Assembly: GCA_030950645.1 (NCBI GenBank)
Contig: JAUZRF010000007.1
Location: forward strand, 1-59,624
Length of the DNA: 59,624 bases
Reading direction: 5' to 3'
Source: Mariprofundales bacterium
Lineage (GTDB): Bacteria > Pseudomonadota > Zetaproteobacteria > Mariprofundales > J009
Numbering within the stretch: the stretch's first letter is position 1; the number at the start of each line of letters is the position of its first letter. The notes beneath the pieces were generated by a model. That model was not told where the DNA came from and ran no database searches. It was given only the letters and a program-made list of their open reading frames with translations. Positions 1-59,624 of this stretch are shown here, one piece after another. The translations under genes were made by a program, and so were the position numbers.

Positions 1-63
1 GATCATCAGCAAATTTTACAAATTCATGATCATTGCGTCAAATTGTAAAAAGTAGGCGAAGCG

Positions 64-238
64 GGGTGCTGAGTCGTTACTGCTAAGGCATCGTAAATAA
101 ATAAATCGTTGGTTTACGCGCTGGATTTTTGTTTGGGTTCAAGGCGAAAAAGCGACATATATCACTGCTATATAAGGCTTTTTACAACGAAGAAAGCAAG
201 CAAAAAGACAAGTGAAAACCGATGAGTTATTTATTTAC
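64..238 (-). repeat. Heavily decayed copy of the 121-bp palindromic element family (with short-module end)
   Basis: GGGTGCTGAGTCGTTAC (64-80) matches the short-module terminus. AAGGCGAAAAAGCGA (141-155), TTTTTACAACG and GAAAACCGATGAGTTAT..TTAC (to 238) follow the order of the family consensus in reverse orientation, with many substitutions and insertions. Confidence 0.3.
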
Positions 239-243
239 GGTGC

Positions 244-702
244 CTAAGGATGGGAATCTCTACCGATCAGGCGTACCAGCAGGGTCGATTCAAGAGCTAG
301 ACCTATCATGGCCAATCCGCCAAAGCCGTGGTGGTTGAACCACTGGCAGAAAAAGATCCATAGAACCACGAAGAGAAGGATAGCAACATAGACCAGCCCT
401 TGTGCCAATTCCCGCAAGCCAATAGGCAGGTAGTCAGCTAAGTTGAGAAGGGTGCGAAAAGGTAGGCAGATTGCGTTCTCAATGCGGGTGCATATTGCGG
501 GTTTGCGCATAAGCATCCATCCAACCGCACCGATGACAATGGCAAAAAGAGCGTAATCAACCAATAACCAAGCAAAATCCACACCATCCATCCATGGGGG
601 TGGCCCTGGCCTGGTGGTGTAGCCTTCACCACGGTCAAGCGGGTCAGCCAAGGTGGAGAGTGGGATGAGTAGGGCGAGGCACCCCAGTATCCAGCATTTC
701 AT
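244..702 (-). CDS. Small integral membrane protein with signal peptide, function unknown
   Basis: ORF-track frame 244..876 trimmed to the internal ATG at 702 (MKCWILGCLALLIPLSTLA...). That ATG overlaps the upstream stop as ATGA. Several hydrophobic helices. Confidence 0.5.
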   Translation of the reverse strand: MKCWILGCLALLIPLSTLADPLDRGEGYTTRPGPPPWMDGVDFAWLLVDYALFAIVIGAVGWMLMRKPAICTRIENAICLPFRTLLNLADYLPIGLRELAQGLVYVAILLFVVLWIFFCQWFNHHGFGGLAMIGLALESTLLVRLIGRDSHP

Positions 703-1007
703 TGTGCTCTTTTCTCCTTTTGGCGCTCTTCGACACTCCGCATCGCTTCGAGTCCCATGGTCATTGCCAGCAGGATGCCACCAGCAGCAGTGGCATGCCA
801 ACCGTGGGCGTTGATCCAGTGACAGCTCAGTAGCCAGATGATAGTGATCGGGCCAAAGATGACCAGTTGCAACCATGCCGACCGGTTATGGCAGGCGCGC
901 ATCAGCAGATAGGGTGGCATGCTCAGCCATATTTGCCGCTGCTGGTAGCCACGCCAGCAAAGCACTGCAATCATGCCAAAAATGGTGAGATCAAGCAGGA
1001 GCGCCAA
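699..1007 (-). CDS. Hypothetical membrane protein
   Basis: 102-aa ORF with hydrophobic segments. Stop overlaps the next gene's ATG (caATGA), suggesting translational coupling. Confidence 0.45.
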   Translation of the reverse strand: MALLLDLTIFGMIAVLCWRGYQQRQIWLSMPPYLLMRACHNRSAWLQLVIFGPITIIWLLSCHWINAHGWHATAAGGILLAMTMGLEAMRSVEERQKEKRAQ

Positions 1008-1011
1008 TTGT

Positions 1012-1359
1012 CTACACCGCTGCGGCGAACTCGGTGAACGCCTGCTCCGCTTCGGCTGCGTACATCAGCGCCGGACCTCCACCCATGTAGATTGTTACCC
1101 CCAACACCTCCATTACCTCTTCGCGGGTAGCGCCCAAGCTGAGTAGCTTTTTGGTGTGGAAACCGATACATCCCTCGCAATGCGTGGCAACACCGATCCC
1201 CAACGCAATGAACTCTTTGGTTTTTTGATCCAGTGCACCATTGGCGGTGGCAGCTTGTGCTAGGTTGCTGAAGGCTTGTGCGGTGGTGGGAATAGTTTTG
1301 TGCAAGTTGCCAATGTGGTGACTAAGCTGGGTGGTGAGTTCAGGATATTTGCTACTCAT
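1012..1359 (-). CDS. Carboxymuconolactone decarboxylase-family (AhpD-like) protein
   Basis: 115 aa with ...KEFIALGIGVATHCEGCIGFHTKK..., the CxxC-containing AhpD/CMD-type core. Confidence 0.8.
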   Translation of the reverse strand: MSSKYPELTTQLSHHIGNLHKTIPTTAQAFSNLAQAATANGALDQKTKEFIALGIGVATHCEGCIGFHTKKLLSLGATREEVMEVLGVTIYMGGGPALMYAAEAEQAFTEFAAAV

Positions 1360-1383
1360 GTGTTGCTCCTTCGTTGGAGCCGT

Positions 1384-1962
1384 TCAGATGCGTTGCAGGG
1401 TGTGGGCAAGTTCGAAACGGCCGTTGCTGTGGGGGATGGATTGTGGCACATCTGTCGGCCACTGCCAACTTTTTTCGGCAAAGAGTCTCCGCATTGTTGG
1501 CAGATCACAGTGAAATGGTGGCCCATCATCGGAGTTCGTCTGCATAAAGAGCGCGAAAAGCAGGCCGCCGGGCTTTAGCCAACGGTGAAGACGCAGCTCG
1601 TAATCGTGGCGTTGGGTGGGATCAATGGCGCAGAGGCAGGTCTGCTCATAGATGGCGTCGAAAGGCTGATCGGGTGTGAATGCGAATAGATCGTTGCGAA
1701 CCAGTCGGGCATGAAGCTGATGCTGCGCCAGCGTCGAAGCCAGATGGCTGATTGCGCTGGGGGCGATGTCGAGTGCGGTGACAGCAAAGCCATTAGTTGC
1801 CAGCTCCACTACCTCGTGACCGCGCCCGCAGCCTGGCACTAGCACACTGGCTCCCGGGGTGAGTTGCGCGATGAGATGGGGTAGAGCGGCGTTGGCCGTT
1901 CCGCGATCCCATTTGGTATCACCTTGTTGGTAGAGTGATTCCCAGTCTTTCATAATAGGCAT
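1384..1962 (-). CDS. tpm: Thiopurine S-methyltransferase-family SAM-dependent methyltransferase
   Basis: WESLYQQGDTKWDRG... and VLVPGCGRGHEVVELA (SAM motif I) resemble the TPMT family. ORF track 1384..2025 trimmed to ATG 1962, just after the rhodanese stop; ATG 1953 is an alternative start. Confidence 0.7.
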   Translation of the reverse strand: MPIMKDWESLYQQGDTKWDRGTANAALPHLIAQLTPGASVLVPGCGRGHEVVELATNGFAVTALDIAPSAISHLASTLAQHQLHARLVRNDLFAFTPDQPFDAIYEQTCLCAIDPTQRHDYELRLHRWLKPGGLLFALFMQTNSDDGPPFHCDLPTMRRLFAEKSWQWPTDVPQSIPHSNGRFELAHTLQRI

Positions 1963-1963
1963 C

Positions 1964-2374
1964 CTATTTGACCACTTCAAAGCCGGATCGCTTCCAGGCG
2001 ACGATGCCCCCCACCACATTCTCAATATTGGTGAAGCCGTGCTTGGCTAGCAGTATGGAGGCTTTGGTTGAACGCGTTCCCGAGTGGCAGTAGACATAGA
2101 CCTGCCTGTCGTGTGGCACCTCCTTGAGGTGATCTGCCAGACTCTGAATCGGCAGCAGTTTTGCTCTGGGAACATGACCTGCGGCATACTCCTTTGGGGT
2201 GCGAACATCGAGAAACAGAAATGGAATCGGTGAAGATTCCCCCTGCTTCCAGTGGTTGTGCGCGTGGGTGATGGTGACATTTTCATACCCCTGAGGTGTC
2301 ACTTCACCAGTGCCGCAGGCGGATGCGATGATTGGCAGGCAGAGCAGGAGGGTGAAGAGGAAAACACGCCTCAC
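1964..2374 (-). CDS. Rhodanese-domain sulfurtransferase, probable lipoprotein
   Basis: Active-site loop VYVYCHSGTRS and lipobox-like LPIIASAC. Probable GTG start at 2374 overlaps the upstream stop (GTGA). The ORF track extends to 2419. Confidence 0.8.
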   Translation of the reverse strand: MRRVFLFTLLLCLPIIASACGTGEVTPQGYENVTITHAHNHWKQGESSPIPFLFLDVRTPKEYAAGHVPRAKLLPIQSLADHLKEVPHDRQVYVYCHSGTRSTKASILLAKHGFTNIENVVGGIVAWKRSGFEVVK

Positions 2375-2577
2375 GGTTTCATCCCCAACTTGGAGAGAAT
2401 CGTCTCCATTAGGCACCAACGGGTGATGCCGGATTGTAGCAGGTTGGCACCGAGAAATGCGGTGAACCAGAGCCAGGTTGGCTCTCCTAGCGGCACATTG
2501 TTGTAGTGGTGGGCGAGTGCGAGGCTAAGCAGGATAAAAGAACCTGCGATGATGCGAATCATGCGTGGAATGGTCAT
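2371..2577 (-). CDS. DUF2892 (YgaP C-terminal-like) small membrane protein
   Basis: 68 aa, two TM helices, ...LGANLLQSGITRWCLMETIL... typical of DUF2892. Adjacent to a rhodanese gene, matching the domain order of fused YgaP proteins. Confidence 0.7.
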   Translation of the reverse strand: MTIPRMIRIIAGSFILLSLALAHHYNNVPLGEPTWLWFTAFLGANLLQSGITRWCLMETILSKLGMKP

Positions 2578-2605
2578 GGGGTTTGCTCCTTGGAGTTGTT
2601 GGGGA

Positions 2606-2757
2606 GTAACTACTCAGCTCACTCCCAGTTTTCCCGATAGCGGCGTTGAAAAATGCTCATTTACAGTAGTAAACTCCGCTTTCTCGCCTTGCTATCAGAA
2701 AAACCGGAAGCGATCTGAGCAGTTACGGGATGTTTTCAATGGGTGCTGAGTAGTTAC
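2606..2757 (+). mobile_element. MITE copy: 121-bp core (2606-2726) plus 37-bp alpha short module (2721-2757)
   Basis: Termini GTAACTACTCAGC ... GCTGAGTAGTTAC. Perfect 8-bp TSD GTTGGGGA at 2598-2605 and 2758-2765. Confidence 0.9.
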
Positions 2758-2769
2758 GTTGGGGATAAG

Positions 2770-2890
2770 GTAACTCCTCAGCTCACTCTCGGTTTTCCTG
2801 ATAGCGGCGTTGAAAAATGCGCATTTACAGTAGTAAACTCCGCTTTTTCGCCTTGTTATCAGGAAAACCGTAAGCAATCTGAGTAGTTAC
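2770..2890 (+). mobile_element. MITE copy, 121-bp core
   Basis: GTAACTCCTCAG...CTGAGTAGTTAC. Perfect 8-bp TSD GGGATAAG at 2762-2769 and 2891-2898. Confidence 0.9.
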
Positions 2891-2905
2891 GGGATAAGAA
2901 AGGAT

Positions 2906-2979
2906 TTACCGCGGAGACGCGGGTTTTTTTAATCCATACAGATTTACTCTCCTTTGTGCCTTCGTGTCTTTGTGGTGAA
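2906..2979. other. Second-family long hairpin, diverged copy (related to 53339-53407)
   Basis: Shares GTGTCTTTGTG, TTTGTGCCT(T)CG, GGTGAAA and ATT(T)ACC.C.GAG with the 53.3-kb hairpin. Contains CCGCGgagaCGCGG followed by T7 (2909-2930). Lies next to a MITE end. Confidence 0.35.
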
Positions 2980-2991
2980 AAACATTCGATT

Positions 2992-5900
2992 TCATGTGGT
3001 CTCGGCTTTGCGTTGCCATAAATAGTAGATTAGCGGGATGATGAACAGGGTGAGCACGGTGGCGGCTAAGGTGCCGAAGGCCATGGAGACTCCCAGACCA
3101 CCGAATACTGGGTCGCTGATCATCACCGCGCTACCAGCGATGACCGCCAGTGCGGTGAGCAGGATCGGTCGGGCGCGGATCGCTCCGGCTTCTAATACTG
3201 CATCCTTGAGGGGGTGGCCTCGCTTGCGGTAATCCAGTATAAAATCAATCAACAGGATCGAGTTTCGCACTACGATGCCCGCTAGTGCGATCATGCCGAT
3301 CATCGAGGTGGCGGTGAAGGGCTGACCGGTAATCCAGTGGCCGGGGAAGATACCGATCAGGGTGAGTGCGGTGGGCGCCATCACCAGAATCGGCAGCAAA
3401 AAGGTGCCGTAATAGCCGACTAGAAGCAGATAGATCAGGAGCAGTCCAACAATGAATGCCGCTCCTAGATCACGGAAAACATCCAGTGTCAGCCGCATTT
3501 CGCCATTCCATAGCAGGTGGTAGCCGAAGGTGTCATCTGGCATGCTGGAGGTGAAACGCAAGCCCCCTGTTTTGAGCACTGCTCCTGCAATCAGGGTTTT
3601 GCCGTCTAGCTTGTGATCCATCGTCAGCAATGGATACACCTGCGACTCGGTAGCGGGTTCACCACTGACGAAGACCACTGGATGGCCATCCTTGCTCATC
3701 CGTGGCCGTAGCACCCGCGCCTTGATCACAGTGGCAATGGTGGCGAGCTGCACCGGCCCCTGGCTGCCGGAGATATAGATGCGTTGTAGATCCTCAGGGT
3801 GGAGCCGTTGGTTGCGTGGCAGGCGCACGGTAATCGCCACCGGATGGCGTGCATGCTTCAGATGAATGGTGCCGATGGAGAAGCCTTGCAGATAGTCCGT
3901 CAGCGCCCGCTCTACTTGAGAGGTGGCAACGCCGAGACGGGCGGCGCGCGCCTTGTCGATCTGAATGCGCCATTCACGCGGCGTGGCAGCGATGGAGTCA
4001 TCAACATCGGTCACATCCCAAGTGTGGGCGAACAGTTGGCGCACCTTGACGGCAATCGCGCGCCGCCCTGCCTCATGGGGGCCATAAATTTCTGCCAATA
4101 GCGTGGCGTGTACCGGAGGGCCTGGTGGATCCTCGTTCAGCTTGATGTTGGCATCGGGATGGGCGGCCAAGAGTGGCTTAAGCAGGTGGCGAATGTCGAG
4201 CACAATGGCATCAGAGTGCTCGGCGCGGTCATGTTTGTTGACCAGATTGACCCGGATCTCGGCCAGATTGGCTCCATGCCGTAGCACCGCGCCTCGTAGC
4301 ATGCCGTTGAAATCGATGGGTCCGGCTTGGCCGACGAAGGTTTCATAATTGGTCACTTGCGGATGGCTGCGCAACAGATCACCAATCTGACGCGCAATGG
4401 CATCTGTTGCCTCCAGTGGTGTCCCTTCGGGCATGTCGATGGTGATGTTGAAGGTGTTCTGATTGCCCTTAGGCAGCATCTTGAGCTCTACCGTGCCGGG
4501 GGTGTGCGGGCCGTTGATCCCTTGCGGACGCACAAATTGCCAGATGGGTTCCCACATGGCGGCGGCAAAGAGCGCCAGCACGATCAGCCCGAAGAGTCGG
4601 CGTGTCCAGACGCGTTCGATCAGCGGGGTGGCTAGTCGCAGGTAGCTGCGGTGAATCCAATCCTTGGGGGTTGCATCCAGCTCCTCCATCGTCGATTGGT
4701 GGATTTTGCATGGCAGCCAACGCTGGGCAATCCATGGGGTGAGGATGTAGGCGACGATGAGCGAGGCGGCCATCGCCACCGGAACATTGAAGGGGATCGG
4801 CCCCATGTATGGCCCCATCATGCCGGTGACAAAGGCCATCGGGATAAAGGCGAGGATGACCGCAATGGTAGCAACGATGGTCGGCTTGCCGGTCTCGTTG
4901 GTGGCGGCGATGATTGCACTGGCCTTCTCTGACAATGAGCGCACACCATGGTGCAGATGGCGGTGGATATTTTCAATCACGACAATGGCATCATCGACTA
5001 GCAGCCCAAGCGAGAGGATGAGGGAAAACAGCGTGATGCGGTTGATGGTTTGATCCGCCAATAGGCCAATGGCGAGAACAATAAATAGAATCAATGGGAT
5101 GTTCATGGTGACAATCGCCGCCTCGCGCCAGCCCAGAAACAATAGCATGATCACAATCACCGACGCAATGGCGATGGCTAGATGCTCAATCAGTACATTG
5201 ACGGCGGCATTGGCGCGTTTGCCGGAGTCGCGGGTGATGGTGACGGTCACATTGTCTGGAATCAGCTCCCCCTTGAGCTGTGCCAACTTCTTTGCAATGC
5301 GGTCGGTGACGACCACCGCATTGGTGCCGAGTTTCTTGGCCAGGGTGATGGAAACTGCGGGTGTTTCAGGTTCGCTGTTTTTTGGTTTTCCTGCGGCGGC
5401 AAGCCCAAAGCCGATGCGATGTAGTGCGGTGAGTTCGGCGGCACCATCACGGATGGTGGCGACATCGCGCAGGTAGATCGGTTGCCCATTGGTCTCTCCG
5501 ACAACCAGCTGTCCTACCTGTGCGCTATTCTTGAGGAAACCATCGAGCCACACCCGCTGCACGCGATTATTCCCAACCAGATCACCCACAGCACCACCAC
5601 GGTTGGCTGCCATCAACACCTGGTGGAGGTGGTCGAGCGGAATCTTCCATGCTGCCAGCCGTGCTGGATCAAGGGTGATGCGCACGGTGCGGTTGCGGCC
5701 ACCGATAATATTGACCACCGAGACCCCCTGCAGCGGTGCCAGTTGGTCGCGTACCCGCTCAGCTAGGCGTTTCAGCATCAAGCCATCCATGTTCGGTGAG
5801 GATAGGGTGATCACCGACACTGGGACATCATCCACATTGAGCGGCTTGACCAGCGGCTGACTGGCACCGGGTGGGATGCGGTCGAGGTTGTGCATTAGGT

Positions 5901-6255
5901 GGTCGTAAAGTTTGACTAGACTCTTCTCGTTATCCTGTCCCACCTTGAAGGTGACGGTAACGATACCCATCGAATCGCGCGCGATGCCGTAGGTGTGATC
6001 CACTCCCGTCATGCCATGCATCACCTGCTCCAGCGGGCGCACGATGAGATTTTGCACCTCCTCGGGGCTAGCTCCCGCCATGCGAACCATGACATTGGCG
6101 GCCGGAACATTGATCTGCGGGTTCTCCTCACGGGGGGTGATCAACAGCGCCACCACACCGATCATCAGCACCAGAATACTGAGCAGCGGCGGCAGATTGC
6201 TATGCATCGTCGCCGCACCAAGGCGGCCGGCTATGTTGAGTTTAGGAGCGTTCAT
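2992..6255 (-). CDS. RND-family efflux transporter permease (AcrB/CzcA-like)
   Basis: 1087 aa with 12-TM RND architecture, large periplasmic loops and typical N-terminus ...ITPREENPQINVP... Follows MFP and OMP genes. Confidence 0.9.
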   Translation of the reverse strand: MNAPKLNIAGRLGAATMHSNLPPLLSILVLMIGVVALLITPREENPQINVPAANVMVRMAGASPEEVQNLIVRPLEQVMHGMTGVDHTYGIARDSMGIVTVTFKVGQDNEKSLVKLYDHLMHNLDRIPPGASQPLVKPLNVDDVPVSVITLSSPNMDGLMLKRLAERVRDQLAPLQGVSVVNIIGGRNRTVRITLDPARLAAWKIPLDHLHQVLMAANRGGAVGDLVGNNRVQRVWLDGFLKNSAQVGQLVVGETNGQPIYLRDVATIRDGAAELTALHRIGFGLAAAGKPKNSEPETPAVSITLAKKLGTNAVVVTDRIAKKLAQLKGELIPDNVTVTITRDSGKRANAAVNVLIEHLAIAIASVIVIMLLFLGWREAAIVTMNIPLILFIVLAIGLLADQTINRITLFSLILSLGLLVDDAIVVIENIHRHLHHGVRSLSEKASAIIAATNETGKPTIVATIAVILAFIPMAFVTGMMGPYMGPIPFNVPVAMAASLIVAYILTPWIAQRWLPCKIHQSTMEELDATPKDWIHRSYLRLATPLIERVWTRRLFGLIVLALFAAAMWEPIWQFVRPQGINGPHTPGTVELKMLPKGNQNTFNITIDMPEGTPLEATDAIARQIGDLLRSHPQVTNYETFVGQAGPIDFNGMLRGAVLRHGANLAEIRVNLVNKHDRAEHSDAIVLDIRHLLKPLLAAHPDANIKLNEDPPGPPVHATLLAEIYGPHEAGRRAIAVKVRQLFAHTWDVTDVDDSIAATPREWRIQIDKARAARLGVATSQVERALTDYLQGFSIGTIHLKHARHPVAITVRLPRNQRLHPEDLQRIYISGSQGPVQLATIATVIKARVLRPRMSKDGHPVVFVSGEPATESQVYPLLTMDHKLDGKTLIAGAVLKTGGLRFTSSMPDDTFGYHLLWNGEMRLTLDVFRDLGAAFIVGLLLIYLLLVGYYGTFLLPILVMAPTALTLIGIFPGHWITGQPFTATSMIGMIALAGIVVRNSILLIDFILDYRKRGHPLKDAVLEAGAIRARPILLTALAVIAGSAVMISDPVFGGLGVSMAFGTLAATVLTLFIIPLIYYLWQRKAETT

Positions 6256-6318
6256 ACGGTGGAAAGATATTTACCACGAAGGGGTGGAGAAAAAAATATT
6301 CTTCTGACTCTATTGTAT

Positions 6319-7317
6319 TCACTGGATTTTATCACCGCTACGCAGGGTGTTTGCAGGGTGCTGGACAATGGTTGCACCGGCATCCAACCCTGCGGCCAGT
6401 TCGATCCGGCTCTTACCACGATCGATACCCAGTCGCACGATCCGCCAATGGGCGATGCTCTGGTTGTCCACGAGGTAGACGCCACTCAGCCCATGGCGAT
6501 GAATGATGGATGAAGCGGGAAGGAGCAACACCTGACGGGTGCCGGTGATGAATGCGACCTTGGCAAACATGCCGGGGCGGGCGCCACTGTTTGCTGGTAA
6601 ACTCAGTTTGACCAAAAACTGATGGCTGCTGTGGTTCGCGGCGCCAACCACCTGTCGCACGATGGCCGTTACGGGGCGTTGGTTATTGGCGATGCGCACC
6701 ATTGCTTGGTTTCCAATATGGATGTGTGGTACGAATTGTTCGGAGATATAGGTATCCACCATCAGGTTGTTGGTGTTCTCGATCATTAACACTGGCGCAC
6801 CAGGAACCGCGAGATCGCCACTGTGTTGGCGTTTTGCTACCACCACGCCATTGAGTGGCGATTTCACCACGGCGTAGTTGAGCTGATTGCGTGCTTGATC
6901 CACTTTGGATTGCGCAACCTCAAAACGCAGCTTGGCCTGATCAAACTGCTGGCGGCTGACCGCTTTTGCCTTGAGCAGGGCACGAAAACGGTTGAGATCG
7001 GTGGCAGCATTGGAGAGATCAGCCTTGGCCTGCGTTAATTGTTGGCGCACATCGACCGGATCGATGCGAAACAGCAGTTCGCCCTTGGTTACCCGCGCCC
7101 CTTCGCGCACCGTGAGGCCGCTGATGTAGCCCGAGAGGCGTGAGCCGATTGCTACCCGATGATCCGAGCTGATGGTTCCGCTGGTGACATAGTGAATCGG
7201 CACTGATTGCGGCACCAATGTGATCGTAGCTGTGATGGTGGCATTTTCTGCTATCGCGCTATTGCTGGTGAACAGGATAGGCAATAGGAGCAGGGCGTAT
7301 ATGATTGGATTTCGCAT
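6319..7317 (-). CDS. Efflux RND periplasmic adaptor (membrane fusion protein, HlyD family)
   Basis: 332 aa with signal peptide, coiled-coil segment and beta-barrel region typical of MFPs. Lies between the OMP and RND genes. Confidence 0.85.
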   Translation of the reverse strand: MRNPIIYALLLLPILFTSNSAIAENATITATITLVPQSVPIHYVTSGTISSDHRVAIGSRLSGYISGLTVREGARVTKGELLFRIDPVDVRQQLTQAKADLSNAATDLNRFRALLKAKAVSRQQFDQAKLRFEVAQSKVDQARNQLNYAVVKSPLNGVVVAKRQHSGDLAVPGAPVLMIENTNNLMVDTYISEQFVPHIHIGNQAMVRIANNQRPVTAIVRQVVGAANHSSHQFLVKLSLPANSGARPGMFAKVAFITGTRQVLLLPASSIIHRHGLSGVYLVDNQSIAHWRIVRLGIDRGKSRIELAAGLDAGATIVQHPANTLRSGDKIQ

Positions 7318-8669
7318 TATTGAATCACCTTCGGGATGAGTGCGCCAGCGGCAAGATAGAGGTCGCTTTGCGCCTGCAATAGGCCGTAACGGGCGTGAAT
7401 GGCCGCGACTTGCGCTTGGTCATTGGCCACTTGAGCACGGAGAAGGTCGCTGCTTTTCTCTAGCCCTTGTTGGTGCCGTAGGGTGCGGATACGCAGTGCT
7501 TCCGTTCGTTGTTGCGCTATTTGTGCCGCGATGTTTTGCGCCATTTTCGCCTCTTTCAATCCGCGCCAGCGATCAGCTATCTCGGTCTTAATCGACTGGC
7601 GTAGTGCTGCGATATCGCTATCCAATACCGAGATCTTCGCCTCGCTGACGCGTAATTTCGCCTGATCACTGCCACCGGCGAATAGATTGATACTAATAGT
7701 GGCGCCCAGCGCGGTGTTGCGGTTTTTCAAGCCAGGGGTGTTGCTGTTCCACTGTTGGACTGCCATCAGGTCGATATCAGGGAGAAAGGTGGCGCGGGCC
7801 ATGGCGCGGGTCTCATCCAGTGCGCTGCGCTGATATTGTAGCGCGCGCAAACCTTGGCGTTGGGCAAGTGCCTTGGTCTGCCATTGTGTTCGTGAGCCTT
7901 TGATCGCAGCGAGTTCAACCTTCCCTAGAATTTTGACCTTGGGGGTGGCAGTGAGCTGATCAAGAGTATCGCGGGCATGTGCCAGTGCATTGGCGCTGTG
8001 GATGGTGGCGAGTTGGCTCTGTAACAAGTGCGCTTGGGCGTCCATGATGTCACTTTGCAGTGCCATCCCCTGTTGCTGCAATTGCTCGACATCGTGCAAG
8101 CGTTGGCTGGCAGCGTTGGTGGCCAGGGTGTTGGCGCGCTGTTGCGACTGCGCCTCCTTGATAGCGATAAAGGAGGCAATGACTTGTGCAGTGATCTGTT
8201 GTTGCTGCGCCAATCGCAGTGCCTCACTGGCTTGCAGCTGATGATGGGCTTGGGTTTGAGCAGCGGAGATCACACCGCCATGGTAGAGCGGCAGGCTCAG
8301 TGCGGCTTGTGACTGATAATTGGTGACATATCCCGGATGGTTGAGGCGGCGGGGTGCGAAATCCGCAGTGGTGATGCGCCGCTGTTGTAGCAGGCTGCCA
8401 AATGCGCCCATCGGTGAATCGGTGCGTTGCGCGCCGGTGCTTAGATCCAACCGCGGGTAACGCAAGCCTCGGGCAGCATCGCTGGTCGCGGAGGCCGCAT
8501 CAACACTAGAGGATGCGGCAGCTAGGGTGGGGTTGCGTTGGAGCGCGGCTTGAACGGCATCCCGTAGCGTCATCGCAGGTGGCAATGCCGACTGTGCCGC
8601 TACCGGGGTGGCGAATAATAAGATAAGAATGTTCGCAAATAGTGATATTTTAGCGCGCAAAAGGATCAT
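7317..8669 (-). CDS. Outer-membrane efflux protein (TolC family)
   Basis: Two OEP-type repeats with a Gln/Ala-rich coiled coil. Start trimmed to ATG 8669 (MILLRAKISLF..AAQS signal), which overlaps the arsR stop as ATGA. The ORF track extends to 8735. Confidence 0.8.
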   Translation of the reverse strand: MILLRAKISLFANILILLFATPVAAQSALPPAMTLRDAVQAALQRNPTLAAASSSVDAASATSDAARGLRYPRLDLSTGAQRTDSPMGAFGSLLQQRRITTADFAPRRLNHPGYVTNYQSQAALSLPLYHGGVISAAQTQAHHQLQASEALRLAQQQQITAQVIASFIAIKEAQSQQRANTLATNAASQRLHDVEQLQQQGMALQSDIMDAQAHLLQSQLATIHSANALAHARDTLDQLTATPKVKILGKVELAAIKGSRTQWQTKALAQRQGLRALQYQRSALDETRAMARATFLPDIDLMAVQQWNSNTPGLKNRNTALGATISINLFAGGSDQAKLRVSEAKISVLDSDIAALRQSIKTEIADRWRGLKEAKMAQNIAAQIAQQRTEALRIRTLRHQQGLEKSSDLLRAQVANDQAQVAAIHARYGLLQAQSDLYLAAGALIPKVIQ

Positions 8670-8989
8670 AGGGGTTGCTCGGCACACATTTCCGGGCAGT
8701 AGATATGCTGCAACACATGCACCAAGTCTCCCCATGCCGGATCTGCGATGTGGTAGAATACCTGCTGGCCACGCTTTTCGTTATCCACAATCCCCATCAT
8801 GCGCATTTTGGTTAGGTGTTGGGAGAGGTTGGATTGGCTGGCGCCGGTTGCCTCCATCAATTCATGGACGCACTTATCGCCCTCTATCAGATGGCATAAT
8901 ACGCTGAGCCGCAGTTCATGGGCGATGGCGCGTAGTCCTTCACTGGCGCGTTTGATCTTTTCTTGCGGGATCTTATTCATGCGCCGCAA
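8666..8989 (-). CDS. ArsR/SmtB-family metalloregulatory transcription factor
   Basis: ELRLSVLCHLIEGDKCVHELMEATGASQSNLSQHLTKMR is a winged-HTH of the ArsR family. First gene of the efflux operon. Confidence 0.85.
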   Translation of the reverse strand: MRRMNKIPQEKIKRASEGLRAIAHELRLSVLCHLIEGDKCVHELMEATGASQSNLSQHLTKMRMMGIVDNEKRGQQVFYHIADPAWGDLVHVLQHIYCPEMCAEQPL

Positions 8990-9068
8990 TCTATCGTTAA
9001 ATTATAATATTGTAAATATCTAATATATAATCACCAAAAGAGGGTACTTAGTGCCTCCTTTTTTGCTC

Positions 9069-9190
9069 GTTAACAACTGAGCTCATTCCTGACTTTCTCG
9101 ATAGCTGCGTTGAAAAATGCGCATTTACAGTAGTCAACTCCGTTTTTTCGCCTTGCCATCAGAAAAATCAGAAGTGATCTGAGCAGTTAC
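9069..9190 (+). mobile_element. MITE copy, diverged 121-bp core
   Basis: GTTAACAACTGAGCTCATTCCTGACTTTC...GAAAAATCAGAAGTGATCTGAGCAGTTAC. No TSD recognised. Its right third is read as the last 18 codons of accC. Confidence 0.7.
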
Positions 9191-10543
9191 CTCGCTTTTT
9201 CTCATCTGCTCTAACCACTCTTCAAGGAAGTGAATGTTAAACTCCCCCGCTTGAAAGGCTGGATTGGCCAGCAGGCAGCGGTGCAGATCCTGGTTGGTGG
9301 TGATGCCGCTAATCACCAGCTCGTCCATTGCCCGTTGCATGCGGCGGATACATTTTTGACGACCACGGGCATGGGTGATGATCTTGCCGATCATGGAGTC
9401 ATAATAGGGGGGGATGGTGTAGCCGCTGTAGATGGCGGTATCAATGCGCACGCTGCGTCCGCCTGGCGCGTGAAATAGCTCAATGGTTCCTGGCGAGGGG
9501 GTGAACTTGAAGGGATCCTCAGCATTGAGGCGACACTCAATGGCGTGGCCTTTCATTTTGAGATCCTTCTGGGTGAAGTCGAGCTTCTCTCCGGCCGCGA
9601 CGCGAAGCTGCCACTCGATCAGATCAACACCGCTGATCCATTCAGTTACCGGATGTTCTACCTGTATTCGCGTATTCATTTCAATGAAATAGAATGATTT
9701 ATCGGTGTTCATCAAGAATTCGATGGTGCCTGCACCCTGATAGTTCACCGCCTTGGCTGCGGCCACTGCCGCCTGGTAGAGCTTGGCGCGGGTGTCGTCA
9801 TCACAAAATGGGCTGGGCGCCTCTTCTAATACCTTCTGGTTGTTGCGCTGAATCGAACACTCACGCTCAAACAGGTGGACAATGTTGCCATGGTTGTCAC
9901 CCAATACCTGTACTTCGATATGGCGTGGGGTTTCGAGGAACTTCTCCAGATAGACCGTGTCATCACCAAATGCTGCGGCAGCCTCGCTCTTGGCCATCAT
10001 GATCGCATTGGCCAGCGATGCGTGCTGATGCACCACCTTCATACCGCGACCACCACCACCGGATGCGGCCTTGATGATCACTGGATAACCCGCCGCCTCG
10101 GCAGCGGCTTCAGCCTCCTCATAGCTGTTCATTGCCCCCTCTGAACCCGGAACCAGCGGAACTCCAGCTTTTTTCATGGTGGCCTTGGCGGTCACTTTGT
10201 TGCCCATGGTGCGCATGGAGTCTGGTGTAGGGCCAATCCAAGTGTAGCCAGATTCGAGTACGATCTCGGCAAATTCAGCATTTTCGGCTAGGAAACCATA
10301 ACCAGGATGGATGGCGTCTGCGTCGGTCACCTCGGCGGCGGCCATGATCGACGGGATGTTGAGGTATGAAAGTTGGGCAGGGGCAGGACCCACACAGATC
10401 GCCTCATCGGCTAGCCGGGTATGCATGGCATCGCGATCAGCCTCGGAATAGATGGCTACGGTTTTGATGCCCAGTTCCCGGCAACAACGGATAATGCGTA
10501 CGGCAATTTCGCCGCGATTAGCGATCAGGATTTTATGAAACAT
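9134..10543 (-). CDS. accC: Acetyl-CoA carboxylase biotin carboxylase subunit
   Basis: MFHKILIANRGEIAVRIIR..., an ATP-grasp protein with full-length similarity to AccC. The last 18 aa (VTAQITSDFSDGKAKKRS) are encoded by the MITE. Confidence 0.95.
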   Translation of the reverse strand: MFHKILIANRGEIAVRIIRCCRELGIKTVAIYSEADRDAMHTRLADEAICVGPAPAQLSYLNIPSIMAAAEVTDADAIHPGYGFLAENAEFAEIVLESGYTWIGPTPDSMRTMGNKVTAKATMKKAGVPLVPGSEGAMNSYEEAEAAAEAAGYPVIIKAASGGGGRGMKVVHQHASLANAIMMAKSEAAAAFGDDTVYLEKFLETPRHIEVQVLGDNHGNIVHLFERECSIQRNNQKVLEEAPSPFCDDDTRAKLYQAAVAAAKAVNYQGAGTIEFLMNTDKSFYFIEMNTRIQVEHPVTEWISGVDLIEWQLRVAAGEKLDFTQKDLKMKGHAIECRLNAEDPFKFTPSPGTIELFHAPGGRSVRIDTAIYSGYTIPPYYDSMIGKIITHARGRQKCIRRMQRAMDELVISGITTNQDLHRCLLANPAFQAGEFNIHFLEEWLEQMRKSEVTAQITSDFSDGKAKKRS

Positions 10544-10552
10544 GGTCTCTGC

Positions 10553-11017
10553 TTAAGCTGGGGTGATGACGAACAGTGGTTGGCCATACTCCACCGGCGT
10601 GGCATTTTCGAGCAGGATGCTCTCTACCACACCAGTGTATTCCGCTTCAATCTCGTTCATCAGTTTCATCGCCTCGATGATGCACAGGGTGTCGCCTTTA
10701 TTTACCCGATCTCCCGGCTTGATGAATGCCGGCGCATCGGGGGCGGGTGCCAGATAGAAGGTTCCTACCATTGGTGAGGTTACCGTGTGCTGGTGACGCG
10801 TTTCATCCTCTTCGGCCTGTTGGACAGCCGCAACATCGGTGGCGAATGGGCCGGCAGACAGCATGGGCGCAGGGAATCCTGGCATGGATGAGGTGGTGAT
10901 TACCCCCTCCACCTTACGGCTGATGCGCACCGAGTTATCGCCGTCTTTGACCTCGATCTCGGAGAGGTCGGAGCTTTGCAGCAGTCGTGCCAGCTTACGA
11001 ATTTGTCCAATATCCAT
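10553..11017 (-). CDS. accB: Acetyl-CoA carboxylase biotin carboxyl carrier protein
   Basis: C-terminal biotinyl domain with the [10 protein letters not shown] motif. Immediately upstream of accC. Confidence 0.9.
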
Positions 11018-11023
11018 CGTGTG

Positions 11024-11488
11024 TTATCCTATTTGTGTTGTTTTGAAATGGTTGTTGAGGGCGTGCAGTGCGAGCAGGTAACCGTAGCCGCCTAAGCCGG
11101 TGATCGAGCCTAATGCGATGTCGGCGATGTAGGAGTGGTGGCGAAATGGCTCCCGCTGCTGGATGTTTGACAGATGCACCTCGATGCAGGGGATGGCAAC
11201 AGCCAGTAGCGCGTCACGAATAGCCACGCTGGTGTGGGTGAACGCTGCTGGGTTGATGATGATGCCGCCAACCTGTTCGGTTTTGGCCTGGTGAATGCGA
11301 TCCACCAGATCCCCTTCATGGTTGCTCTGCATGGTGGCCAGGGTGAGTTCCAGTGAATCCGCTAAGGTGTGCAGTTGGTGGTCGATGGAGGACAGGGTTT
11401 GGTCGCCATATTTGTCGGGCTCACGGCTGCCAAGCAGGTTGAGGTTGGGTCCGTGGAGTACCAATACCGAAGTTGGAGAGGCGTTCAT
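11024..11488 (-). CDS. aroQ: Type II 3-dehydroquinate dehydratase
   Basis: [21 protein letters not shown]... and [16 protein letters not shown] motifs. Start trimmed to ATG 11488 (ATGA overlap with the upstream stop). Confidence 0.9.
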
Positions 11489-11973
11489 GATGGGGTTTGC
11501 TCCGCTTGCCATCGATTTCTTAGCCGCGATAGTCGCAGGTCGTTGGGACGGCTGGAGAGAAGCTCTTCTACCATGGCAAGTGCCTGCGCCAGATCGCCTT
11601 GGCTATGTAGCAATTTGGCGATGCGCATCGATCCTGGTGTGGAGGAGATGGTGGCGGAATCCTCATGTTGTTGGAGGCGTTTGGCGCGGCGGTAGTGTTC
11701 TTTGGCCTGCTTGTCATCGCCTTGTTTTTGTGCCAGCTTTCCTAACAGGTACCACAAACGGGCATCGGCAGTGGCGAAGTTGCTGAGCTCATCAAGCAGG
11801 CTCTGCGCTGCATCAAGCTGATTGTTTTGCAGAAGCTCGACCACTTGTGATAAACCTGCACCCACACCGGGCCAATTGTCTGGCATCGGTATCTGCTTGG
11901 GCATGGGGTTGGGCTTGGATGTACTCTCTGGCAGCATGCGGCTCAATCTATGGGGTGTGTTGAATCTGGTCAA
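11485..11973 (-). CDS. TPR-repeat protein, function unknown
   Basis: 162 aa with TPR-like helices ([25 protein letters not shown]...). Coupled to aroQ by an ATGA overlap. Confidence 0.5.
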
Positions 11974-12052
11974 TGCGAAAAGCTCGGTTTTGTGCGCTTT
12001 TGTGATCGTTTGTCCGCACTTTTAGTATAAAATTGGTAGTTTTGGAGAGGGA

Positions 12053-12250
12053 ATGCAGATTCAGCTTAATGGCGAAAGTCGAGAAATTGAGGCGCCAACA
12101 TTGGCGCTATTGGTGGCGGAATTGGGGCTGGAGACGCGAACGATTGCCATTGAGTATAATTTAGAGGTAGCACCCAAAAGTGGCTGGGGGCAGTGTCAAA
12201 TTCATACCGGTGATCGCATTGAAGTGGTGCAGATGATCGGTGGCGGATGA
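12053..12250 (+). CDS. thiS: Sulfur-carrier protein ThiS
   Basis: 65 aa with a ubiquitin-like fold signature, ending ...VQMIGGG. Confidence 0.8.
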   Translation: MQIQLNGESREIEAPTLALLVAELGLETRTIAIEYNLEVAPKSGWGQCQIHTGDRIEVVQMIGGG

Positions 12251-12417
12251 ACGGGGTCGTACTTTACTGATGAACCCAATTTTATAAGACCGATGTGAAC
12301 TCGAAGATCCTCGCGATAACGCAAATGTTCTTCTGTAAATTTGGACAACCATTGGTTTTTCAATGTGGAGAAGAGCTCCACGCTCACCACATTGCTGGTG
12401 CGCAACCGCTTACGCAC
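12251..12417 (-). pseudogene. Possible C-terminal remnant of an IS3-family (rve) transposase
   Basis: The translation ...TSNVVSVELFSTLKNQWLSKFTEEHLRYREDLRVHI... resembles the DNAxAESFFxTLK..Y.TxxEAR block of IS3 OrfB. No N-terminal part is present and there are no IRs. Confidence 0.3.
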
Positions 12418-12430
12418 TGATTCATCGAAA

Positions 12431-12551
12431 GTAACTACTCAGCTCACTCCCTGTTTTCCTGATAGCGGCGTTGAAAAATGCGCATTTACAGTCGTAAACG
12501 CCGCTTTTTCGCCTTGCCATCATAAAAACCAGAAGCGATCTGAGCAGTTAC
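12431..12551 (+). mobile_element. MITE copy, 121-bp core
   Basis: GTAACTACTCAGCTCACTCCCTG...CCAGAAGCGATCTGAGCAGTTAC. Flanks CATCGAAA / CCTGTTTC do not match, so there is no TSD. Confidence 0.85.
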
Positions 12552-12583
12552 CCTGTTTCTCATGCTGATGATCGGTGGCGGCA

Positions 12584-12630
12584 TACTGACACCCTGACTG
12601 CTGCCATCGGCATAAATCAGGGTGTCAGTA
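12584..12630. other. 14-bp perfect inverted repeat (hairpin) downstream of the cytochrome c gene
   Basis: TACTGACACCCTGA (12584-12597) and TCAGGGTGTCAGTA (12617-12630) with a 19-nt loop. No U-tract on either strand. Confidence 0.4.
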
Positions 12631-12666
12631 CGCCAATTCGCATTCGTGGTTAGATGCGCGCCCTTC

Positions 12667-13107
12667 TTATTGCGGCTTACCACCCATGTTGATCGCTTTG
12701 CCCTCTGACAACGATGTCAGATAGCTTATCAGTTCAACCATTTCTTTACTGCCGTAGGCCGGTGGCGTTCCATGCAACGCGCCCAGAACGCAGTTGTGCA
12801 CCTGATTCTGCAGCGTGAGTACAGCACCACGCTTCTTATTGTAACGCGGGAAAATAGCTGCCGCATTGGTAAGGCTCGGGATAGCTTTGCCGTTAGGCAG
12901 TTCCCCCATCGTGGTGCCTCCTGCCTTGTGGCAACTGGTACAATGTCTGCCATTGCCGGCGAAAGTCGCTGTCATCAACAGCTGCTTGCCGTTTTGCACA
13001 GCCTGATCCAGCGGGCTTGCCATACTGGCAATGGGGAGCGCCCCCGCAACACTCAGCAGTCCCACGACAAAAGTCAGCGATGCACGCCATTTGTGTTTCA
13101 TGAACAT
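12667..13107 (-). CDS. Monohaem c-type cytochrome (periplasmic)
   Basis: Signal peptide, a single CTSCH haem-binding motif, and an AAGGAG RBS upstream of ATG 13107. Confidence 0.75.
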   Translation of the reverse strand: MFMKHKWRASLTFVVGLLSVAGALPIASMASPLDQAVQNGKQLLMTATFAGNGRHCTSCHKAGGTTMGELPNGKAIPSLTNAAAIFPRYNKKRGAVLTLQNQVHNCVLGALHGTPPAYGSKEMVELISYLTSLSEGKAINMGGKPQ

Positions 13108-13127
13108 CAGTTTTCTCCTTATTATTG

Positions 13128-13279
13128 GTAACTACTCAGCACCCATTGAAAACATCCCGTAACTGCTTAGATCGCTTCCGGTTTTCCTGATAGCAAGGCG
13201 AAAAAGCGGAGTTTACTACTGTAAATGAGTATTTTTCAACGCCGCTATCGGGAAAACCGGGAGTGAGCTGAGTAGTTAC
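13128..13279 (-). mobile_element. MITE copy: alpha short module (13128-13164) plus 121-bp core (13159-13279)
   Basis: Perfect 8-bp TSD TATTATTG at 13120-13127 and 13280-13287. Sits 8 nt beyond the RBS of the cytochrome c gene. Confidence 0.9.
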
Positions 13280-13320
13280 TATTATTGTAACTTTTGCGAG
13301 GGCATCATTCTTGACCTGAA

Positions 13321-13357
13321 ACAAAAACAGCCACTTGCGATTGTTTGCAAGTGGCTG
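13321..13357 (-). terminator. Rho-independent terminator of tRNA-Glu
   Basis: Stem CAGCCACTTGC / GCAAGTGGCTG (13328-13338 / 13347-13357), followed on the minus strand by TTTTTGT. Confidence 0.75.
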
Positions 13358-13365
13358 TTTGTTAT

Positions 13366-13442
13366 TGGCGTCCCCAACCGGATTCGAACCGGTGTTGCCG
13401 CCGTGAAAGGGCGGTGTCCTAGGCCGACTAGACGATGGGGAC
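13366..13442 (-). tRNA. tRNA-Glu (anticodon UUC), CCA encoded
   Basis: The reverse complement GTCCCCATCGTCTAGTCGGCCTAGGACACCGCCCTTTCACGGCGGCAACACCGGTTCGAATCCGGTTGGGGACGCCA folds as a cloverleaf. The anticodon loop is CTTTCAC. Confidence 0.9.
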
Positions 13443-13501
13443 CTCGATCACGAGGGCTGCGCACTCTAAGGTGCGATACCAGTGCGTCAATTGTGCGATA
13501 A

Positions 13502-14008
13502 TCAGCGGATGATGACCCGCTCACCGGGTTGCACGCGATCAAACAGGGTGATGATGTCGCAGTTACGCATACGGATGCAGCCGTGCGAGCTTGGAGTGCC
13601 GATGGCTGCCTCATCATGGGTGCCGTGGATGTAGATGTAGCGCTGCCAGGTATCCACGCTGCCACGGCGATTTTGTCCGGTTTGCTCTCCCGCCAGCCAA
13701 AGGATTCGGCTGAGAATCCAATCTTGTGTCGGGTCATCACGGGTTGGCTGGTAGATGCCGACAGGCTGGCGGCCGCGAAAAGCAGTACGAATCGGCATCC
13801 CTTTGCCAATTTTGGCGGCGATGTGGTGGCGTCCGATTGGTGTTTGCAGGCTGCCACGGAGATTGCCTTTCCCCGCCTTAGCGGTGGATACCGGATACGA
13901 CCTCCACACACCATAAAAACGATGGGCGAGATATTGCCCTGCAATATCAACGCGGATCAAGGAGTTTGATCCAGCTCTGTACCATGGATTGGCATAGCGC
14001 GTTGCCAT
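13502..14008 (-). CDS. L,D-transpeptidase (YkuD domain)
   Basis: Catalytic motif IHGTHDEAAIGTPSSHGCIRM. Start uncertain: ATG 14008 overlaps the upstream gene, TTG near 13962 is possible, and the ORF track extends to 14236. Confidence 0.75.
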   Translation of the reverse strand: MATRYANPWYRAGSNSLIRVDIAGQYLAHRFYGVWRSYPVSTAKAGKGNLRGSLQTPIGRHHIAAKIGKGMPIRTAFRGRQPVGIYQPTRDDPTQDWILSRILWLAGEQTGQNRRGSVDTWQRYIYIHGTHDEAAIGTPSSHGCIRMRNCDIITLFDRVQPGERVIIR

Positions 14009-14651
14009 CGGGTAGATGGATGGGGGTTTGTTGCTTGATGGCGTCAATGCCCTGTTGGCCAAGGTGAATCCGTTCTGATGCCCCGTGTGAAATCCAACTG
14101 TCGATGAGCGCAGCATCGACTTCGGCATGAAACTGCAATCCATACAGGCTGCCGGCGATGCGGAATGCCTGGTTGGGCACTTCAGGGCTGCTCGCGAGAA
14201 GATTCGCATCTGGTGGCAGGGTGAAGCTCTCTCCATGCCACTGAAACAGATGGACGGGCTGAGTTAGGTGCTGAAAGAGGGGATCCTGCGCAGCAATAGC
14301 TGTGGGCAGAAGCGGATACCATCCCAACTCTCTTATCGGGGATGGGGTGATGGTGCCATTTGCGGCCTTGGCCAATAACTGCGCACCAAGACAGATGCCG
14401 AGCGTGGCTTTTTGCTGTGCAATGCACCACTTTAGCAGAGTGAGTTGTTGTTGGATTGCAGGGGTTGAATCATTGGCTGAGGCGGGGCCACCCATGACAA
14501 CTACCCCGCAGTAGTCATGGGCGTGGTCGGGAATGGGGTTGCTCTCTGCGAGCAGGGTATGCAGCGTGATCCCTGCCGCAGTGAGCGCTGAGCCAATCAG
14601 GGCAGGTGGTTCATGCTCCACCTGTTGAATCACGAGAACTTGCTTATTCAC
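13947..14651 (-). CDS. Class I glutamine amidotransferase-like protein
   Basis: GICLGAQLLA nucleophile elbow and LQFHAEV His motif. GTG start. Confidence 0.8.
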   Translation of the reverse strand: MNKQVLVIQQVEHEPPALIGSALTAAGITLHTLLAESNPIPDHAHDYCGVVVMGGPASANDSTPAIQQQLTLLKWCIAQQKATLGICLGAQLLAKAANGTITPSPIRELGWYPLLPTAIAAQDPLFQHLTQPVHLFQWHGESFTLPPDANLLASSPEVPNQAFRIAGSLYGLQFHAEVDAALIDSWISHGASERIHLGQQGIDAIKQQTPIHLPDGNALCQSMVQSWIKLLDPR

Positions 14652-14663
14652 TTTTGTTCAAAG

Positions 14664-14966
14664 GTAACTGCTCAGATTGCTTCTGATTTTCCTGATAGCG
14701 GCGTTGAAAAATGCTCATTTACAGTAGTAAACTCCGCTTTTCCGCCTTGCTATCAAGAAAATCAGAAGCAATCTGAGCAGTTACAGTCATTTTTGGGTAG
14801 GGTGCTGAGTAGTTACCAGCACCCATTGATTGAAAACATCCCGTAACGGCACAGATCGCTTCCGGTTTTTCTGATGGTAAGGCAAAAAATCTTAAGTTTA
14901 CTACTGAGCCTCTTGCAAAACTCATGAGCATTTTTCAACGCCGCTATCAGAAAAATCAGTAGTGAT
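14664..14966. mobile_element. Composite MITE cluster: core (14664-14784), beta module (14779-14816), truncated alpha module (14811-14847), decayed inverted core (14843-14966)
   Basis: The whole cluster is flanked by a perfect 8-bp TSD GTTCAAAG (14656-14663 / 14967-14974). The first core has a 28-bp perfect TIR. Confidence 0.85.
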
Positions 14967-14968
14967 GT

Positions 14969-15175
14969 TCAAAGTCTTACAAAATATGGCAACGCGACCA
15001 AAACGGTGCCGACAATGACAAGCAGATACACATTCGATATAAAATATGGGAACACCATGAGGATGATGCCGGTGCCTTGTGGAACGATTGCCTTCTGTTT
15101 CTTACCGTAGCTAAAGAAAGCAATGCCAATGGCGCCGAATAGCATCCCCCACATTAGTAGCGCTGTATTTTCCAT
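14969..15175 (-). CDS. Small two-TM membrane protein, function unknown
   Basis: 68 aa, strongly hydrophobic. The stop TGA lies inside the right TSD copy of the MITE cluster. Confidence 0.45.
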   Translation of the reverse strand: MENTALLMWGMLFGAIGIAFFSYGKKQKAIVPQGTGIILMVFPYFISNVYLLVIVGTVLVALPYFVRL

Positions 15176-15228
15176 GTTCGTGCGTTATGCGATGGGCAAG
15201 TGGCGAGAACAGGTGCGAGATAACCCAA

Positions 15229-15534
15229 TCATTTGACGGCCTTATCCCATCCGAGCCATACTGGTTTCGCCACAGGGGGCTTCGCATCGCTCTGCATTTC
15301 TAGGTATAGATTTTCGACTTTTTTCCGCGCCCAAGGTGTTTTCCGCAGAAATTTCAGGCTGGACTTCACTGATGGGTCGCTGTTGAAACATTTGATTTTT
15401 ATATGCATGCCCAATTCATCCCAGCCAAAATGGGCAACGAGGTTATTCACAATCTGCTCCAAGGTAATACCATGCAGTGGGTTGTTGATCTGTTTTTGCT
15501 TTTGGATGTCGGGGTCAGGTCTTGTTTCGCGCAT
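15229..15534 (-). CDS. VF530-family (DUF2132) putative DNA-binding protein
   Basis: [25 protein letters not shown]...[20 protein letters not shown] matches DUF2132. ATG 15534 has a GGGGA RBS. The ORF track extends to 15546. Confidence 0.7.
15511..15531. repeat. Left arm of a 21-bp perfect inverted repeat (partner 15896-15916)
   Basis: GGGGTCAGGTCTTGTTTCGCG. Extends to about 28 bp with 2 mismatches. Overlaps codons 2-8 of the DUF2132 gene. Confidence 0.85.
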
Positions 15535-15562
15535 TTTTATCCCCATCTTTGATGAAGCGACT

Positions 15563-15683
15563 GTAACTGCTCAGATCGATTCTGGTTTTTTTGATTGCAA
15601 GGCGAAAAAGCGGAGTTTACTACTGTCAATGCGCATTTTTCAACGCCGCTATCGGGAAAGCTGGGAGTGAGCTGAGTAGTTAC
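15563..15683 (-). mobile_element. MITE copy, 121-bp core, abutting a truncated transposase pseudogene
   Basis: GTAACTGCTCAGATCGATTCTGG...GGGAGTGAGCTGAGTAGTTAC. No TSD. The RAYT-like reading frame stops exactly at its right end. Confidence 0.85.
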
Positions 15684-15871
15684 CAGGTGATAATGGTTGC
15701 TCATCAGGCAGTAGGCGTGACATCGCCAGCCAACCGTCCGATCACATGCTTGAGCACATCAAGAAACATGCTCCTATCGTTGTCAGATAGGTAAATTTCT
15801 GTGCGGCCATTGCCCCGAGAGGTTACATGGTACATAGCTCCGTCATACTCAATGCGTAATGATCTTGCCAT
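15684..15871 (-). pseudogene. RAYT-like / IS200-IS605-family Y1 (HUH) transposase, N-terminal fragment, frameshifted and truncated
   Basis: Translates MARSLRIEYDGAMYHVTSRGNGRTEIYLSDNDRSMFLDVLKHVIGRLAGD. After a 1-nt frameshift it continues CHAYCLMSNHYHL (HUH motif) and ends at the MITE terminus. The catalytic-Tyr half is absent. Confidence 0.75.
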
Positions 15872-15895
15872 GCCCATATTCTAGCGTTTGAGATC

Positions 15896-15916
15896 CGCGA
15901 AACAAGACCTGACCCC
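15896..15916. repeat. Right arm of the 21-bp perfect inverted repeat (partner 15511-15531)
   Basis: CGCGAAACAAGACCTGACCCC, 25 nt upstream of the RAYT-like ATG. Confidence 0.85.
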
Positions 15917-16067
15917 TACATTTTATGGCTAGCGGGGAATGACTCCCCTTTGGTGGTGAAAATAGCGAATGACAGCGGATTCAGCACTAGCTATCATTCC
16001 TTCCTGCGACGGGTGCTCTTTTGTGGCCGTGCGCATTATTATTAATTGATTGGTGAAAGGAGAGTGT

Positions 16068-16490
16068 ATGAAAAAAATATTGATGATGGCTGCGGCGGCT
16101 GCGTTTGTGGCAGGCACCGTGGTGGCGACTCCGACATCTGCTGATGCGGCTGCCTACAACAAATGTAAAGCGTGCCATAATTTTTCGGCCAAGAAAAAAG
16201 TTGGGCCAGGTTGGGGTAAGGGTGATACTGGGCATGGGACGCAATCAGGTATCTTTGATCGTGAGGCGGGAGCTTCTCCTGGATTTCGATACAAGTTCAC
16301 CAAGTATATCAAGGATGGTAAAGCTTGGAAGTGGGATGAGGCGCATCTGCGTAAATGGATGTGTAACTCCAAGGATGCTGTGAAGGAATTCACTGGCAAT
16401 CCAAAAGCTAGAACCAAAATGCCACCACAGCATGTTTGCGATCCTAGCAAGCAGAATGAAGTTATTGCGTTTATGAAGACGCTCTCTTAG
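16068..16490 (+). CDS. Class I c-type cytochrome (c2-like), periplasmic
   Basis: AGGAGA RBS, signal peptide MKKILMMAAAAAFVAG, CKACH haem motif and distal Met (TKMPP). The ORF track starts at 16050. Confidence 0.85.
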   Translation: MKKILMMAAAAAFVAGTVVATPTSADAAAYNKCKACHNFSAKKKVGPGWGKGDTGHGTQSGIFDREAGASPGFRYKFTKYIKDGKAWKWDEAHLRKWMCNSKDAVKEFTGNPKARTKMPPQHVCDPSKQNEVIAFMKTLS

Positions 16491-16510
16491 CGCATAATTT
16501 TGGTGAATCA

Positions 16511-16536
16511 GGGCGGCTTTTAAGCCGCCCTTTTTT
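16511..16536 (+). terminator. Rho-independent terminator of the cytochrome c2-like gene
   Basis: GGGCGGC-ttttaa-GCCGCCC followed by TTTTTT. Confidence 0.85.
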
Positions 16537-16547
16537 ATGCTCTGATG

Positions 16548-16700
16548 GTAACTACTCAGCTTACTTCCGGTTTTCCCGATAGCGGCGTTGAAAAATGCTC
16601 ATTGACAGTAGTAAACTCCGTTTTTTCGCCTTGCTGTCAGAAAATCCAGAGGTAATCTAAGTGGTTACAGCTATTTTTGGGTAGGGTGTTGAGTAGTGAT
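16548..16700 (+). mobile_element. MITE copy: 121-bp core (16548-16668) plus beta module (16663-16700)
   Basis: GTAACTACTCAGCTTACTTCCGG...GGTAATCTAAGTGGTTAC, then AGCTATTTTTGGGTAGGGTGTTGAGTAGTGAT. The TSD is ambiguous: only TGATG is shared. Confidence 0.8.
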
Positions 16701-16711
16701 GTTTTCTAACA

Positions 16712-16749
16712 GCAAAAAGGCCTGCCAGATAAGAGGGTCTGGCAGGCCT
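16712..16749 (-). terminator. Rho-independent terminator (minus strand) about 420 nt downstream of glnE
   Basis: Stem AGGCCTGCCAGA / TCTGGCAGGCCT (16718-16729 / 16738-16749), followed on the minus strand by TTTTTGCT. Confidence 0.65.
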
Positions 16750-16764
16750 TTCGGGGAATCTTGC

Positions 16765-16791
16765 CGTTGCACTGGCATTATGGCCTATATG
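16765..16791. repeat. Left arm of a 27-bp inverted repeat (25/27; partner 16907-16933)
   Basis: CGTTGCACTGGCATTATGGCCTATATG compared with the reverse complement of CATATAAGTCATAATGCCAGTGCAACG. The spacer is 115 bp. Confidence 0.8.
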
Positions 16792-16834
16792 AATTGAACC
16801 CTTTGCGAAGAAAGGTGGGCACCGCATCTGGGTA

Positions 16835-17017
16835 TTAGGTATCCCAATAGAGGGATTCACACAACCTTAGATAGACAAGTTCCCGATCAGTATTCATCGG
16901 CTCAGACATATAAGTCATAATGCCAGTGCAACGAACTTTGTAATGGTTAATAAGCAGGTTTGGTGCCATCACTGGAAAGCCGCCTCGTGAAAAGTCTATT
17001 TTAATCAAAACCATCAT
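16835..17017 (-). CDS. Questionable 60-aa ORF in the glnE-distal spacer
   Basis: The only ORF of 60 aa or more between glnE and the terminator. No convincing RBS and no recognisable motif. Its 3' half overlaps one arm of the 27-bp inverted repeat. Confidence 0.15.
   Translation of the reverse strand: MMVLIKIDFSRGGFPVMAPNLLINHYKVRCTGIMTYMSEPMNTDRELVYLRLCESLYWDT
16907..16933. repeat. Right arm of the 27-bp inverted repeat (partner 16765-16791)
   Basis: CATATAAGTCATAATGCCAGTGCAACG. Confidence 0.8.
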
Positions 17018-17169
17018 TCCATATGATAATCTAATTCATTATTTTCAAGTATTTATCTTGATATTAATCTCGGGCGGAACCCTGGATAACGATCTCTTGC
17101 ACGGTATGATGGCTGGTTGTGATACCATCAACCTTACTCGGAAATAGTTGCCGATATGGCGGATACTGT

Positions 17170-19854
17170 TCACGCCGCTAGTGCGAGAAGGGTATCAAAT
17201 AGCGTACGCGTCTCTTGCATGGTTCGTTGCAGCTCTTGCGGCGTGTGGATGCGGCAATGGCGGCGTAAGGTCTCCCATTCGGTTGCTTCATCTGAGGTGG
17301 GGAGTTTGCGCAAAGATCGCCACAACTCGATCCGAAGTGCGATTTCGATCTGGCGGTAATCATGGTAGTGCTGTGCCAGTTGTGGTCCGTGTTGCTGCCA
17401 TAGGTGCGGGGCGGTGGCGGGAATCTGGGTGAGGATCTGCGCGCTGCCCCGTTGTGAAATATGAAATACCAAGCGGGCGAACTGGGCGAGGAACTCAATG
17501 TCCACCAATCCTCCCGCATCCTGTTTGAGATCAATCATGGCGGGGTTGCTTGAGGCAAGGTGGTGCTCCATCTTTGTTCGCATGGTGCGCACTTCGCTCG
17601 CCAGTATCTTTGGTTCTCGTGGTAGGTTGAGGATGGTCGCGACGGTTTGCTCTACTTGGACAGCCACCGTGCCATCCACGGCAATGGCGCGTGCTCGGCA
17701 CAGCGCTTGATGTTCCCAGGTTTGGGCATGGTGGTGTTGGTAATCGTCGAACCCGCGCAGGGTGGTTACCAGCGCACCGCTCTCTCCGGAAGGGCGCAGG
17801 CGGGCGTCGAATGCAAAGCCAGCTCCGTAGGGTGGGGCCGCCGTCAGGATTTGGATGATGCGCCGCCCTAGCCGCTGCGCCTGCTCACTAATGCTGCGTC
17901 CTGCCATCTCCTGCTTGGGATCATCACACACCAGTACAAACACCATGTCGAGATCGGAGGTGAATCCCATCTCCTCACTGCCATGCTTGCCCATCGCCAG
18001 CGCAACCAGCGGGAAGTTCTCCTCTAGCCCAATTTGGAGGCAGCAGATACGAAGCGCGGCAATGGTGGCACCGTCTGCCAAGCGGGCGAGCCAATAGCCA
18101 ATTGTCGCTGCATCTGCGGTGTGGGCATCGACGGCGAGTGCCGCCAGTAGCCGGCCACGATCAACCAAGCGCCCGATATCGGCAAGTGCCTGTTCGGGGT
18201 CATCATTGGCCAATGTGATGAGTTGTTGATGGATGGTGTCGATATCGTGTTCGTGCATCGCCTGTTCTAGCGGCCACTCCAGCCAGGATGGGTTATTGGC
18301 GATGCGCTGGGCGACATAACGGCTAGCGGAGAGCACGCCGATTAACCAGTTCAGTGTTCCCTCATGGGTGGCGAGCAGATCGATCCAAGTGGCGCGGCCG
18401 CTAATGGTGCGCACCATGTCGACAAACGCCTCGAGTGCCGCCATGCCATTGGTATCATTGCACCATACGGGCATGGCGCGGGCGAGAATGCGCCGCACCT
18501 GCGTGTTGCTGCGCTCGGGCAGTAGCCCACGAGACAACTGCTGGCGTAGCGCCTCCAAAGCGAGGTGAATGCGGCGCGTATCACTGGTGGAAAAGGTTTC
18601 AGGAAGCGCAGGGGGAAGGGGGGATAGCCAGTCGGTGGTACCGCCATCCAACTCGGTAATCGGTAGCACATGGTGGGCGAATAGGCGGTGAATCTCTGCC
18701 GCATGTTGCTGCATAGTTTGGGTGAGGTTTTCCACCTGAAGTCGTGGCTGCAGGTAGTCGGCGAAGTGTTTGGGGAGTTTTTGGGTCTGCTCACCATGTT
18801 GGGCTTGGATGGCATGTTCTACCCGGCGCCAAAAGCGGTAGGCACTGCGCATCGCGTTGGCCTCATCGGCATTGATGATGTTGCTCGCTTGCAACGCTTG
18901 CAGCGCCGCCATGCTGCCGGTCAGGCGGAGCTCAGGCTGACGCGCACCGTGGAGCAGTTGGCGCGATTGAATCATGAATTCAATCTCACGAATTCCCCCT
19001 ATGCCGCGTTTAACATCAAAGCCGGGCGCAATGTCGTTGGCGTGTGTCTGCCCGTCGATGCGGCGTTTCATGTCGGCAAGGGCGGCAACGGTGGTGTAGT
19101 CAAGGTATTTCTTGAAAACAAAGGGTTGAATGCCAGATAAGAGGGCTTTCCCAAGCCGTTGTGAGCCTGCTACAGGCCGTGCCTTGATCAGCATGGCGCG
19201 TTCCCAGGTTTGGCCGAACTGCAGGTAGTGATCGATGGTGGCATCGACCGAGACGGCGACCGGTGATGTGGCACCACCAGGGCGAAGGCGCATATCGACC
19301 GGCCACACCCGACCATGCTCGGTTGGCTCATCAATTAGGCGAATCACCATGCGGGTGAGGTGGGCGTAATACTCTTCGGCGCTGATGGTTTGCCGTCCTC
19401 CACTGCTCTCTCCGGTCGCCTCCCAGACAGATAATAGATCGACATCCGAGCCAAGGTTGAGCTCATAGCCCCCCAATTTCCCCAGGCCGATGATGCAGTA
19501 TTCTCCCCCCGCGATGTGACCGTAACGGGGGGTGAGAAGGGTCTCGGCCATGGTTAGTGCTTGGCCTAATAGCCCGTCTGCGAGCCGCGATATCGCGCGC
19601 CATGAGGCAGCGATATCACCGTGCAGCGCCAGTTCCCACCAGATGATGTGACTCATGCTGCGCGCAAAGTGGTGGCGCAGATGGTGTTGCGCCTCAGCGA
19701 TGTTACTGGGATTGCAGGGCGGGAGCCATTGGGCTGAGCCATCGGGAAGTGAGGCTGCGGCGAGGTTGTCGGCGAGCGCATCTCGATTCAATCCTGCTCG
19801 TCGTAGTAAGGTGGCGAGGTATGGGGTGGGCAAGATAGCATCCGTCGGTAGCAT
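17170..19854 (-). CDS. glnE: Bifunctional glutamine synthetase adenylyltransferase / adenylyl-removing enzyme
   Basis: 894 aa with two nucleotidyltransferase domains (GLGKLGGYELNLGSDVDLL and ALGKHGSEEMGFTSDLDMVFV). Confidence 0.95.
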   Translation of the reverse strand: MLPTDAILPTPYLATLLRRAGLNRDALADNLAAASLPDGSAQWLPPCNPSNIAEAQHHLRHHFARSMSHIIWWELALHGDIAASWRAISRLADGLLGQALTMAETLLTPRYGHIAGGEYCIIGLGKLGGYELNLGSDVDLLSVWEATGESSGGRQTISAEEYYAHLTRMVIRLIDEPTEHGRVWPVDMRLRPGGATSPVAVSVDATIDHYLQFGQTWERAMLIKARPVAGSQRLGKALLSGIQPFVFKKYLDYTTVAALADMKRRIDGQTHANDIAPGFDVKRGIGGIREIEFMIQSRQLLHGARQPELRLTGSMAALQALQASNIINADEANAMRSAYRFWRRVEHAIQAQHGEQTQKLPKHFADYLQPRLQVENLTQTMQQHAAEIHRLFAHHVLPITELDGGTTDWLSPLPPALPETFSTSDTRRIHLALEALRQQLSRGLLPERSNTQVRRILARAMPVWCNDTNGMAALEAFVDMVRTISGRATWIDLLATHEGTLNWLIGVLSASRYVAQRIANNPSWLEWPLEQAMHEHDIDTIHQQLITLANDDPEQALADIGRLVDRGRLLAALAVDAHTADAATIGYWLARLADGATIAALRICCLQIGLEENFPLVALAMGKHGSEEMGFTSDLDMVFVLVCDDPKQEMAGRSISEQAQRLGRRIIQILTAAPPYGAGFAFDARLRPSGESGALVTTLRGFDDYQHHHAQTWEHQALCRARAIAVDGTVAVQVEQTVATILNLPREPKILASEVRTMRTKMEHHLASSNPAMIDLKQDAGGLVDIEFLAQFARLVFHISQRGSAQILTQIPATAPHLWQQHGPQLAQHYHDYRQIEIALRIELWRSLRKLPTSDEATEWETLRRHCRIHTPQELQRTMQETRTLFDTLLALAA

Positions 19855-19897
19855 GGCGCGAGGGTAGCAGTGTTGCCGTTGCGACTCTACTTGATTC

Positions 19898-20020
19898 GTA
19901 ACTACTCAGCTCACTTCCGGTTTTCCCGATAGCGGCGTTGAAAAATGCGCATTATACAGTATGTAAACTCCGCTTTTTCGCCTTGCTATCAGAAAAACCG
20001 GAAGCACTCTGAGTAGTTAC
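19898..20020 (+). mobile_element. MITE copy, 123-bp core
   Basis: Perfect 8-bp TSD CTTGATTC at 19890-19897 and 20021-20028. Confidence 0.9.
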
Positions 20021-20059
20021 CTTGATTCCATCGACTTTGGGTCGCGATCAGGAGAGAAG

Positions 20060-20704
20060 ATGAAAAAACGAGAAATTCTAGCCAATGGCCTGTGGCACAA
20101 CAATGCAGTTTTTGCCCAACTGCTCGGCATGTGCCCGCTACTGGGTGTAACCACCTCTGCGGCCAATGGTTTCTGGATGGGGGCGATTACCCTGCTGGTG
20201 CTGCTTAGCTCCAACACCTTGGTTTCATTGGTACGCCATCAGGTGCCACATCAGGTGCGGATTCCGGTGTACATTACCATCATTGCCACCTTTGTCACCA
20301 TCTTTGGCATGGCGATGGATGCCTGGATGCACGACACTTTCTTGGTGTTGGGGCTGTTTATTCCGCTGATTGTGGTGAACTGCTCGATTCTTGGTCGCGC
20401 GGAGGCCTTTGCTAGCAAAAACAGCTTGGGCGCTTCGTTGATTGATGCCTTAGGTATGGGACTGGGCTTCACCTTCGCGCTGGTGGTGCTCGGTGGTGTG
20501 CGTGAATTCTTGGGCAAGGGTGAGTTGTTCGGCTTTAACCTGCTGGGGGCGGATTATCCCGGTTTTATTATGTTTGTGCTGCCACCGGGGGCATTTATTG
20601 CGCTGGGATTCATCCTTGCGGTGGTCAATAGCATCAAGCAGCGCAGAGCCTTGGCTTCACGCAGCATCGCAGGTGAAACCATGCCGCAACCGGTGACGGC
20701 GTAA
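20060..20704 (+). CDS. rnfE: Rnf/Rsx electron-transport complex subunit E
   Basis: NGLWHNNAVFAQLLGMCPLLGVTTSA...IPLIVVNCSILGRAEAFA is collinear with RnfE/RsxE. No other rnf genes are adjacent. Confidence 0.8.
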   Translation: MKKREILANGLWHNNAVFAQLLGMCPLLGVTTSAANGFWMGAITLLVLLSSNTLVSLVRHQVPHQVRIPVYITIIATFVTIFGMAMDAWMHDTFLVLGLFIPLIVVNCSILGRAEAFASKNSLGASLIDALGMGLGFTFALVVLGGVREFLGKGELFGFNLLGADYPGFIMFVLPPGAFIALGFILAVVNSIKQRRALASRSIAGETMPQPVTA

Positions 20705-20717
20705 CCCTTTCGCGGAG

Positions 20718-20834
20718 GTAACTGCTCAGATTGCGCCTTATTTTTCTGACAGCAAGGCGAAACAGCGGAGTTTACTACTGTAAATGCGTATTTTCAACGC
20801 CACTATCGGGAAAACCGGGAGTGAGCTGAGTTAT
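20718..20834 (-). mobile_element. MITE copy, core with eroded right terminus
   Basis: GTAACTGCTCAGATTGCGCC...GGGAGTGAGCTGAGTTAT. No TSD. The TAA stop of the PilZ gene lies in the eroded end. Confidence 0.8.
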
Positions 20835-21421
20835 GTTTCGTCTTCAATCTTTTTGAGACGAATGGATTCCCGGTTGCGTTTGAATACATAGCGCGCCAGC
20901 GAGTTCTCCTCTTCTTGGTCGCGGAAGATAAATTTGATGCCGACGAATGGCTCTCCGGTCTCTTTTTTGCGTATCCACATGATCTTGCCGATGAGCTGCA
21001 TGGTGGTGGGTGGGAAAGTGCTTAATTGCATGATCAGTTCAACTGGTTCACCCCGCCTGTATTGGTGTTCAGGAACCAGCGCAGCACCGGTGCAACTCAG
21101 ATTGATGGGTCGTTCTTTCAGCTGAGCCTGTTCGGCCTGGTTGATCATGTTCGAGCCGATAAGGAAGTTGAGTTTGGCGTCGAGCTGGCTCATGGCATCG
21201 CTTAACTCGGTATTGAGATGGTCGCGCACCTCACTGTTGAACATATCCTTGCTGATCATGCTTTGCAACATCGATGATTGGCGGGATCTGGCATCAATTT
21301 GATGCTTTTTAATCTCAAACTCTTCATGGGTGAGCGGCTCGTCACGGATTGGCATGACATCATTGACTCGAAAATCCTGACGGGAGTTGTCGAGCTCTTT
21401 CTCTAATTTTTTCTTAGCCAT
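20831..21421 (-). CDS. PilZ-domain protein (putative c-di-GMP receptor)
   Basis: C-terminal PilZ-like beta-barrel (ERPINLSCTGAAL...GEPVELIM...GIKFIF..EEE...LARYVF). ATG 21421 has an AAGGAG RBS. The ORF track extends to 21469. Confidence 0.65.
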   Translation of the reverse strand: MAKKKLEKELDNSRQDFRVNDVMPIRDEPLTHEEFEIKKHQIDARSRQSSMLQSMISKDMFNSEVRDHLNTELSDAMSQLDAKLNFLIGSNMINQAEQAQLKERPINLSCTGAALVPEHQYRRGEPVELIMQLSTFPPTTMQLIGKIMWIRKKETGEPFVGIKFIFRDQEEENSLARYVFKRNRESIRLKKIEDET

Positions 21422-21530
21422 CGGCACTCCTTGTTTTCCATAAATAAGCCACATTGGGTGTGATCCCAAGTAGCAGCATGTTGCGAACCATACACATGGC
21501 GGCTATGGCTTGCCTAGTCTAATGTAGTCT

Positions 21531-21567
21531 GTAACTACCCAGCACCCCACCAGAAAATAGCTGTAAC
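21531..21567 (-). mobile_element. Solo 37-bp beta short module with its own TSD
   Basis: GTAACTACCCAGCACCCCACCAGAAAATAGCTGTAAC flanked by perfect TGTAGTCT (21523-21530 / 21568-21575). Confidence 0.8.
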
Positions 21568-21573
21568 TGTAGT

Positions 21574-22614
21574 CTAATGACCCCTTTTGCTCAGTAGTAG
21601 GTGTGACCCTTTGTGTAGCAATCGGCTGGCGGAGAGGTCAATACCGCCGCGCCCCCCCTGTTGGTGCCATGCCTCCACCGCTTGAATGTGGCGCCGTCCC
21701 AGGCAGACCGATGCACCAAGCAGTTCACGGGCCATGGACTGCAAGATAGCTGCACGAATGGGCGCGGATTGAAGGCGCCACTTCTGCCATAACACGGCGA
21801 CACCGGCTTGCTGTTTGGTGATGGGAACGGTTTGCGCCAAGGCTTCAATATGCTGTTGTAACCGTTGTGCTTGCGCACTTAGGCGCGTGAATAGTTCAGT
21901 GGCCGGATGGCAATTGCTGCCGTCTGGTATGGTGTTCATGGCGCTGTTCATGGCGGGAAGGAGGGAGTGGCGCAATCGGTTGCGTAGCAGGGTGGTATCG
22001 TGGTTGGAGGGGTCTTCTAGCCAGAGGATGCAGGCTTGCTTGAGTGCGGTGCGCAATGCGGAACCGGGTTGGCGCAGCAGGGGGCGCAGCAGGTGTAGTG
22101 TGCCTAGCATCTGCTCTGATCGGATGCCGCAGCACCCTCGCACGCCAGCACCTTGTAGCAGGCGCATCAGTACCGTCTCAGCTTGGTCATCGCGATGGTG
22201 GGCAAGGGCGATATGGTGGATACCGCGCTGTTTGGCGAGGTCACGAAACGCCGTCATGCGCGCATGGCGCGCTGAGGCTTCGCGGTTGCGCCCTGGATCA
22301 CACTGCACGGTGCGGCAACGAAAGGGGATCTGCCAATCATGGCACCGTTCGGCCAAAATTTGGGCGTGATGCTGGGAGGCGGCATGCCATCCGTGGTCAA
22401 TATGCCATGCCTCGATATGTGGGTGCCATTCTGCCAGTGCCAACAGCAGGGCGGTGGAGTCCGCTCCACCGGAGTAGCCAATCGCCAAGGGTTGTGTGCG
22501 GTCAATCAGTGATTCTGCGCCCACTAACCACGCGCTGGCGGCGGTCAAGTGTGGTCGCTGGCAGTGATTCTTCGCTGGCACAATGCTGCTTTGACGGGTC
22601 TGGCTGGTTAGCAT
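21574..22614 (-). CDS. tilS: tRNA(Ile)-lysidine synthetase
   Basis: PP-loop LAIGYSGGADSTALLLAL. Start uncertain: ATG 22614 lies only 7 nt from the divergent gene's ATG, so a downstream GTG is possible. The ORF track extends to 22797. Confidence 0.8.
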   Translation of the reverse strand: MLTSQTRQSSIVPAKNHCQRPHLTAASAWLVGAESLIDRTQPLAIGYSGGADSTALLLALAEWHPHIEAWHIDHGWHAASQHHAQILAERCHDWQIPFRCRTVQCDPGRNREASARHARMTAFRDLAKQRGIHHIALAHHRDDQAETVLMRLLQGAGVRGCCGIRSEQMLGTLHLLRPLLRQPGSALRTALKQACILWLEDPSNHDTTLLRNRLRHSLLPAMNSAMNTIPDGSNCHPATELFTRLSAQAQRLQQHIEALAQTVPITKQQAGVAVLWQKWRLQSAPIRAAILQSMARELLGASVCLGRRHIQAVEAWHQQGGRGGIDLSASRLLHKGSHLLLSKRGH

Positions 22615-22621
22615 TGGCGAT

Positions 22622-23485
22622 ATGATCAAACGGTTTTTTCTTTTCCTCTTTTTGTTCCAGATGGTGTTGTTCAACGCGACGCGCGTTGATGCCGCGCGTG
22701 TGCATGCGGAGGCCGTGGGCGTAACCCTGCCACCGCTGGGTGGTATGGTGCAGCTTTTGTTGCCGCAATCGGCACCGATATGCTTGCTCCGCGCCAACGC
22801 AGACCCGCACCATAGCCAGTTGACGCCCCATCAGGTGGAGCAGTTGCGGCGGTTCACGGTGCTGGTGCGTAGCAGTGGCGATGATGGTGGCTGGAGCGGG
22901 CTGAAGCCGCGGAAAAGCGCGAATGGAGCCAGTGGGGGCGCTAGTGGGAGCGGCGTAGTCGATCTGTGGCCGCAAGCGCATCACGCTTGGCTAGTGCCTG
23001 CAGATGTGGAGCACGGCTTGGCAATATTGGTGCCAGGGCTTGGGGCTTTGGCAACGCCGCAACAGCTTGCGCATCAGCAATCGTTGGCAATATCCCGGTT
23101 GCAGCAGTTGGATCGCCGCTGGCGGCAGCTATTGCAGCCGCTTAAACAGCGTGGCGTGATCATGCAGCATCCGGCTTGGCAGCGGCTGTTTGTCCATTAT
23201 GGCATTCCGGTGCGGGCGGTGTTGGAGCTGTCACACCATGGCCATGAGGCGAGTCCCCGTATGTTGGAGAAAACGCTTAAGCTGCTACGAGGCGCCAATC
23301 CGCCGTTGCTGGTGGCGGAGGTGAGTCATACCAATCGCATGCTCGATTGGCTTCATACCCATGCACCGAAATCGCAAATGGTGACGCTGAACGCCTTGGG
23401 CTCTTGTGGTCAGCCGTTGCTGTCGTTGATTGCCGATAATCAACAGATTCTCGCCCGCATGCTTGAACCTTCGACGCAGCCTTGA
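22622..23485 (+). CDS. Periplasmic metal-binding protein of an ABC transporter (ZnuA/TroA-like, divergent)
   Basis: Signal peptide MIKRFFLFLFLFQMVLF. The C-terminal half resembles cluster-9 SBPs (...HHGHEASPRMLEKTLKLLRGANPPLLVAE...). Followed by ATPase and permease genes. Confidence 0.6.
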   Translation: MIKRFFLFLFLFQMVLFNATRVDAARVHAEAVGVTLPPLGGMVQLLLPQSAPICLLRANADPHHSQLTPHQVEQLRRFTVLVRSSGDDGGWSGLKPRKSANGASGGASGSGVVDLWPQAHHAWLVPADVEHGLAILVPGLGALATPQQLAHQQSLAISRLQQLDRRWRQLLQPLKQRGVIMQHPAWQRLFVHYGIPVRAVLELSHHGHEASPRMLEKTLKLLRGANPPLLVAEVSHTNRMLDWLHTHAPKSQMVTLNALGSCGQPLLSLIADNQQILARMLEPSTQP

Positions 23486-24270
23486 GCGCATCGGTTGAGG
23501 TAGAGGGGATCGGCTTCGGAGCCGCATCAGACCCCGTGTTGGAGAACATTACCTTCTCGTTAGCGGCGGGCCATTTTATGGGTATCGTCGGCCCCAACGG
23601 CGCGGGCAAGAGCACGCTGCTGGCGTTGCTGATTGGGATGCTAACTCCCCGTAGCGGCATAGTGCGCTTTGCTGGGGTGGCGATGGATGCCAAACATCGC
23701 CGTAAAATTTTACAGCGGGTGGCTTTTGTGCATCAGTTGCAAGCGCAACACCCCTCGCTACCGATTACGGTGGAAGAGGTGGTGGCAATGGGAGACCCCA
23801 AATTCGGCAGCTGGCTATGGCGTCGTGCCAAGGTGCGCGACCGGATCGCTGAGGCACTGGAATCGGTCGGGATCCTCCACTGCATGGCCAAGGATTTTCG
23901 TGTTTTATCGGGTGGGCAGCGCCAGCGGGTGCGGTTGGCGCGCGCCTTGATGCGCAATCCCACCGTGCTCTTGCTTGATGAGCCCTCGGCGGCTCTTGAT
24001 ACCCAAGCACAAGACCAACTCTACCGATTATTGCGCCAGCTGTGCGATCAACAGGGCAAGACCATTATTATGGTTGAGCATGATATTGCTGCAATTTCTT
24101 CTTTTGTGGATTCGGTGGCCTGCCTCAACCGCCGCATTCATCACCACGCCATGGCTGGTGAGCAGATTCCACCGCAGGTGTGGCAGGATATGTACGGATC
24201 ACACATGCATGTGATGGCACATGATCACGCTTGCATTGGTTGCCAGCAGCCGGAGGTCACGGTGGTATGA
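23482..24270 (+). CDS. znuC: Metal (Zn/Mn-type) ABC transporter ATP-binding protein
   Basis: Walker A GPNGAGKST, signature LSGGQRQR and Walker B LLLDEP. The TTG start overlaps the upstream stop. Confidence 0.85.
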   Translation: MSASVEVEGIGFGAASDPVLENITFSLAAGHFMGIVGPNGAGKSTLLALLIGMLTPRSGIVRFAGVAMDAKHRRKILQRVAFVHQLQAQHPSLPITVEEVVAMGDPKFGSWLWRRAKVRDRIAEALESVGILHCMAKDFRVLSGGQRQRVRLARALMRNPTVLLLDEPSAALDTQAQDQLYRLLRQLCDQQGKTIIMVEHDIAAISSFVDSVACLNRRIHHHAMAGEQIPPQVWQDMYGSHMHVMAHDHACIGCQQPEVTVV

Positions 24271-24272
24271 TG

Positions 24273-24425
24273 GTAACTACTCAGCTCACTCCCAGTTTTC
24301 CTGATTGCGGCGTTGAAAAATACTCATTTACAGTAGTAAACTCCGCTTTTTCGCCTTGTTATCAGAAAAACCGGAAGCAATCTGAGCAGTTACAGCCATT
24401 TTTTGGTAGGGTGCTTAGTAGTTAC
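24273..24425 (+). mobile_element. MITE copy: 121-bp core (24273-24393) plus beta module (24388-24425)
   Basis: 7/8 TSD GTATGATG (24265-24272) / GCATGATG (24426-24433). Inserted between the znuC stop and the znuB start. Confidence 0.9.
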
Positions 24426-24427
24426 GC

Positions 24428-25255
24428 ATGATGGATGGTTTTTTTGCCAGCGAGGTGATGCGTGATGCCTTGTGGCCAGCGCTGCTGATCGCAGTGGTCG
24501 CCTCCACGGTATCGGTGATGGTGTTGGCGCATCGGCTATCATTTCTCACCGTCGGGGTGGCGCACGCTTCATTGGCAGGGTTGGGACTGGCGGCGGTGAC
24601 AGGGTTGCCTTTATTGCCGATGGCCTCGCTGGTAGCGGTCAGTGTGGCGCTGCTTTTGCCATGGATGCCAACCGGCAAAGGTATCCACAACGATGCTGCC
24701 TCCGGGATGCTGTTTTCTGGAAGTATGGCGCTGGGGGTGTTGCTATTGGCAGGTGCTGATCGTCAGCAGGTGGATATTTTTGGTCTGCTTTTTGGCAATA
24801 TTCTATTGATTTCGCAGCAAGACATATCATATCTGATGTTGATATCCTGTGGGGTGATGGTTGCGGTGGCTTGGGCGGCGCGGGTGTGGTGGAGCATCGC
24901 CTTTGATGCCACCACGGCCGAGGCGAATGGGGTGCCGGTGCAGCGTTATCGCCTGCTGCTCTATGCGGTGGTTGGCTTAACGGTGATTCTGTGTGTCAAA
25001 TTGGCAGGGGTGGTGCTGACTACCGGACTGATGGTGCTGCCGGCAGCAATCGCCTGGTTCTGGGGGCGGTCGTTATGGTCGTTGTGGTGGGTGAGTATGG
25101 TGGCTGCCATCACCGGTGTGTTTGGTGGTTTGATGGTCTCATACGCCGCCGACTGGCCCGCCGGAGCGACCATTGTGATGATGCTGTGCCTGTTGTTTTG
25201 TGGCAGTTGGGGTACGCAATGGTTGATGCAGCGTGATCGCCGTTCGCAGATATAG
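24428..25255 (+). CDS. znuB: Metal ABC transporter permease (ABC-3 family)
   Basis: 275 aa with 8-9 TM helices, typical ZnuB/MntB-like. Its ATG lies within the right TSD copy. Confidence 0.85.
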   Translation: MMDGFFASEVMRDALWPALLIAVVASTVSVMVLAHRLSFLTVGVAHASLAGLGLAAVTGLPLLPMASLVAVSVALLLPWMPTGKGIHNDAASGMLFSGSMALGVLLLAGADRQQVDIFGLLFGNILLISQQDISYLMLISCGVMVAVAWAARVWWSIAFDATTAEANGVPVQRYRLLLYAVVGLTVILCVKLAGVVLTTGLMVLPAAIAWFWGRSLWSLWWVSMVAAITGVFGGLMVSYAADWPAGATIVMMLCLLFCGSWGTQWLMQRDRRSQI

Positions 25256-25277
25256 GGATCATCAATGCGCCCATGGA

Positions 25278-25309
25278 TGGGATGTTTTCAATGGGTGCTG
25301 AGTAGTTGC
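25278..25309 (+). repeat. Solo alpha short-module fragment
   Basis: GGATGTTTTCAATGGGTGCTGAGTAGTTGC. Lacks the GTTAC left end. Read as the last 8 codons and stop of birA. Confidence 0.55.
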
Positions 25310-26082
25310 GGTAAATGGATGACATCGGCGGTTACTACGCGTTGGATGCCATTATCGCGGGCAACTAACAGTGCGCCATCATCATCAAGCTTGATGGCGG
25401 TGCCTTGCCAGGGTTGCGAACCTTCATTGACCCGCACCATGTGGCCATCGCCATGGGCTTGCCACCATGCGTTGGCTATTGGCGTGAATCCCTGGGCGCG
25501 TAACTGAGTATAGCGGCGATCGAGCTGCAATAGGATTCGGGGGAGCCAAACATTGGCATCCGAGTCGACATTCTGCTCTGCCAGCGAGGTTGCAGGTAGC
25601 CGGAAGTTGTTGGCCCAGCCATCATGGGGGGTGCGCAGATTGATTCCAATACCGATCACTACTGCATTGATGCGCGTTCCATCGGTAGCCGTTCCGGTGC
25701 GCATTTCGGTAAGGATTCCCGCTATTTTCTTGCCATCCACCAGGAGGTCGTTGGGCCATTTTAGTCGGGAATTCGGTAAGTTCAGGGCATCAAAGAGTGC
25801 CAGTGCGGTCAGTAGCGAGAGGGTGGATGCCCGTTGTGGCGGCAGCCAGGTGGGGCGTAGCAGTACACTCATGATCAGGCTCTCATCCGTACCGGATTGC
25901 CAGCGCCGACCCAGACGGCCGCGTCCACAGCGTTGGCTCCGGGCGGTGACGATTAACCCTTCGGCTGCGCCCTCCTCAGCCTGGCGTAGCGCAACATCAT
26001 TGGTGGAATCGACGCTATCAAGCGCCAAGTGGTGCCAGGATATTTGGCTATCTGGCAGGTGGAGTGGGGTGGGGGCGATCAT
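25288..26082 (-). CDS. birA: Biotin--[acetyl-CoA-carboxylase] ligase (group I, no HTH domain)
   Basis: GRGRLGRRWQS motif and BPL_LplA_LipB core. The C-terminus ..LPQLLSTH is encoded by a repeat fragment. Confidence 0.9.
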   Translation of the reverse strand: MIAPTPLHLPDSQISWHHLALDSVDSTNDVALRQAEEGAAEGLIVTARSQRCGRGRLGRRWQSGTDESLIMSVLLRPTWLPPQRASTLSLLTALALFDALNLPNSRLKWPNDLLVDGKKIAGILTEMRTGTATDGTRINAVVIGIGINLRTPHDGWANNFRLPATSLAEQNVDSDANVWLPRILLQLDRRYTQLRAQGFTPIANAWWQAHGDGHMVRVNEGSQPWQGTAIKLDDDGALLVARDNGIQRVVTADVIHLPQLLSTH

Positions 26083-26942
26083 GGTTTTTTCGCCTTGCTA
26101 TCAGAAAAACCGGAATCAATTTGAGTAGTTATTAAAAGGGAGAGGTCGAGTGCGGCTGCGGAGTGGGTGATGCTACCCATGGCGATGCGATCCACCCCGC
26201 GCAGCGCATAGTCGCGAGCGTTGGCCGCCGTGATGCCGCCGCTGGCTTCTAATGTGATTGATTCGGGCACCAGCGCGCGCGCGGCCGCGACTTGATCTGG
26301 GGTCATGTTATCGAGCAAGATCATCTCTGGGGCGCAAGCTACCGCTTGTGATACCTCATCGAGGGTCTCGCACTCCACCTCAATCCAGCCGGTGGCCGCA
26401 CTTGCCCGGCAGCGTGCAATCGCCTCAGCAATGGATCCTGTGGCTGCGATATGGTTCTCCTTGATTAAAAAGCCTCCGGCCAGATCGGGGCGATGATTGA
26501 TGCCGCCACCGTGCACTACCGCCTGCTTCTCCAGAGCTCGCAATCCCGGCGTGGTTTTTCGGGTGTCGGCAACGGTGCAATGGGTATCCGCTATCCGCTG
26601 CACGACCGCATGGGTGGCGGTAGCGATGCCGGAGAGGTGTTGTAGGAAATTGAGCGCTACCCGCTCCGCACTCAGAATGGAACGCGCCGATCCGGTGATG
26701 GTGGCGACCACATCGCCACCCTGCACTGCTTGACCATCACGCAGCGGCCACACTTGCTGGAGCTCGGGATCGCGGGTGGAAAACAGCTGACGCGCGAGCC
26801 CTACCCCGGAGAGCACCCCCTTCGCTTTGGCAATGATGCGGGCACTGGCCTGCAGATTAACACCAATCGTTGCCTGTGCCGTAATATCGTGATTCGCAGC
26901 ATCCTCGGCCAGAGCTAGGGTAATCAAGTCGACGGTGTTCAC
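26079..26942 (-). CDS. nadC: Nicotinate-nucleotide pyrophosphorylase (carboxylating)
   Basis: QPRTase fold (..DTRKTTPGLRALEKQAVVHGGGINHR..IEVECETL..). The last ~16 aa (TTQIDSGFSDSKAKKP) are MITE-derived. ATGA overlap with birA. Confidence 0.9.
   Translation of the reverse strand: MNTVDLITLALAEDAANHDITAQATIGVNLQASARIIAKAKGVLSGVGLARQLFSTRDPELQQVWPLRDGQAVQGGDVVATITGSARSILSAERVALNFLQHLSGIATATHAVVQRIADTHCTVADTRKTTPGLRALEKQAVVHGGGINHRPDLAGGFLIKENHIAATGSIAEAIARCRASAATGWIEVECETLDEVSQAVACAPEMILLDNMTPDQVAAARALVPESITLEASGGITAANARDYALRGVDRIAMGSITHSAAALDLSLLITTQIDSGFSDSKAKKP
26085..26131 (+). repeat. Partial MITE core (right-hand ~47 bp only)
   Basis: TTTTTCGCCTTGCTATCAGAAAAACCGGAATCAATTTGAGTAGTTAT. The left half is missing and the deletion endpoint lies 2-3 nt from the birA ATG. 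Confidence 0.65.
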
Positions 26943-27430
26943 GCGGCCTGCTTCAGCAGTTGGCCGATCACCCGCGCGGCATTGTCACCCAATAGCTGGT
27001 ACATGTGATCGAAGCCATCGGCACCGCCGTAATAGGGGTCGGGCACATCTGGTGGGGTGGTAGTGTTTGGTTCGAACTGCCGCATCATCCAGAGCCGGTT
27101 GGCTGGCACGCCCATCGCTAGCAGTTGGGTATGGTTGTCAGCATCCATCGCAATGAACCATTGCCAATCTCCAATCGTTGGTGCGGTGATCTGTTGGGCG
27201 GTGTGGGTGCTTAGGTCCAGCCCGTGTGTCTGGGCGGTTTGTGCGGAACGGGGATCAGCCCCCCCCCCGACATGCCAGTTTCCCGTGCCAGCCGAGGCAA
27301 AGTGGAAGCGTGCCGCCACCCCCATGCGTTCGGCCTCGTGGTTGGCGATCACTTCAGCCAACGGTGAGCGACAGATGTTGCCGAGGCAGACAAAGAGCAC
27401 CCGCATTGGTGCACTCGATGGGGTAGTCAA
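26939..27430 (-). CDS. Low-molecular-weight protein-tyrosine phosphatase
   Basis: P-loop [16 protein letters not shown] and a DPYYG motif. 4-nt overlaps with both neighbouring genes. Confidence 0.9.
27259..27268. repeat. C10 (coding-strand G10) homopolymer inside the LMW-PTP gene
   Basis: GTC GGG GGG GGG GCT encodes VGGGA. This is the longest homopolymer I saw in the window. Confidence 0.9.
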
Positions 27431-28524
27431 TCCTGCGCCCGTATTGCCGCTGCACGCGCTTCAACATCCGCAACGATGGTGTCGATTAGCTCCTCTTCGC
27501 TCACCTTGCCGCATCTCTCTCCATCCTTATACAGGGTGTGGGTTGGCTTGCCGCCGGTGACCCCAATCGCCACCTCGCGCGCCTCGCCGGGGCCGTTGAC
27601 CACGCAGCCGATCACCGCCACATCGATGCTTTCACGGATATGGGAGAGCCGTTGTTCCAGCTCGGCGACCCGCCGGATAACATCGAATTTTTGCCGAGCA
27701 CAGGAGGGACAGGCGATCAGATTGACCCCGCGCTGCCGCAGCCCCATCGCTTTTAAAATCTCAAAGCCAACCTTCACCTCCTCCTCCGGCTCAGCGGCCA
27801 GCGAGACCCGGATGGTGTCGCCAATGCCGTCCGCCAACATCAGCCCGAGACCAATTGAGGATTTCACCGTGCCCGCAAACAGGCTGCCCGACTCGGTGAT
27901 GCCGAGATGGAGGGGGTAATCAACCTTTTCAGCCAACATGCGGTAGGCCGCTACTGTCATCGGGATGTTACTGGCCTTGAGCGATACCTTGATTTGGTGG
28001 AAGTTCATATCTTCAAGAATATGGATATGACCCAGTGCCGACTCCACCATCGCGGCAGCAGATGGCTCGCCGTACTTCTCGTTAATCTCTCGCTCCAACG
28101 AACCGGCGTTGACCCCGATGCGGATCGAGGTATTGCGCTCGGCAGCGGCCTTGACCACCCGCTCTACCCGGCTGCGATCACCGATGTTGCCAGGGTTAAG
28201 TCGCAGGCCATCTACCCCGGCATCGAGCGATGCCAATGCCATTTTGTAGCTGAAGTGGATGTCCGCAATGATCGGAATATCGGTTTGCGCCAGAATCTCC
28301 GGTAGTGCTGCGGCTGATTCGGGATCAGGCACCGAGATGCGCACGATGTCGGCTCCTGCATCGCTGATGCGTTGCACTTGCGCTACGGTGGCATCAATGT
28401 CGTGGGTGATGGTGTTGGTCATCGATTGCACAGTGATGGGGGCATCACCACCGACGGCGACGCTTCCCACCTGAATTTGTCGTGAGGGTCGCCGCGGGCG
28501 CACCACCTGATCCCGTGTTGTCAT
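27427..28524 (-). CDS. ispG: 4-hydroxy-3-methylbut-2-en-1-yl diphosphate synthase
   Basis: 365 aa with ...IVRISVPD.., C-terminal CPSCAR...GCVVNGPGE Fe-S ligands, and full-length IspG similarity. Confidence 0.95.
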
Positions 28525-28559
28525 GGTTTATTTTTCCTTGTACTTAGTTTTTCCTCTTT

Positions 28560-28712
28560 GTAACTACTCAGCACCCTACCAAAAATGGCTGTAACTGCTC
28601 AGATTGCTTCCGGTTTTCCTGATAGCAAGGCGAAAAAGCTTAAGTTTACTACTGTAAATGAGTATTTTTCAACGCCGCTATCGGGAAAACCGGGAGTGAG
28701 CTGAGCAGTTAC
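28560..28712 (-). mobile_element. MITE copy: beta module (28560-28595) plus 122-bp core (28591-28712)
   Basis: Perfect 8-bp TSD TCCTCTTT at 28552-28559 and 28713-28720. The GTAAC terminus supplies the TAA stop of the upstream lipoprotein gene. Confidence 0.9.
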
Positions 28713-29815
28713 TCCTCTTTTTTGAGTAATGTCAGCCGTTCTTGCATCTGCTTTGCCCACTCCAGCGCCTTGCTGTATTCCTTGTTTTTCGGGGCCAGTG
28801 TCACCGCTTGCTGCCACAGTGTAATCGCTTTATCTAACTTTTCTTGTTTTACCGCCATCCGCCCGTGATTGAAAAACAGCTGCGCCTGATGGGATAATTG
28901 TTGGAGTAATTTTCCCGCATTGGCGCCTTGCTGGCGTTTCCATGCCAGTGCATATTGGCGTGCTTTGACCCATTGCTGGGCAGCAATCATCTGTTTAATG
29001 GTGGCCCCATTGAGATTGGGCAGTGCGTGTTTGGCTTTGGGTTTTCTGATTCGTGAGGATGATTTGATTCTCGTGAGATGAATCTGCGGAGGTAGTTGCT
29101 TGGCTACCTTATCCAACAATCCTTGGGCTTGGTTGGCTCCCGGATCCAGCCTTAGTGCGGACTGCAGCTCGGCGTAGGCGAGTTCGGGAAGATTGTCATG
29201 CAGATAGCCGTTGGCCTTGGAGTAGGCGCTTTGTGACTGCTCCTCCACCGCATTCCAGCGCGCCTCCTGCCACGCTTTAATGCGAGGGTCATTACGGAGT
29301 TGTTTGGGGGGGGTCAACGCTTTTGGATGTGCTAGTAGATCGCGATCCTCGGCTTGTAAGGCTTTGCGTAGGATGTCAAACCGTAGTTGCCGCATTTTCA
29401 TGATCACCCTGGTGCGTTGTTGTTGCCAGCGTTTTGGGCGAATGGAGAAGTAGGCTGCTTGGCCAAAATCTTGCGCCGCCATTTTCCACTTGTTATGTTT
29501 TTCTCGTAGCCGAGCGCGATCCAGATAGAACTGTAGCATTTTGAGTCGTGAAGGGTCGATGTGCTGATGTAATAGCGTTTGCGCTGCGGCATAATCCTCG
29601 CGAGATTTGTCCATCGCAACGATTTTTGCACGGGCCTCCATCACATGACCGAGTTCAAAATCGTGCAATGCCGATTTGTAATTGTTGAGGAAGTTGAAGG
29701 CCGAGGGCTTTGCCCGAGGCTGCATCCCCGAAGTCAGGGCGCATCCTGAAGTGATCGTCAGCAGACAACATAATGTGATCCATTTATAATCCATAATTTT
29801 GATAGGCTCCGTCAT
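28709..29815 (-). CDS. Lipoprotein with helical/TPR-like repeats, function unknown
   Basis: Lipobox LTITSGC, then an alpha-helical, Lys/Gln-rich 368-aa protein. No catalytic motif recognised. Confidence 0.55.
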   Translation of the reverse strand: MTEPIKIMDYKWITLCCLLTITSGCALTSGMQPRAKPSAFNFLNNYKSALHDFELGHVMEARAKIVAMDKSREDYAAAQTLLHQHIDPSRLKMLQFYLDRARLREKHNKWKMAAQDFGQAAYFSIRPKRWQQQRTRVIMKMRQLRFDILRKALQAEDRDLLAHPKALTPPKQLRNDPRIKAWQEARWNAVEEQSQSAYSKANGYLHDNLPELAYAELQSALRLDPGANQAQGLLDKVAKQLPPQIHLTRIKSSSRIRKPKAKHALPNLNGATIKQMIAAQQWVKARQYALAWKRQQGANAGKLLQQLSHQAQLFFNHGRMAVKQEKLDKAITLWQQAVTLAPKNKEYSKALEWAKQMQERLTLLKKEE

Positions 29816-29841
29816 CTATTTTTTGGCACTGCGATGTCAGG

Positions 29842-29962
29842 GTAACTACTCAGCTCACTTCCGGTTTTTCCGATAGCGGCGTTGAAACATGCCCATTTAC
29901 AGTAGTAAACTCCGCTTTTTCGCCTTGCTATCAGGAAAACCGGAAGTGAGCTGAGTAGTTAC
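29842..29962 (+). mobile_element. MITE copy, 121-bp core with A-type sequence at both ends (27-bp perfect TIR)
   Basis: Perfect 8-bp TSD ATGTCAGG at 29834-29841 and 29963-29970. Confidence 0.9.
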
Positions 29963-29972
29963 ATGTCAGGTT

Positions 29973-30707
29973 CTATTCCGCCAGGTTCGCTAGGGTGGGG
30001 ATGGCATCAAAGCGTTGCATCGCTGCGCGTACTTTGCGGATGTAGCGCTGGGAGCCAATGCTGCCATTGTATGCTGCCAGTGCACGATCCATGGTCGGGT
30101 AGCGGTCTAAATAGTGGCGTAAGATTGCGCAGCCATAACGAATATTCACCTCGATATTGAAAAGGTTATCTTGGTGATCGCCGATCTTTTTGCGCCAAAA
30201 TGGCATGATCTGCATCAATCCTTGTGCGCCGGCTATGCTGACGGCAAAACGATTAAATCCAGATTCAACAGCCATCACCGCCAAGGCCAAGTCTGGTGGC
30301 ACTCGGTAATAGCGACAATACAACAGTAACCAGCGCGTTATCTCTTGTGCTGTGGGAGCGGACACCCCCTTTTGACGCAATATCTGGGTGATATCACGCC
30401 TCCAAACCGTGCGGCCAAAATGGGACGGCGTCATCATTTGCGGTGGTGGGGCTGCGTCCAATGCTGGGGTAGGGCTATTTTTAATAAGGTTGGTGGGCAA
30501 GGTTGCCCTTCGCGGCGGTTTGTCTGGCGATATGATGGCACCAAAGCTCCACCATATCGCCAATAACCCTAGCAATATTAGTACAGAGCACGCTGCCGCC
30601 CATCGCCGCAGCGTTCCTCCGCTCTCTTTCTGATTGTATGCCAATCCATCCATGGGGATAAATGTAGCCTTGTGCTCCCTGATGGGCAAAATTGGAGGTG
30701 AAGGCAC
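29973..30707 (-). CDS. Lytic murein transglycosylase (SLT domain)
   Basis: AVMAVESGFNRFAVSIAGAQGLMQIMP (catalytic Glu) and AAYNGS motifs. An N-terminal TM anchor is present. The start may be the internal ATG at 30653. Confidence 0.85.
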   Translation of the reverse strand: MPSPPILPIREHKATFIPMDGLAYNQKESGGTLRRWAAACSVLILLGLLAIWWSFGAIISPDKPPRRATLPTNLIKNSPTPALDAAPPPQMMTPSHFGRTVWRRDITQILRQKGVSAPTAQEITRWLLLYCRYYRVPPDLALAVMAVESGFNRFAVSIAGAQGLMQIMPFWRKKIGDHQDNLFNIEVNIRYGCAILRHYLDRYPTMDRALAAYNGSIGSQRYIRKVRAAMQRFDAIPTLANLAE

Positions 30708-30890
30708 AAGATCTACGGCGCGGGTTGGTCAGGCGAGTGAGCATCGCATCTGCATGATAAAACAGGTTTTGCGATTGTGAGGAAATGAAGCTTGAAGTCC
30801 GGACGGTTTTCCGTATGGTTGCAACCATCATACCAATTCTGCGTTTGTGCTTGACGATCCTGTGCAAGCTGGATGCGGACATTTTTTACT

Positions 30891-30899
30891 GGGGGGGGG
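30891..30899. repeat. G9 homopolymer 49 nt upstream of the PAS-gene ATG
   Basis: ACTGGGGGGGGGCTGG. Lies in the 5' leader if ATG 30948 is used, or inside codons 7-9 if ATG 30873 is used. Confidence 0.9.
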
Positions 30900-30947
30900 C
30901 TGGCTGTGCGAGTAATTCTACCTGTGACCGGAAAGGTCAATGAAACC

Positions 30948-31430
30948 ATGCGTGATAACGAATGGATCTGTTCCAAGACTGATCTTAAGGGCGTCATCAC
31001 CTATGCCAACGATGTGTTTTGCCGCGTTGCTGGTTACAAGACCCATGAATTGGTTGGACAGCCACATAATTTGGTGCGCCACCCCGATATGCCATGTATC
31101 GCGTTTGCTTGGTGCTGGGATACCTTGGGCCAGGGCAAAGAGTGGCGCGGTCAGGTGAAAAACCGTTGTAAAAATGGCGATACCTACTGGGTCGATGTCA
31201 CCATGACGCCGCAACGCAATGATGAAAATATGGTTACTGGCTATTTTGCTGTGCGGCGACGCATGACTGCGGAGAAGATTGGCGAGATGGAGGCGTTGTA
31301 CAAGACGCTGTCCGATGCCGAGGGGTCGCTGGATGTACGCGCCAAACTGACGCGGGCGCAGATTGATGAGATGTACCGCAATAGCCCGCTCTATCCATTG
31401 GCGCATCCAGCAGTAGGAGGAGCCGTATGA
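30948..31430 (+). CDS. Stand-alone PAS-domain protein (Aer-type PAS)
   Basis: [33 protein letters not shown]...[13 protein letters not shown] matches the Aer-like PAS signature. The stop overlaps the MCP ATG (ATGA). The ORF track starts at 30873. Confidence 0.8.
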
Positions 31431-33265
31431 AACATCTATTTACACGCATGGGTACGATCTGGCGGCAAGAGGGTCTGATCGGCTATCTGCTACGGACGCC
31501 ATTGAAGTGGATGATTACCATTGCATTTACATTCATCACTGTGGTGGTGGTGGCGCTGACCGGGCTCGCGATCCATGAATCGCGAGATGTGGTTGTTGAG
31601 GTGCACGATGCGAAAGATACCTCAATGACTAACATCATGGCGGTGACCTCGTTGCAGATGCATGTGTTGGAGGCACAGCAATTGTTGACAACATCAGCGC
31701 TGACCGGCGACCCTGAGATTGCGAAATCGGCCGAGGTGGTCATGGATAAATTTTATGACGATATCGGTGAGATGTTGAGCCTCTATGGTGATTATGATAT
31801 GAACCCACGGATTCAAGCGGCACTGGATCGTCTGCAGGCCGTGGCGGCCGATTTTGCCGACTTGAGTGATTTGGGAGATGTGGTGGCTACCGCGCGTGAA
31901 GGTGGTGATGCCAAGCAGATGCAGGCTGCGATCAACGCCTTGCGTGATAAGGGGCATGACCTAGTGAATTCGCTGGCACGGGTGGTGAAATTCCAAAATG
32001 CCGATATGGATGTCCGTTTTGCGGGGGTTGATCGAGAGATGGGGGCGATGGCGCACAAGCTCTGGGGGATGATTGCCGCAGTGGTGCTGATTGGTATTTT
32101 TACCCAGCTGATTTTCACGATGGTGATTCGTCGCCGTATCAATCGTCAGCTTGAGGTGATGGATGAGTGGGCATACCGATTGATGGGTCCGCGCGTTTAT
32201 CCTGTGATGTGTGAGGATGAGATTGGTCACCTATCGCATGAAATTAATCGCCTGGGTGATAATATGGAGGCGTTTATGATGGAGGTTGTCTCCAGTCTGG
32301 ATGCGATGGGGAGTGGCGATCTTGATCGGCGGGTTGATGTGCGGGGGCTCTCCGATGAGATGCGACGAACCGGTGATGCAGTCAATGGTAGCCTTAACTC
32401 GGTGGCTGCATTTACGCGTCGCGCCCACGATACTCAGGATGCACTGAGCGAGTTTCAGGAGCAGATTGGCTTGGTGGTGGGTCGGATGCGTGATGTGGCA
32501 GGACAGGTAGAGGGGCAGGCCAACCATGTGTCGGAGAGTGCGGAACATTCCAAGAGTCGTGCGGCAAGCTCGAGCAGTGGTGCTGAGGTTGCGGCACAGA
32601 ATGTAGCCACGGTAGCGGCTGCGGCTGAGGAGCTGACGGCGTCGATCACTGAGGAGGGGCGTCACATTATCGCGGCTCAGGAGATTGTTGGGCGTGCGGT
32701 GGAACAAGCCAGCACTACGCGTGAGACCGTGGCTTCGCTGGGCAAGGCGACCCGTGAGATTGGCGATGTGGTGGTACTGATCTCGGAGATTGCCGAGCAG
32801 ACCAATCTATTGGCGCTCAATGCTTCGATTGAGGCTGCGCGAGCCGGTGAGGCTGGTCGGGGCTTTGCGGTCGTTGCCGGCGAGGTCAAGGATTTGGCCA
32901 ACCAAACAGCTCAGGCAACCGAACGGATCTCGCGTCAGATCAAAAAACTGCAGGTGGAGAGCGATCAAAGTACCGAAGCGATCCATATGATTGCCGACAC
33001 CATTGCTGAGGTGGGCAAAATCACTGATCAGATTACCGGTGAAGCGGATCAGCAGCAGGAGGCAACTACCGAGATCGCCACGAGCATTCAAAATGCCAAC
33101 GATACGGTGGTACAGGTGGCTGAGGATATGGGTGAGGTGATGACGACCGCCGAGGATACTGGTATGGCCGCGCAATCGATGCTGGAGGCGGCAGGGTCAC
33201 TGCAGGAGGTCACCAACGAATTGGATGGGTTGGTGCAGGATTTTCTGCATAAACTTGGCCGCTAG
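31427..33265 (+). CDS. Methyl-accepting chemotaxis protein (2 TM, periplasmic helical domain, HAMP, MA domain)
   Basis: AGGAGG RBS and the highly conserved signalling hairpin [38 protein letters not shown]. Confidence 0.9.
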
Positions 33266-33583
33266 ATGGTTGCTGTTCGCATGATCGCTAGAGTATTGGT
33301 GCTACTATTTGGGGTGCTGCTGGTGGCCTGTGCGGCGCATCAGCCGCCATTGCAGATGATGGCGGAGGCGAGATCTGCTATTCAGGCGGCGCATGATCGC
33401 GTACCTGCACAGGGAAGTGCGGCTGCGCGAAAGTTGGCCGATGCGAACATTTCGCTGCGCAAGGCGTCCATGGCGCTGGATCATCAGAGCTATGATCGGG
33501 CGCGAGCAGAGGCGCAGCAGGCACGCAATCTGGCGAGGGCGGCGATTCGGATGATGAGAAAGGCCACCACCACACACCACTAA
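33266..33583 (+). CDS. DUF4398-like lipoprotein
   Basis: Lipobox LLVAC followed by an Ala/Arg-rich helical hairpin. Starts directly after the MCP stop. Confidence 0.6.
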   Translation: MVAVRMIARVLVLLFGVLLVACAAHQPPLQMMAEARSAIQAAHDRVPAQGSAAARKLADANISLRKASMALDHQSYDRARAEAQQARNLARAAIRMMRKATTTHH

Positions 33584-33590
33584 TCTATTG

Positions 33591-33691
33591 GTAACAGCTC
33601 AGGGACGATCTGAGTAGTTACCACCCCTTGAAAATATCTGAGCGTTTTTCAGTGCCGCTATCGGGAAAACCGAGAGTGCGCTGAGTAGCTA
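33591..33691. repeat. Decayed MITE remnants (mini end-to-end unit plus partial core)
   Basis: GTAACAGCTCAGggacgatCTGAGTAGTTAC (33591-33621), then ...TTTTTCAGTGCCGCTATCGGGAAAACCGAGAGTGCGCTGAGTAGCTAC (to 33691). Confidence 0.5.
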
Positions 33692-33726
33692 CCAGCGTTG
33701 AATATGTATGTAAGGAGACAACCAAG

Positions 33727-34980
33727 ATGTCCGTAACGATCACGCCACCACTGTTTGGTGAAAAAATTACGATGGGAGCCGACGGCACCCTCCAGGTTCC
33801 AGATCAGCCGATTATTGCCTATATTGAGGGCGATGGCATTGGTCCCGATATCTGGGCGGCGGCACAGCGGGTGCTGGATGCCGCAGTGGCCGGAGCCTAT
33901 GGCGACCAACGCAAGATCGCCTGGATGGAGGTGTTTGCCGGTGAGAAGGCGTGGAACCTGAGTGGCCAGAGCGATGATGGCTGGCTACCAGAGGTAACGC
34001 TGGATGCTTTTCGTGAATATCTGATTGGGCTCAAGGGACCATTAACTACCCCAATTGGCGGTGGATTTACCTCGCTCAATGTGGCCTTGCGTCAACAGTT
34101 GGATCTCTATGTCTGTCTGCGCCCAGTGAAGTATTTCGCTGGGGTTCCTAGTCCGGTCAAGCGGCCAGAGGATGTCGATATGGTGATCTTTCGTGAGAAC
34201 ACCGAGGATATTTACGCCGGCATTGAGTGGCCTGCGGAGAGCGATGGCGCGAAGAGGGTCATCGCCTTCCTGCAACAGGAGATGGGGGTGACTAAGATCC
34301 GTTTTCCGGATAGCAGTGCGATCGGAATCAAGCCGGTATCGCGTCAGGGTAGTGAACGGTTGATTCGTGCTGCTATTCAGTATGCCATTGATCATCATCG
34401 TAAAAGTGTCACTATGGTACACAAGGGTAATATTATGAAGTACACTGAGGGTGGCTTCATGGGTTGGGGCTATGCACTGGCCAAAAGCGAGTTTGGTGCG
34501 GTGGAAATTGATGGTGGTCCGTGGTGCAAATTGCCGAATGGGATCGTTATTAAGGACGCCATTGCGGATATCACCTTGCAGCAAGTACTGACCCGGCCGA
34601 AAGAGTTTGATGTGGTGGCGACCCTCAACCTCAATGGCGATTACTTGTCGGATGCACTGGCCGCACAGGTGGGGGGGATTGGGATCGCACCTGGTGCCAA
34701 CATCAATTACGACACTGGACATGCAATTTTTGAAGCGACCCATGGTACTGCGCCGAAATATACCAATAAGAACATGGTTAACCCTTCATCGCTGATCCTC
34801 TCTGGTGAGCTGATGTTGCATTACCTTGGTTGGGATCGGGCCGCAGATGCGATCCCCTTGGCGATTGAGGGGGCGATTGCTGCCAAAACTGTGACCTACG
34901 ACTTCCATCGCCAAATGGAGGGGGCAACCAAACTTTCAACCTCGGAGTTTGGTGATGCCTTAGTGGAACGGCTGGCGTAA
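33727..34980 (+). CDS. icd: NADP-dependent isocitrate dehydrogenase
   Basis: 417 aa, collinear with prokaryotic homodimeric IDH (..[20 protein letters not shown].., ..[26 protein letters not shown]..). Confidence 0.95.
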
Positions 34981-36989
34981 TGACAGCTATCGCGCTTATT
35001 CCCATATTGCTTGGCTTGCTGGGGCTGGGGGTCGCGTTCGCAATCTATCGCCAGGTGATCGCCTTCCCTGCTGGCGAGGGTAAGGTGGTAGAGATCTCGG
35101 ATTTGATCCATCAGGGAGCAATGGTGTTTCTCCGACGAGAGTACACCATCCTGCTGGGTTTCGTGGTGGCCGTTGCCATCGCATTGGGGTTATCGCCTCT
35201 GGGCATGCATACCACGATGGCCTTCTTGCTGGGTGCGGGTTGTTCGGCATTGGCAGGGTATTGTGGGATGTTTTCCGCGACCAAAGCCAATGTGCGGACT
35301 ACGGTAGCGGCGCATAATGTGGGTTCGGCAATGGCGCTCAATGTCGCCTTTATGGGCGGCTCGGTGATGGGGTTGACGGTGGCAGCCCTGGGCTTGGTTG
35401 GGTTGGGTTCGCTCTATCTCTTGTTTGGTGGTGATCCGGAAACGGTCCATGCGATTCACGGTTTTGGTATGGGAGCCTCATTGGTGGCGCTATTTTCGCG
35501 TGTTGGTGGAGGGATCTTCACCAAGAGTGCCGATATCGGTGCGGATTTGGTGGGTAAGGTGGAGGCGGGGATTCCCGAGGATGATCCCCGCAATCCTGGT
35601 GTGATCGCCGATAATGTTGGTGATAATGTTGGTGATGTAGCGGGGATGGGCTCGGATATTTTCGAGTCCTATTGTGGTGCCATGATCGCCACCATCGCGA
35701 TCGCCTCGACCATGACCGCAGATGCGCTGGCGCCATTGGGCCATCAATCGACCCTGATGTTTCTGCCATTAGCTCTCTCCTCGGCCGGATTGTTGTGCTC
35801 CCTGCTCGGTATCTGGTTGGTTAAGGTCAACGCGCGCAAGAAGCTCGATGTGGCGCTACGCATCGGCACGATTGGTGCGGCGCTGTTGTTCATTATCGCC
35901 TCGTATCTCGTCATTGCGTGGCTGGGTGTAGCCACGGGTGTTTGGGGCGCAGTGCTGGCTGGTGCAGTAGGAGGGATCATTGTTGGTCTGGTTACCGAGT
36001 ATTACACTGGAGGTGCGCCGGTGGATCATATCGCCAAAGCTGGTGAGACCGGACCGGCGACGGTGATGATTGCAGGCTTGGCGATCGGCATGGAGTCGGT
36101 GGCGGTGCCGGTGTTGACGATTTGCGTGGTGATTTTTGTGGCGTCGCATCTGTGCGGTCTCTACGGGGTTGGCATCGCTGCGGTGGGGATGTTGGCTACC
36201 GTGGGGATTACGATGGCGATTGATGCCTATGGTCCGGTGGCTGACAACGCGGGAGGGATCGCTGAGATGGCGGGGCTTGGTGAAGAGACGCGCAAGATTA
36301 CTGATTCACTCGATGAGATGGGTAACACCACCGCCGCAATCGGTAAGGGGTTTGCCATTAGTGCGGCGGCATTGGCGGCACTGGCGATTATTACCGCCTA
36401 TACACAGACGGTGTCGCAGCATGTTGCGCACTTTACGATTGAGTTGACCAATCCTGTGGTGCTGATAGGGATGTTTATTGGTGGTGTGCTGCCATTTCTT
36501 CTCGGCTCCATTACCATGACTGCGGTGGGTGATGCCGCATTTGATATGATTAAGGAGATTCGTCGTCAGTTTCATGAGATTCCCGGCCTGATGGAGGGGA
36601 CTGCGCAGCCCGATACTGAAAAATGTATTGCGATCGCCACCGATGCGGCGCTGAAGAAGATGATTCTTCCTGGGGTATTGGCGTTAGGCGCGCCTGTGGT
36701 GATGGGGTTTGGGCTTGGTGCGGCGGCATTGGGCGGCATGCTCGGCGGTGCGCTGGTCTCTTGTGTATTACTGGCGCTGACCATGTCCAATGCCGGTGGT
36801 GCCTGGGACAACGCCAAGAAGTATGTTGAGAAGGGAAACTATGGCGGCAAGGGCTCTGCGGTGCATGCTGCGGTGGTGGTGGGCGACACCGTAGGCGATC
36901 CATTCAAGGACACCTCTGGGCCATCGATGAATATCCTGATCAATGTGATGGCGATTGTGTCACTGGTGATTGCTCCACTGCTGCATTAA
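34980..36989 (+). CDS. hppA: Membrane-bound proton/sodium-translocating pyrophosphatase
   Basis: 669 aa, polytopic, with [19 protein letters not shown] and DNVGDNVGD motifs. The start overlaps the icd stop (TAATG). Confidence 0.95.
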
Positions 36990-37085
36990 CCGTTACGATC
37001 GAAGTGCCGGTATTCTCAAAGTTGGAATATTTCGCCGCGCAGATGCAGGGGCGCGGAGGTAATTAGTATCAACAATGGCGCGCGT

Positions 37086-37484
37086 TTGTCGGTGAATTGG
37101 CGGGGAACGGGTGCGGACCGATGGCTGCTCGGCCTCGTGTTGCTGCTGATTGTTGCGGGCTGGTGGTTCTCACCGCAACTGCTGGCAGGCACCCCCAAAT
37201 CGGTGGAAATTTTTCATGGTAACCGTGAGGTGGCAAGCTATCCGTGGCCACAAAAAGGGAGCGGAGTCACCACTATTCGTATTCCAGGGGATATCGGTGT
37301 TTCGGTGATTGCGCTTTCTGCGCAGGGGGTGCGGGTAGTGGACGCGCCCTGTCGTGGTAAATACTGTGTCCGTAGCGGGATGCATCGTCGGGCGGGTGAG
37401 ATGATCGTCTGCCTTCCCAACAGGGTGACGGTGCGGATTACTGGGGTGCGTCGCGTGGGAGGTATAGATGCCTTGGCGCAGTGA
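37086..37484 (+). CDS. NusG domain II-containing protein (DUF1312)
   Basis: N-terminal TM helix, then ...CRGKYCVRSGMHRRAGEMIVCLPNRVTVRI, typical of the NusG_II family. TTG start. Confidence 0.6.
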   Translation: MSVNWRGTGADRWLLGLVLLLIVAGWWFSPQLLAGTPKSVEIFHGNREVASYPWPQKGSGVTTIRIPGDIGVSVIALSAQGVRVVDAPCRGKYCVRSGMHRRAGEMIVCLPNRVTVRITGVRRVGGIDALAQ

Positions 37485-38031
37485 TGGTAACGAACTAGCC
37501 GCGCTGAAGCTTCGGTATCGCTGGCTGATTTTGCTGCTTTTGGCGGCGGGGTTGACGGTTTTCGAGTCACTACTGCCATCGTTTGGCCCTTGGTTCAAGC
37601 CGGGTCTGGCCAATATCGTCACCCTGATCGCATTGGCGCTGCTTGGTGCGCGGGCGGCCTTTACGCTGGCGTTGGCACGGGTGGTGATCGGAAGCTTTTT
37701 TCTCGGTACCCTATTCACCCCCACCATGGTGGTTAGTGCAACGGCCGCACTGGTGGCTGCCGGGACGATGGTGGTGCTGTGGCGTGCCAATATTGGTCTA
37801 TCCTTGGTCGGCATCAGTTTGGCTGCTGCCATCGCGCATATGGTGACCCAGTTCATGGTGGTGGAGTGGTGGATTGTGCAGCAACCGGCACTGTTTTATC
37901 TGCTTCCACCGCTGTTGCTGTTGGCTGCTTTGACTGGCTGGATCAATGGAACCCTTGCCCAATATGTTACGCGTCGCTTGGAATCATGCGGTTATGGTAA
38001 CTACTCAGCACCCTACCGAAAAAGCCTTTAG
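37468..38031 (+). CDS. Gx transporter-family membrane protein (Hpre_diP_synt_I-like)
   Basis: Five TM helices (..GLANIVTLIALALLGARAAFTLALARVVIGSFFLG..). The last ~11 aa are read from a short-module fragment. Confidence 0.6.
   Translation: MPWRSDGNELAALKLRYRWLILLLLAAGLTVFESLLPSFGPWFKPGLANIVTLIALALLGARAAFTLALARVVIGSFFLGTLFTPTMVVSATAALVAAGTMVVLWRANIGLSLVGISLAAAIAHMVTQFMVVEWWIVQQPALFYLLPPLLLLAALTGWINGTLAQYVTRRLESCGYGNYSAPYRKSL
37997..38026 (-). repeat. Beta short-module fragment
   Basis: GTAACTACTCAGCACCCTACCGAAAAAGCC. Lacks the distal GTAAC. Confidence 0.5.
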
Positions 38032-38041
38032 GGTTGCGGCC

Positions 38042-39892
38042 ATGAGCGAAACGGTAGAGAGGAAAGTGCGCGGGCTGTTTGCTGCTGATGGAGCCTTGGC
38101 TCAGGCACTGCCGGGATTTCAGGCGCGGGAAGCGCAGCTGGCGTTGGCGTTGGAGATCACTCGGGCGATGGAGGGTGGCGACTCCTTGATTGCTGAGGCG
38201 GAGACTGGCACCGGCAAAACGCTGGCCTACCTGATTCCGGCACTGGTCGGTGAGGGGAAAGTGCTGATCTCGACCCACACCAAGGCGTTGCAGGATCAGT
38301 TGATGCATCGCGATATTCCCGCAGTGCAACGCGCGTTGGGACGCAATCGTGCGATTGCTCTGCTCAAGGGTCGCAGCAATTATCTCTGTCCGCACCGCTT
38401 GCAGCAGGCGTTAACTAGCCACCAGATGGAGCTATGGATGGAGTCGCCGCTGCTCAAGGTGAAGCAGTGGGGTGAACGCAGCCGCGACGGGGATCTTTCC
38501 GGACTGGGATTTGATCCGTTTGTTCGCGGGATTGGCGGGCTGATTACCGCCACCGCCGAGCAGTGTTTGGGTAGTAAGTGCGGTCAGTTTAGCCGCTGCC
38601 CGCTGATGAGTGCCCGACAGAAGGCGCATGATGCCGATGTGGTGATTAGCAACCATAGCTTGTTGCTGGCTGATGCCCGACTTAAGGCCGGTGAATTTGG
38701 CGCGGTGCTGCCCGATTTCGATCATTATGTGATTGATGAGGCGCATGGTCTGCCGAAGCTGGCTAGCCAGCATTTTGGTGTGCAATTGGGTCGTCGTCGT
38801 CTGATGCAGTGGTTGCGTGATGTGCAGCTAGCCTTGGAGGAGCAGGGGGATGAGCCGGCGTTGATGGCGGAGCTAGCAGAGGCTGGCGCAGCGTTGTTGC
38901 AGCAGTGGACGACATGGGAGTTGGCAGCACTCTCGGCGGGGTGGGATGCGGCCGTTGCGCCTTTTTTTAAAGCAGAGTTTGATGATGATGAACTGATCCG
39001 TCTTGATGCGCGGGCGCGGTCGATTTGTGCGGATTTTGCTGCGGTGGCCGAGCCGGAGCCCGGATTTGTTGCCTGGGAGGATGGGGAGGGGGATTTTCGC
39101 CGTTGGCAGGCGGCTCCGGTGGAGACGGGTCCGGTGCTGGATCGCTACCTGTGGCAGATTCCGGCTAGCTTTGTACTGCTATCGGCCACCTTTCGGGTAT
39201 CGAACTCATTTGCCTATATTAAACATCATGTTGGTCTACCTGAGGCGCTGGAGTCCTACCACTCCTCGCCCTTTGATTACCCCAGCCAGGCATTGATCTA
39301 CCTGCCGCGCCACCTGATTCCCGGCGGGGATGAGCGGTTGGTGGTGGAGGCGATGGAGTCGCTGCTCAGAGCCTCCAGTGGGCGCGCATTTGTGCTTTTT
39401 ACCGCGCATTCGGCGCTGCGTCGTATCGCACCACAGCTGGCGCAGCAGCTGCCGTGGCCGGTGTTGATTCAGGGCGAAGGGGTAGGACGCGATGCGTTGT
39501 TGCAGCAGTTTCGTCAACAGGGCAATTCGGTATTGTGTGGCACGCGCAGTTTTTGGGAGGGGGTGGATGTGCCGGGTGCGGCGTTGTCGATGGTGATTAT
39601 CGATAAAATGCCGTTTGCACCGCCCAACGATCCACTGTTGGCGGAACGGATTCGCAGATGTGAAGCGGATGGCGGCAATGGCTTTCGTGACATCCAGCTT
39701 CCTGAGGCGATTGCGGTGCTACGACAGGGGGTGGGACGGTTGATCCGCAGCGAGCAGGATCGCGGGGTGATGGCAATTCTCGATTCGCGTTTGCGGCAGA
39801 AATTTTATGGCCGCGAGGTGCTACGCAACCTTCCGCCAGCACCGCTGTGCGACGATCTGGCCGAGGTGCGTTGGTTTTTTGAATCGGAGTGA
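38042..39892 (+). CDS. dinG: DinG/YoaA-family ATP-dependent DNA helicase
   Basis: Walker A AETGTGKTLAYL, DEAH box VIDEAHGL and a 4-Cys Fe-S cluster region. Start trimmed from 37946 to ATG 38042 because the upstream extension runs through repeat sequence. Confidence 0.85.
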   Translation: MSETVERKVRGLFAADGALAQALPGFQAREAQLALALEITRAMEGGDSLIAEAETGTGKTLAYLIPALVGEGKVLISTHTKALQDQLMHRDIPAVQRALGRNRAIALLKGRSNYLCPHRLQQALTSHQMELWMESPLLKVKQWGERSRDGDLSGLGFDPFVRGIGGLITATAEQCLGSKCGQFSRCPLMSARQKAHDADVVISNHSLLLADARLKAGEFGAVLPDFDHYVIDEAHGLPKLASQHFGVQLGRRRLMQWLRDVQLALEEQGDEPALMAELAEAGAALLQQWTTWELAALSAGWDAAVAPFFKAEFDDDELIRLDARARSICADFAAVAEPEPGFVAWEDGEGDFRRWQAAPVETGPVLDRYLWQIPASFVLLSATFRVSNSFAYIKHHVGLPEALESYHSSPFDYPSQALIYLPRHLIPGGDERLVVEAMESLLRASSGRAFVLFTAHSALRRIAPQLAQQLPWPVLIQGEGVGRDALLQQFRQQGNSVLCGTRSFWEGVDVPGAALSMVIIDKMPFAPPNDPLLAERIRRCEADGGNGFRDIQLPEAIAVLRQGVGRLIRSEQDRGVMAILDSRLRQKFYGREVLRNLPPAPLCDDLAEVRWFFESE

Positions 39893-39893
39893 C

Positions 39894-39909
39894 GGGTGCT
39901 GAGCGTTAC
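39894..39909 (+). repeat. 16-nt short-module terminus fragment
   Basis: GGGTGCTGAGCGTTAC compared with the family terminus GGGTGCTGAGTAGTTAC. Confidence 0.3.
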
Positions 39910-41150
39910 CTTCGTTCGTTGTTTGTCTCTGCAATCGTGGTCGCATGATGCTTTGGCAGCCCGAGTACGAAGGGGATGGCAGCGAGAGCCAGTGCTGCGC
40001 ATAGCCACCAGATGGCGTGGTATCCGGCCGGCTTGACCAGCCAGCCACAGCCCATGATCCCGACGGTTGAACCGAGTCCAAAACCGGTGGCGGAGAACCA
40101 TCCTTGGGCAGATGCGGCGCGGTTGCGCGGAGCCCAGCGCTGTACCCACACCAGTGCGGTGATGTGAAAGGCGGCGAAGCTGGCGGCATGGAGTAGTTGC
40201 AGCAGCCCCAGACCCCACCATGAGCTAACCGCACCGATACCGACCCAGCGCACCGCGGCCAGCAGCAGGCAGACGGTTAGCACTTTGCGTGGATCAGAGG
40301 CGTGGAGCCAGTCGCTGGCTAGCCACATCAGCACTACCTCAGCCAATACTCCGATCACCCAGTAGATGCCAATATGCCAGCTACTGTATCCCAGTTGCAG
40401 CAGGTAGAGGCTGAAAAAACCGTAATAGGCGCCGTGGGATGCCTGCATCAAAAAACCGGTGGTAATGAGGCGACCAAAGGCACCCGCTGGAGGTTGATTA
40501 TTGGTGTGGTGGGGTTGGTGGGGAGGCAGATTGGTTTGTGGAAATCCCCGTCCGGCAATGGCGGTAACCAGCATCATGGCTGCAATCCACCAGGGCAGGG
40601 TGGTGATGTTGGCGCCGCGAAAGACCCATCCGCCGATGCTGGAGGCAACCACGAATCCCAGCGAACCAAAGGCGCGCAGGCGGCCATAGCTGCGATGGCC
40701 GCTCTCAGAGATGGATAGTGCGAGTTGGTCTGCCAATGGCAGACTTGATGCCCATAGCAGGCTAAAGAGGAGGATGGCAGCGGCCAATAGCGTGGGGAAT
40801 GGGATCCATGGCCAGAGCAGCGCGAGCAGTGCGGCTAGCATGGAACTCATGCTGATCATGCGTATCAGTCGCTTCCCCTCGCCATGATCGGCTAGCCAGC
40901 CGGCAATGGGTGGGGCGATGATTTTCCCTGCCGCCAGCAGGCCGGTCATGATGCCGATGGTGGCGAGGTTCAGGCCCTGTTGCTGCAACCACAATGGGAA
41001 AAATGGCAAGATCAACCCCATGGCCGCGAAGTAGGCGCCATAGTAGAGGCGGATCGACCTCACTTTTGCGGAGATAGGCGGTAGCATGGGCGCGAGGCTA
41101 GCGTTTGCGATGCGGGATGGCTTGGCGGAAGCCATCATGATGGCACGCAC
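39906..41150 (-). CDS. MFS transporter (MFS_1_like / PPP-family-like)
   Basis: 12 TM helices with ..IRLYYGAYFAAMGLILPFFPLWLQQQG.. The true start may be the internal ATG at 41087. Confidence 0.75.
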   Translation of the reverse strand: MRAIMMASAKPSRIANASLAPMLPPISAKVRSIRLYYGAYFAAMGLILPFFPLWLQQQGLNLATIGIMTGLLAAGKIIAPPIAGWLADHGEGKRLIRMISMSSMLAALLALLWPWIPFPTLLAAAILLFSLLWASSLPLADQLALSISESGHRSYGRLRAFGSLGFVVASSIGGWVFRGANITTLPWWIAAMMLVTAIAGRGFPQTNLPPHQPHHTNNQPPAGAFGRLITTGFLMQASHGAYYGFFSLYLLQLGYSSWHIGIYWVIGVLAEVVLMWLASDWLHASDPRKVLTVCLLLAAVRWVGIGAVSSWWGLGLLQLLHAASFAAFHITALVWVQRWAPRNRAASAQGWFSATGFGLGSTVGIMGCGWLVKPAGYHAIWWLCAALALAAIPFVLGLPKHHATTIAETNNERR

Positions 41151-41172
41151 TTTGCTTCAGGTTGGATGGAAT

Positions 41173-41447
41173 GTAACTACTGAGGTAACTACTCAGCTCA
41201 CTCCCGGTTTTCCTGATAGCGGCGTTGAAAAATGCTCATTTACAGTAGTAAACTCCGCTTTTTCGCCTTGCTATCAGGAAAACCGGAAGCGATCTGAGCA
41301 GTTACGGGTGCTGAGTAGTTACCTACTGAGATCACTTCTGGCTTTTCCGGTAGCGGCGTTGAAAAATGCGCGTTTACAGTAGTAAACGCTGCTTTTTCGC
41401 CTTGCCATCAAAAAACCAGAAAAATAAGAAGCGATCTGAGCAGTTAC
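41173..41447 (+). mobile_element. Outer MITE copy, split by a nested insertion (41173-41184 plus 41323-41447)
   Basis: Perfect 8-bp TSD GATGGAAT at 41165-41172 and 41448-41455. Carries a 9-bp internal insertion. Confidence 0.9.
41185..41322 (+). mobile_element. Inner MITE copy (121-bp core 41185-41305 plus minimal short module to 41322) nested in the terminus of the outer copy
   Basis: Flanked by perfect CTACTGAG (41177-41184 / 41323-41330), which is nt 5-12 of the outer element's own terminal repeat. Confidence 0.9.
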
Positions 41448-41472
41448 GATGGAATCAATATTGGAGGCCGAA

Positions 41473-42429
41473 ATGTTTCGCTATCGTTCTTTTTTCATCG
41501 CGCTCATTGTGATGGTTGCAGGCTGTGTGTCGCAACCGCTGCACTTGGTCAATGCCATGGGGGATGACCATGCATGTCAGCCCCAGCCTCGGAATGGGCT
41601 ATGGGGAAAGGTGATGCCGAATCATGTTTCTGACGCCTGTGTGCAGAAACTGACACAAGCGGGCTTTGTGCCGCGCGATGCGGCGGGCATGGTCAACATC
41701 CGCTTGGCGATGGAGGATGGGCAGGTGACGGTGCGAGATTTCCCTAGCGGCGTGCTGTTGCGGCAGCCGAACTTGATGGCGGGCGATACGCTCTTGTCGA
41801 TTGATGAGCAGCGGCCAGATTCGTTGCAGTCTGCCGATGCCATGCTGTTTGGCACCAAGGGGAGTGAGGTGAGCCTACTGTTTGGTCGTGGTGAATTGCG
41901 CTTTCCGCTCAAAATGTCGCGTCTGCCATTGGTGGATGCGACCCTAGCGCCAGGGTTGCCAAAGGTGGTGCCGTTGCATACTGATGGCGGTGAAACAGCC
42001 AGTTCAAATGGTGGCAGCATGGCTAAATCGGTGCTGGCTCAGTCACAAACGCCTTCACCGATCCCCGTGGCTGCAGCCATGGCACCCAATATTGCCGATG
42101 GCTATGCGCAAGCCGATACCGCGCAACCCAATACCGCCCCGGTGTTCGCAACGCCTGCGCTGCCGGTGCGGCCGTTAATTGTGGCTGGGGATCAAATCTG
42201 CCATCTGCGCGACCCGTTTATCGATGTTGGTCGGGTGCAGGAGGTGCGTGGATCCCAGGTGCTGGTCACGATGGACCATATTCAACTGGCATCGGTGCCG
42301 TATACGGATTTTTACCATGTAAATACCCGACCCCAGTGGTCGGCGTTGGCACAATGGCATCCCTGTTCTGGCTCCTCGCCGGTTTTTATGGCGCTACCGA
42401 CGATGAAACGGAACGGGCATCCTCACTGA
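41473..42429 (+). CDS. Lipoprotein with PDZ-like segment, function unknown
   Basis: GGAGG RBS, MFRYRSFFIALIVMVAGC lipobox, and a central ..GDTLLSIDEQ...GSEVSLLF.. PDZ-like stretch. The ORF track starts at 41449. Confidence 0.5.
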   Translation: MFRYRSFFIALIVMVAGCVSQPLHLVNAMGDDHACQPQPRNGLWGKVMPNHVSDACVQKLTQAGFVPRDAAGMVNIRLAMEDGQVTVRDFPSGVLLRQPNLMAGDTLLSIDEQRPDSLQSADAMLFGTKGSEVSLLFGRGELRFPLKMSRLPLVDATLAPGLPKVVPLHTDGGETASSNGGSMAKSVLAQSQTPSPIPVAAAMAPNIADGYAQADTAQPNTAPVFATPALPVRPLIVAGDQICHLRDPFIDVGRVQEVRGSQVLVTMDHIQLASVPYTDFYHVNTRPQWSALAQWHPCSGSSPVFMALPTMKRNGHPH

Positions 42430-42457
42430 GATGCAACGCATCGGTGGAATATATCCT

Positions 42458-43807
42458 CTACAGCAATAGTGCTTTAGCCTTCTCGGCATCGAATATCGCC
42501 TTGTCTACCCGCAGGTAAGCGACAGACTCTTCAGCAACAACCCGTGCTTCATCTACTCCGGTGAGTTGCAGCAGCTTCTGCTCCAGTTGTGCCCCTTGTT
42601 GTGCGTGCGCGGGATTGACCGCCAGCATCATGGCGGTGCGCATCATTGGTGGAGCCATCCTTACTGCCAGCGCCAACCAGAGCAATGCCCCGATAGCACA
42701 GGCAGTGAAGATTCCCGTTACCCCGTAGGTCTCTAGCAGAAGGCCACCCCCGGCACCGCCGACAAATGCACCGAGAAACTGGCTGGTGGAGTAGATTCCC
42801 ATTGCCGTTCCCTTGCCATCAATGGGGGCGATGCGCGACACCAGTGAGGGAAGGGTGGCCTCCAACACATTGTAAGCGATAAAGAATATTAGCATGCCGG
42901 TGATGACGCCAATCCAGCCTTGGTGTGCGAATGCCAGCGAGACACCGGAGAGCGCAATCAGACCAATCGCGGTACAAAACACCTGTTTAAGTTTTTTGCG
43001 TTTCTCGGCAATGATCACCATGGGCACCATAATGGCCATCGCCACCAGCAGGGTGGGAAGATAGACCCAAGAGTGGTGGACAACGGGTAATTTCAAGTTA
43101 TCACGCAGCACAAAGGGCATCGCGATGAACATCGCGGTCATGATGGCGTGCAGCACCAAAATGCCGAAATCCAATCGTAGCAGCTCAACATTGTGTAGCG
43201 CCGCGCCCAGCTGGGCAGGAATGGTTTCCGCGTCGCGATGGATGCCGGTATGGGTCGGTGTCGGGATGGCGGTGTGCAGTAGTACAATGGCTCCGATGGC
43301 CAGTACGGCGGTGAGCCAGAAGATGCCGTTGACTCCGATGATGGAATCAAGCCATGGCCCGAGAATGAGTGAGATGGTGAATGATAATCCAATTGACATG
43401 CCGATCGTGGCGGTGGCTTTGGTACGGATCTCCTCACGGGTGAGATCTGCTAGCAGTGCCATCATGGCTGCGGCGATAGCCCCTGCTCCTTGCAGAGCAC
43501 GACCCATAATGACACCCCATATAGTATGTGAACTGGCGGCAACGACACTGCCAAGTGCAAAAATGATGAGCCCGATGGTAATCACAGGCTTGCGACCGAT
43601 GCGATCTGATAGGATTCCAAACGGGATCTGTAGCAGCGCCATCGTTAGGCCATAGGCACCCAGTGCCAGACCGATCAGTGTCGGGGTGACGCCATCGAGT
43701 TTTTCGGCATAGAGCGCAAACACCGGCAGGATGAGAAACAATCCTAGCATGCGCAGGCTGTAGATGCCTGCAAGGGTGAATACACTGCGTTTTTCTATTG
43801 GGGTCAT
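42458..43807 (-). CDS. yajR: MFS transporter, YajR-like (with C-terminal soluble domain)
   Basis: ..GIYSLRMLGLFLILPVFALYA...LLQIPFGILSDRIGRKPVI.. is collinear with E. coli YajR, and an extra ~60-aa C-terminal domain is present. Confidence 0.75.
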   Translation of the reverse strand: MTPIEKRSVFTLAGIYSLRMLGLFLILPVFALYAEKLDGVTPTLIGLALGAYGLTMALLQIPFGILSDRIGRKPVITIGLIIFALGSVVAASSHTIWGVIMGRALQGAGAIAAAMMALLADLTREEIRTKATATIGMSIGLSFTISLILGPWLDSIIGVNGIFWLTAVLAIGAIVLLHTAIPTPTHTGIHRDAETIPAQLGAALHNVELLRLDFGILVLHAIMTAMFIAMPFVLRDNLKLPVVHHSWVYLPTLLVAMAIMVPMVIIAEKRKKLKQVFCTAIGLIALSGVSLAFAHQGWIGVITGMLIFFIAYNVLEATLPSLVSRIAPIDGKGTAMGIYSTSQFLGAFVGGAGGGLLLETYGVTGIFTACAIGALLWLALAVRMAPPMMRTAMMLAVNPAHAQQGAQLEQKLLQLTGVDEARVVAEESVAYLRVDKAIFDAEKAKALLL

Positions 43808-43899
43808 GGAATGATGCTCCTTTGCATAGTTCTATGCCCGAATGCTGATCTTCTGGCAGGGTGATTGTCCAGTAGTTTCGTCTATTCGTATTTTTCGGG

Positions 43900-44021
43900 A
43901 TAACTGCTCAGATCGCTTTCGGTTTTTTCCGATAGTAAGGCGAAAAAGTGGAGTTTACTTATTATAAATAAGCGTTTTCAACGCAGCTATCGGGAAAACT
44001 GGGAGTGGGCTGAGTAGTTAC
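43900..44021 (-). mobile_element. MITE copy, diverged core
   Basis: ATAACTGCTCAGATCGCTTTCGG...GGGAGTGGGCTGAGTAGTTAC. The TSD is only approximate (TTTTTCGG / ATTTTCGG with a 1-nt offset). Confidence 0.8.
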
Positions 44022-44728
44022 TATTTTCGGTATTGTAGGAACTGGCTGGCTCGCCCTTCGCAGAGGCCGCGTTGTTCGAATTTGGTCGATGGACGGGCAT
44101 CATCGCGGGGGACAAACCCATCTTCCACACCCTCATTGTGCAGCCCTGGGGTGGCATTGAGGATGTCGCGCATCCATTCAGCCAGATCGGGCTTATCGCT
44201 GGCGAGATGGATGAATCCGCCGAGCTCAAGTCGACTAACCAACAGGCGTGCGAACTCGGGTTGAATCAGTCGCCGTTTATGGTGGCGCAATTTTGGCCAG
44301 GGATCGGGATGGTTGATGACGATGCCATGGAGGAAGCCTTCTGGAATTTGCTGCTCCAGCACAAATTGGGCCGGAAGCTGTGAAATACGGCAACGATCAA
44401 TGACCTCAGCATCCTCCAGTCGTCCCACCGCTTTGGCGACGCTAGGCAGATAGATCTCGATGCCGATGAGGCGCCATTCTGGGTGGGTCTGCGCCATGTG
44501 TACCAGAAAATCACCATTACCGAAGCCGATCTCCAATACCCATGGCGCGGCGCGCTTGGTGAGATCTGTATCATCGCTGGTGAGCATCGCATCGCGAGGC
44601 AGGCCGATGATCGGCAGCCAATGCTCCAACCGTGCCTGCTGTCCCTTGGTGACAAAACCATTCTTGCGCCCATGGGTGCGCAGCTCGTGTTGCTGATATT
44701 GGTCGAGGAACGCTTGGTCTAATCTCAT
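44021..44728 (-). CDS. trmB: tRNA (guanine-N7)-methyltransferase
   Basis: ..WVLEIGFGNGDFLVHMA...INHPDPWPK.. TrmB motifs. The TAG stop shares its last base with the MITE terminus. Confidence 0.9.
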   Translation of the reverse strand: MRLDQAFLDQYQQHELRTHGRKNGFVTKGQQARLEHWLPIIGLPRDAMLTSDDTDLTKRAAPWVLEIGFGNGDFLVHMAQTHPEWRLIGIEIYLPSVAKAVGRLEDAEVIDRCRISQLPAQFVLEQQIPEGFLHGIVINHPDPWPKLRHHKRRLIQPEFARLLVSRLELGGFIHLASDKPDLAEWMRDILNATPGLHNEGVEDGFVPRDDARPSTKFEQRGLCEGRASQFLQYRK

Positions 44729-44791
44729 CGGCTAGAAACAACGATGCCAGCCTTGATTGGCTGGCATCGCATTGAAATGAAAGATGATATT

Positions 44792-45121
44792 TTACAGATG
44801 TTCGTTGATAAATTCGGTGAGCTTGACCTTGTTTACTGCGCCAACCTTGGTGCCTTGTACATTGCCCCCTTCGAAGATCATGAGGGTGGGGATACCGCGG
44901 ACACCGTACTTGCCTGGGGTGTTCATGTTGTCGTCAATGTTGATCTTGGCGATAGTGATTTTTCCGTCCAGTTCTTTGGAAATCTCATCGAGAATCGGTG
45001 CGATCTGTTTGCATGGCCCGCACCATGGTGCCCAAAAGTCGACCAGAACTGGTCCGTCGTGTCCGAGCACGGCTTGTTCAAAGTTGTCATCGCTGACTTC
45101 AATAATGTTTTCAGATGCCAT
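44792..45121 (-). CDS. trxA: Thioredoxin
   Basis: 109 aa with the WAPWCGPCK active site. Confidence 0.95.
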   Translation of the reverse strand: MASENIIEVSDDNFEQAVLGHDGPVLVDFWAPWCGPCKQIAPILDEISKELDGKITIAKINIDDNMNTPGKYGVRGIPTLMIFEGGNVQGTKVGAVNKVKLTEFINEHL

Positions 45122-45232
45122 GGGCTACTCTCCTGTCGAGGATGTTTGGTTTCAAGGGTTAATGATATGGGAGGGAATGGTCGCGTCAAATCAGATCTGT
45201 CAGACCAAAGGGGGATCAGCCTTGTTCCACCG

Positions 45233-45418
45233 GTAACTACTCAGATTGCTCCCGTTTTTCCTGATAGTGGCGTTGAAAAATGCCCATTTACAGTAGTAAA
45301 CTCCGCTTTTTCGCCTTGCTATCAGAAAAACCGGAAGCAATCTGAGCAGTTACAACCATTTTTTGGGTAGGGTGCCGAGCAGTTACAGCCAGTTTTTGGT
45401 AGGGTGCTAAGTAGTTAC
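45233..45418 (+). mobile_element. MITE copy: 121-bp core (45233-45353) plus two tandem beta modules (45348-45386, 45381-45418)
   Basis: 7/8 TSD TTCCACCG (45225-45232) / TTCCGCCG (45419-45426). The outer terminus reads CTAAGTAGTTAC, so the gcvPB strand has TAG in place of the usual CAG. Confidence 0.9.
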
Positions 45419-46879
45419 TTCCGCCGTTAAAATTGGCTGGCGTGCGGCGCGGGTTTCATCGAGTCGACGGCGGGGGGCGTTGCTGGGGGCGGCCATGATG
45501 GCATCGGTGTCGCCCAGCGCTGCCCGTTGGGCGATGGCAAGCATGGCATCGCAGAACGCATCTAAGGTGGCCAGCGATTCGTTTTCGGTCGGCTCAATCA
45601 GCATTGCACCATGGACAATCAATGGGAAGTAGATCGTCATCGGGTGAAATCCAAGCTCAATCAGTGCTTTGGCAATATCCAGTGTTTTGATGCCGTGGCG
45701 ATTTTGTATCGCATCGGTCAATAGGCATTCATGTTTGCAGATGCCGGGGAAGGGGAGGTGGTATGCCTGTTGCAACCGTACCCGCACATAGTTGGCGTTC
45801 AGCACCGCATCGTGGGCAATCTTATGCAGATGGTCGCGGCCAAAAGCGGCGATAAAGGCCGCTGCACGCAGCAATACCCCGCTCTGGCCGATCGCGCCGA
45901 GCATACTGCCGATGGATTGCGGGGAGTGGTGCTCAAGGTGGAATCGCCCCTCCTCACAGATGATGCGCGGGGTGGGTAGAAATGGTGCCAATGCCGCATT
46001 GACTGCCACCGGACCCGCTCCGGGACCGCCACCACCATGTGGGGTGGAGAAGGTTTTGTGGACATTGATGTGCAGACAGTCGATGCCCATATCTCCCGGC
46101 CGTGCCACGCCAACCATCGCATTGAGGTTGGCGCCATCGCCATAGACCAGTCCGCCAGCCTGATGTACTAGCCGAGTGATCTCAGCGATATCACTCTCGA
46201 ACATGCCGGTGGTGTTGGGGTTGGTCAGCATCAGTCCCGCCACTTGATCGCTTAAATGGTTGCGCAATGCCGTCAGATCGATGCGGCCATCCGCGCCGGA
46301 GGGAAGCTCCACTGGGGTGAAGCCGCATAGCGCGGCACTGGCTGGATTGGTGCCATGGGCGGAGTCGGGCACCAGCACAATCTTACGGCCATGGTCACCA
46401 CGGGAGGCATGGTAGGCGTGGATCATCATCATACCAACCAGCTCGCCGTGGGCACCAGCGGCGGGTTGTAGGGTGACATGGGGCAGCCCTACAATCTCCC
46501 CTAACCACTGCTGCAGATCATAGAGCAGCGACAGCATCCCCTGTACGGTAGCATCGGGCTGGTCGGGGTGAATATCGGCGAGTCCAGGCAGGCGTGCAAG
46601 CTGCTCATGCAGTCGCGGGTTGTACTTCATGGTGCAGGATCCCAGCGGGTAAAATCCGGACTCGATGTGATAGTTCCATTGCGATAATCGTACAAAATGG
46701 CGCACCACCTCAGGCTCAGAAAGCCCCGCTATACCAGTACGATGGTGACGCAAGAAAGGGGTCAGAGCTTCGGGAACTTCGCCGTGAACACCGGGAAGGT
46801 CGATTGCCTTCTCCTGTTGGTGGGCGCGTTCGAACAGCAGTGGCTCTTCGTGAATCAGGGCTGATGCGGCTGGTGGCAT
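45407..46879 (-). CDS. gcvPB: Glycine dehydrogenase (aminomethyl-transferring) subunit 2
   Basis: ~490 aa with the PLP-Lys region ..LHINVHKTFSTPHGGGGPG.. ATG 46879 has a GGAGA RBS. The ORF track extends to 47005. Confidence 0.9.
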   Translation of the reverse strand: MPPAASALIHEEPLLFERAHQQEKAIDLPGVHGEVPEALTPFLRHHRTGIAGLSEPEVVRHFVRLSQWNYHIESGFYPLGSCTMKYNPRLHEQLARLPGLADIHPDQPDATVQGMLSLLYDLQQWLGEIVGLPHVTLQPAAGAHGELVGMMMIHAYHASRGDHGRKIVLVPDSAHGTNPASAALCGFTPVELPSGADGRIDLTALRNHLSDQVAGLMLTNPNTTGMFESDIAEITRLVHQAGGLVYGDGANLNAMVGVARPGDMGIDCLHINVHKTFSTPHGGGGPGAGPVAVNAALAPFLPTPRIICEEGRFHLEHHSPQSIGSMLGAIGQSGVLLRAAAFIAAFGRDHLHKIAHDAVLNANYVRVRLQQAYHLPFPGICKHECLLTDAIQNRHGIKTLDIAKALIELGFHPMTIYFPLIVHGAMLIEPTENESLATLDAFCDAMLAIAQRAALGDTDAIMAAPSNAPRRRLDETRAARQPILTAEVTT

Positions 46880-46940
46880 GGGGTCTCCGTGAAAAACAGG
46901 GGTTGATGTGGTGGCAGCACTGAAGGGGGAGGTAGAGGGG

Positions 46941-48362
46941 TTATGCGTCGCGCCCGTACTGATCCTCAAAGCGCTCGATATCATCCTCACCGAGGTATTC
47001 ACCAACTTGAACCTCCATGATCTGTAGTGGAATCTTGCCTCGGTTCGCTAGTCGGTGCATCTCACCAATCGGGATGTAGGTACTGGCATTCTTGGCTACG
47101 GTGAAGGTCTCGTCTCCGCGAGTGACGGTCGCGGTGCCGGCAACCACCACCCAGTGCTCGGAGCGATGCTGGTGGCGTTGTAGGCTTAAGCTTGCGCCAG
47201 GTGCTACCTCAATCAGCTTGAGCTTGTATTCCATGTCATCTTCGTTGAGCACGGTGTAGCTGCCCCATGGGCGACGAACGGTGGTGTGCTCAACATGCTC
47301 GCGGCCACCGCGCACCTTGAGCTGCTCTACCACCTCGCGCACGCGCTGACTGTCGCCGCGCTTGGTCAGTAGAATGGCATCGGGGGTCTCCACCGCGATG
47401 AGATCCTCCAGTCCGATCGCGGTGATGAGGCGCGATTCGCTGCGCAACAGGGTGTTGTGGCAATCCAGCGCGATGACATCACCGGCAATCGCATTCCCGT
47501 CGGCATCCTTGTCGGAGACCTCATACACCGCATCCCAGCTGCCGATATCCGACCAACCGGGATCGCACGGCACCAGTTGTACACAATCGCTTTTTTCCAA
47601 CACCCCGTAATCGATGGAAACATTGGGCATCGCAGCAAAGTCCGCTTTGACCACCTCTTGCCATGGCTGCGTCCGCCATGCCTGGCGCATCTGCGCTACC
47701 AGTGCCGCAACCTCGGGAAGGTGGTTGGCGATTTGATCGAGAATGGTCGAGCAGCGCCAGACAAACATGCCAGAGTTCCAGAAGAATCCGCCTTGGGCAA
47801 GGAAGGACTCGGCGGTGGTAAGATCTGGCTTTTCACGAAATTGGATCACCTCGCGCACTGCGGCATCGCCACGGGTCTCAATGTAGCCAAAACCGGTGTC
47901 GGGTCGATCTGGGGTGATGCCGAAGGTTACCAGCACTTTGTGCTGTTCAGCGCGGGTAATGGCCTGTTGCAACGCCTGTTGAAAAGTTGGAACATCATGG
48001 ATGAGGTGATCAGCGGGGAGCACGACCATCACCGGATCCGTACCGTGCTGATCCTGGATCAGTGCGGCGGCCAGAGCGATGGCGGGTGCGGTGTTGCGTC
48101 CGACCGGTTCAAGAATGGTGTTGAGTTGGCGTAGATCTGCATAGGCCTCACCCAACGCAAACCGTTCGCTGGTGATGACCCAAGCATTTTCATTGGTCAC
48201 CAGTGGATGGAGACGATTCAGCGTGGCGGCAAGCATGGTCTCTGCGCCATTAAGCTGGAGAAATTGCTTGGGTAATTGCTGGCGCGATAGCGGCCACAGT
48301 CGGGTGCCGGAGCCTCCTGCCAGGATGACGGCCACAGTAGTGGAAGGTGATGGTTTATTCAT
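46941..48362 (-). CDS. manC: Mannose-1-phosphate guanylyltransferase / mannose-6-phosphate isomerase
   Basis: ILAGGSGTRLWPLSR N-terminal NTP-transferase motif and a C-terminal cupin (..HRSEHWVVVAGTA..). Confidence 0.9.
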   Translation of the reverse strand: MNKPSPSTTVAVILAGGSGTRLWPLSRQQLPKQFLQLNGAETMLAATLNRLHPLVTNENAWVITSERFALGEAYADLRQLNTILEPVGRNTAPAIALAAALIQDQHGTDPVMVVLPADHLIHDVPTFQQALQQAITRAEQHKVLVTFGITPDRPDTGFGYIETRGDAAVREVIQFREKPDLTTAESFLAQGGFFWNSGMFVWRCSTILDQIANHLPEVAALVAQMRQAWRTQPWQEVVKADFAAMPNVSIDYGVLEKSDCVQLVPCDPGWSDIGSWDAVYEVSDKDADGNAIAGDVIALDCHNTLLRSESRLITAIGLEDLIAVETPDAILLTKRGDSQRVREVVEQLKVRGGREHVEHTTVRRPWGSYTVLNEDDMEYKLKLIEVAPGASLSLQRHQHRSEHWVVVAGTATVTRGDETFTVAKNASTYIPIGEMHRLANRGKIPLQIMEVQVGEYLGEDDIERFEDQYGRDA

Positions 48363-48916
48363 GCGCGATACTCCTTGAGGTAGTCGAGCACCTTGTTGAC
48401 GCTCTCTTGCTGGGTTTCCTGTTCCGTATCGAGGATAATTTCAGGATTTTCAGGGGCTTGGTAAGGGTCTGAGACACCAGTAAACTCCTTGATTTCCCCT
48501 CGAATGGCGCGGGCATAGAGCCCTTTGACATCACGCGCGGTACAACACTCGACACTCGCATTGACGAAGACCTCGACGAAGCTGCCACCACCCGCAGTGG
48601 CCTCAACCATCGCCCGCACCTCACTTCGGGTGGTACGGTAGGGGGAGATGGCGGCGGTAAGTACGGAGGCGTGGTGTTTGACCAATAGCTGGCACACCCA
48701 GCCGATGCGCAGGATGTTGGTGTCACGATCCTGGCGTGAAAAACCCAGACCTTTGCTGAGATTGGTTCGCACCACATCGCCATCAAGCAGTTCCAACTCG
48801 CTGGCAATCCCTTGGCGCAATCTATCCGCTACCGCTGTGCTAACGGTGCTTTTCCCCGCGCCAGAGAGCCCAGTAAACCAGATACAGCTAGGTTGTAGGT
48901 TCCAGTTGTTCATCAT
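48359..48916 (-). CDS. cysC: Adenylyl-sulfate kinase
   Basis: P-loop FTGLSGAGKST. 4-nt overlap with manC. Confidence 0.9.
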   Translation of the reverse strand: MMNNWNLQPSCIWFTGLSGAGKSTVSTAVADRLRQGIASELELLDGDVVRTNLSKGLGFSRQDRDTNILRIGWVCQLLVKHHASVLTAAISPYRTTRSEVRAMVEATAGGGSFVEVFVNASVECCTARDVKGLYARAIRGEIKEFTGVSDPYQAPENPEIILDTEQETQQESVNKVLDYLKEYRA

Positions 48917-48934
48917 CGATTCTCCACTTTTTTT

Positions 48935-49055
48935 GTAACTACTCAGATTGCGTCTGGTTTTCCCGATAGCGGCGTTGAAAAATGCTCATTTACAGTAGTA
49001 AACTCCGCTTTTTCGCCTTGCTATCAGAAAAACCAGACAAAATCTGAGTAGTTAC
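48935..49055 (+). mobile_element. MITE copy, 121-bp core (arm-covarying variant)
   Basis: GTAACTACTCAGATTGCGTCTGG...CCAGACAAAATCTGAGTAGTTAC. No TSD recognised. Confidence 0.85.
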
Positions 49056-49067
49056 TCTTCTTCATTA

Positions 49068-50489
49068 TTACCGCATCCAAGTCGTCCCATCCAGCGTATC
49101 TTTGAGTGTGATTCCCATCGCATCGAGTTCGGCACGCACGGCATCGGCTGCTGCAAAATCGCGTGCTTGGCGCGCCTGATTGCGCCGGGTAATCAGTGCC
49201 TCGATTTCCGATGCGTTATCGTTGCTATTACTGGTAGCCTCACCGTGGAACCAGGTGCGGGTATCTTGTTGCACCAGCCCCAGCTGGTCGCACATGGCGA
49301 CAAATTGTGCTGCTAATGTTGTCAATCCCTCGTTTTCCACCTTCCGGTCCAGTCTGCGATTGAGTTCGCGGGCGGACTCAAACAGCACCGCCAGTGCCTC
49401 GGGGGTGTTGAAGTCGTCGTTCATCGCTTTGGCAAATGCGGCGGGTAATGCCCCTGCGACAACTGCATCCAGCCGTTGGCGGGTAGCATAGAGTCGATCA
49501 AGTGCTGCTTTGGCGCTGTCCAGTGCTTGATCAGAGAACTCCAACGGTGAGCGGTAGTGGGTAGCGGTGATGAACATGCGTACAATTTCAGGGTGGTAGC
49601 GCGCAGTTACCTCACGAATAGTAAAGAAGTTTCCGAGCGATTTGGACATCTTTTCATTATTGATGTTGACGAAGCCGTTGTGCAACCAGTAGCGGGCGAA
49701 TGCTCCGCCGTTGGCAGCGCGGGCTTGGGCGATTTCGTTCTCGTGGTGGGGAAAACGAAGATCCATGCCGCCGCCGTGGATGTCAAAGCTGGTTCCAAGG
49801 TGGGCGCAACTCATCGCTGAGCACTCAATATGCCAGCCGGGTCGGCCGCTGCCCCACGGGGAGTCCCAGGCAGGCTCACCGGGTTTGCCCATTTTCCACA
49901 GTACGAAATCGAGCGGATCGCGTTTACTGGTATCAATCTCAACCCTGCTTCCTGACTTCAGATCATCAAGGTTTTTGCCCGATAGTCTGCCATAATCCTC
50001 AAAGCTGCGTACCGCATAGAGCAGATCTCCGGAGGTGGAGATATAGCCGTGACCGCTGGCCAGCAGCGCCTTGATCATGGTGATGATTTCGGTCATATGG
50101 GCGGTAGCGCACGGTTCCGCATCAGGTCGCAGGCAGCCTAAGGCATCGGTATCGGCGTGAAAGGCGTCGATCATGCGTGCGGTCAGGGCATGGATCGGCT
50201 CGTTGTTCTCATGGGCGCGAGCGATGATTTTGTCATCAATATCGGTGAAGTTGCGGACAAAATTGGTGGTGAAACCAAGCTGGCGGAACCAGCGATAGAT
50301 GTGATCAAAGGCGACCATGACCCGTGCGTGGCCGATGTGGCAGTAGTCATAGACCGTCACGCCACAGAGGTAGATCCCTACCGCCCCGGGCTTGCGTGGC
50401 GCGAAGAGCTCTTTTTGTCGGCTCAGGGAGTTGTAGATTCGTAGTGAGGCTATATTTTGCTTGCTGGTGGGTTGTGCTGGGTGTGTCAT
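49068..50489 (-). CDS. cysS: Cysteine--tRNA ligase
   Basis: HIGH (CHIGHAR) and KMSKS motifs. Start trimmed to ATG 50489. The ORF track extends to 50579, into argF. Confidence 0.95.
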   Translation of the reverse strand: MTHPAQPTSKQNIASLRIYNSLSRQKELFAPRKPGAVGIYLCGVTVYDYCHIGHARVMVAFDHIYRWFRQLGFTTNFVRNFTDIDDKIIARAHENNEPIHALTARMIDAFHADTDALGCLRPDAEPCATAHMTEIITMIKALLASGHGYISTSGDLLYAVRSFEDYGRLSGKNLDDLKSGSRVEIDTSKRDPLDFVLWKMGKPGEPAWDSPWGSGRPGWHIECSAMSCAHLGTSFDIHGGGMDLRFPHHENEIAQARAANGGAFARYWLHNGFVNINNEKMSKSLGNFFTIREVTARYHPEIVRMFITATHYRSPLEFSDQALDSAKAALDRLYATRQRLDAVVAGALPAAFAKAMNDDFNTPEALAVLFESARELNRRLDRKVENEGLTTLAAQFVAMCDQLGLVQQDTRTWFHGEATSNSNDNASEIEALITRRNQARQARDFAAADAVRAELDAMGITLKDTLDGTTWMR

Positions 50490-50493
50490 GGCG

Positions 50494-51402
50494 TTATTGG
50501 TTGAGGATGAGCTCCAGCAGTGCTTTTTGGGCATGGAGACGGTTCTCCGCCTCATCCCACACCACCGATTGCGGGCCATCCATAAGCTCTGCGCAGACCT
50601 CTTCGCCGCGATGCGCGGGCAGGCAGTGCATGAAGAGTGCGGTTGGCTTGGCCAGTGCCATCAGGGTGCCATTGACTTGAAAACCGACGAATGCCTGTTC
50701 GCGTGCCGCCTGTTCCTGCTCTTGTCCCATTGATGCCCAGACATCGGTGGTGACCAGATCGGCACCATCGGTGGCGACGCGGGGATCCTGCGTTAGTTCA
50801 ATCGAGGCACCTTCGGACTTGGCCTGTGCCATCAATCCTGCATCCGGCAGGTAGCCTTCAGGGCAGGCCAACCGTAGCTGGTAGCCGAACACCGATGCGC
50901 CATTGATCCATGAGTGCGCCATGTTGTTGCCATCGCCGACCCAGGCCACGGTTTTGCCACTGATATTGCCACGGTGCTGCTCGAAGGTCATGACATCGGC
51001 CAAAATCTGGCACGGATGCGACCAATCGGTGAGTGCGTTGATCACCGGCACCGATGCGTGGGCGGCGAAACGCTCCACTACATCGTGGCCAAAGGTGCGG
51101 ATCACCACCCCATCGACCATGCGCGACAGCACGCGCGCCGAATCCTCTACCGGTTCACCACGCCCTAGTTGGGTGGTGCTGGCGTGGAGAAAAAGTGCGT
51201 GACCACCAAGCTGGTACATGCCGACCTCAAACGAGACCCGGGTACGCGTGCTCGCCTTATCGAAGATCATCGCCAGCGTTTTTCCGGCTAGGGTAGGGTG
51301 GGGCTCGCCACGGTGTTGCATCCTTTTGAGCTCGGCGGCGCGCACCATTAGCCATTGTCCTTGGTCGCGGGTGATGTCGGTCAGTTGCAGAAAATGGTTC
51401 AT
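50494..51402 (-). CDS. argF: Ornithine carbamoyltransferase
   Basis: STRTRVSFE and HCLPAHRGEE motifs. Confidence 0.95.
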   Translation of the reverse strand: MNHFLQLTDITRDQGQWLMVRAAELKRMQHRGEPHPTLAGKTLAMIFDKASTRTRVSFEVGMYQLGGHALFLHASTTQLGRGEPVEDSARVLSRMVDGVVIRTFGHDVVERFAAHASVPVINALTDWSHPCQILADVMTFEQHRGNISGKTVAWVGDGNNMAHSWINGASVFGYQLRLACPEGYLPDAGLMAQAKSEGASIELTQDPRVATDGADLVTTDVWASMGQEQEQAAREQAFVGFQVNGTLMALAKPTALFMHCLPAHRGEEVCAELMDGPQSVVWDEAENRLHAQKALLELILNQ

Positions 51403-52568
51403 ATCCAGTGATATTCCTTTAGTACCGCGGTGAGAATCTCGACCGCTTGATCAATCTCTTGCCTGGTGATGGTGAGCGGTGGCAGCAGGCGCAGCACATT
51501 GGGGCCGGCCGGAAGCAGCAGTAGCCCACGCTGGCGGCAGGTGGTGATGATCTCCGCCACGGACTGACCACAATCGAGCCCGAGCAATAGACCTTGGCCA
51601 CGGACGACCATCCCCTTACCGCGCATCGCCAATTGCTGGAGGGCGGTGATCAGTTGGGTGCTCCGTTGCTGCACATTGGTCAGCAGATCGTCGCGTTCGA
51701 TCACCTCCAGCACGCAGTTGGCCGCAGCACAGGAGAGCGGATTGCCGCCGAAGGTGGAGCCGTGGCTGCCGGGGGTAAAGGATGCCGCCACCCGCTCGGT
51801 TGCCAGCAGTGCGCCAATCGGTACGCCACCGCCTAACCCTTTGGCTAGGGTGAGCATGTCTGGACAAATCCCCGCCTGCTCAAAGGCGAACATGCTGCCG
51901 GTGCGGCCAATGCCGGTTTGAATCTCATCAAGGATGAGCAGAAGACCCTGTTGATCGCACAATCGGCGCACGCCGCGCAGGTAGTCGGGGTGGGCGAGGT
52001 TAACGCCGCCCTCGCCTTGCAGGGGTTCGAGTAGGATGGCTGCGGTGGAGGGATCTATTGCTGCGCTCAATGCATCGAGATCATTCAGTGGCACATGGAT
52101 AAAGCCAGTTGGCAGCGGGCTAAAACCGACCTTGACCTTCTCCTGACCGGTGGCGGCAATGGTTGCTAGCAGACGGCCGTGAAAGGATTGGTTGGCGGTG
52201 ATGATGGTGTGTCGGGTGGATGGTTGATCAAAGAAAAACTTGCGCGTCAGCTTGATCGCCGCCTCGTTGGCTTCGGCGCCGGAGTTGCAAAAGAATGCCC
52301 GATCCAGCCCCGATAGTTGGCATAATCGGGTTGCTAGCTGTTGCTGCTGCGGGATGTGGTAGAGGTTGGAGCAGTGCAGCATGGTTTGTGCCTGTTCAGT
52401 AATCGCGCCTATCAGGTCTGGGTGGTTATGCCCTAAAGTGTTGACGGCGATACCGGCAACAAAATCGAGGTACTCTCGACCTTGATCATCATAGACTTTA
52501 GCGCCATCACCGCGCACCAAGGTGAGCGGATAGCGGCCATAGGTGGTCATGATGTGTGGCGAATCCAT
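51399..52568 (-). CDS. argD: Acetylornithine aminotransferase
   Basis: Class III aminotransferase (..LILDEIQTGIGRTG.., ..TLAKGLGGG..). 4-nt overlap with argF. Confidence 0.9.
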   Translation of the reverse strand: MDSPHIMTTYGRYPLTLVRGDGAKVYDDQGREYLDFVAGIAVNTLGHNHPDLIGAITEQAQTMLHCSNLYHIPQQQQLATRLCQLSGLDRAFFCNSGAEANEAAIKLTRKFFFDQPSTRHTIITANQSFHGRLLATIAATGQEKVKVGFSPLPTGFIHVPLNDLDALSAAIDPSTAAILLEPLQGEGGVNLAHPDYLRGVRRLCDQQGLLLILDEIQTGIGRTGSMFAFEQAGICPDMLTLAKGLGGGVPIGALLATERVAASFTPGSHGSTFGGNPLSCAAANCVLEVIERDDLLTNVQQRSTQLITALQQLAMRGKGMVVRGQGLLLGLDCGQSVAEIITTCRQRGLLLLPAGPNVLRLLPPLTITRQEIDQAVEILTAVLKEYHWI

Positions 52569-52577
52569 CGGCGAAAA

Positions 52578-53324
52578 CTACGCCCTTATTTGGATGCCGT
52601 CGATGGCTGCATGGTGGGCGATGGGCAGGGTATCGCCCAAGGGGGTGCCAAGGGCGATCGCCGCAGCGATGGCGGCGGCGGCGCGGCAGCCAGTACCATG
52701 CGCTTGATCCAAGGTGAGAGGCAGGCGCACGCTATTGTGGTGGGTGATGGCGCCATCAGCTTGCGCCAAAGTATCGGCAATCGCACTGCCCGCGCCATGC
52801 CCCCCCTTTAGCAGGACAGCGCAGCCGAATTGGGCGGCGAGGGTGCGAGCATCCGAGGTGGCATCTTGCACTGGATGGCCGAGGAGTACGGCGGCCTCTT
52901 CCATATTGGGGGTGATCAGGGTGGCGTGGGGAATTAGGTGGTGAATCAGGGCATCAACCGCTGCTTCAGACAATAGGCGGCGACCGGATGAGGCCACCAT
53001 CACCGGGTCGATCACCAGTGCGGTGTGGGGGAAGTGGGCGGCGATGCCATCGGCTACCGCTACGATGCGTTCGGCATCCACCAGCATGCCGGTTTTGATC
53101 GCTCCGATGGGATAATAGTCGGCAATAGCGGCGATCTCTGCGGCAATTTGGGCGCAAGAGACTGGTTCGATACGGCGGATTTCTCGTGGATTCTGGGCGG
53201 TGAGGGCGGTAATCACCGAGCAGCCGTGTACTCCGGCTTGATGGAAGATGGCGAGATCCGCCTGAATCCCCGCACTACCGCAGCTATCGGAGCCGCCAAT
53301 GGTTAAACATGCTGTTTGCATCAA
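52578..53324 (-). CDS. thiD: Hydroxymethylpyrimidine / phosphomethylpyrimidine kinase
   Basis: LTIGGSDSCGSAGIQADL and ..VLLKGGH.. ribokinase-fold ThiD motifs. Confidence 0.9.
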   Translation of the reverse strand: MMQTACLTIGGSDSCGSAGIQADLAIFHQAGVHGCSVITALTAQNPREIRRIEPVSCAQIAAEIAAIADYYPIGAIKTGMLVDAERIVAVADGIAAHFPHTALVIDPVMVASSGRRLLSEAAVDALIHHLIPHATLITPNMEEAAVLLGHPVQDATSDARTLAAQFGCAVLLKGGHGAGSAIADTLAQADGAITHHNSVRLPLTLDQAHGTGCRAAAAIAAAIALGTPLGDTLPIAHHAAIDGIQIRA

Positions 53325-53338
53325 GTAGAAAAGAAATT

Positions 53339-53407
53339 ACCACCGAGGCACAGAGAACACAGAGAAGAAAAATAGCTCTTTTCTCTGTGTCTTTGTGCCT
53401 CGGTGGT
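53339..53407. other. Second-family long hairpin (~27-bp stem)
   Basis: ACCACCGAGGCACAGAGAACACAGAGAA (53339-53366) pairs with TTCTCTGTGTCTTTGTGCCTCGGTGGT (53381-53407), with one mismatch and one bulge. Lies between thiE and thiD, next to a MITE end. Confidence 0.7.
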
Positions 53408-53424
53408 GAAACTTCAGTTTTTTC

Positions 53425-53545
53425 GTAACTGCTCAGATTGCTTCCGGTTTTTCCGGTAGCAAGGCGAAAAAGCGGAGTTTACTACTGTAAATGAGCATTT
53501 TTCAACGCCGCTATCGGGAAAACCGGGAGTGATCTGAGTAGTTAC
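53425..53545 (-). mobile_element. MITE copy, 121-bp core
   Basis: GTAACTGCTCAGATTGCTTCCGG...GGGAGTGATCTGAGTAGTTAC. No TSD. Its right 35 nt are the last 11 codons of thiE. Confidence 0.85.
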
Positions 53546-54185
53546 ATTCTTGGTCGCCGTTCCACAGTTGCATCAATTGGCGTGCTTGCTTTGTGATGTC
53601 ATTGGCGGCAAAGAGGCCGGAGATGATTGCTGCGGCATCAGCTCCGGCGGCTTGTACTGCTATCACATTGCTGGCATCAATGCCGCCAATGGCGATTAGG
53701 TTGGCGTCGGGGAAGAAGCTGCGTGCCTTGGCTAGACGAGGTAGACCAATGGCGGGCACCTCGGCCTTGCTTGTGCTGGGGAATATTGCACCGAAGGAGA
53801 GGTAGGATGCACCATTGGTCAGTGCAGATTTGGCCAGTGCGGCATCGGCGCGGCAGGTGATGCCCACGATGAGTCCGGCCTCGCGCGCATTGGTGATCTC
53901 CTGCCAGGTGGGCATATCCTCGCGCCCTAAATGGACGCCATCGGCACCGCTCTCGGTGGCTAGTGGAATCGAGTCGTTGATGATGAGGGTCGCGTCGTAG
54001 AGCCGGCATAGCTGGCGCAGGCTAGTGGCGCGCTTGAGGCCGCGTCTGAATCCCTGCTTTTTGTCGCGTAGTTGTAGGGTGTGAATGCCGCCGTCGAGTG
54101 CGGATTCCGCTTTGGCTAGTAGCGATTTTAGCGGCAGATCTGCGGGAAGGATGGCATAGATTCCCGCGATACGCGAGGCCGTCAC
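53511..54185 (-). CDS. thiE: Thiamine-phosphate synthase
   Basis: TMP-TENI fold (..LQLRDKK.., ..IGGI..). The C-terminal ..CNYSDHSRFSR is MITE-encoded. Confidence 0.9.
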   Translation of the reverse strand: MTASRIAGIYAILPADLPLKSLLAKAESALDGGIHTLQLRDKKQGFRRGLKRATSLRQLCRLYDATLIINDSIPLATESGADGVHLGREDMPTWQEITNAREAGLIVGITCRADAALAKSALTNGASYLSFGAIFPSTSKAEVPAIGLPRLAKARSFFPDANLIAIGGIDASNVIAVQAAGADAAAIISGLFAANDITKQARQLMQLWNGDQECNYSDHSRFSR

Positions 54186-54850
54186 TCGGAGTGCGGTAGG
54201 CCGAAGGTGGGCAGAAGTTGGGAAAAGTGGTCGATCGCCGTTACTTGATCGCGCAGATCCTCAGGTAGCGGCTGGTAGCCATGGGAGATATGCACCGTGG
54301 TATGGCAACCAGCAGCGATACCCGCTTCGAGATCAAAGCGGGTATCGCCGACCATGATGGTCTCGTTCGTCGGTACCCCCATCACCTCGCAGCAGGCCAG
54401 CAGCATGTCGGGCGCTGGTTTTTTGGCATAGCCATCCTCAGGTGATAGTGCGTGGCTGAATAGCGGTATAATATCCAGTATTTCCAGCACCTTAATGCGG
54501 GCAACAGTTGGTTTAGCGGTGACACAGGCGAGTTTTACCCCGGCATGGTTCAAGGTCTGCAGCGTCTCCATCACCCCAGGGAACGGGCGTCCGAAATCGG
54601 CGGGGTGTTGGACATAAATCTGCGTGAAACGGTGGTAAAGCGCCATGGTTTCAGGGTCATCCATCGCCTTGCCCAGCACCGAAGCGGCCAGCTTTTGTGC
54701 GCCACCACCGACATGGGGTCGGGTTTGATCGCTACTCAACTGGAAATCGTAGCCCAGCTCCTGTAGCGCCATGTTCACATTGGCGCGTATATCAGGAAGG
54801 GCATCCACTAGGGTGCCATCGAGATCGAAGATCGCTGCACGCGCATTCAT
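54182..54850 (-). CDS. gph: HAD-family phosphatase, phosphoglycolate phosphatase-like
   Basis: AAIFDLDGTLVD motif I and VGDTRFDLEAG motif IV. Confidence 0.7.
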   Translation of the reverse strand: MNARAAIFDLDGTLVDALPDIRANVNMALQELGYDFQLSSDQTRPHVGGGAQKLAASVLGKAMDDPETMALYHRFTQIYVQHPADFGRPFPGVMETLQTLNHAGVKLACVTAKPTVARIKVLEILDIIPLFSHALSPEDGYAKKPAPDMLLACCEVMGVPTNETIMVGDTRFDLEAGIAAGCHTTVHISHGYQPLPEDLRDQVTAIDHFSQLLPTFGLPHSE

Positions 54851-54861
54851 AGCTAGCGCGG

Positions 54862-55581
54862 TTACTCGATTGCCAGCAGTTCTACATCAAAGATCAAGGT
54901 GCTGTTGGGGCCGATTTTTCCACCAGCGCCACGCTTGCCGTAGGCTAGATCTGATGGCAAGAAGAGGCGGATTTTGCCGCCGACCTTGATCAGTTGCAGC
55001 CCTTCGGTCCAGCCTTTGATGACGCCATTGAGCGGAAAACTGACCGGCTTGCCACGGTCGTAGGAGGAGTCGAATACGGTGCCATCAATCAGGGTACCTT
55101 TGTAATTGACTTTGACCTTGTCCGTCGCCTTGGGTACTGCGCCATCGCCTTCGGTGAGAATGATATATTGCAGGCCGCTAGCGGTGGTCTTTACCCCCGC
55201 TTTTTTGGCGTTCTCTGCTAGGAAGGCTTCCCCCGCTTTTTTGTTTTTCCCTCCCTTTGCTTTGCGTGCAAACATCGCTTTCTCCTGTTTCTTTTTCATC
55301 GTGGTTTGAATGACTTTGCGCGCATCTGCTGGAGATATTCTGGGTTTGCCATGGTCGATGGAGGTCTGGATCGCTTCGAGCAGTGCCGCTTTGTCGAGCT
55401 TGACCGGAAAGCGTTGCAGCGAGGAGCCAAAGTTGAGGCCAACTGCGTAGCTAAATTTGCTACTTTCACTTTTCAATGGGGTGGGTGCGGCGTTGCTTGA
55501 GGTTGCCTCGCTGCTACAGGCACCGACCAATAGCGCAGCGGTAGCCAGTGCAATGGTGGTGAATTTTTTGGAAGGGTTCAT
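54862..55581 (-). CDS. FKBP-type peptidyl-prolyl cis-trans isomerase (FkpA/FklB/Mip-like lipoprotein)
   Basis: C-terminal FKBP domain ..VNYKGTLIDGTVFDSS...GVIKGWTEGL...LAYG.. ATG 55581 has an AAGGAG RBS and an LVGAC lipobox. The ORF track extends to 55620. Confidence 0.85.
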   Translation of the reverse strand: MNPSKKFTTIALATAALLVGACSSEATSSNAAPTPLKSESSKFSYAVGLNFGSSLQRFPVKLDKAALLEAIQTSIDHGKPRISPADARKVIQTTMKKKQEKAMFARKAKGGKNKKAGEAFLAENAKKAGVKTTASGLQYIILTEGDGAVPKATDKVKVNYKGTLIDGTVFDSSYDRGKPVSFPLNGVIKGWTEGLQLIKVGGKIRLFLPSDLAYGKRGAGGKIGPNSTLIFDVELLAIE

Positions 55582-55603
55582 AGGGATGCTCCTTAGAATT
55601 AAA

Positions 55604-55682
55604 GTAACTACCCAGTTCACTCCCGGTTTTTCCGATAGCGGCGTTGAAAAATGCGCATTTACAGTACAACCTGAGCAGTTAC
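55604..55682 (+). mobile_element. MITE copy with ~42-bp internal deletion (79 bp)
   Basis: GTAACTACCCAGTTCACTCCCGG...CATTTACAGTAcaaCCTGAGCAGTTAC. 7/8 TSD GAATTAAA (55596-55603) / GAATTGAA (55683-55690). Confidence 0.85.
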
Positions 55683-55730
55683 GAATTGAAAAGGCGGCGC
55701 ACTCTAGGTGATGGGATGGGACTCGTCACC

Positions 55731-57320
55731 CTAAGGGAGAATTCCCTCGGTGGTCCGAAACTTTACAGTTAGGCGTGTGCACAAGAATACGATCGCTAGC
55801 AGGCTGAACAGCAGCATTGGCCAGTCGCCAAAGTGCACATAGGGGGTGATGGTGCTGATTGGGTGCACCACGCCGCGAACCACACCTTGCTGCCACCAGG
55901 GGATGGTGGTGCGGATGGTGCCGTCGGGGGCGATGATGGCAGAGACGCCGGTATTTGCTGCGCGCAGCACAAAGCGGTCGCTCTCGACGGCACGCATCTG
56001 GGATGCTTGTAGGTGTTCCCATGAGGCTGGGGTGCGGTCATACCAAGCATCGTTGGTCAGCACGGCGATCAGGTTGGCACCGTGCAGGATGCGGGTGCGC
56101 ATCTCATCGGAAAAGATCGATTCGTAACAGATCAGGGTGGCGATTTTTAGGGGAGTGGTTCCGCGTGGCACCGTCACCACGCCAGAATCATGGGCGGGCT
56201 GGAAGTTGCCGATATCTGGCACCAATTTGTGCAACCACGGCACCCATGATGGCACATACTCACCGAACGGAACCAGATGATGCTTGCCAACAAAGGGTAT
56301 CGATTGTTGTCCCGGCACCAGTAGCCAGGCGCCATTCGATGCGGTGCCATCCTCCATCTGGCGCAGACCGCCGAAGAGCAGAGGGGTGTGCCAGTGCTCC
56401 ACCTGTTTGCGTAGCCATTGTCGCCAGCCGGGGGCATGGGAGAGGAAGAACGGGGTGGCGGCCTCGGGCCAGACGATGAGATCGCTCTTTCCTGCACCAG
56501 ACTTGATGCCAGAAGAGAGCGTTACTAACCGTTGCATGATGGTGGTTAGTCGGGTGCGATCCCATTTGGCATCCTGGGAGACATTGGGTTGCACCAGTGT
56601 GACCTGAATCGGTGGGGAGGTGGGGGTGTCGGGGGTGGGCGCAGTGACGGCGATCAGTAGGCAGAGCAGACCCATGACCAATGCTGGGGCGCGCAGCGCG
56701 CGTTGTTGCCATGCTATCGCACCGGTCACCAGCGTTGCCGCGAGGAGTGCGGGTATCAGCGAGAGGCCGAGGCCACCGACGACGCTGCCCCAGCCAATCC
56801 AGGGGGTGTTTAGGGTGAGGATGCCGAGCTCGGTCCAGGGCAGGCCGGTAAAAAGGTGGCCACGAAGCCACTCTTCGGGCACTGCAAGCAGGGGAAAAAT
56901 GATCAGTAGTGCTAGGGTATCTTGGCGCGAAAGTTTTCGGGCAAGCCAGCCCCACAGGGCAGGATAAATGGCCAGAACCACACCGGCAAGAAGCTGAAAT
57001 GCGATGGCGGCACTCCACGGCAGGTGGCCATAATGGTGAAAGGTGACCGCCAGCCACCACGATCCGAAGCCGAACCAGCCCAAGCCAAAGGCGAAACTGA
57101 GGCGAAAGGGGGCATGGGTGCGTAGCAGCAATCCGAGCCAGATAACGAGTGCCAGCGGGGCCAACCACTGCTGATCGTAGGGGGCAAAGGCAAATGGCAT
57201 TAAGCAGCCTGCCGCGAAGTTGAGGATGAACGCGGGCAGGCTAAATGGTCGTATCGCTACTGGGGGGGTGAACGCTTCACCGGGGTATAAGTCACCCCCT
57301 CGATGGCGTAGAGAACTCAT
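55731..57320 (-). CDS. lnt: Apolipoprotein N-acyltransferase
   Basis: 529 aa with an N-terminal polytopic domain and a C-terminal CN-hydrolase domain (..LIVWPE.., ..LICYES..). Confidence 0.9.
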   Translation of the reverse strand: MSSLRHRGGDLYPGEAFTPPVAIRPFSLPAFILNFAAGCLMPFAFAPYDQQWLAPLALVIWLGLLLRTHAPFRLSFAFGLGWFGFGSWWLAVTFHHYGHLPWSAAIAFQLLAGVVLAIYPALWGWLARKLSRQDTLALLIIFPLLAVPEEWLRGHLFTGLPWTELGILTLNTPWIGWGSVVGGLGLSLIPALLAATLVTGAIAWQQRALRAPALVMGLLCLLIAVTAPTPDTPTSPPIQVTLVQPNVSQDAKWDRTRLTTIMQRLVTLSSGIKSGAGKSDLIVWPEAATPFFLSHAPGWRQWLRKQVEHWHTPLLFGGLRQMEDGTASNGAWLLVPGQQSIPFVGKHHLVPFGEYVPSWVPWLHKLVPDIGNFQPAHDSGVVTVPRGTTPLKIATLICYESIFSDEMRTRILHGANLIAVLTNDAWYDRTPASWEHLQASQMRAVESDRFVLRAANTGVSAIIAPDGTIRTTIPWWQQGVVRGVVHPISTITPYVHFGDWPMLLFSLLAIVFLCTRLTVKFRTTEGILP

Positions 57321-58159
57321 TTCTGTGACGATTCCAAATGGCGCGCCGATACCCGAATCACCCGTCTAGGATCAGCCTCTAAGATACGGAAGTCGAGGCC
57401 GGACACCTTGACCCGCTCGCCCTGACGCGGAATACGCTGGAGCTGGCTGATGATCAATCCGCCTACGGTATCATAATCGCCTTGAGGAAGCTTGATCTGT
57501 AATGCCTCCTCAAACTCCTCAATGTGCATGCGCGTCAGCACCTCATAGCGACCATCCTCCTGCAAAACGCACTCGGACTCTTCCGGGCCGGAGCGTTGGG
57601 CATCGTTGAGTGGCCCGACGATTTCGCTGAGCATGTCCGAGAGCGAGACCAGACCGGCGACCCCTCCATACTCATCTTGCACAATGGCAAGGTGAACGCC
57701 GGTTTTTATTCCTTGGAGTACGCCGGAGACGCGTTGTAGTTCGGCAACATGCATGCACGGACTGGCAAGATCGATGAGCGCGGGCGCGTCGCTATGCTCA
57801 ATCTGGAGGCGAAACAGATCCCATACATGGATCACCCCCAGCATATGGTCGAGATCGTGTTCGATCAGTGGTGCGCGACTAATGCCGTGTTTTACCATTA
57901 AGGCGCGCGCCGTATCTAAGGTCATGTTGGTGTGCAGCGCGATGATCTCGGAGCGCGGCGTCATTACCTCGCGTATCCGCGTCTCTTTCATGTCGATGAT
58001 GTGTTCAAGCATCTGACGCTGCGTGTCGGAACGCACCGCTTCTGCGCGGCTAAGAACTTCAAGGAGCTCGTGGTCATTTTTCCCCGGTCGGAGCCAGTGA
58101 ATGATCCAATGTCGCAATCGCTGACGGTAGGTGGCGGGGAGGGTGTCGGGCGCGGTCAT
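57317..58159 (-). CDS. corC: CBS-pair / CorC_HlyC-domain magnesium-cobalt efflux-related protein
   Basis: Two CBS domains plus a C-terminal transporter-associated domain. Lies in the canonical ybeZ-ybeY-corC-lnt order. Confidence 0.85.
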   Translation of the reverse strand: MTAPDTLPATYRQRLRHWIIHWLRPGKNDHELLEVLSRAEAVRSDTQRQMLEHIIDMKETRIREVMTPRSEIIALHTNMTLDTARALMVKHGISRAPLIEHDLDHMLGVIHVWDLFRLQIEHSDAPALIDLASPCMHVAELQRVSGVLQGIKTGVHLAIVQDEYGGVAGLVSLSDMLSEIVGPLNDAQRSGPEESECVLQEDGRYEVLTRMHIEEFEEALQIKLPQGDYDTVGGLIISQLQRIPRQGERVKVSGLDFRILEADPRRVIRVSARHLESSQK

Positions 58160-58163
58160 TGGA

Positions 58164-58631
58164 TTATGCCTTCTCCGGCCATGGGCAATGAAGATGCAAT
58201 TGTTTCATGATGTTACACTCATGATTGCGCATGGTTGTGCCCGCATTTTTTTCGGCATGATCAAAGCCAAGCAGGTGTAGCGTGCCATGGATCAGCAGGT
58301 GGATGAGGTGATCCGCAAACGGCAGATGAAGCCGTTCGGCCTCTTGCTTCACGAAGGGGATCGCAACAACGATATCCCCCAACCCTGCTGTGGGATCAAT
58401 CCTCCCCTCCTGCATCGGAAAGGCGAGTACATCGGTCACCTCATCCATCTCACGCCAATGGCTATTCAACGCTTGCATGGCGGGGTTGTCGGCGAGGAGG
58501 ATGCAGAGTTCGGGTTGATCCGAGCTGCGGCATGGCATCTCAACCGCACGCAGGGTAGCAACAATGGCCTGCGTGATGGCCGCATCGGAGGGGAGCTCCG
58601 TCCACGCCTGATCGTGCACTACCTCAATCAT
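58164..58631 (-). CDS. ybeY: rRNA maturation endoribonuclease YbeY
   Basis: Zn-binding [11 protein letters not shown] motif. Start trimmed to ATG 58631. The ORF track extends to 58757. Confidence 0.9.
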
Positions 58632-59622
58632 CGTGGTTGTCGTATGCGCCGACAATATCTGCGACCAGACGGTGGCGCACCACATCGCATCGATCCATAC
58701 GGCAGATCGCGACATCATCGATATGCTCCAGCACCTGCAAGGCGTGGAGCAGGCCACTGTGGCTTTTCTTGGGGAGATCGATTTGGGAAATGTCGCCAGT
58801 TACCACCATCTTGGAGCCGAATCCGAGCCGGGTGAGGAACATCTTCATCTGGGTGCGGGTGGTGTTTTGCGCCTCATCAAGAATGACGAAAGCATCGTTG
58901 AGGGTGCGTCCGCGCATGTAGGCCAGCGGTGCGATTTCGATGCGTCCATCCTCCTGAAACTTGGCCATGCGGTCGCTGCCCAGCATGTCGATCAGGGCAT
59001 CAAATAGCGGCCGCAGGTAGGGGTCAACCTTCTGCTGGAGATCGCCGGGGAGAAAGCCAAGCCGCTCGCCCGCCTCCACCGCAGGGCGGGTCAGGATGAT
59101 GCGCTCAACCTGCCCAGAGAGCAGGTCAGAGACGGCAGATGCGACCGCCAACCAGCTCTTCCCGGAGCCTGCCGGTCCCATGGAAAGGGTGAGCGTGTTG
59201 CTGTGGATCATCGCCAGATAGTGGCGCTGATTGGGCGATTTCCCCCGCACTTGACGGCGTCCTGCATCAAGCACCAACGCCTCGGTTTGCCCTTGCTGCT
59301 CGCCACGCGGCAGGCTGGAATCTTCGCTGGCTTCTGCTGGTGGCTGGGTGGTTGAAGCATGCATGATCTGTTCAACATCCTCAGGCGGAAGGGGCTCTCC
59401 TGCGCGCACCTGTACGGTCATGGTGGTGAGGGCGTTGGCAGCTTGTTGGCAGCGTTCGCCTGAGATTTTCCAGTCGCCGATGGCGCCTAAAATATGCACG
59501 CCGAAGCAGGCTTCGATACGACGCAAGGTGTCATGCTCATGGCCACATAAGGTGGCGAGTTGATCGGTGCTGAGATCCGTCAGCTGTAGGGTGGTGGTGG
59601 TCTGATTTATGGTGTGCTCCAA
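58624..59622 (-). CDS. phoH: PhoH-like ATPase (YbeZ)
   Basis: Walker [12 protein letters not shown] and the ..ILDEAQN.. box. The apparent TTG start lies 2 nt from the window edge, so the N-terminus may be incomplete. Confidence 0.85.
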
Positions 59623-59624
59623 AA

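Follow-up and report, generated by a model that had tools for sequence, protein, structure and literature searches.

The 121-bp palindromic repeat that recurs throughout the window, by which we mean the whole 59.6-kb stretch of DNA analysed, is very probably a non-autonomous DNA transposon, or MITE, and an ISBst12-type transposase is its likely mobiliser. The family is real and previously undescribed, though of a well-known kind. A BLASTN search of the window with the full consensus returns about 20 full or nearly full copies and 3 or 4 partial ones, in both orientations. These dispersed copies, about 23 at 21 loci, agree with an earlier description of the window (the sequence-only reading), which had the repeat recurring at 22 or more loci in both orientations.

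The copies are 81-98% identical to the consensus, and, when 3 mismatches or fewer are allowed, the first 40 nt of the consensus match 14 sites of the window, where shuffles predict 0. Cores and companion modules together occupy 3,032 bp, or 5.1% of the window, close to the earlier estimate of about 3.1 kb and 5%, with a spacing of about one copy per 2.5 kb. They make up 45% of the non-coding bases: the family is indeed dense in the intergenic spacers, but to say that it fills most of them was a slight overstatement. The units, 37 to 186 bp long, are within the size expected of MITEs (less than about 600 bp) and have no transposase gene; their sole reading frame is a 40-codon read-through without any family match. 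The copies are listed below, with TSD standing for target-site duplication.

2606..2757, + strand: core 2606-2726 with 31-bp companion 2727-2757; TSD GTTGGGGA at 2598-2605 and 2758-2765.
2770..2890, + strand: 121-bp core; TSD GGGATAAG, 8/8; 4 bp from the target site of the neighbouring copy.
9070..9190, + strand: diverged core, 87.5% identity to the consensus; no TSD; provides the final 19 codons of accC together with its stop codon.
12431..12551, + strand: 121-bp core; no TSD.
13128..13279, - strand: core 13159-13279 with companion 13128-13158; TSD TATTATTG, 8/8; downstream of tRNA-Glu.
14664..14966, no single strand: rearranged double element enclosed by GTTCAAAG, 8/8; first half, core 14664-14784 (+) and companion 14785-14816; second half, truncated companion 14817-14842 (-) and degenerate core 14843-14966 (-) without a left end.
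15563..15683, - strand: 121-bp core; no TSD; adjoins a Y1 (IS200-like) transposase pseudogene and cuts it short.
16548..16698, + strand: core 16548-16668 with a degenerate companion; no TSD.
19898..20020, + strand: 123-bp core; TSD CTTGATTC, 8/8; the orthologous spacer of assembly GCA_033968495.1 (L001) is empty.
20718..20837, - strand: core whose left end is degenerate; no TSD; shares 7 nt with the 3' end of a PilZ-domain gene.
21531..21567, - strand: solo 37-bp unit, GTTAC plus companion; TSD TGTAGTCT, 8/8.
24273..24425, + strand: core and companion, exactly between znuC and znuB; TSD GTATGATG/GCATGATG, 7/8, duplicating the ATGA overlap.
26086..26132, + strand: 47-bp right-arm fragment; forms the last ~17 codons of nadC.
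28560..28712, - strand: companion 28560-28590 and core; TSD TCCTCTTT, 8/8; the TAA of its terminal GTAAC serves the upstream gene as stop codon.
29842..29962, + strand: 121-bp core; TSD ATGTCAGG, 8/8; the right arm is the exact complement of the left (L-L').
33591..33692, - strand: 31-bp two-ends-only unit 33591-33621 and 54-bp left-arm fragment 33639-33692.
37997..38026, - strand: solo companion-type end.
41173..41447, + strand: outer copy, split by the inner copy after base 12; TSD GATGGAAT, 8/8.
41185..41322, + strand: inner nested copy, core with 17-bp companion; TSD CTACTGAG, 8/8.
43900..44021, - strand: core, 88.5% identity; flanks alike only if an indel is allowed; provides the final base of the trmB stop codon.
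45233..45418, + strand: core with tandem companions 45354-45386 and 45387-45418; TSD TTCCACCG/TTCCGCCG, 7/8.
48935..49055, + strand: 121-bp core; no TSD; the left arm is of right-arm type (R'-R).
53425..53545, - strand: 121-bp core, 96.7% identity; no TSD; shares 35 nt with the 3' end of thiE.
55604..55682, + strand: internally deleted copy of 79 bp; TSD GAATTAAA/GAATTGAA, 7/8.
55..80, + strand: fragment of a companion-type end, GGGGTGCTGAGTCGTTAC, with a similar one at 25285-25309.
140-189: weak core fragment, from BLASTN with the full consensus.

The 121-bp core is a near-perfect palindrome with terminal inverted repeats of 12-13 bp, GTAACTRCTCAGC ... GCTGAGYAGTTAC. GTAAC forms both termini in nearly all copies, and the 54 sites of the GTAACTRCTCAG end in the window are paired and face outward, as befits terminal inverted repeats. 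The long palindrome and its apex, TTTAC-AGTA-GTAAA, are both real, as had been claimed. So is the companion module, previously put at about 12 copies of 32-37 bp: we find about 14 copies, of 17-33 bp, each closed by GGGTGCTGAGTAGTTAC, a further copy of the right end of the core. Many copies have one or two companions outside the right end. The companion is a third, reiterated end, hence the units of 37, 121, 138, 153 and 186 bp, each of them flanked by a duplication. In this three-ended architecture, a left end is combined with two kinds of right end, one internal and a further one or two on the outside.

Direct repeats of 8 bp, identical at 7 positions or more, flank 13 of the 21 units (10 at 8/8 and 3 at 7/8), and all those listed in the sequence-only reading are present where it had placed them. 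When the left and right octamers are taken from different loci, none of 420 pairs reaches 7/8, and with shifted octamers, 0-1 of 21 units does. Tabulated over the units of the window, the octamers of a unit's own flanks thus match far more often than in mismatched or shifted controls, which supports the proposal of a MITE spread by transposition with duplications of a fixed length of 8 bp.

The MITE reading is supported by these statistics and also by individual sites. In the nested pair, the octamer duplicated by the inner copy, CTACTGAG, corresponds to bases 5-12 of the end of the outer one, whose own GATGGAAT duplication is retained; at 2598-2898, two independent insertions stand side by side, 4 bp apart; and the insertion between znuC and znuB sits exactly at the ATGA stop/start overlap, where both codons are recreated by the duplication. 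Lastly, the glnE-rnfE spacer of L001 has no element and a single octamer at the homologous position, a comparison that involves one site, in a different species with diverged flanks. The targets are AT-rich, 40% GC against 56% for the window, and share no fixed motif. One repeat pair, 14656/14967, encloses the rearranged double element and not a single insertion. Eight full copies (9070, 12431, 15563, 16548, 20718, 43900, 48935 and 53425) have no duplication, a state that we attribute to probable recombination or decay; among them, no reciprocal exchange of flanks, the signature of an inversion, is seen within the window.

The ends also suggest a source of transposase. The 12-13-bp ends of the MITE match the termini of single-ORF elements of the ISBst12 group, IS66 family, from Deinococcus, Bacillus, Geobacillus and Oceanisphaera, which, like the MITE, begin with GTAA and produce 8-bp duplications. 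The similarity extends beyond GTAA, with 12-14 of 14 nt identical to the elements of B. thuringiensis, Deinococcus, Geobacillus and Oceanisphaera. The B. thuringiensis end, GTAACTACTCAGCTT, is identical to the left end of the MITE over its first 14 nt; the ends extracted from the single-ORF IS66-family elements of Deinococcus wulumuqiensis and Oceanisphaera are GTAACTGCTCAGCA and GTAACTATTCAGCTT; and the IS66-like element of Geobacillus pHTA426, whose transposase carries Pfam DDE_Tnp_IS66, has the end GTAACTATTCAGCC and the duplication GACGAGTT. For ISDge4 (IS66 family, ISBst12 group), the reported ends are GTGACTACTCAGCA and GTAACTGCTCAGCA, with a duplication of 8 bp (PMC12898284). Duplications at 8/8 were found at the Deinococcus, Acaryochloris, Niveispirillum and ISKpn15 elements.

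The MITE shares with the group (ISDge4, ISKpn15, ISAs21, the pHTA426 element) the GTAACTNYTCAGC terminal repeat, the GTAA start and the length of the duplication. It differs in being 121-186 bp long and geneless, whereas the group's elements have 1.4-1.7 kb and a DDE_Tnp_IS66 transposase of about 450-485 aa, and only the MITE is a palindrome throughout with reiterated right ends. The ends of canonical three-ORF IS66 elements begin with GTAAGCG; those of the MITE do not. Since the MITE agrees with the ISBst12 group in its ends and in its 8-bp duplication, the candidate mobiliser is most likely a DDE transposase of ISBst12 type that acts in trans from a gene located elsewhere, either in this genome or in the community, and is perhaps active at present. 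Pfam and NCBIfam searches of the window detect no transposase gene except a fragment of an unrelated Y1 pseudogene, in keeping with the remark that no autonomous element is present here, and an ISBst12-type transposase gene appears neither in the window nor in the few fragments of related genomes that were retrieved.

There is also an improbable alternative, namely that the MITE is moved by another DDE family that duplicates 8 bp (ISL3, IS6, IS1595, IS256 or IS1), and that its likeness to ISBst12 elements is a coincidence. The common end is short, 12-14 nt, and no partner IS is found in the window or in the retrieved fragments of related genomes. However, this short end recurs in seven independent single-ORF elements of the IS66 family, in four phyla and with 8-bp duplications, and the ends of the other 8-bp-duplicating families, according to ISfinder descriptions, begin with GG... 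or Ga/g, and not with GTAA.

Several families of bacterial repeats resemble the MITE in one respect or another. Correia elements are like it in size, abundance, hairpin, orientation and location; they have 26-bp ends, duplicate TA and represent about 1-2% of the genome, whereas this family has 12-13-bp IS66-type ends, an 8-bp duplication and about 5% local coverage, with no sequence similarity to them. Correia elements (CREE/NEMIS, of Neisseria; compare the table in PMC3184786) are likewise MITEs of about 100-160 bp, abundant between genes and forming long hairpins when transcribed, and they too occur in both orientations, at gene ends and within operons. That table also describes ERIC/IRU of enterobacteria and RUP of pneumococci, imperfect palindromes with lengths of about 107-127 bp that are dispersed and non-coding and are frequently co-transcribed, but they are unrelated in sequence and differ in the types of end and duplication. 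It also presents Nezha and Chunjie, from cyanobacteria and Geobacter, as bacterial MITEs with ends shared with IS elements, duplications, and empty and filled sites; their partner IS elements and sequences differ from those of this family, and their duplications are of 10 bp for Nezha, which we rejected as the closest MITE for that reason, and 9 bp for Chunjie.

The element folds stably both as DNA (-25.9 kcal/mol, z -5.4) and as RNA (-47.5 kcal/mol, z -6.7). Across subfamilies, 18 base pairs are altered on both sides, against 7.6 in shuffles, where the pairs were taken from the single-sequence fold because RNAalifold did not recover the full hairpin. Pairing is kept through these double changes, and the central core is still recognisable in a distant genome, two observations that bear on selection for the hairpin. 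A promoter-like motif, TTGAAA-18-TAAACT, occurs in all subfamily-1 copies; we rejected it as a conserved feature because it is missing from the diverged subfamily 2.

It could be argued that such a repeat was selected by its host, whether as terminator, as mRNA-stabilising hairpin or as promoter cassette, and spread by function and not by selfish transposition, a reading that we consider very unlikely. Stability as DNA and RNA, preserved pairing, the promoter-like motif, the many copies at gene 3' ends and the T-run that companions put directly after the hairpin would all fit it. Yet the orientation with respect to the upstream gene is unbiased, about half sense and half antisense (5 sense and 3 antisense among composites), which led us to reject a terminator role for the T-run, and one copy that bears the T-run lies within the znu operon. 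Moreover, the promoter-like motif is lost from the diverged subfamily, arm swapping can account for the complementarity without selection, and the same sites are without copies in close relatives. A side-effect on transcripts is possible, but it would not account for the spread.

Still less credible is the idea that a REP-associated Y1 (HUH) transposase spread the element as a REPIN-like palindrome. The repeat does form a long hairpin, with GTAG within its apex loop, and a Y1_Tnp-like pseudogene N-terminus (YHVTSRGN...NHYHLV), at 15684-15877, adjoins the copy at 15563-15683; but this gene, the only Y1 gene of the window, is frameshifted, is truncated by the element and not flanked by it, and has a Pfam match below threshold (E 0.017). 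Y1 transposition is not known to duplicate its target, but 8-bp duplications accompany 13 of 21 units here, and the ends match those of DDE-type IS66-family elements. These duplications also support the earlier assertion that the copies are not REP-type or terminator repeats. RAYT-mobilised REP and REPIN sequences are, like this family, palindromic, intergenic and highly repeated; however, REPs are 20-40 bp long with a GTAG or CGTC head (PMC3733652), whereas the palindrome here has 121 bp, ends of DDE type and duplications of 8 bp. REPs are also GC-rich and accompany an intact RAYT gene, which they flank. Finally, the probability that repeats were collapsed or falsely joined during assembly is negligible: the window is an entire metagenomic contig, and related-MAG proteins that read into the element are 'partial' and at contig ends, but the copies differ mutually, have unique flanks with matching duplications, lie between intact and correctly ordered housekeeping genes and operons, and have relatives in independent assemblies.

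For a MITE of this kind, a DDE transposase supplied in trans would bind two inverted ends and excise or copy the element, which would then be joined to target DNA cut with an 8-bp stagger, whose repair would yield the duplication. The range of duplication-flanked unit sizes would follow because the reiterated right ends can each serve as partner to any of the left ends. The retained insertions occupy the short spacers, commonly at the 3' end of a gene or inside it, where the duplication, or the element's own TAA in GTAAC, restores a stop codon; this accounts for their tolerance even inside operons. Recombination among copies and between arms may have produced the mismatched flanks and the arm-swapped variants, L-L' (29842..29962) and R'-R (48935..49055), and it may also maintain the complementarity of the two arms.

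A bolder conjecture, which we hold only tentatively and think rather unlikely, is that the hairpin may be selected across subfamilies, either for transposition, as a DNA hairpin or cruciform substrate, or for host transcripts, as a 3'-end hairpin or RNase III site, and that the three-ended architecture may let a single transposase mobilise nested units of 37-186 bp, in a manner so far unreported. The two combined would have powered a burst, to about 5% of the genome, in one Mariprofundales lineage, where the 3' ends of many genes and many operon junctions would have been rewritten.

The host, an uncultured member of the Mariprofundales, is an iron-oxidising Zetaproteobacterium. The burst is restricted to its lineage, with few or no copies in close relatives: relatives at 78-81% RnfE identity have 0 copies in 42 kb, and one at 85% has 1 copy in 11 kb, against about 23 in 60 kb here. 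A diverged L001 copy with its companion is flanked by AGTGAAGG/AATGAAGG, 7/8. In a genome collection, a 21-nt core pattern finds at least five stretches, three of them Mariprofundaceae MAG fragments and two of them chance matches. A metagenome scan with GlnE gave, among the matches listed, only distant relatives (at most 47% identity) and no orthologous loci. An end-gap-end pattern has no match in viral contigs, and BLAST searches of a plasmid collection with the consensus and the companion yield nothing meaningful. Queried with the consensus, as had been suggested, Rfam has no family at gathering score; its sub-threshold hit to a plant miRNA hairpin is spurious (40.8 bits for a threshold of 110).

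We found no description of this element in the searchable literature, nor any report there of a MITE in Zetaproteobacteria or of one derived from the ISBst12 branch. The family thus adds a well-documented MITE to a class known almost only through metagenomes, and ties it to a little-studied, single-ORF branch of IS66 elements; it leaves the understanding of MITEs in general unchanged. It also offers clean natural examples of the way in which, where a stop and a start codon overlap, an insertion can survive thanks to an 8-bp duplication. With one copy per 2.5 kb, the family can be expected to break assemblies, and a search with the 40-aa read-through peptide returns only two proteins, both partial and from one Mariprofundales MAG. 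For annotation, the element yields spurious ORFs and changes the annotated C-termini of accC, nadC, thiE and gcvPB.

The 121-bp palindromic core recurs throughout the window in both orientations, as the sequence-only reading had described: BLASTN recovers about 20 copies that are complete or almost so, with 81-98% identity to the 121-nt consensus. Also present are one fragment of the right arm (26086-26132) and one of the left (33639-33692), a copy with an internal deletion (55604-55682) and a weak partial match around 140-189. With up to three mismatches allowed, the opening 40 nt of the consensus given by that reading are found at 14 sites in the window and at none in 100 shuffles; the terminal 12-mer GTAACTACTCAG occurs 54 times when two mismatches are allowed. 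The consensus folds into a single long hairpin (-25.9 kcal/mol as DNA, z -5.4; -47.5 kcal/mol as RNA, z -6.7). Elements and companions, the short modules outside the right end of the core, add up to 3,032 bp: this is 5.1% of the window, where about 5% had been counted by hand, and 45% of the bases outside the gene map, so that the phrase "fills most intergenic spacers" is slightly overstated.

The limits of each unit were set at the outermost ends facing outward, and the flanking octamers were compared from there. Perfect 8-bp direct repeats surround 10 units, agreeing to the base with those reported earlier, and 7/8 repeats surround the three others that had been claimed; 8 full copies in the window lack a duplication. 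When the left octamer of one locus is paired with the right octamer of another, none of 420 pairings reaches 7/8, and when the octamers are moved by 1-12 nt, 0-1 of 21 units match. The target octamers are AT-rich (40% GC versus 56% for the window), and those of the window units contain no motif.

Four arrangements show that these repeats arise at insertion. In the nested pair 41165-41455, the outer copy has the duplication GATGGAAT and is split after its base 12 by the inner copy, which duplicated CTACTGAG, positions 5-12 in the end of the outer copy itself. The targets of the neighbouring insertions at 2598-2898, GTTGGGGA and GGGATAAG, share 4 bp within the reconstructed GTTGGGGATAAG. Unit 24273-24425 sits precisely at the junction of znuC (23482-24270) and znuB (24428-25255); the stop codon of znuC is in the left octamer, GTATGATG, and the start codon of znuB in the right one, GCATGATG, so the original ATGA overlap was duplicated and both genes were left intact. 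Finally, in a stretch of the related genome GCA_033968495.1 (L001; RnfE 85% identical, flanks diverged), the glnE-rnfE spacer is 66 bp long and element-free, with one octamer-equivalent GTGAAATC versus CTTGATTC-element-CTTGATTC in the window. The controls and these loci support the MITE interpretation, which is extended here to a family assignment.

The companion is no family of its own: it is a 17-33-bp extension beyond the right end of the core, closing with the same end again (...GGGTGCTGAGTAGTTAC), and its spacer comes in two flavours, AGCCATTTTTGGTA and GGGATGTTTTCAAT. Five kinds of unit bear flanking duplications.

Kinds of unit flanked by duplications, with their positions
121-bp core alone: 2770, 19898, 29842
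Core and one companion: 2606-2757, 13128-13279, 28560-28712, 24273-24425
Core and 17-bp companion: 41185-41322
Core and two companions: 45233-45418
37-bp solo unit: 21531-21567

The element thus has one left end followed by a series of alternative right ends, each combination of which resembles a mobile unit. Since companions are also present on a 74%-identical copy in L001 (composite flanks AGTGAAGG/AATGAAGG) and on a 70%-identical copy in L007, a stretch of another relative, the composite form is old. This reiterated-end architecture and the local density are what is unusual about the family.

Which transposase moved these units? An 8-bp duplication and ends starting with GTAA indicate the IS66 family, whose description is quoted in PMC11946415. 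Within that family the match is specifically with the single-ORF ISBst12 group: ISDge4 of Deinococcus geothermalis is reported to end in GTGACTACTCAGCA and GTAACTGCTCAGCA, to duplicate 8 bp and to encode a single transposase of 449 aa (PMC12898284). An IS66-like element of the Geobacillus plasmid pHTA426, whose transposase has the DDE_Tnp_IS66 domain, has ends GTATCTATTCAGCC / GTAACTATTCAGCC with GACGAGTT on either side, and homologues on other plasmids provided the other reference ends.

Ends of reference elements, with matching positions of the duplication, and ends of the window MITE
Deinococcus wulumuqiensis: GTAACTGCTCAGCA, 8/8
Bacillus thuringiensis: GTAACTACTCAGCTT, 5/8
Oceanisphaera: GTAACTATTCAGCTT, 2/8
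Acaryochloris: GTTACTGCCCAGGCT, 8/8
Niveispirillum: GTAATTGCTCA, 8/8
ISKpn15: GTAAGTATTCACC, 8/8
Window MITE: left GTAACTACTCAGCT, right GTAACTGCTCAGAT, companion GTAACTACTCAGCA

The MITE ends are identical to bona fide ISBst12-group ends over 12-14 nt; consequently, the mobiliser is most likely an ISBst12-type DDE transposase acting in trans. The autonomous partner would be expected to have a single ORF, a length of 1.4-1.7 kb, ends GTAACTRCTCAGC and flanking 8-bp repeats. Neither the window nor the small fragments of related genomes yielded such a transposase, and the Pfam and NCBIfam annotation of the window contains no transposase, which bears out the earlier statement that no autonomous element is present. 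Another IS family with an 8-bp duplication is possible as the mobiliser, but unsupported.

The annotated genes form an ordinary housekeeping run, including an RND efflux system, accBC, glnE, rnfE, tilS, znuACB, birA, nadC, ispG, icd, hppA, gcvPB, cysS, argFD and thiDE. Copies occupy the short spacers and are very frequent at the 3' end of a gene; in several cases the gene's own end comes from the element, which supplies the last 19 codons and the stop codon of accC, about 11 codons of thiE, 12 nt of gcvPB, the stop codon of gene 28709-29815 (TAA inside GTAAC) and the last base of the trmB stop codon, and a right-arm fragment provides the ~17 last codons of nadC. A promoter-like TTGAAA-18-TAAACT is found in every copy of subfamily 1, and is missing from the diverged subfamily. 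Other features of these spacers are:

26079-26082, ATGA stop/start overlap of nadC and birA
24268-24430, ATGA stop/start overlap of znuC and znuB before the MITE insertion
16510-16531 (+), canonical intrinsic terminator, AGGGCGGCTTTTAAGCCGCCCT then a T-run, after a cytochrome c gene and just upstream of a MITE copy
13325-13360 (-), canonical intrinsic terminator with a 14-bp stem, after tRNA-Glu and just upstream of a MITE copy

Native terminators thus persist next to insertions. Copies point with or against the upstream gene about equally often, and the composites, in which a T-run follows the hairpin through the companion, are 5 sense and 3 antisense; nothing here therefore points to selection for use as a terminator. 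A structural repeat retained by host selection does not explain the duplications, the empty site or the even orientation.

The alignment of copies reveals that the arms of the core are mosaics. The left arm is complementary to the usual right arm in copies 14664, 45233 and 48935, the right arm of copy 29842 is the exact complement of its own left arm, and copies 53425 and L007a (from L007) are hybrids. Over 23 copies, diverged ones included, 90.6% of the cells of the full hairpin are paired, and 18 pairs have changed on both sides, versus 7.6 ± 1.9 in shuffles and 4-10 with slid partners. Selection for the hairpin is one possible cause of this maintained pairing. Exchange, either between arms or between copies of opposite orientation at the palindromic centre, could account for it just as well, and copies with swapped arms speak in favour of exchange, to some degree at least.

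A REPIN/RAYT mechanism was suggested by the hairpin and by a remnant of a Y1 transposase in the window:

15684-15877 (-), N-terminal remnant of an IS200-like/RAYT-like Y1 transposase (…YHVTSRGN…NHYHLV) with one frameshift; Pfam Y1_Tnp E 0.017, under the cut-off
15563-15683, MITE copy interrupting this remnant directly after NHYHLV

The 8-bp duplications and the DDE-type ends contradict this mechanism, and the Y1 gene is frameshifted and cut by the element itself. An assembly artefact is ruled out by unique flanks, diverged copies and independent assemblies.

The window is one complete contig of 59,624 bp. Its RnfE has its nearest matches among proteins of uncultured Mariprofundales/Zetaproteobacteria MAGs (92%, 85% and 84% identity, then lower), and the element is sparse in relatives.

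Copies of the element in related genomes
Mariprofundaceae MAG JAUZQS01 (L007): at least one 93% copy and one 70% copy, among the matches listed
Mariprofundus MAG JALUWF01 (L004, L006): at least one 84% copy and one half copy, among the matches listed
L001 (85% RnfE): one copy in 11 kb
L012-L014 (78-81% RnfE): 0 copies in 42 kb
L008 (47% GlnE identity): one element, central core common, ends different

The high density in the window is thus an expansion specific to its lineage. A 40-aa read-through frame, used as a query, retrieved only two "partial" proteins, both from a single NCBI Mariprofundales MAG (locus tags Q9M26_), and both run into a companion. The L008 element is:

L008 8016-8138 (-), palindrome with the central ~85 nt of the MITE (…GCGTCAAGCATGCTCACTTACAACAGTAAGTTCCGCG…) and ends TCATTG…

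With its common core and other ends, it suggests that the core may have arisen before the GTAAC-ended family or may have a wider distribution.

Correia, ERIC, RUP, Nezha and Chunjie MITEs are similar in working, without sequence in common with the element; Nezha duplicates 10 bp, Chunjie 9 bp and Correia elements TA, unlike the 8 bp here. The element is absent from Rfam and from the plasmid collection: the Rfam query suggested by the sequence-only reading returns no family, only the plant microRNA precursor MIR7526 (28582-28721) at 40.8 bits versus 110, a generic long-hairpin likeness and not homology. Our literature searches found no MITE from Zetaproteobacteria, and none attributed to IS66 or ISBst12. 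In kind the family is no surprise, but it is useful for the annotation of Zetaproteobacteria genomes, and is a natural record of what is most likely ISBst12-type transposition.

The window also contains a candidate RNA gene:

16765-16932 (-), probable 6S RNA (SsrS) gene

The Rfam model RF00013 matches this interval over its full length (E 4e-8) with 45.0 bits versus a gathering score of 46.4, and the candidate is thus overlooked in a gathering-threshold scan. Its identity with L001 ~800-1047 is about 90-95%, a conservation above that of the flanking genes, and its fold has -72.7 kcal/mol (z -4.1).

Follow-up and report, generated by a model that had tools for sequence, protein, structure and literature searches.

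How two copies of one MITE family came to lie one inside the other, and in which order they arrived, is the question raised by the intergenic region at 41151-41472 of the window, the whole 59.6-kb stretch of DNA analysed here. A 275-bp block of repeats in this region is bracketed by two copies of the octamer GATGGAAT. In a first-pass annotation, the block had been read as one element transposed into the terminal repeat of another, and all the coordinates and strings on which that reading was based are present in the sequence. The block is flanked on the left by a divergent gene for an MFS_1_like transporter (39906-41150, minus strand) and on the right by an open reading frame that probably starts at 41473 and is preceded by a ribosome-binding site (GGAGG, 41463-41467). 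Its product has a lipoprotein-like N-terminus (...VAGC) but matches nothing in Pfam, and we regard it as a putative lipoprotein gene. The spacer between the two would measure about 40 bp once the elements are taken out, and the elements now make up nearly all of the upstream DNA of both genes.

The host is evidently a Mariprofundus-like zetaproteobacterium. A scan of genome collections with the neighbouring MFS protein returned Mariprofundus and Zetaproteobacteria MAG proteins at no more than 81% full-length amino acid identity, and none of these relatives carries the MITE family. An exact-protein look-up of the same gene gave no match, and the homologue search with the downstream open reading frame gave relatives at 43% and 52% identity only.

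The anatomy of the block, which can be followed directly in the sequence, is given in Table 1. The inner element measures 138 bp (41185-41322) and consists of a 121-bp main module followed by a 17-nt piece of a short module; its ends are intact, exact consensus termini, GTAACTACTCAG...CTGAGTAGTTAC. An independent repeat search recovered the inner module's inverted arms of 36 nt, as well as the tandem 12-mers and the direct repeat on the flanks. The description of the inner insertion as a complete second copy plus a short module stands for the element itself, which is full and has intact ends, and has to be amended for the short module, which is a 17-nt remnant of the 31-32-nt form. The remnant corresponds to the final 17 of the 31 nt in the A-type short module GGGATGTTTTCAATGGGTGCTGAGTAGTTAC and lacks the 14 nt between two GGG triplets; this variant occurs a single time in the window. 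That it nevertheless carries the end used in the insertion is seen from the flanks, which mismatch when the right end is placed at 41305 (CTACTGAG vs GGGTGCTG) and agree at 8/8 positions when it is placed at 41322.

Table 1. Features of the nested block, with positions in the window.
Feature	Position	Strand	Comment
Outer TSD, left copy, GATGGAAT	41165-41172	+	8/8 identical to 41448-41455
Outer left 12-nt terminus, GTAACTACTGAG	41173-41184	+	nt 5-12 are the left copy of the inner TSD
Inner TSD, left copy, CTACTGAG	41177-41184	+	equals nt 5-12 of the outer left terminus
Inner 121-bp main module, GTAACTACTCAG...CTGAGCAGTTAC	41185-41305	+	36-nt inverted arms
Inner truncated short module, GGGTG plus terminus CTGAGTAGTTAC	41306-41322	+	real right end used in the insertion
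Inner TSD, right copy, CTACTGAG	41323-41330	+	8/8 identical to 41177-41184, rare G included
Outer remainder, ATCACTTC...CTGAGCAGTTAC	41331-41447	+	joined to 41173-41184, aligns end to end with the family
Outer right terminus, CTGAGCAGTTAC	41436-41447	+	
Outer TSD, right copy, GATGGAAT	41448-41455	+	17 nt upstream of the likely start codon at 41473

The outer copy has an internal surplus of about 8-9 nt near 41413-41421. Folding of the nested block gave z = -9.7, the main module forming a long hairpin. A central stem-loop followed by a T-run, terminator-like on both strands, lies at 41370-41398 of the outer copy and has an equivalent at the centre of other copies, and a weak promoter-like match (TTGAAA-18-TAAACT) is found at 41225-41254.

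Both partners belong to a family that is dense in this DNA. With at most two mismatches allowed, the window contains 54 occurrences of the terminus GTAACTACTCAG, where 1.4 are expected, and BLAST mapping places about 21 main modules (121 bp) and about 14 short modules (31-32 bp) in the 59.6 kb. The 12-nt termini extend into 36-nt imperfect inverted arms. A short module is made of a 19-20-nt spacer, either GGGATGTTTTCAATGGGTG (A-type) or AGCCATTTTTTGGTAGGGTG (B-type), and another copy of the terminus; its place at the main module's right end and its orientation never vary (for example at 2727-2757, 13128-13158, 24394-24425 and 28560-28590), and two stand in tandem at 45233-45418, the units ranging from 121 to 186 bp. 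Most such composites have CTGAGCAGTTAC at the internal right terminus and CTGAGTAGTTAC at the outer one. Short modules that stand alone or survive as remnants were noted at 64-80, 25279-25309 and 37997-38034. Every copy is intergenic, often within about 50 bp of a gene end, and the family occupies 5.2% of the window and 28% of its non-coding DNA. Apart from one tRNA, no Rfam family matched in the window; this tRNA-Glu(TTC) gene (13366-13442, minus strand), the only Rfam/ARAGORN match, lies 86 bp from the composite at 13128-13279, whose TSD is TATTATTG.

The insertion signature of the family was examined by taking the outermost termini of each unit and comparing the 8 nt on each side, with 462 non-cognate flank pairs as controls. 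The flanks agreed at 8/8 positions in 9 of 22 units and at 7/8 in three more, while none of the 462 non-cognate pairs reached 7/8 or better. The nine perfect duplications are GTTGGGGA, GGGATAAG, TATTATTG, CTTGATTC, TGTAGTCT, TCCTCTTT, ATGTCAGG, GATGGAAT and CTACTGAG, and a tenth perfect pair, GTTCAAAG, surrounds the array at 14664-14966. An 8-bp TSD is hence observed directly across the family, whose members, short and bounded by terminal inverted repeats, with a TSD of fixed length and many dispersed copies devoid of coding capacity, are MITEs. At 2606-2757, 13128-13279 and 28560-28712 the TSD lies outside the short module, and the composite of main and short module is therefore the mobile unit.

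Five full copies (12431, 15563, 20718, 48935 and 53425) have no recognisable TSD. Swapped flanks, a sign of recombination between copies, were sought among them, and no flank pair matched in either orientation. We also rejected the idea that short modules are what is left of outer elements wrecked by nesting: their spacers are unrelated to the subterminal sequence of the main module, and no internal TSD flanks the main modules. Two rearranged members deserve mention. At 21523-21575, a 37-bp remnant (a B-type short module plus GTAAC) sits within the perfect TSD TGTAGTCT and looks like either a composite whose 121-bp main module was lost between ACTG microhomologies or an excision footprint. At 33591-33692, a cluster begins with a 31-bp 'mini' main module, composed of the left terminus and the last 19 nt of the right end, which is directly followed by an inverted composite from which the 12-nt terminus and a large part of the main module are absent; the cluster has no flanking TSD.

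Against this background, the octamer on both sides of the inner element can be assessed. Its match alone is weak evidence because the octamer is itself terminus sequence. The two copies share, in addition, a G at position 10 of the terminus, which among about 60 family termini recurs at one other (9070). At 41323, exactly the first four nucleotides of a terminus (GTAA) are missing, so that 4 and 8 add up to 12, and the complete 12-nt terminus at 41173 has no body attached. The inner element, with both of its termini, is thus bracketed by a duplication of family-typical length made of host-element sequence, and the proposal of a genuine 8-bp TSD generated inside a resident terminus is borne out. 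When 41185-41330 was removed in silico, as the annotation had suggested, the restored outer copy, 129 nt long, aligned over its entire length with 19 other copies, a colinearity that, like both TSDs, is directly observed. The outer copy had also been credited with a TSD of its own, and GATGGAAT indeed matches at 8/8 positions on both sides. Its presence on both sides identifies 41173 and 41447 as the two ends of one insertion; the chance of a perfect non-family 8-mer flanking both positions is about 1 in 65,000.

The two partners differ markedly in their divergence. The inner main module shares 97.5% identity with the consensus and 96.7% with the copy at 2606. Its nearest relatives, at 13159 and 2606, each have an A-type short module. 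The restored outer copy, at 82% identity to the consensus, is the most diverged full-length copy, and its nearest relative is the copy at 12431. This pattern fits a young element striking an old resident copy and, together with two TSDs at the norm length of the family, supports the two sequential transpositions that had been proposed. We consider it very probable that the locus records two successive insertions of ISBst12-type MITEs, the inner one into the left terminus of a resident copy.

Three other origins were weighed against this reading. The nesting may have formed at another locus, the 275-bp block then having moved here by means of its outer termini GTAACTACTGAG and CTGAGCAGTTAC, in which case GATGGAAT would be the last duplication to have been made. 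Both outer termini are complete after the inner insertion, the family does move composites with extra internal termini (their TSDs lying outside the short modules), and a single TSD surrounds two elements at the array 14664-14966, all of which speaks for such a transfer. It costs one more event than the simple model, though, and neither a second copy of the block nor of the inner variant is present in the window; the high divergence of the outer copy moreover argues for long immobility, and we regard this course of events as unlikely. An assembly error, in which a short-read assembler mis-threaded two repeat copies, has to be considered since the contig is exactly as long as the window, which suggests a metagenomic assembly, and related MAGs break at these repeats, with copies at contig ends. 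Such a mis-join would not yield an exact family-length TSD at intact termini, nor a matching outer TSD; the copies differ by about 9% and by indels, enough for unique k-mers, and about 20 other copies in the window were traversed cleanly, and we consider an artefact very unlikely.

The annotation had itself named a tandem duplication of element ends as the explanation that could undo its reading, and a broader form of it, without any nesting, would have neighbouring copies and a stray terminus joined by tandem duplication, slippage or end recombination, the repeat of CTACTGAG reflecting terminus homology. The octamer being terminus sequence, two termini would match at 7/8 positions anyway, and microhomology deletions and odd end-to-end junctions do occur elsewhere in the family. 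The bodies of the inner and outer copies are only about 91% identical, though, and belong to different subfamilies, which excludes the tandem duplication of one element, and the inner boundaries are intact consensus termini. Such joining also fails to account for the body-less left terminus, for the loss of exactly 4 nt at 41323, for the rare G shared at position 10 and for the perfect non-family 8-mers flanking 41173 and 41447, and we judge it highly improbable.

An outer-only or empty allele was found in none of the collections searched, which contain no close relative of this genome; a search for sequencing runs carrying the region found none, and a metagenome scan with the 19-nt left flank gave five unrelated chance matches only. 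Because neither allele was found, the order of events is read from the anatomy and the divergence alone.

According to the two-insertion reading, a 129-bp copy would have entered the spacer of about 40 bp between the divergent MFS transporter gene and the putative lipoprotein gene, staggered cuts 8 bp apart and gap repair duplicating GATGGAAT. At a later time, a 138-bp copy from another and younger subfamily, made of a main module and the short-module remnant on which its functional right end would sit, would have integrated through cuts after nt 4 and nt 12 of the resident left terminus, repair duplicating CTACTGAG. The outer left terminus is still complete at 41173-41184 because the TSD regenerates nt 5-12, and the whole 275-bp block could in principle transpose as a unit. 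In both steps, a DDE transposase would have been supplied in trans from elsewhere in the genome. The two events probably took place in this order at this locus, rather than the nested block arriving whole, and the choice of target was presumably random.

The ends of the elements point to their parentage. The 12-nt terminus GTAACTACTCAG and the 8-bp TSD match the ends of single-ORF insertion sequences of the IS66 family (ISBst12 group) from five phyla, and the termini start with 5'-GTAA and are GTAACTAYTCAG-like, as the ends of this group are. IS66 elements have 20-30-bp inverted repeats starting with GTAAGCG and generate 8-bp direct repeats (PMC11946415). ISDge4, from the single-ORF ISBst12 group, is bounded by the terminal inverted repeats GTGACTACTCAGCA and GTAACTGCTCAGCA, with an 8-bp direct repeat, and was seen to transpose in experiments (PMC12898284). 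An IS66-like element of 1,635 bp on plasmid pHTA426 of Geobacillus kaustophilus (14107-15741) has the ends GTATCTATTCAGCCC / GTAACTATTCAGCCC and the TSD GACGAGTT, and its transposase contains the Pfam domains DDE_Tnp_IS66 (PF03050, E = 2e-64) and zf-IS66. The terminus of the window elements, GTAACTACTCAG, was found unchanged at both ends of insertion sequences from Bacillus thuringiensis, where no 8-bp TSD was seen, and from Leptolyngbya, where the TSD AGAGTATC is perfect. It differs by 1-3 nt from the ends in Geobacillus, in Planococcus (GTAACTACTTAG at both ends, perfect 8-bp TSD TTTAATTT) and in Chlorohelix (ends GTAACAATTCAG / GTAACAGTTCAG, perfect 8-bp TSD TTCAATTT).

By its 12-nt terminus and its 8-bp TSD, the family is evidently an ISBst12-type (IS66-family) MITE, and within it the short-module end GTAACTACTCAGCACCC most resembles a true insertion sequence end. 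The likeness to ISBst12, ISDge4 and the pHTA426 element lies in the terminal 12 nt, which are identical or nearly so, and in the 8-bp TSDs. Unlike these insertion sequences, the window elements measure 121-186 bp, carry no transposase and have an unrelated, long imperfect palindrome as interior. With three ISBst12-type transposases as queries, tblastn detected no cognate IS66-type transposase, either in the window or across the zetaproteobacterial loci that were fetched, about 1 Mb in all; an ISBst12-type transposase is presumably what mobilises the family.

The annotation had further taken the nested copy as a sign that the family's own termini can be targets, and had suggested a survey for their over-representation. 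We simulated 22 sequential random insertions into the permissive non-coding space of the window. A target wholly inside a 12-nt terminus arose at a mean of 0.23 per run, and at least one such case occurred in 21% of the runs (P = 0.21). Targets within 12 nt on either side of an outer end had a mean of 0.79, with a probability of 0.19 for at least two, and nesting anywhere in a resident element had a mean of 3.15 per run, one such case being observed. As MITEs make up 28% of the non-coding DNA, one terminus insertion is expected by chance. Over-representation was thus not found: there is no evidence of a preference for termini as targets, and the case is compatible with random insertion.

Nor do the two clustered arrays, for which insertion into termini had been offered as a likely route, support such a role. 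The region 2598-2898 reads GTTGGGGA, A, GTTGGGGATAAG, B, GGGATAAG, from which it appears that an original GTTGGGGATAAG was struck twice, at targets overlapping by 4 bp. The array 2606-2890 consequently consists of two side-by-side insertions into genomic targets, the second 4 bp away from where the first one ends, and neither terminus was struck. At 14656-14974, two head-to-head composites are enclosed in one perfect TSD, GTTCAAAG (14656-14663 and 14967-14974), and no 8-bp TSD surrounds either element alone. A complete composite abuts an inverted one (14817-14966) that is truncated at its end, 9 nt of its short-module terminus being absent at the junction; beside the TSD, precisely the 12 nt of its left terminus are also absent, and it has a 14-nt internal insertion. 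This array is a different rearrangement, which no simple or parsimonious insertion history fits and which stays unexplained. Terminus junctions that simple insertion does not explain are present at 14664-14966, at 33591-33692 and on a contig of a related MAG (L068:4190-4254), and processes beyond clean transposition therefore also act on the ends of the family.

IS30 has a demonstrated strong preference for its own inverted repeats as targets, and an ISBst12-type transposase might likewise favour the ends of resident copies, so that one end-directed process would build the multi-terminus arrays. Such a process would cover the target at 41177-41184, the site at 2758-2769 and a set of head-to-head and truncated-end junctions (14805-14824, 33610-33627, L068:4190-4210); the short modules might also be among its products. 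The resemblance to IS30 lies in an insertion into or beside the end of a resident member of the element's own family; the difference is that the window offers a single such case and a further insertion 4 bp away from an end, compatible with random insertion. We consider such an end-directed process improbable.

The family extends beyond this genome. In one frame, the main module can be read without a stop through all 40 codons, or through 51 with a B-type short module, and a search with the translated frame retrieved five spurious ORFs, after which two contigs were fetched. The family is present in other NCBI Mariprofundales MAGs, where one copy has a 7/8 TSD, and read-throughs of the MITE are annotated as 'hypothetical proteins' in at least three of them. 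The copies in these related MAGs lie at contig ends (L068:4042-4254; L069:1-217), from which it follows that the repeats break short-read assemblies. At L068:4181-4254, a short-module terminus is cut to CTGA and directly abuts TAACGACTCAG... from a further main module, possibly through a second insertion into a terminus; the contig ends before any TSD. An IMG/VR scan with a 21-nt core returned no copies.

Bacterial MITEs include Correia in Neisseria, Nezha in cyanobacteria, RUP in Streptococcus pneumoniae and MITEAba12. Like these, the present family is short, non-coding and intergenic, with terminal inverted repeats, TSDs, a hairpin body and a high copy number. It differs from them in its parent, which is IS66/ISBst12 rather than IS630/Tc1, IS1595 or others, in its 8-bp TSDs, which replace TA or 9-bp duplications, and in its modular build, with one or two extra short modules at the right end. 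Within the library searched, no paper was found to mention both Zetaproteobacteria and MITEs.

Nested insertion itself is a well-known, ordinary phenomenon, and the locus bears its textbook signature. Nested insertions of transposable elements are routine in plant and animal genomes, for instance among MULEs and MITEs in rice and maize (PMC3903597). As in those cases, the TSD consists of host-element sequence, and the outer element is rebuilt by deleting the inner one and one copy of the TSD. Unlike them, the present case comes from a bacterium with a compact genome and involves two partners of one family, and the 12-nt terminus that served as target was regenerated rather than destroyed.

For the family, the nested insertion gives the relative order of two transpositions and shows that the composite of main and short module is the moving unit. 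The more useful by-product is the assignment of a very dense MITE family to the single-ORF ISBst12 branch of IS66, which has been little studied. Its consequences for the clade are fragmented MAG assemblies and spurious 'hypothetical protein' calls, and its repeats, which lie directly upstream of start codons, may influence expression.
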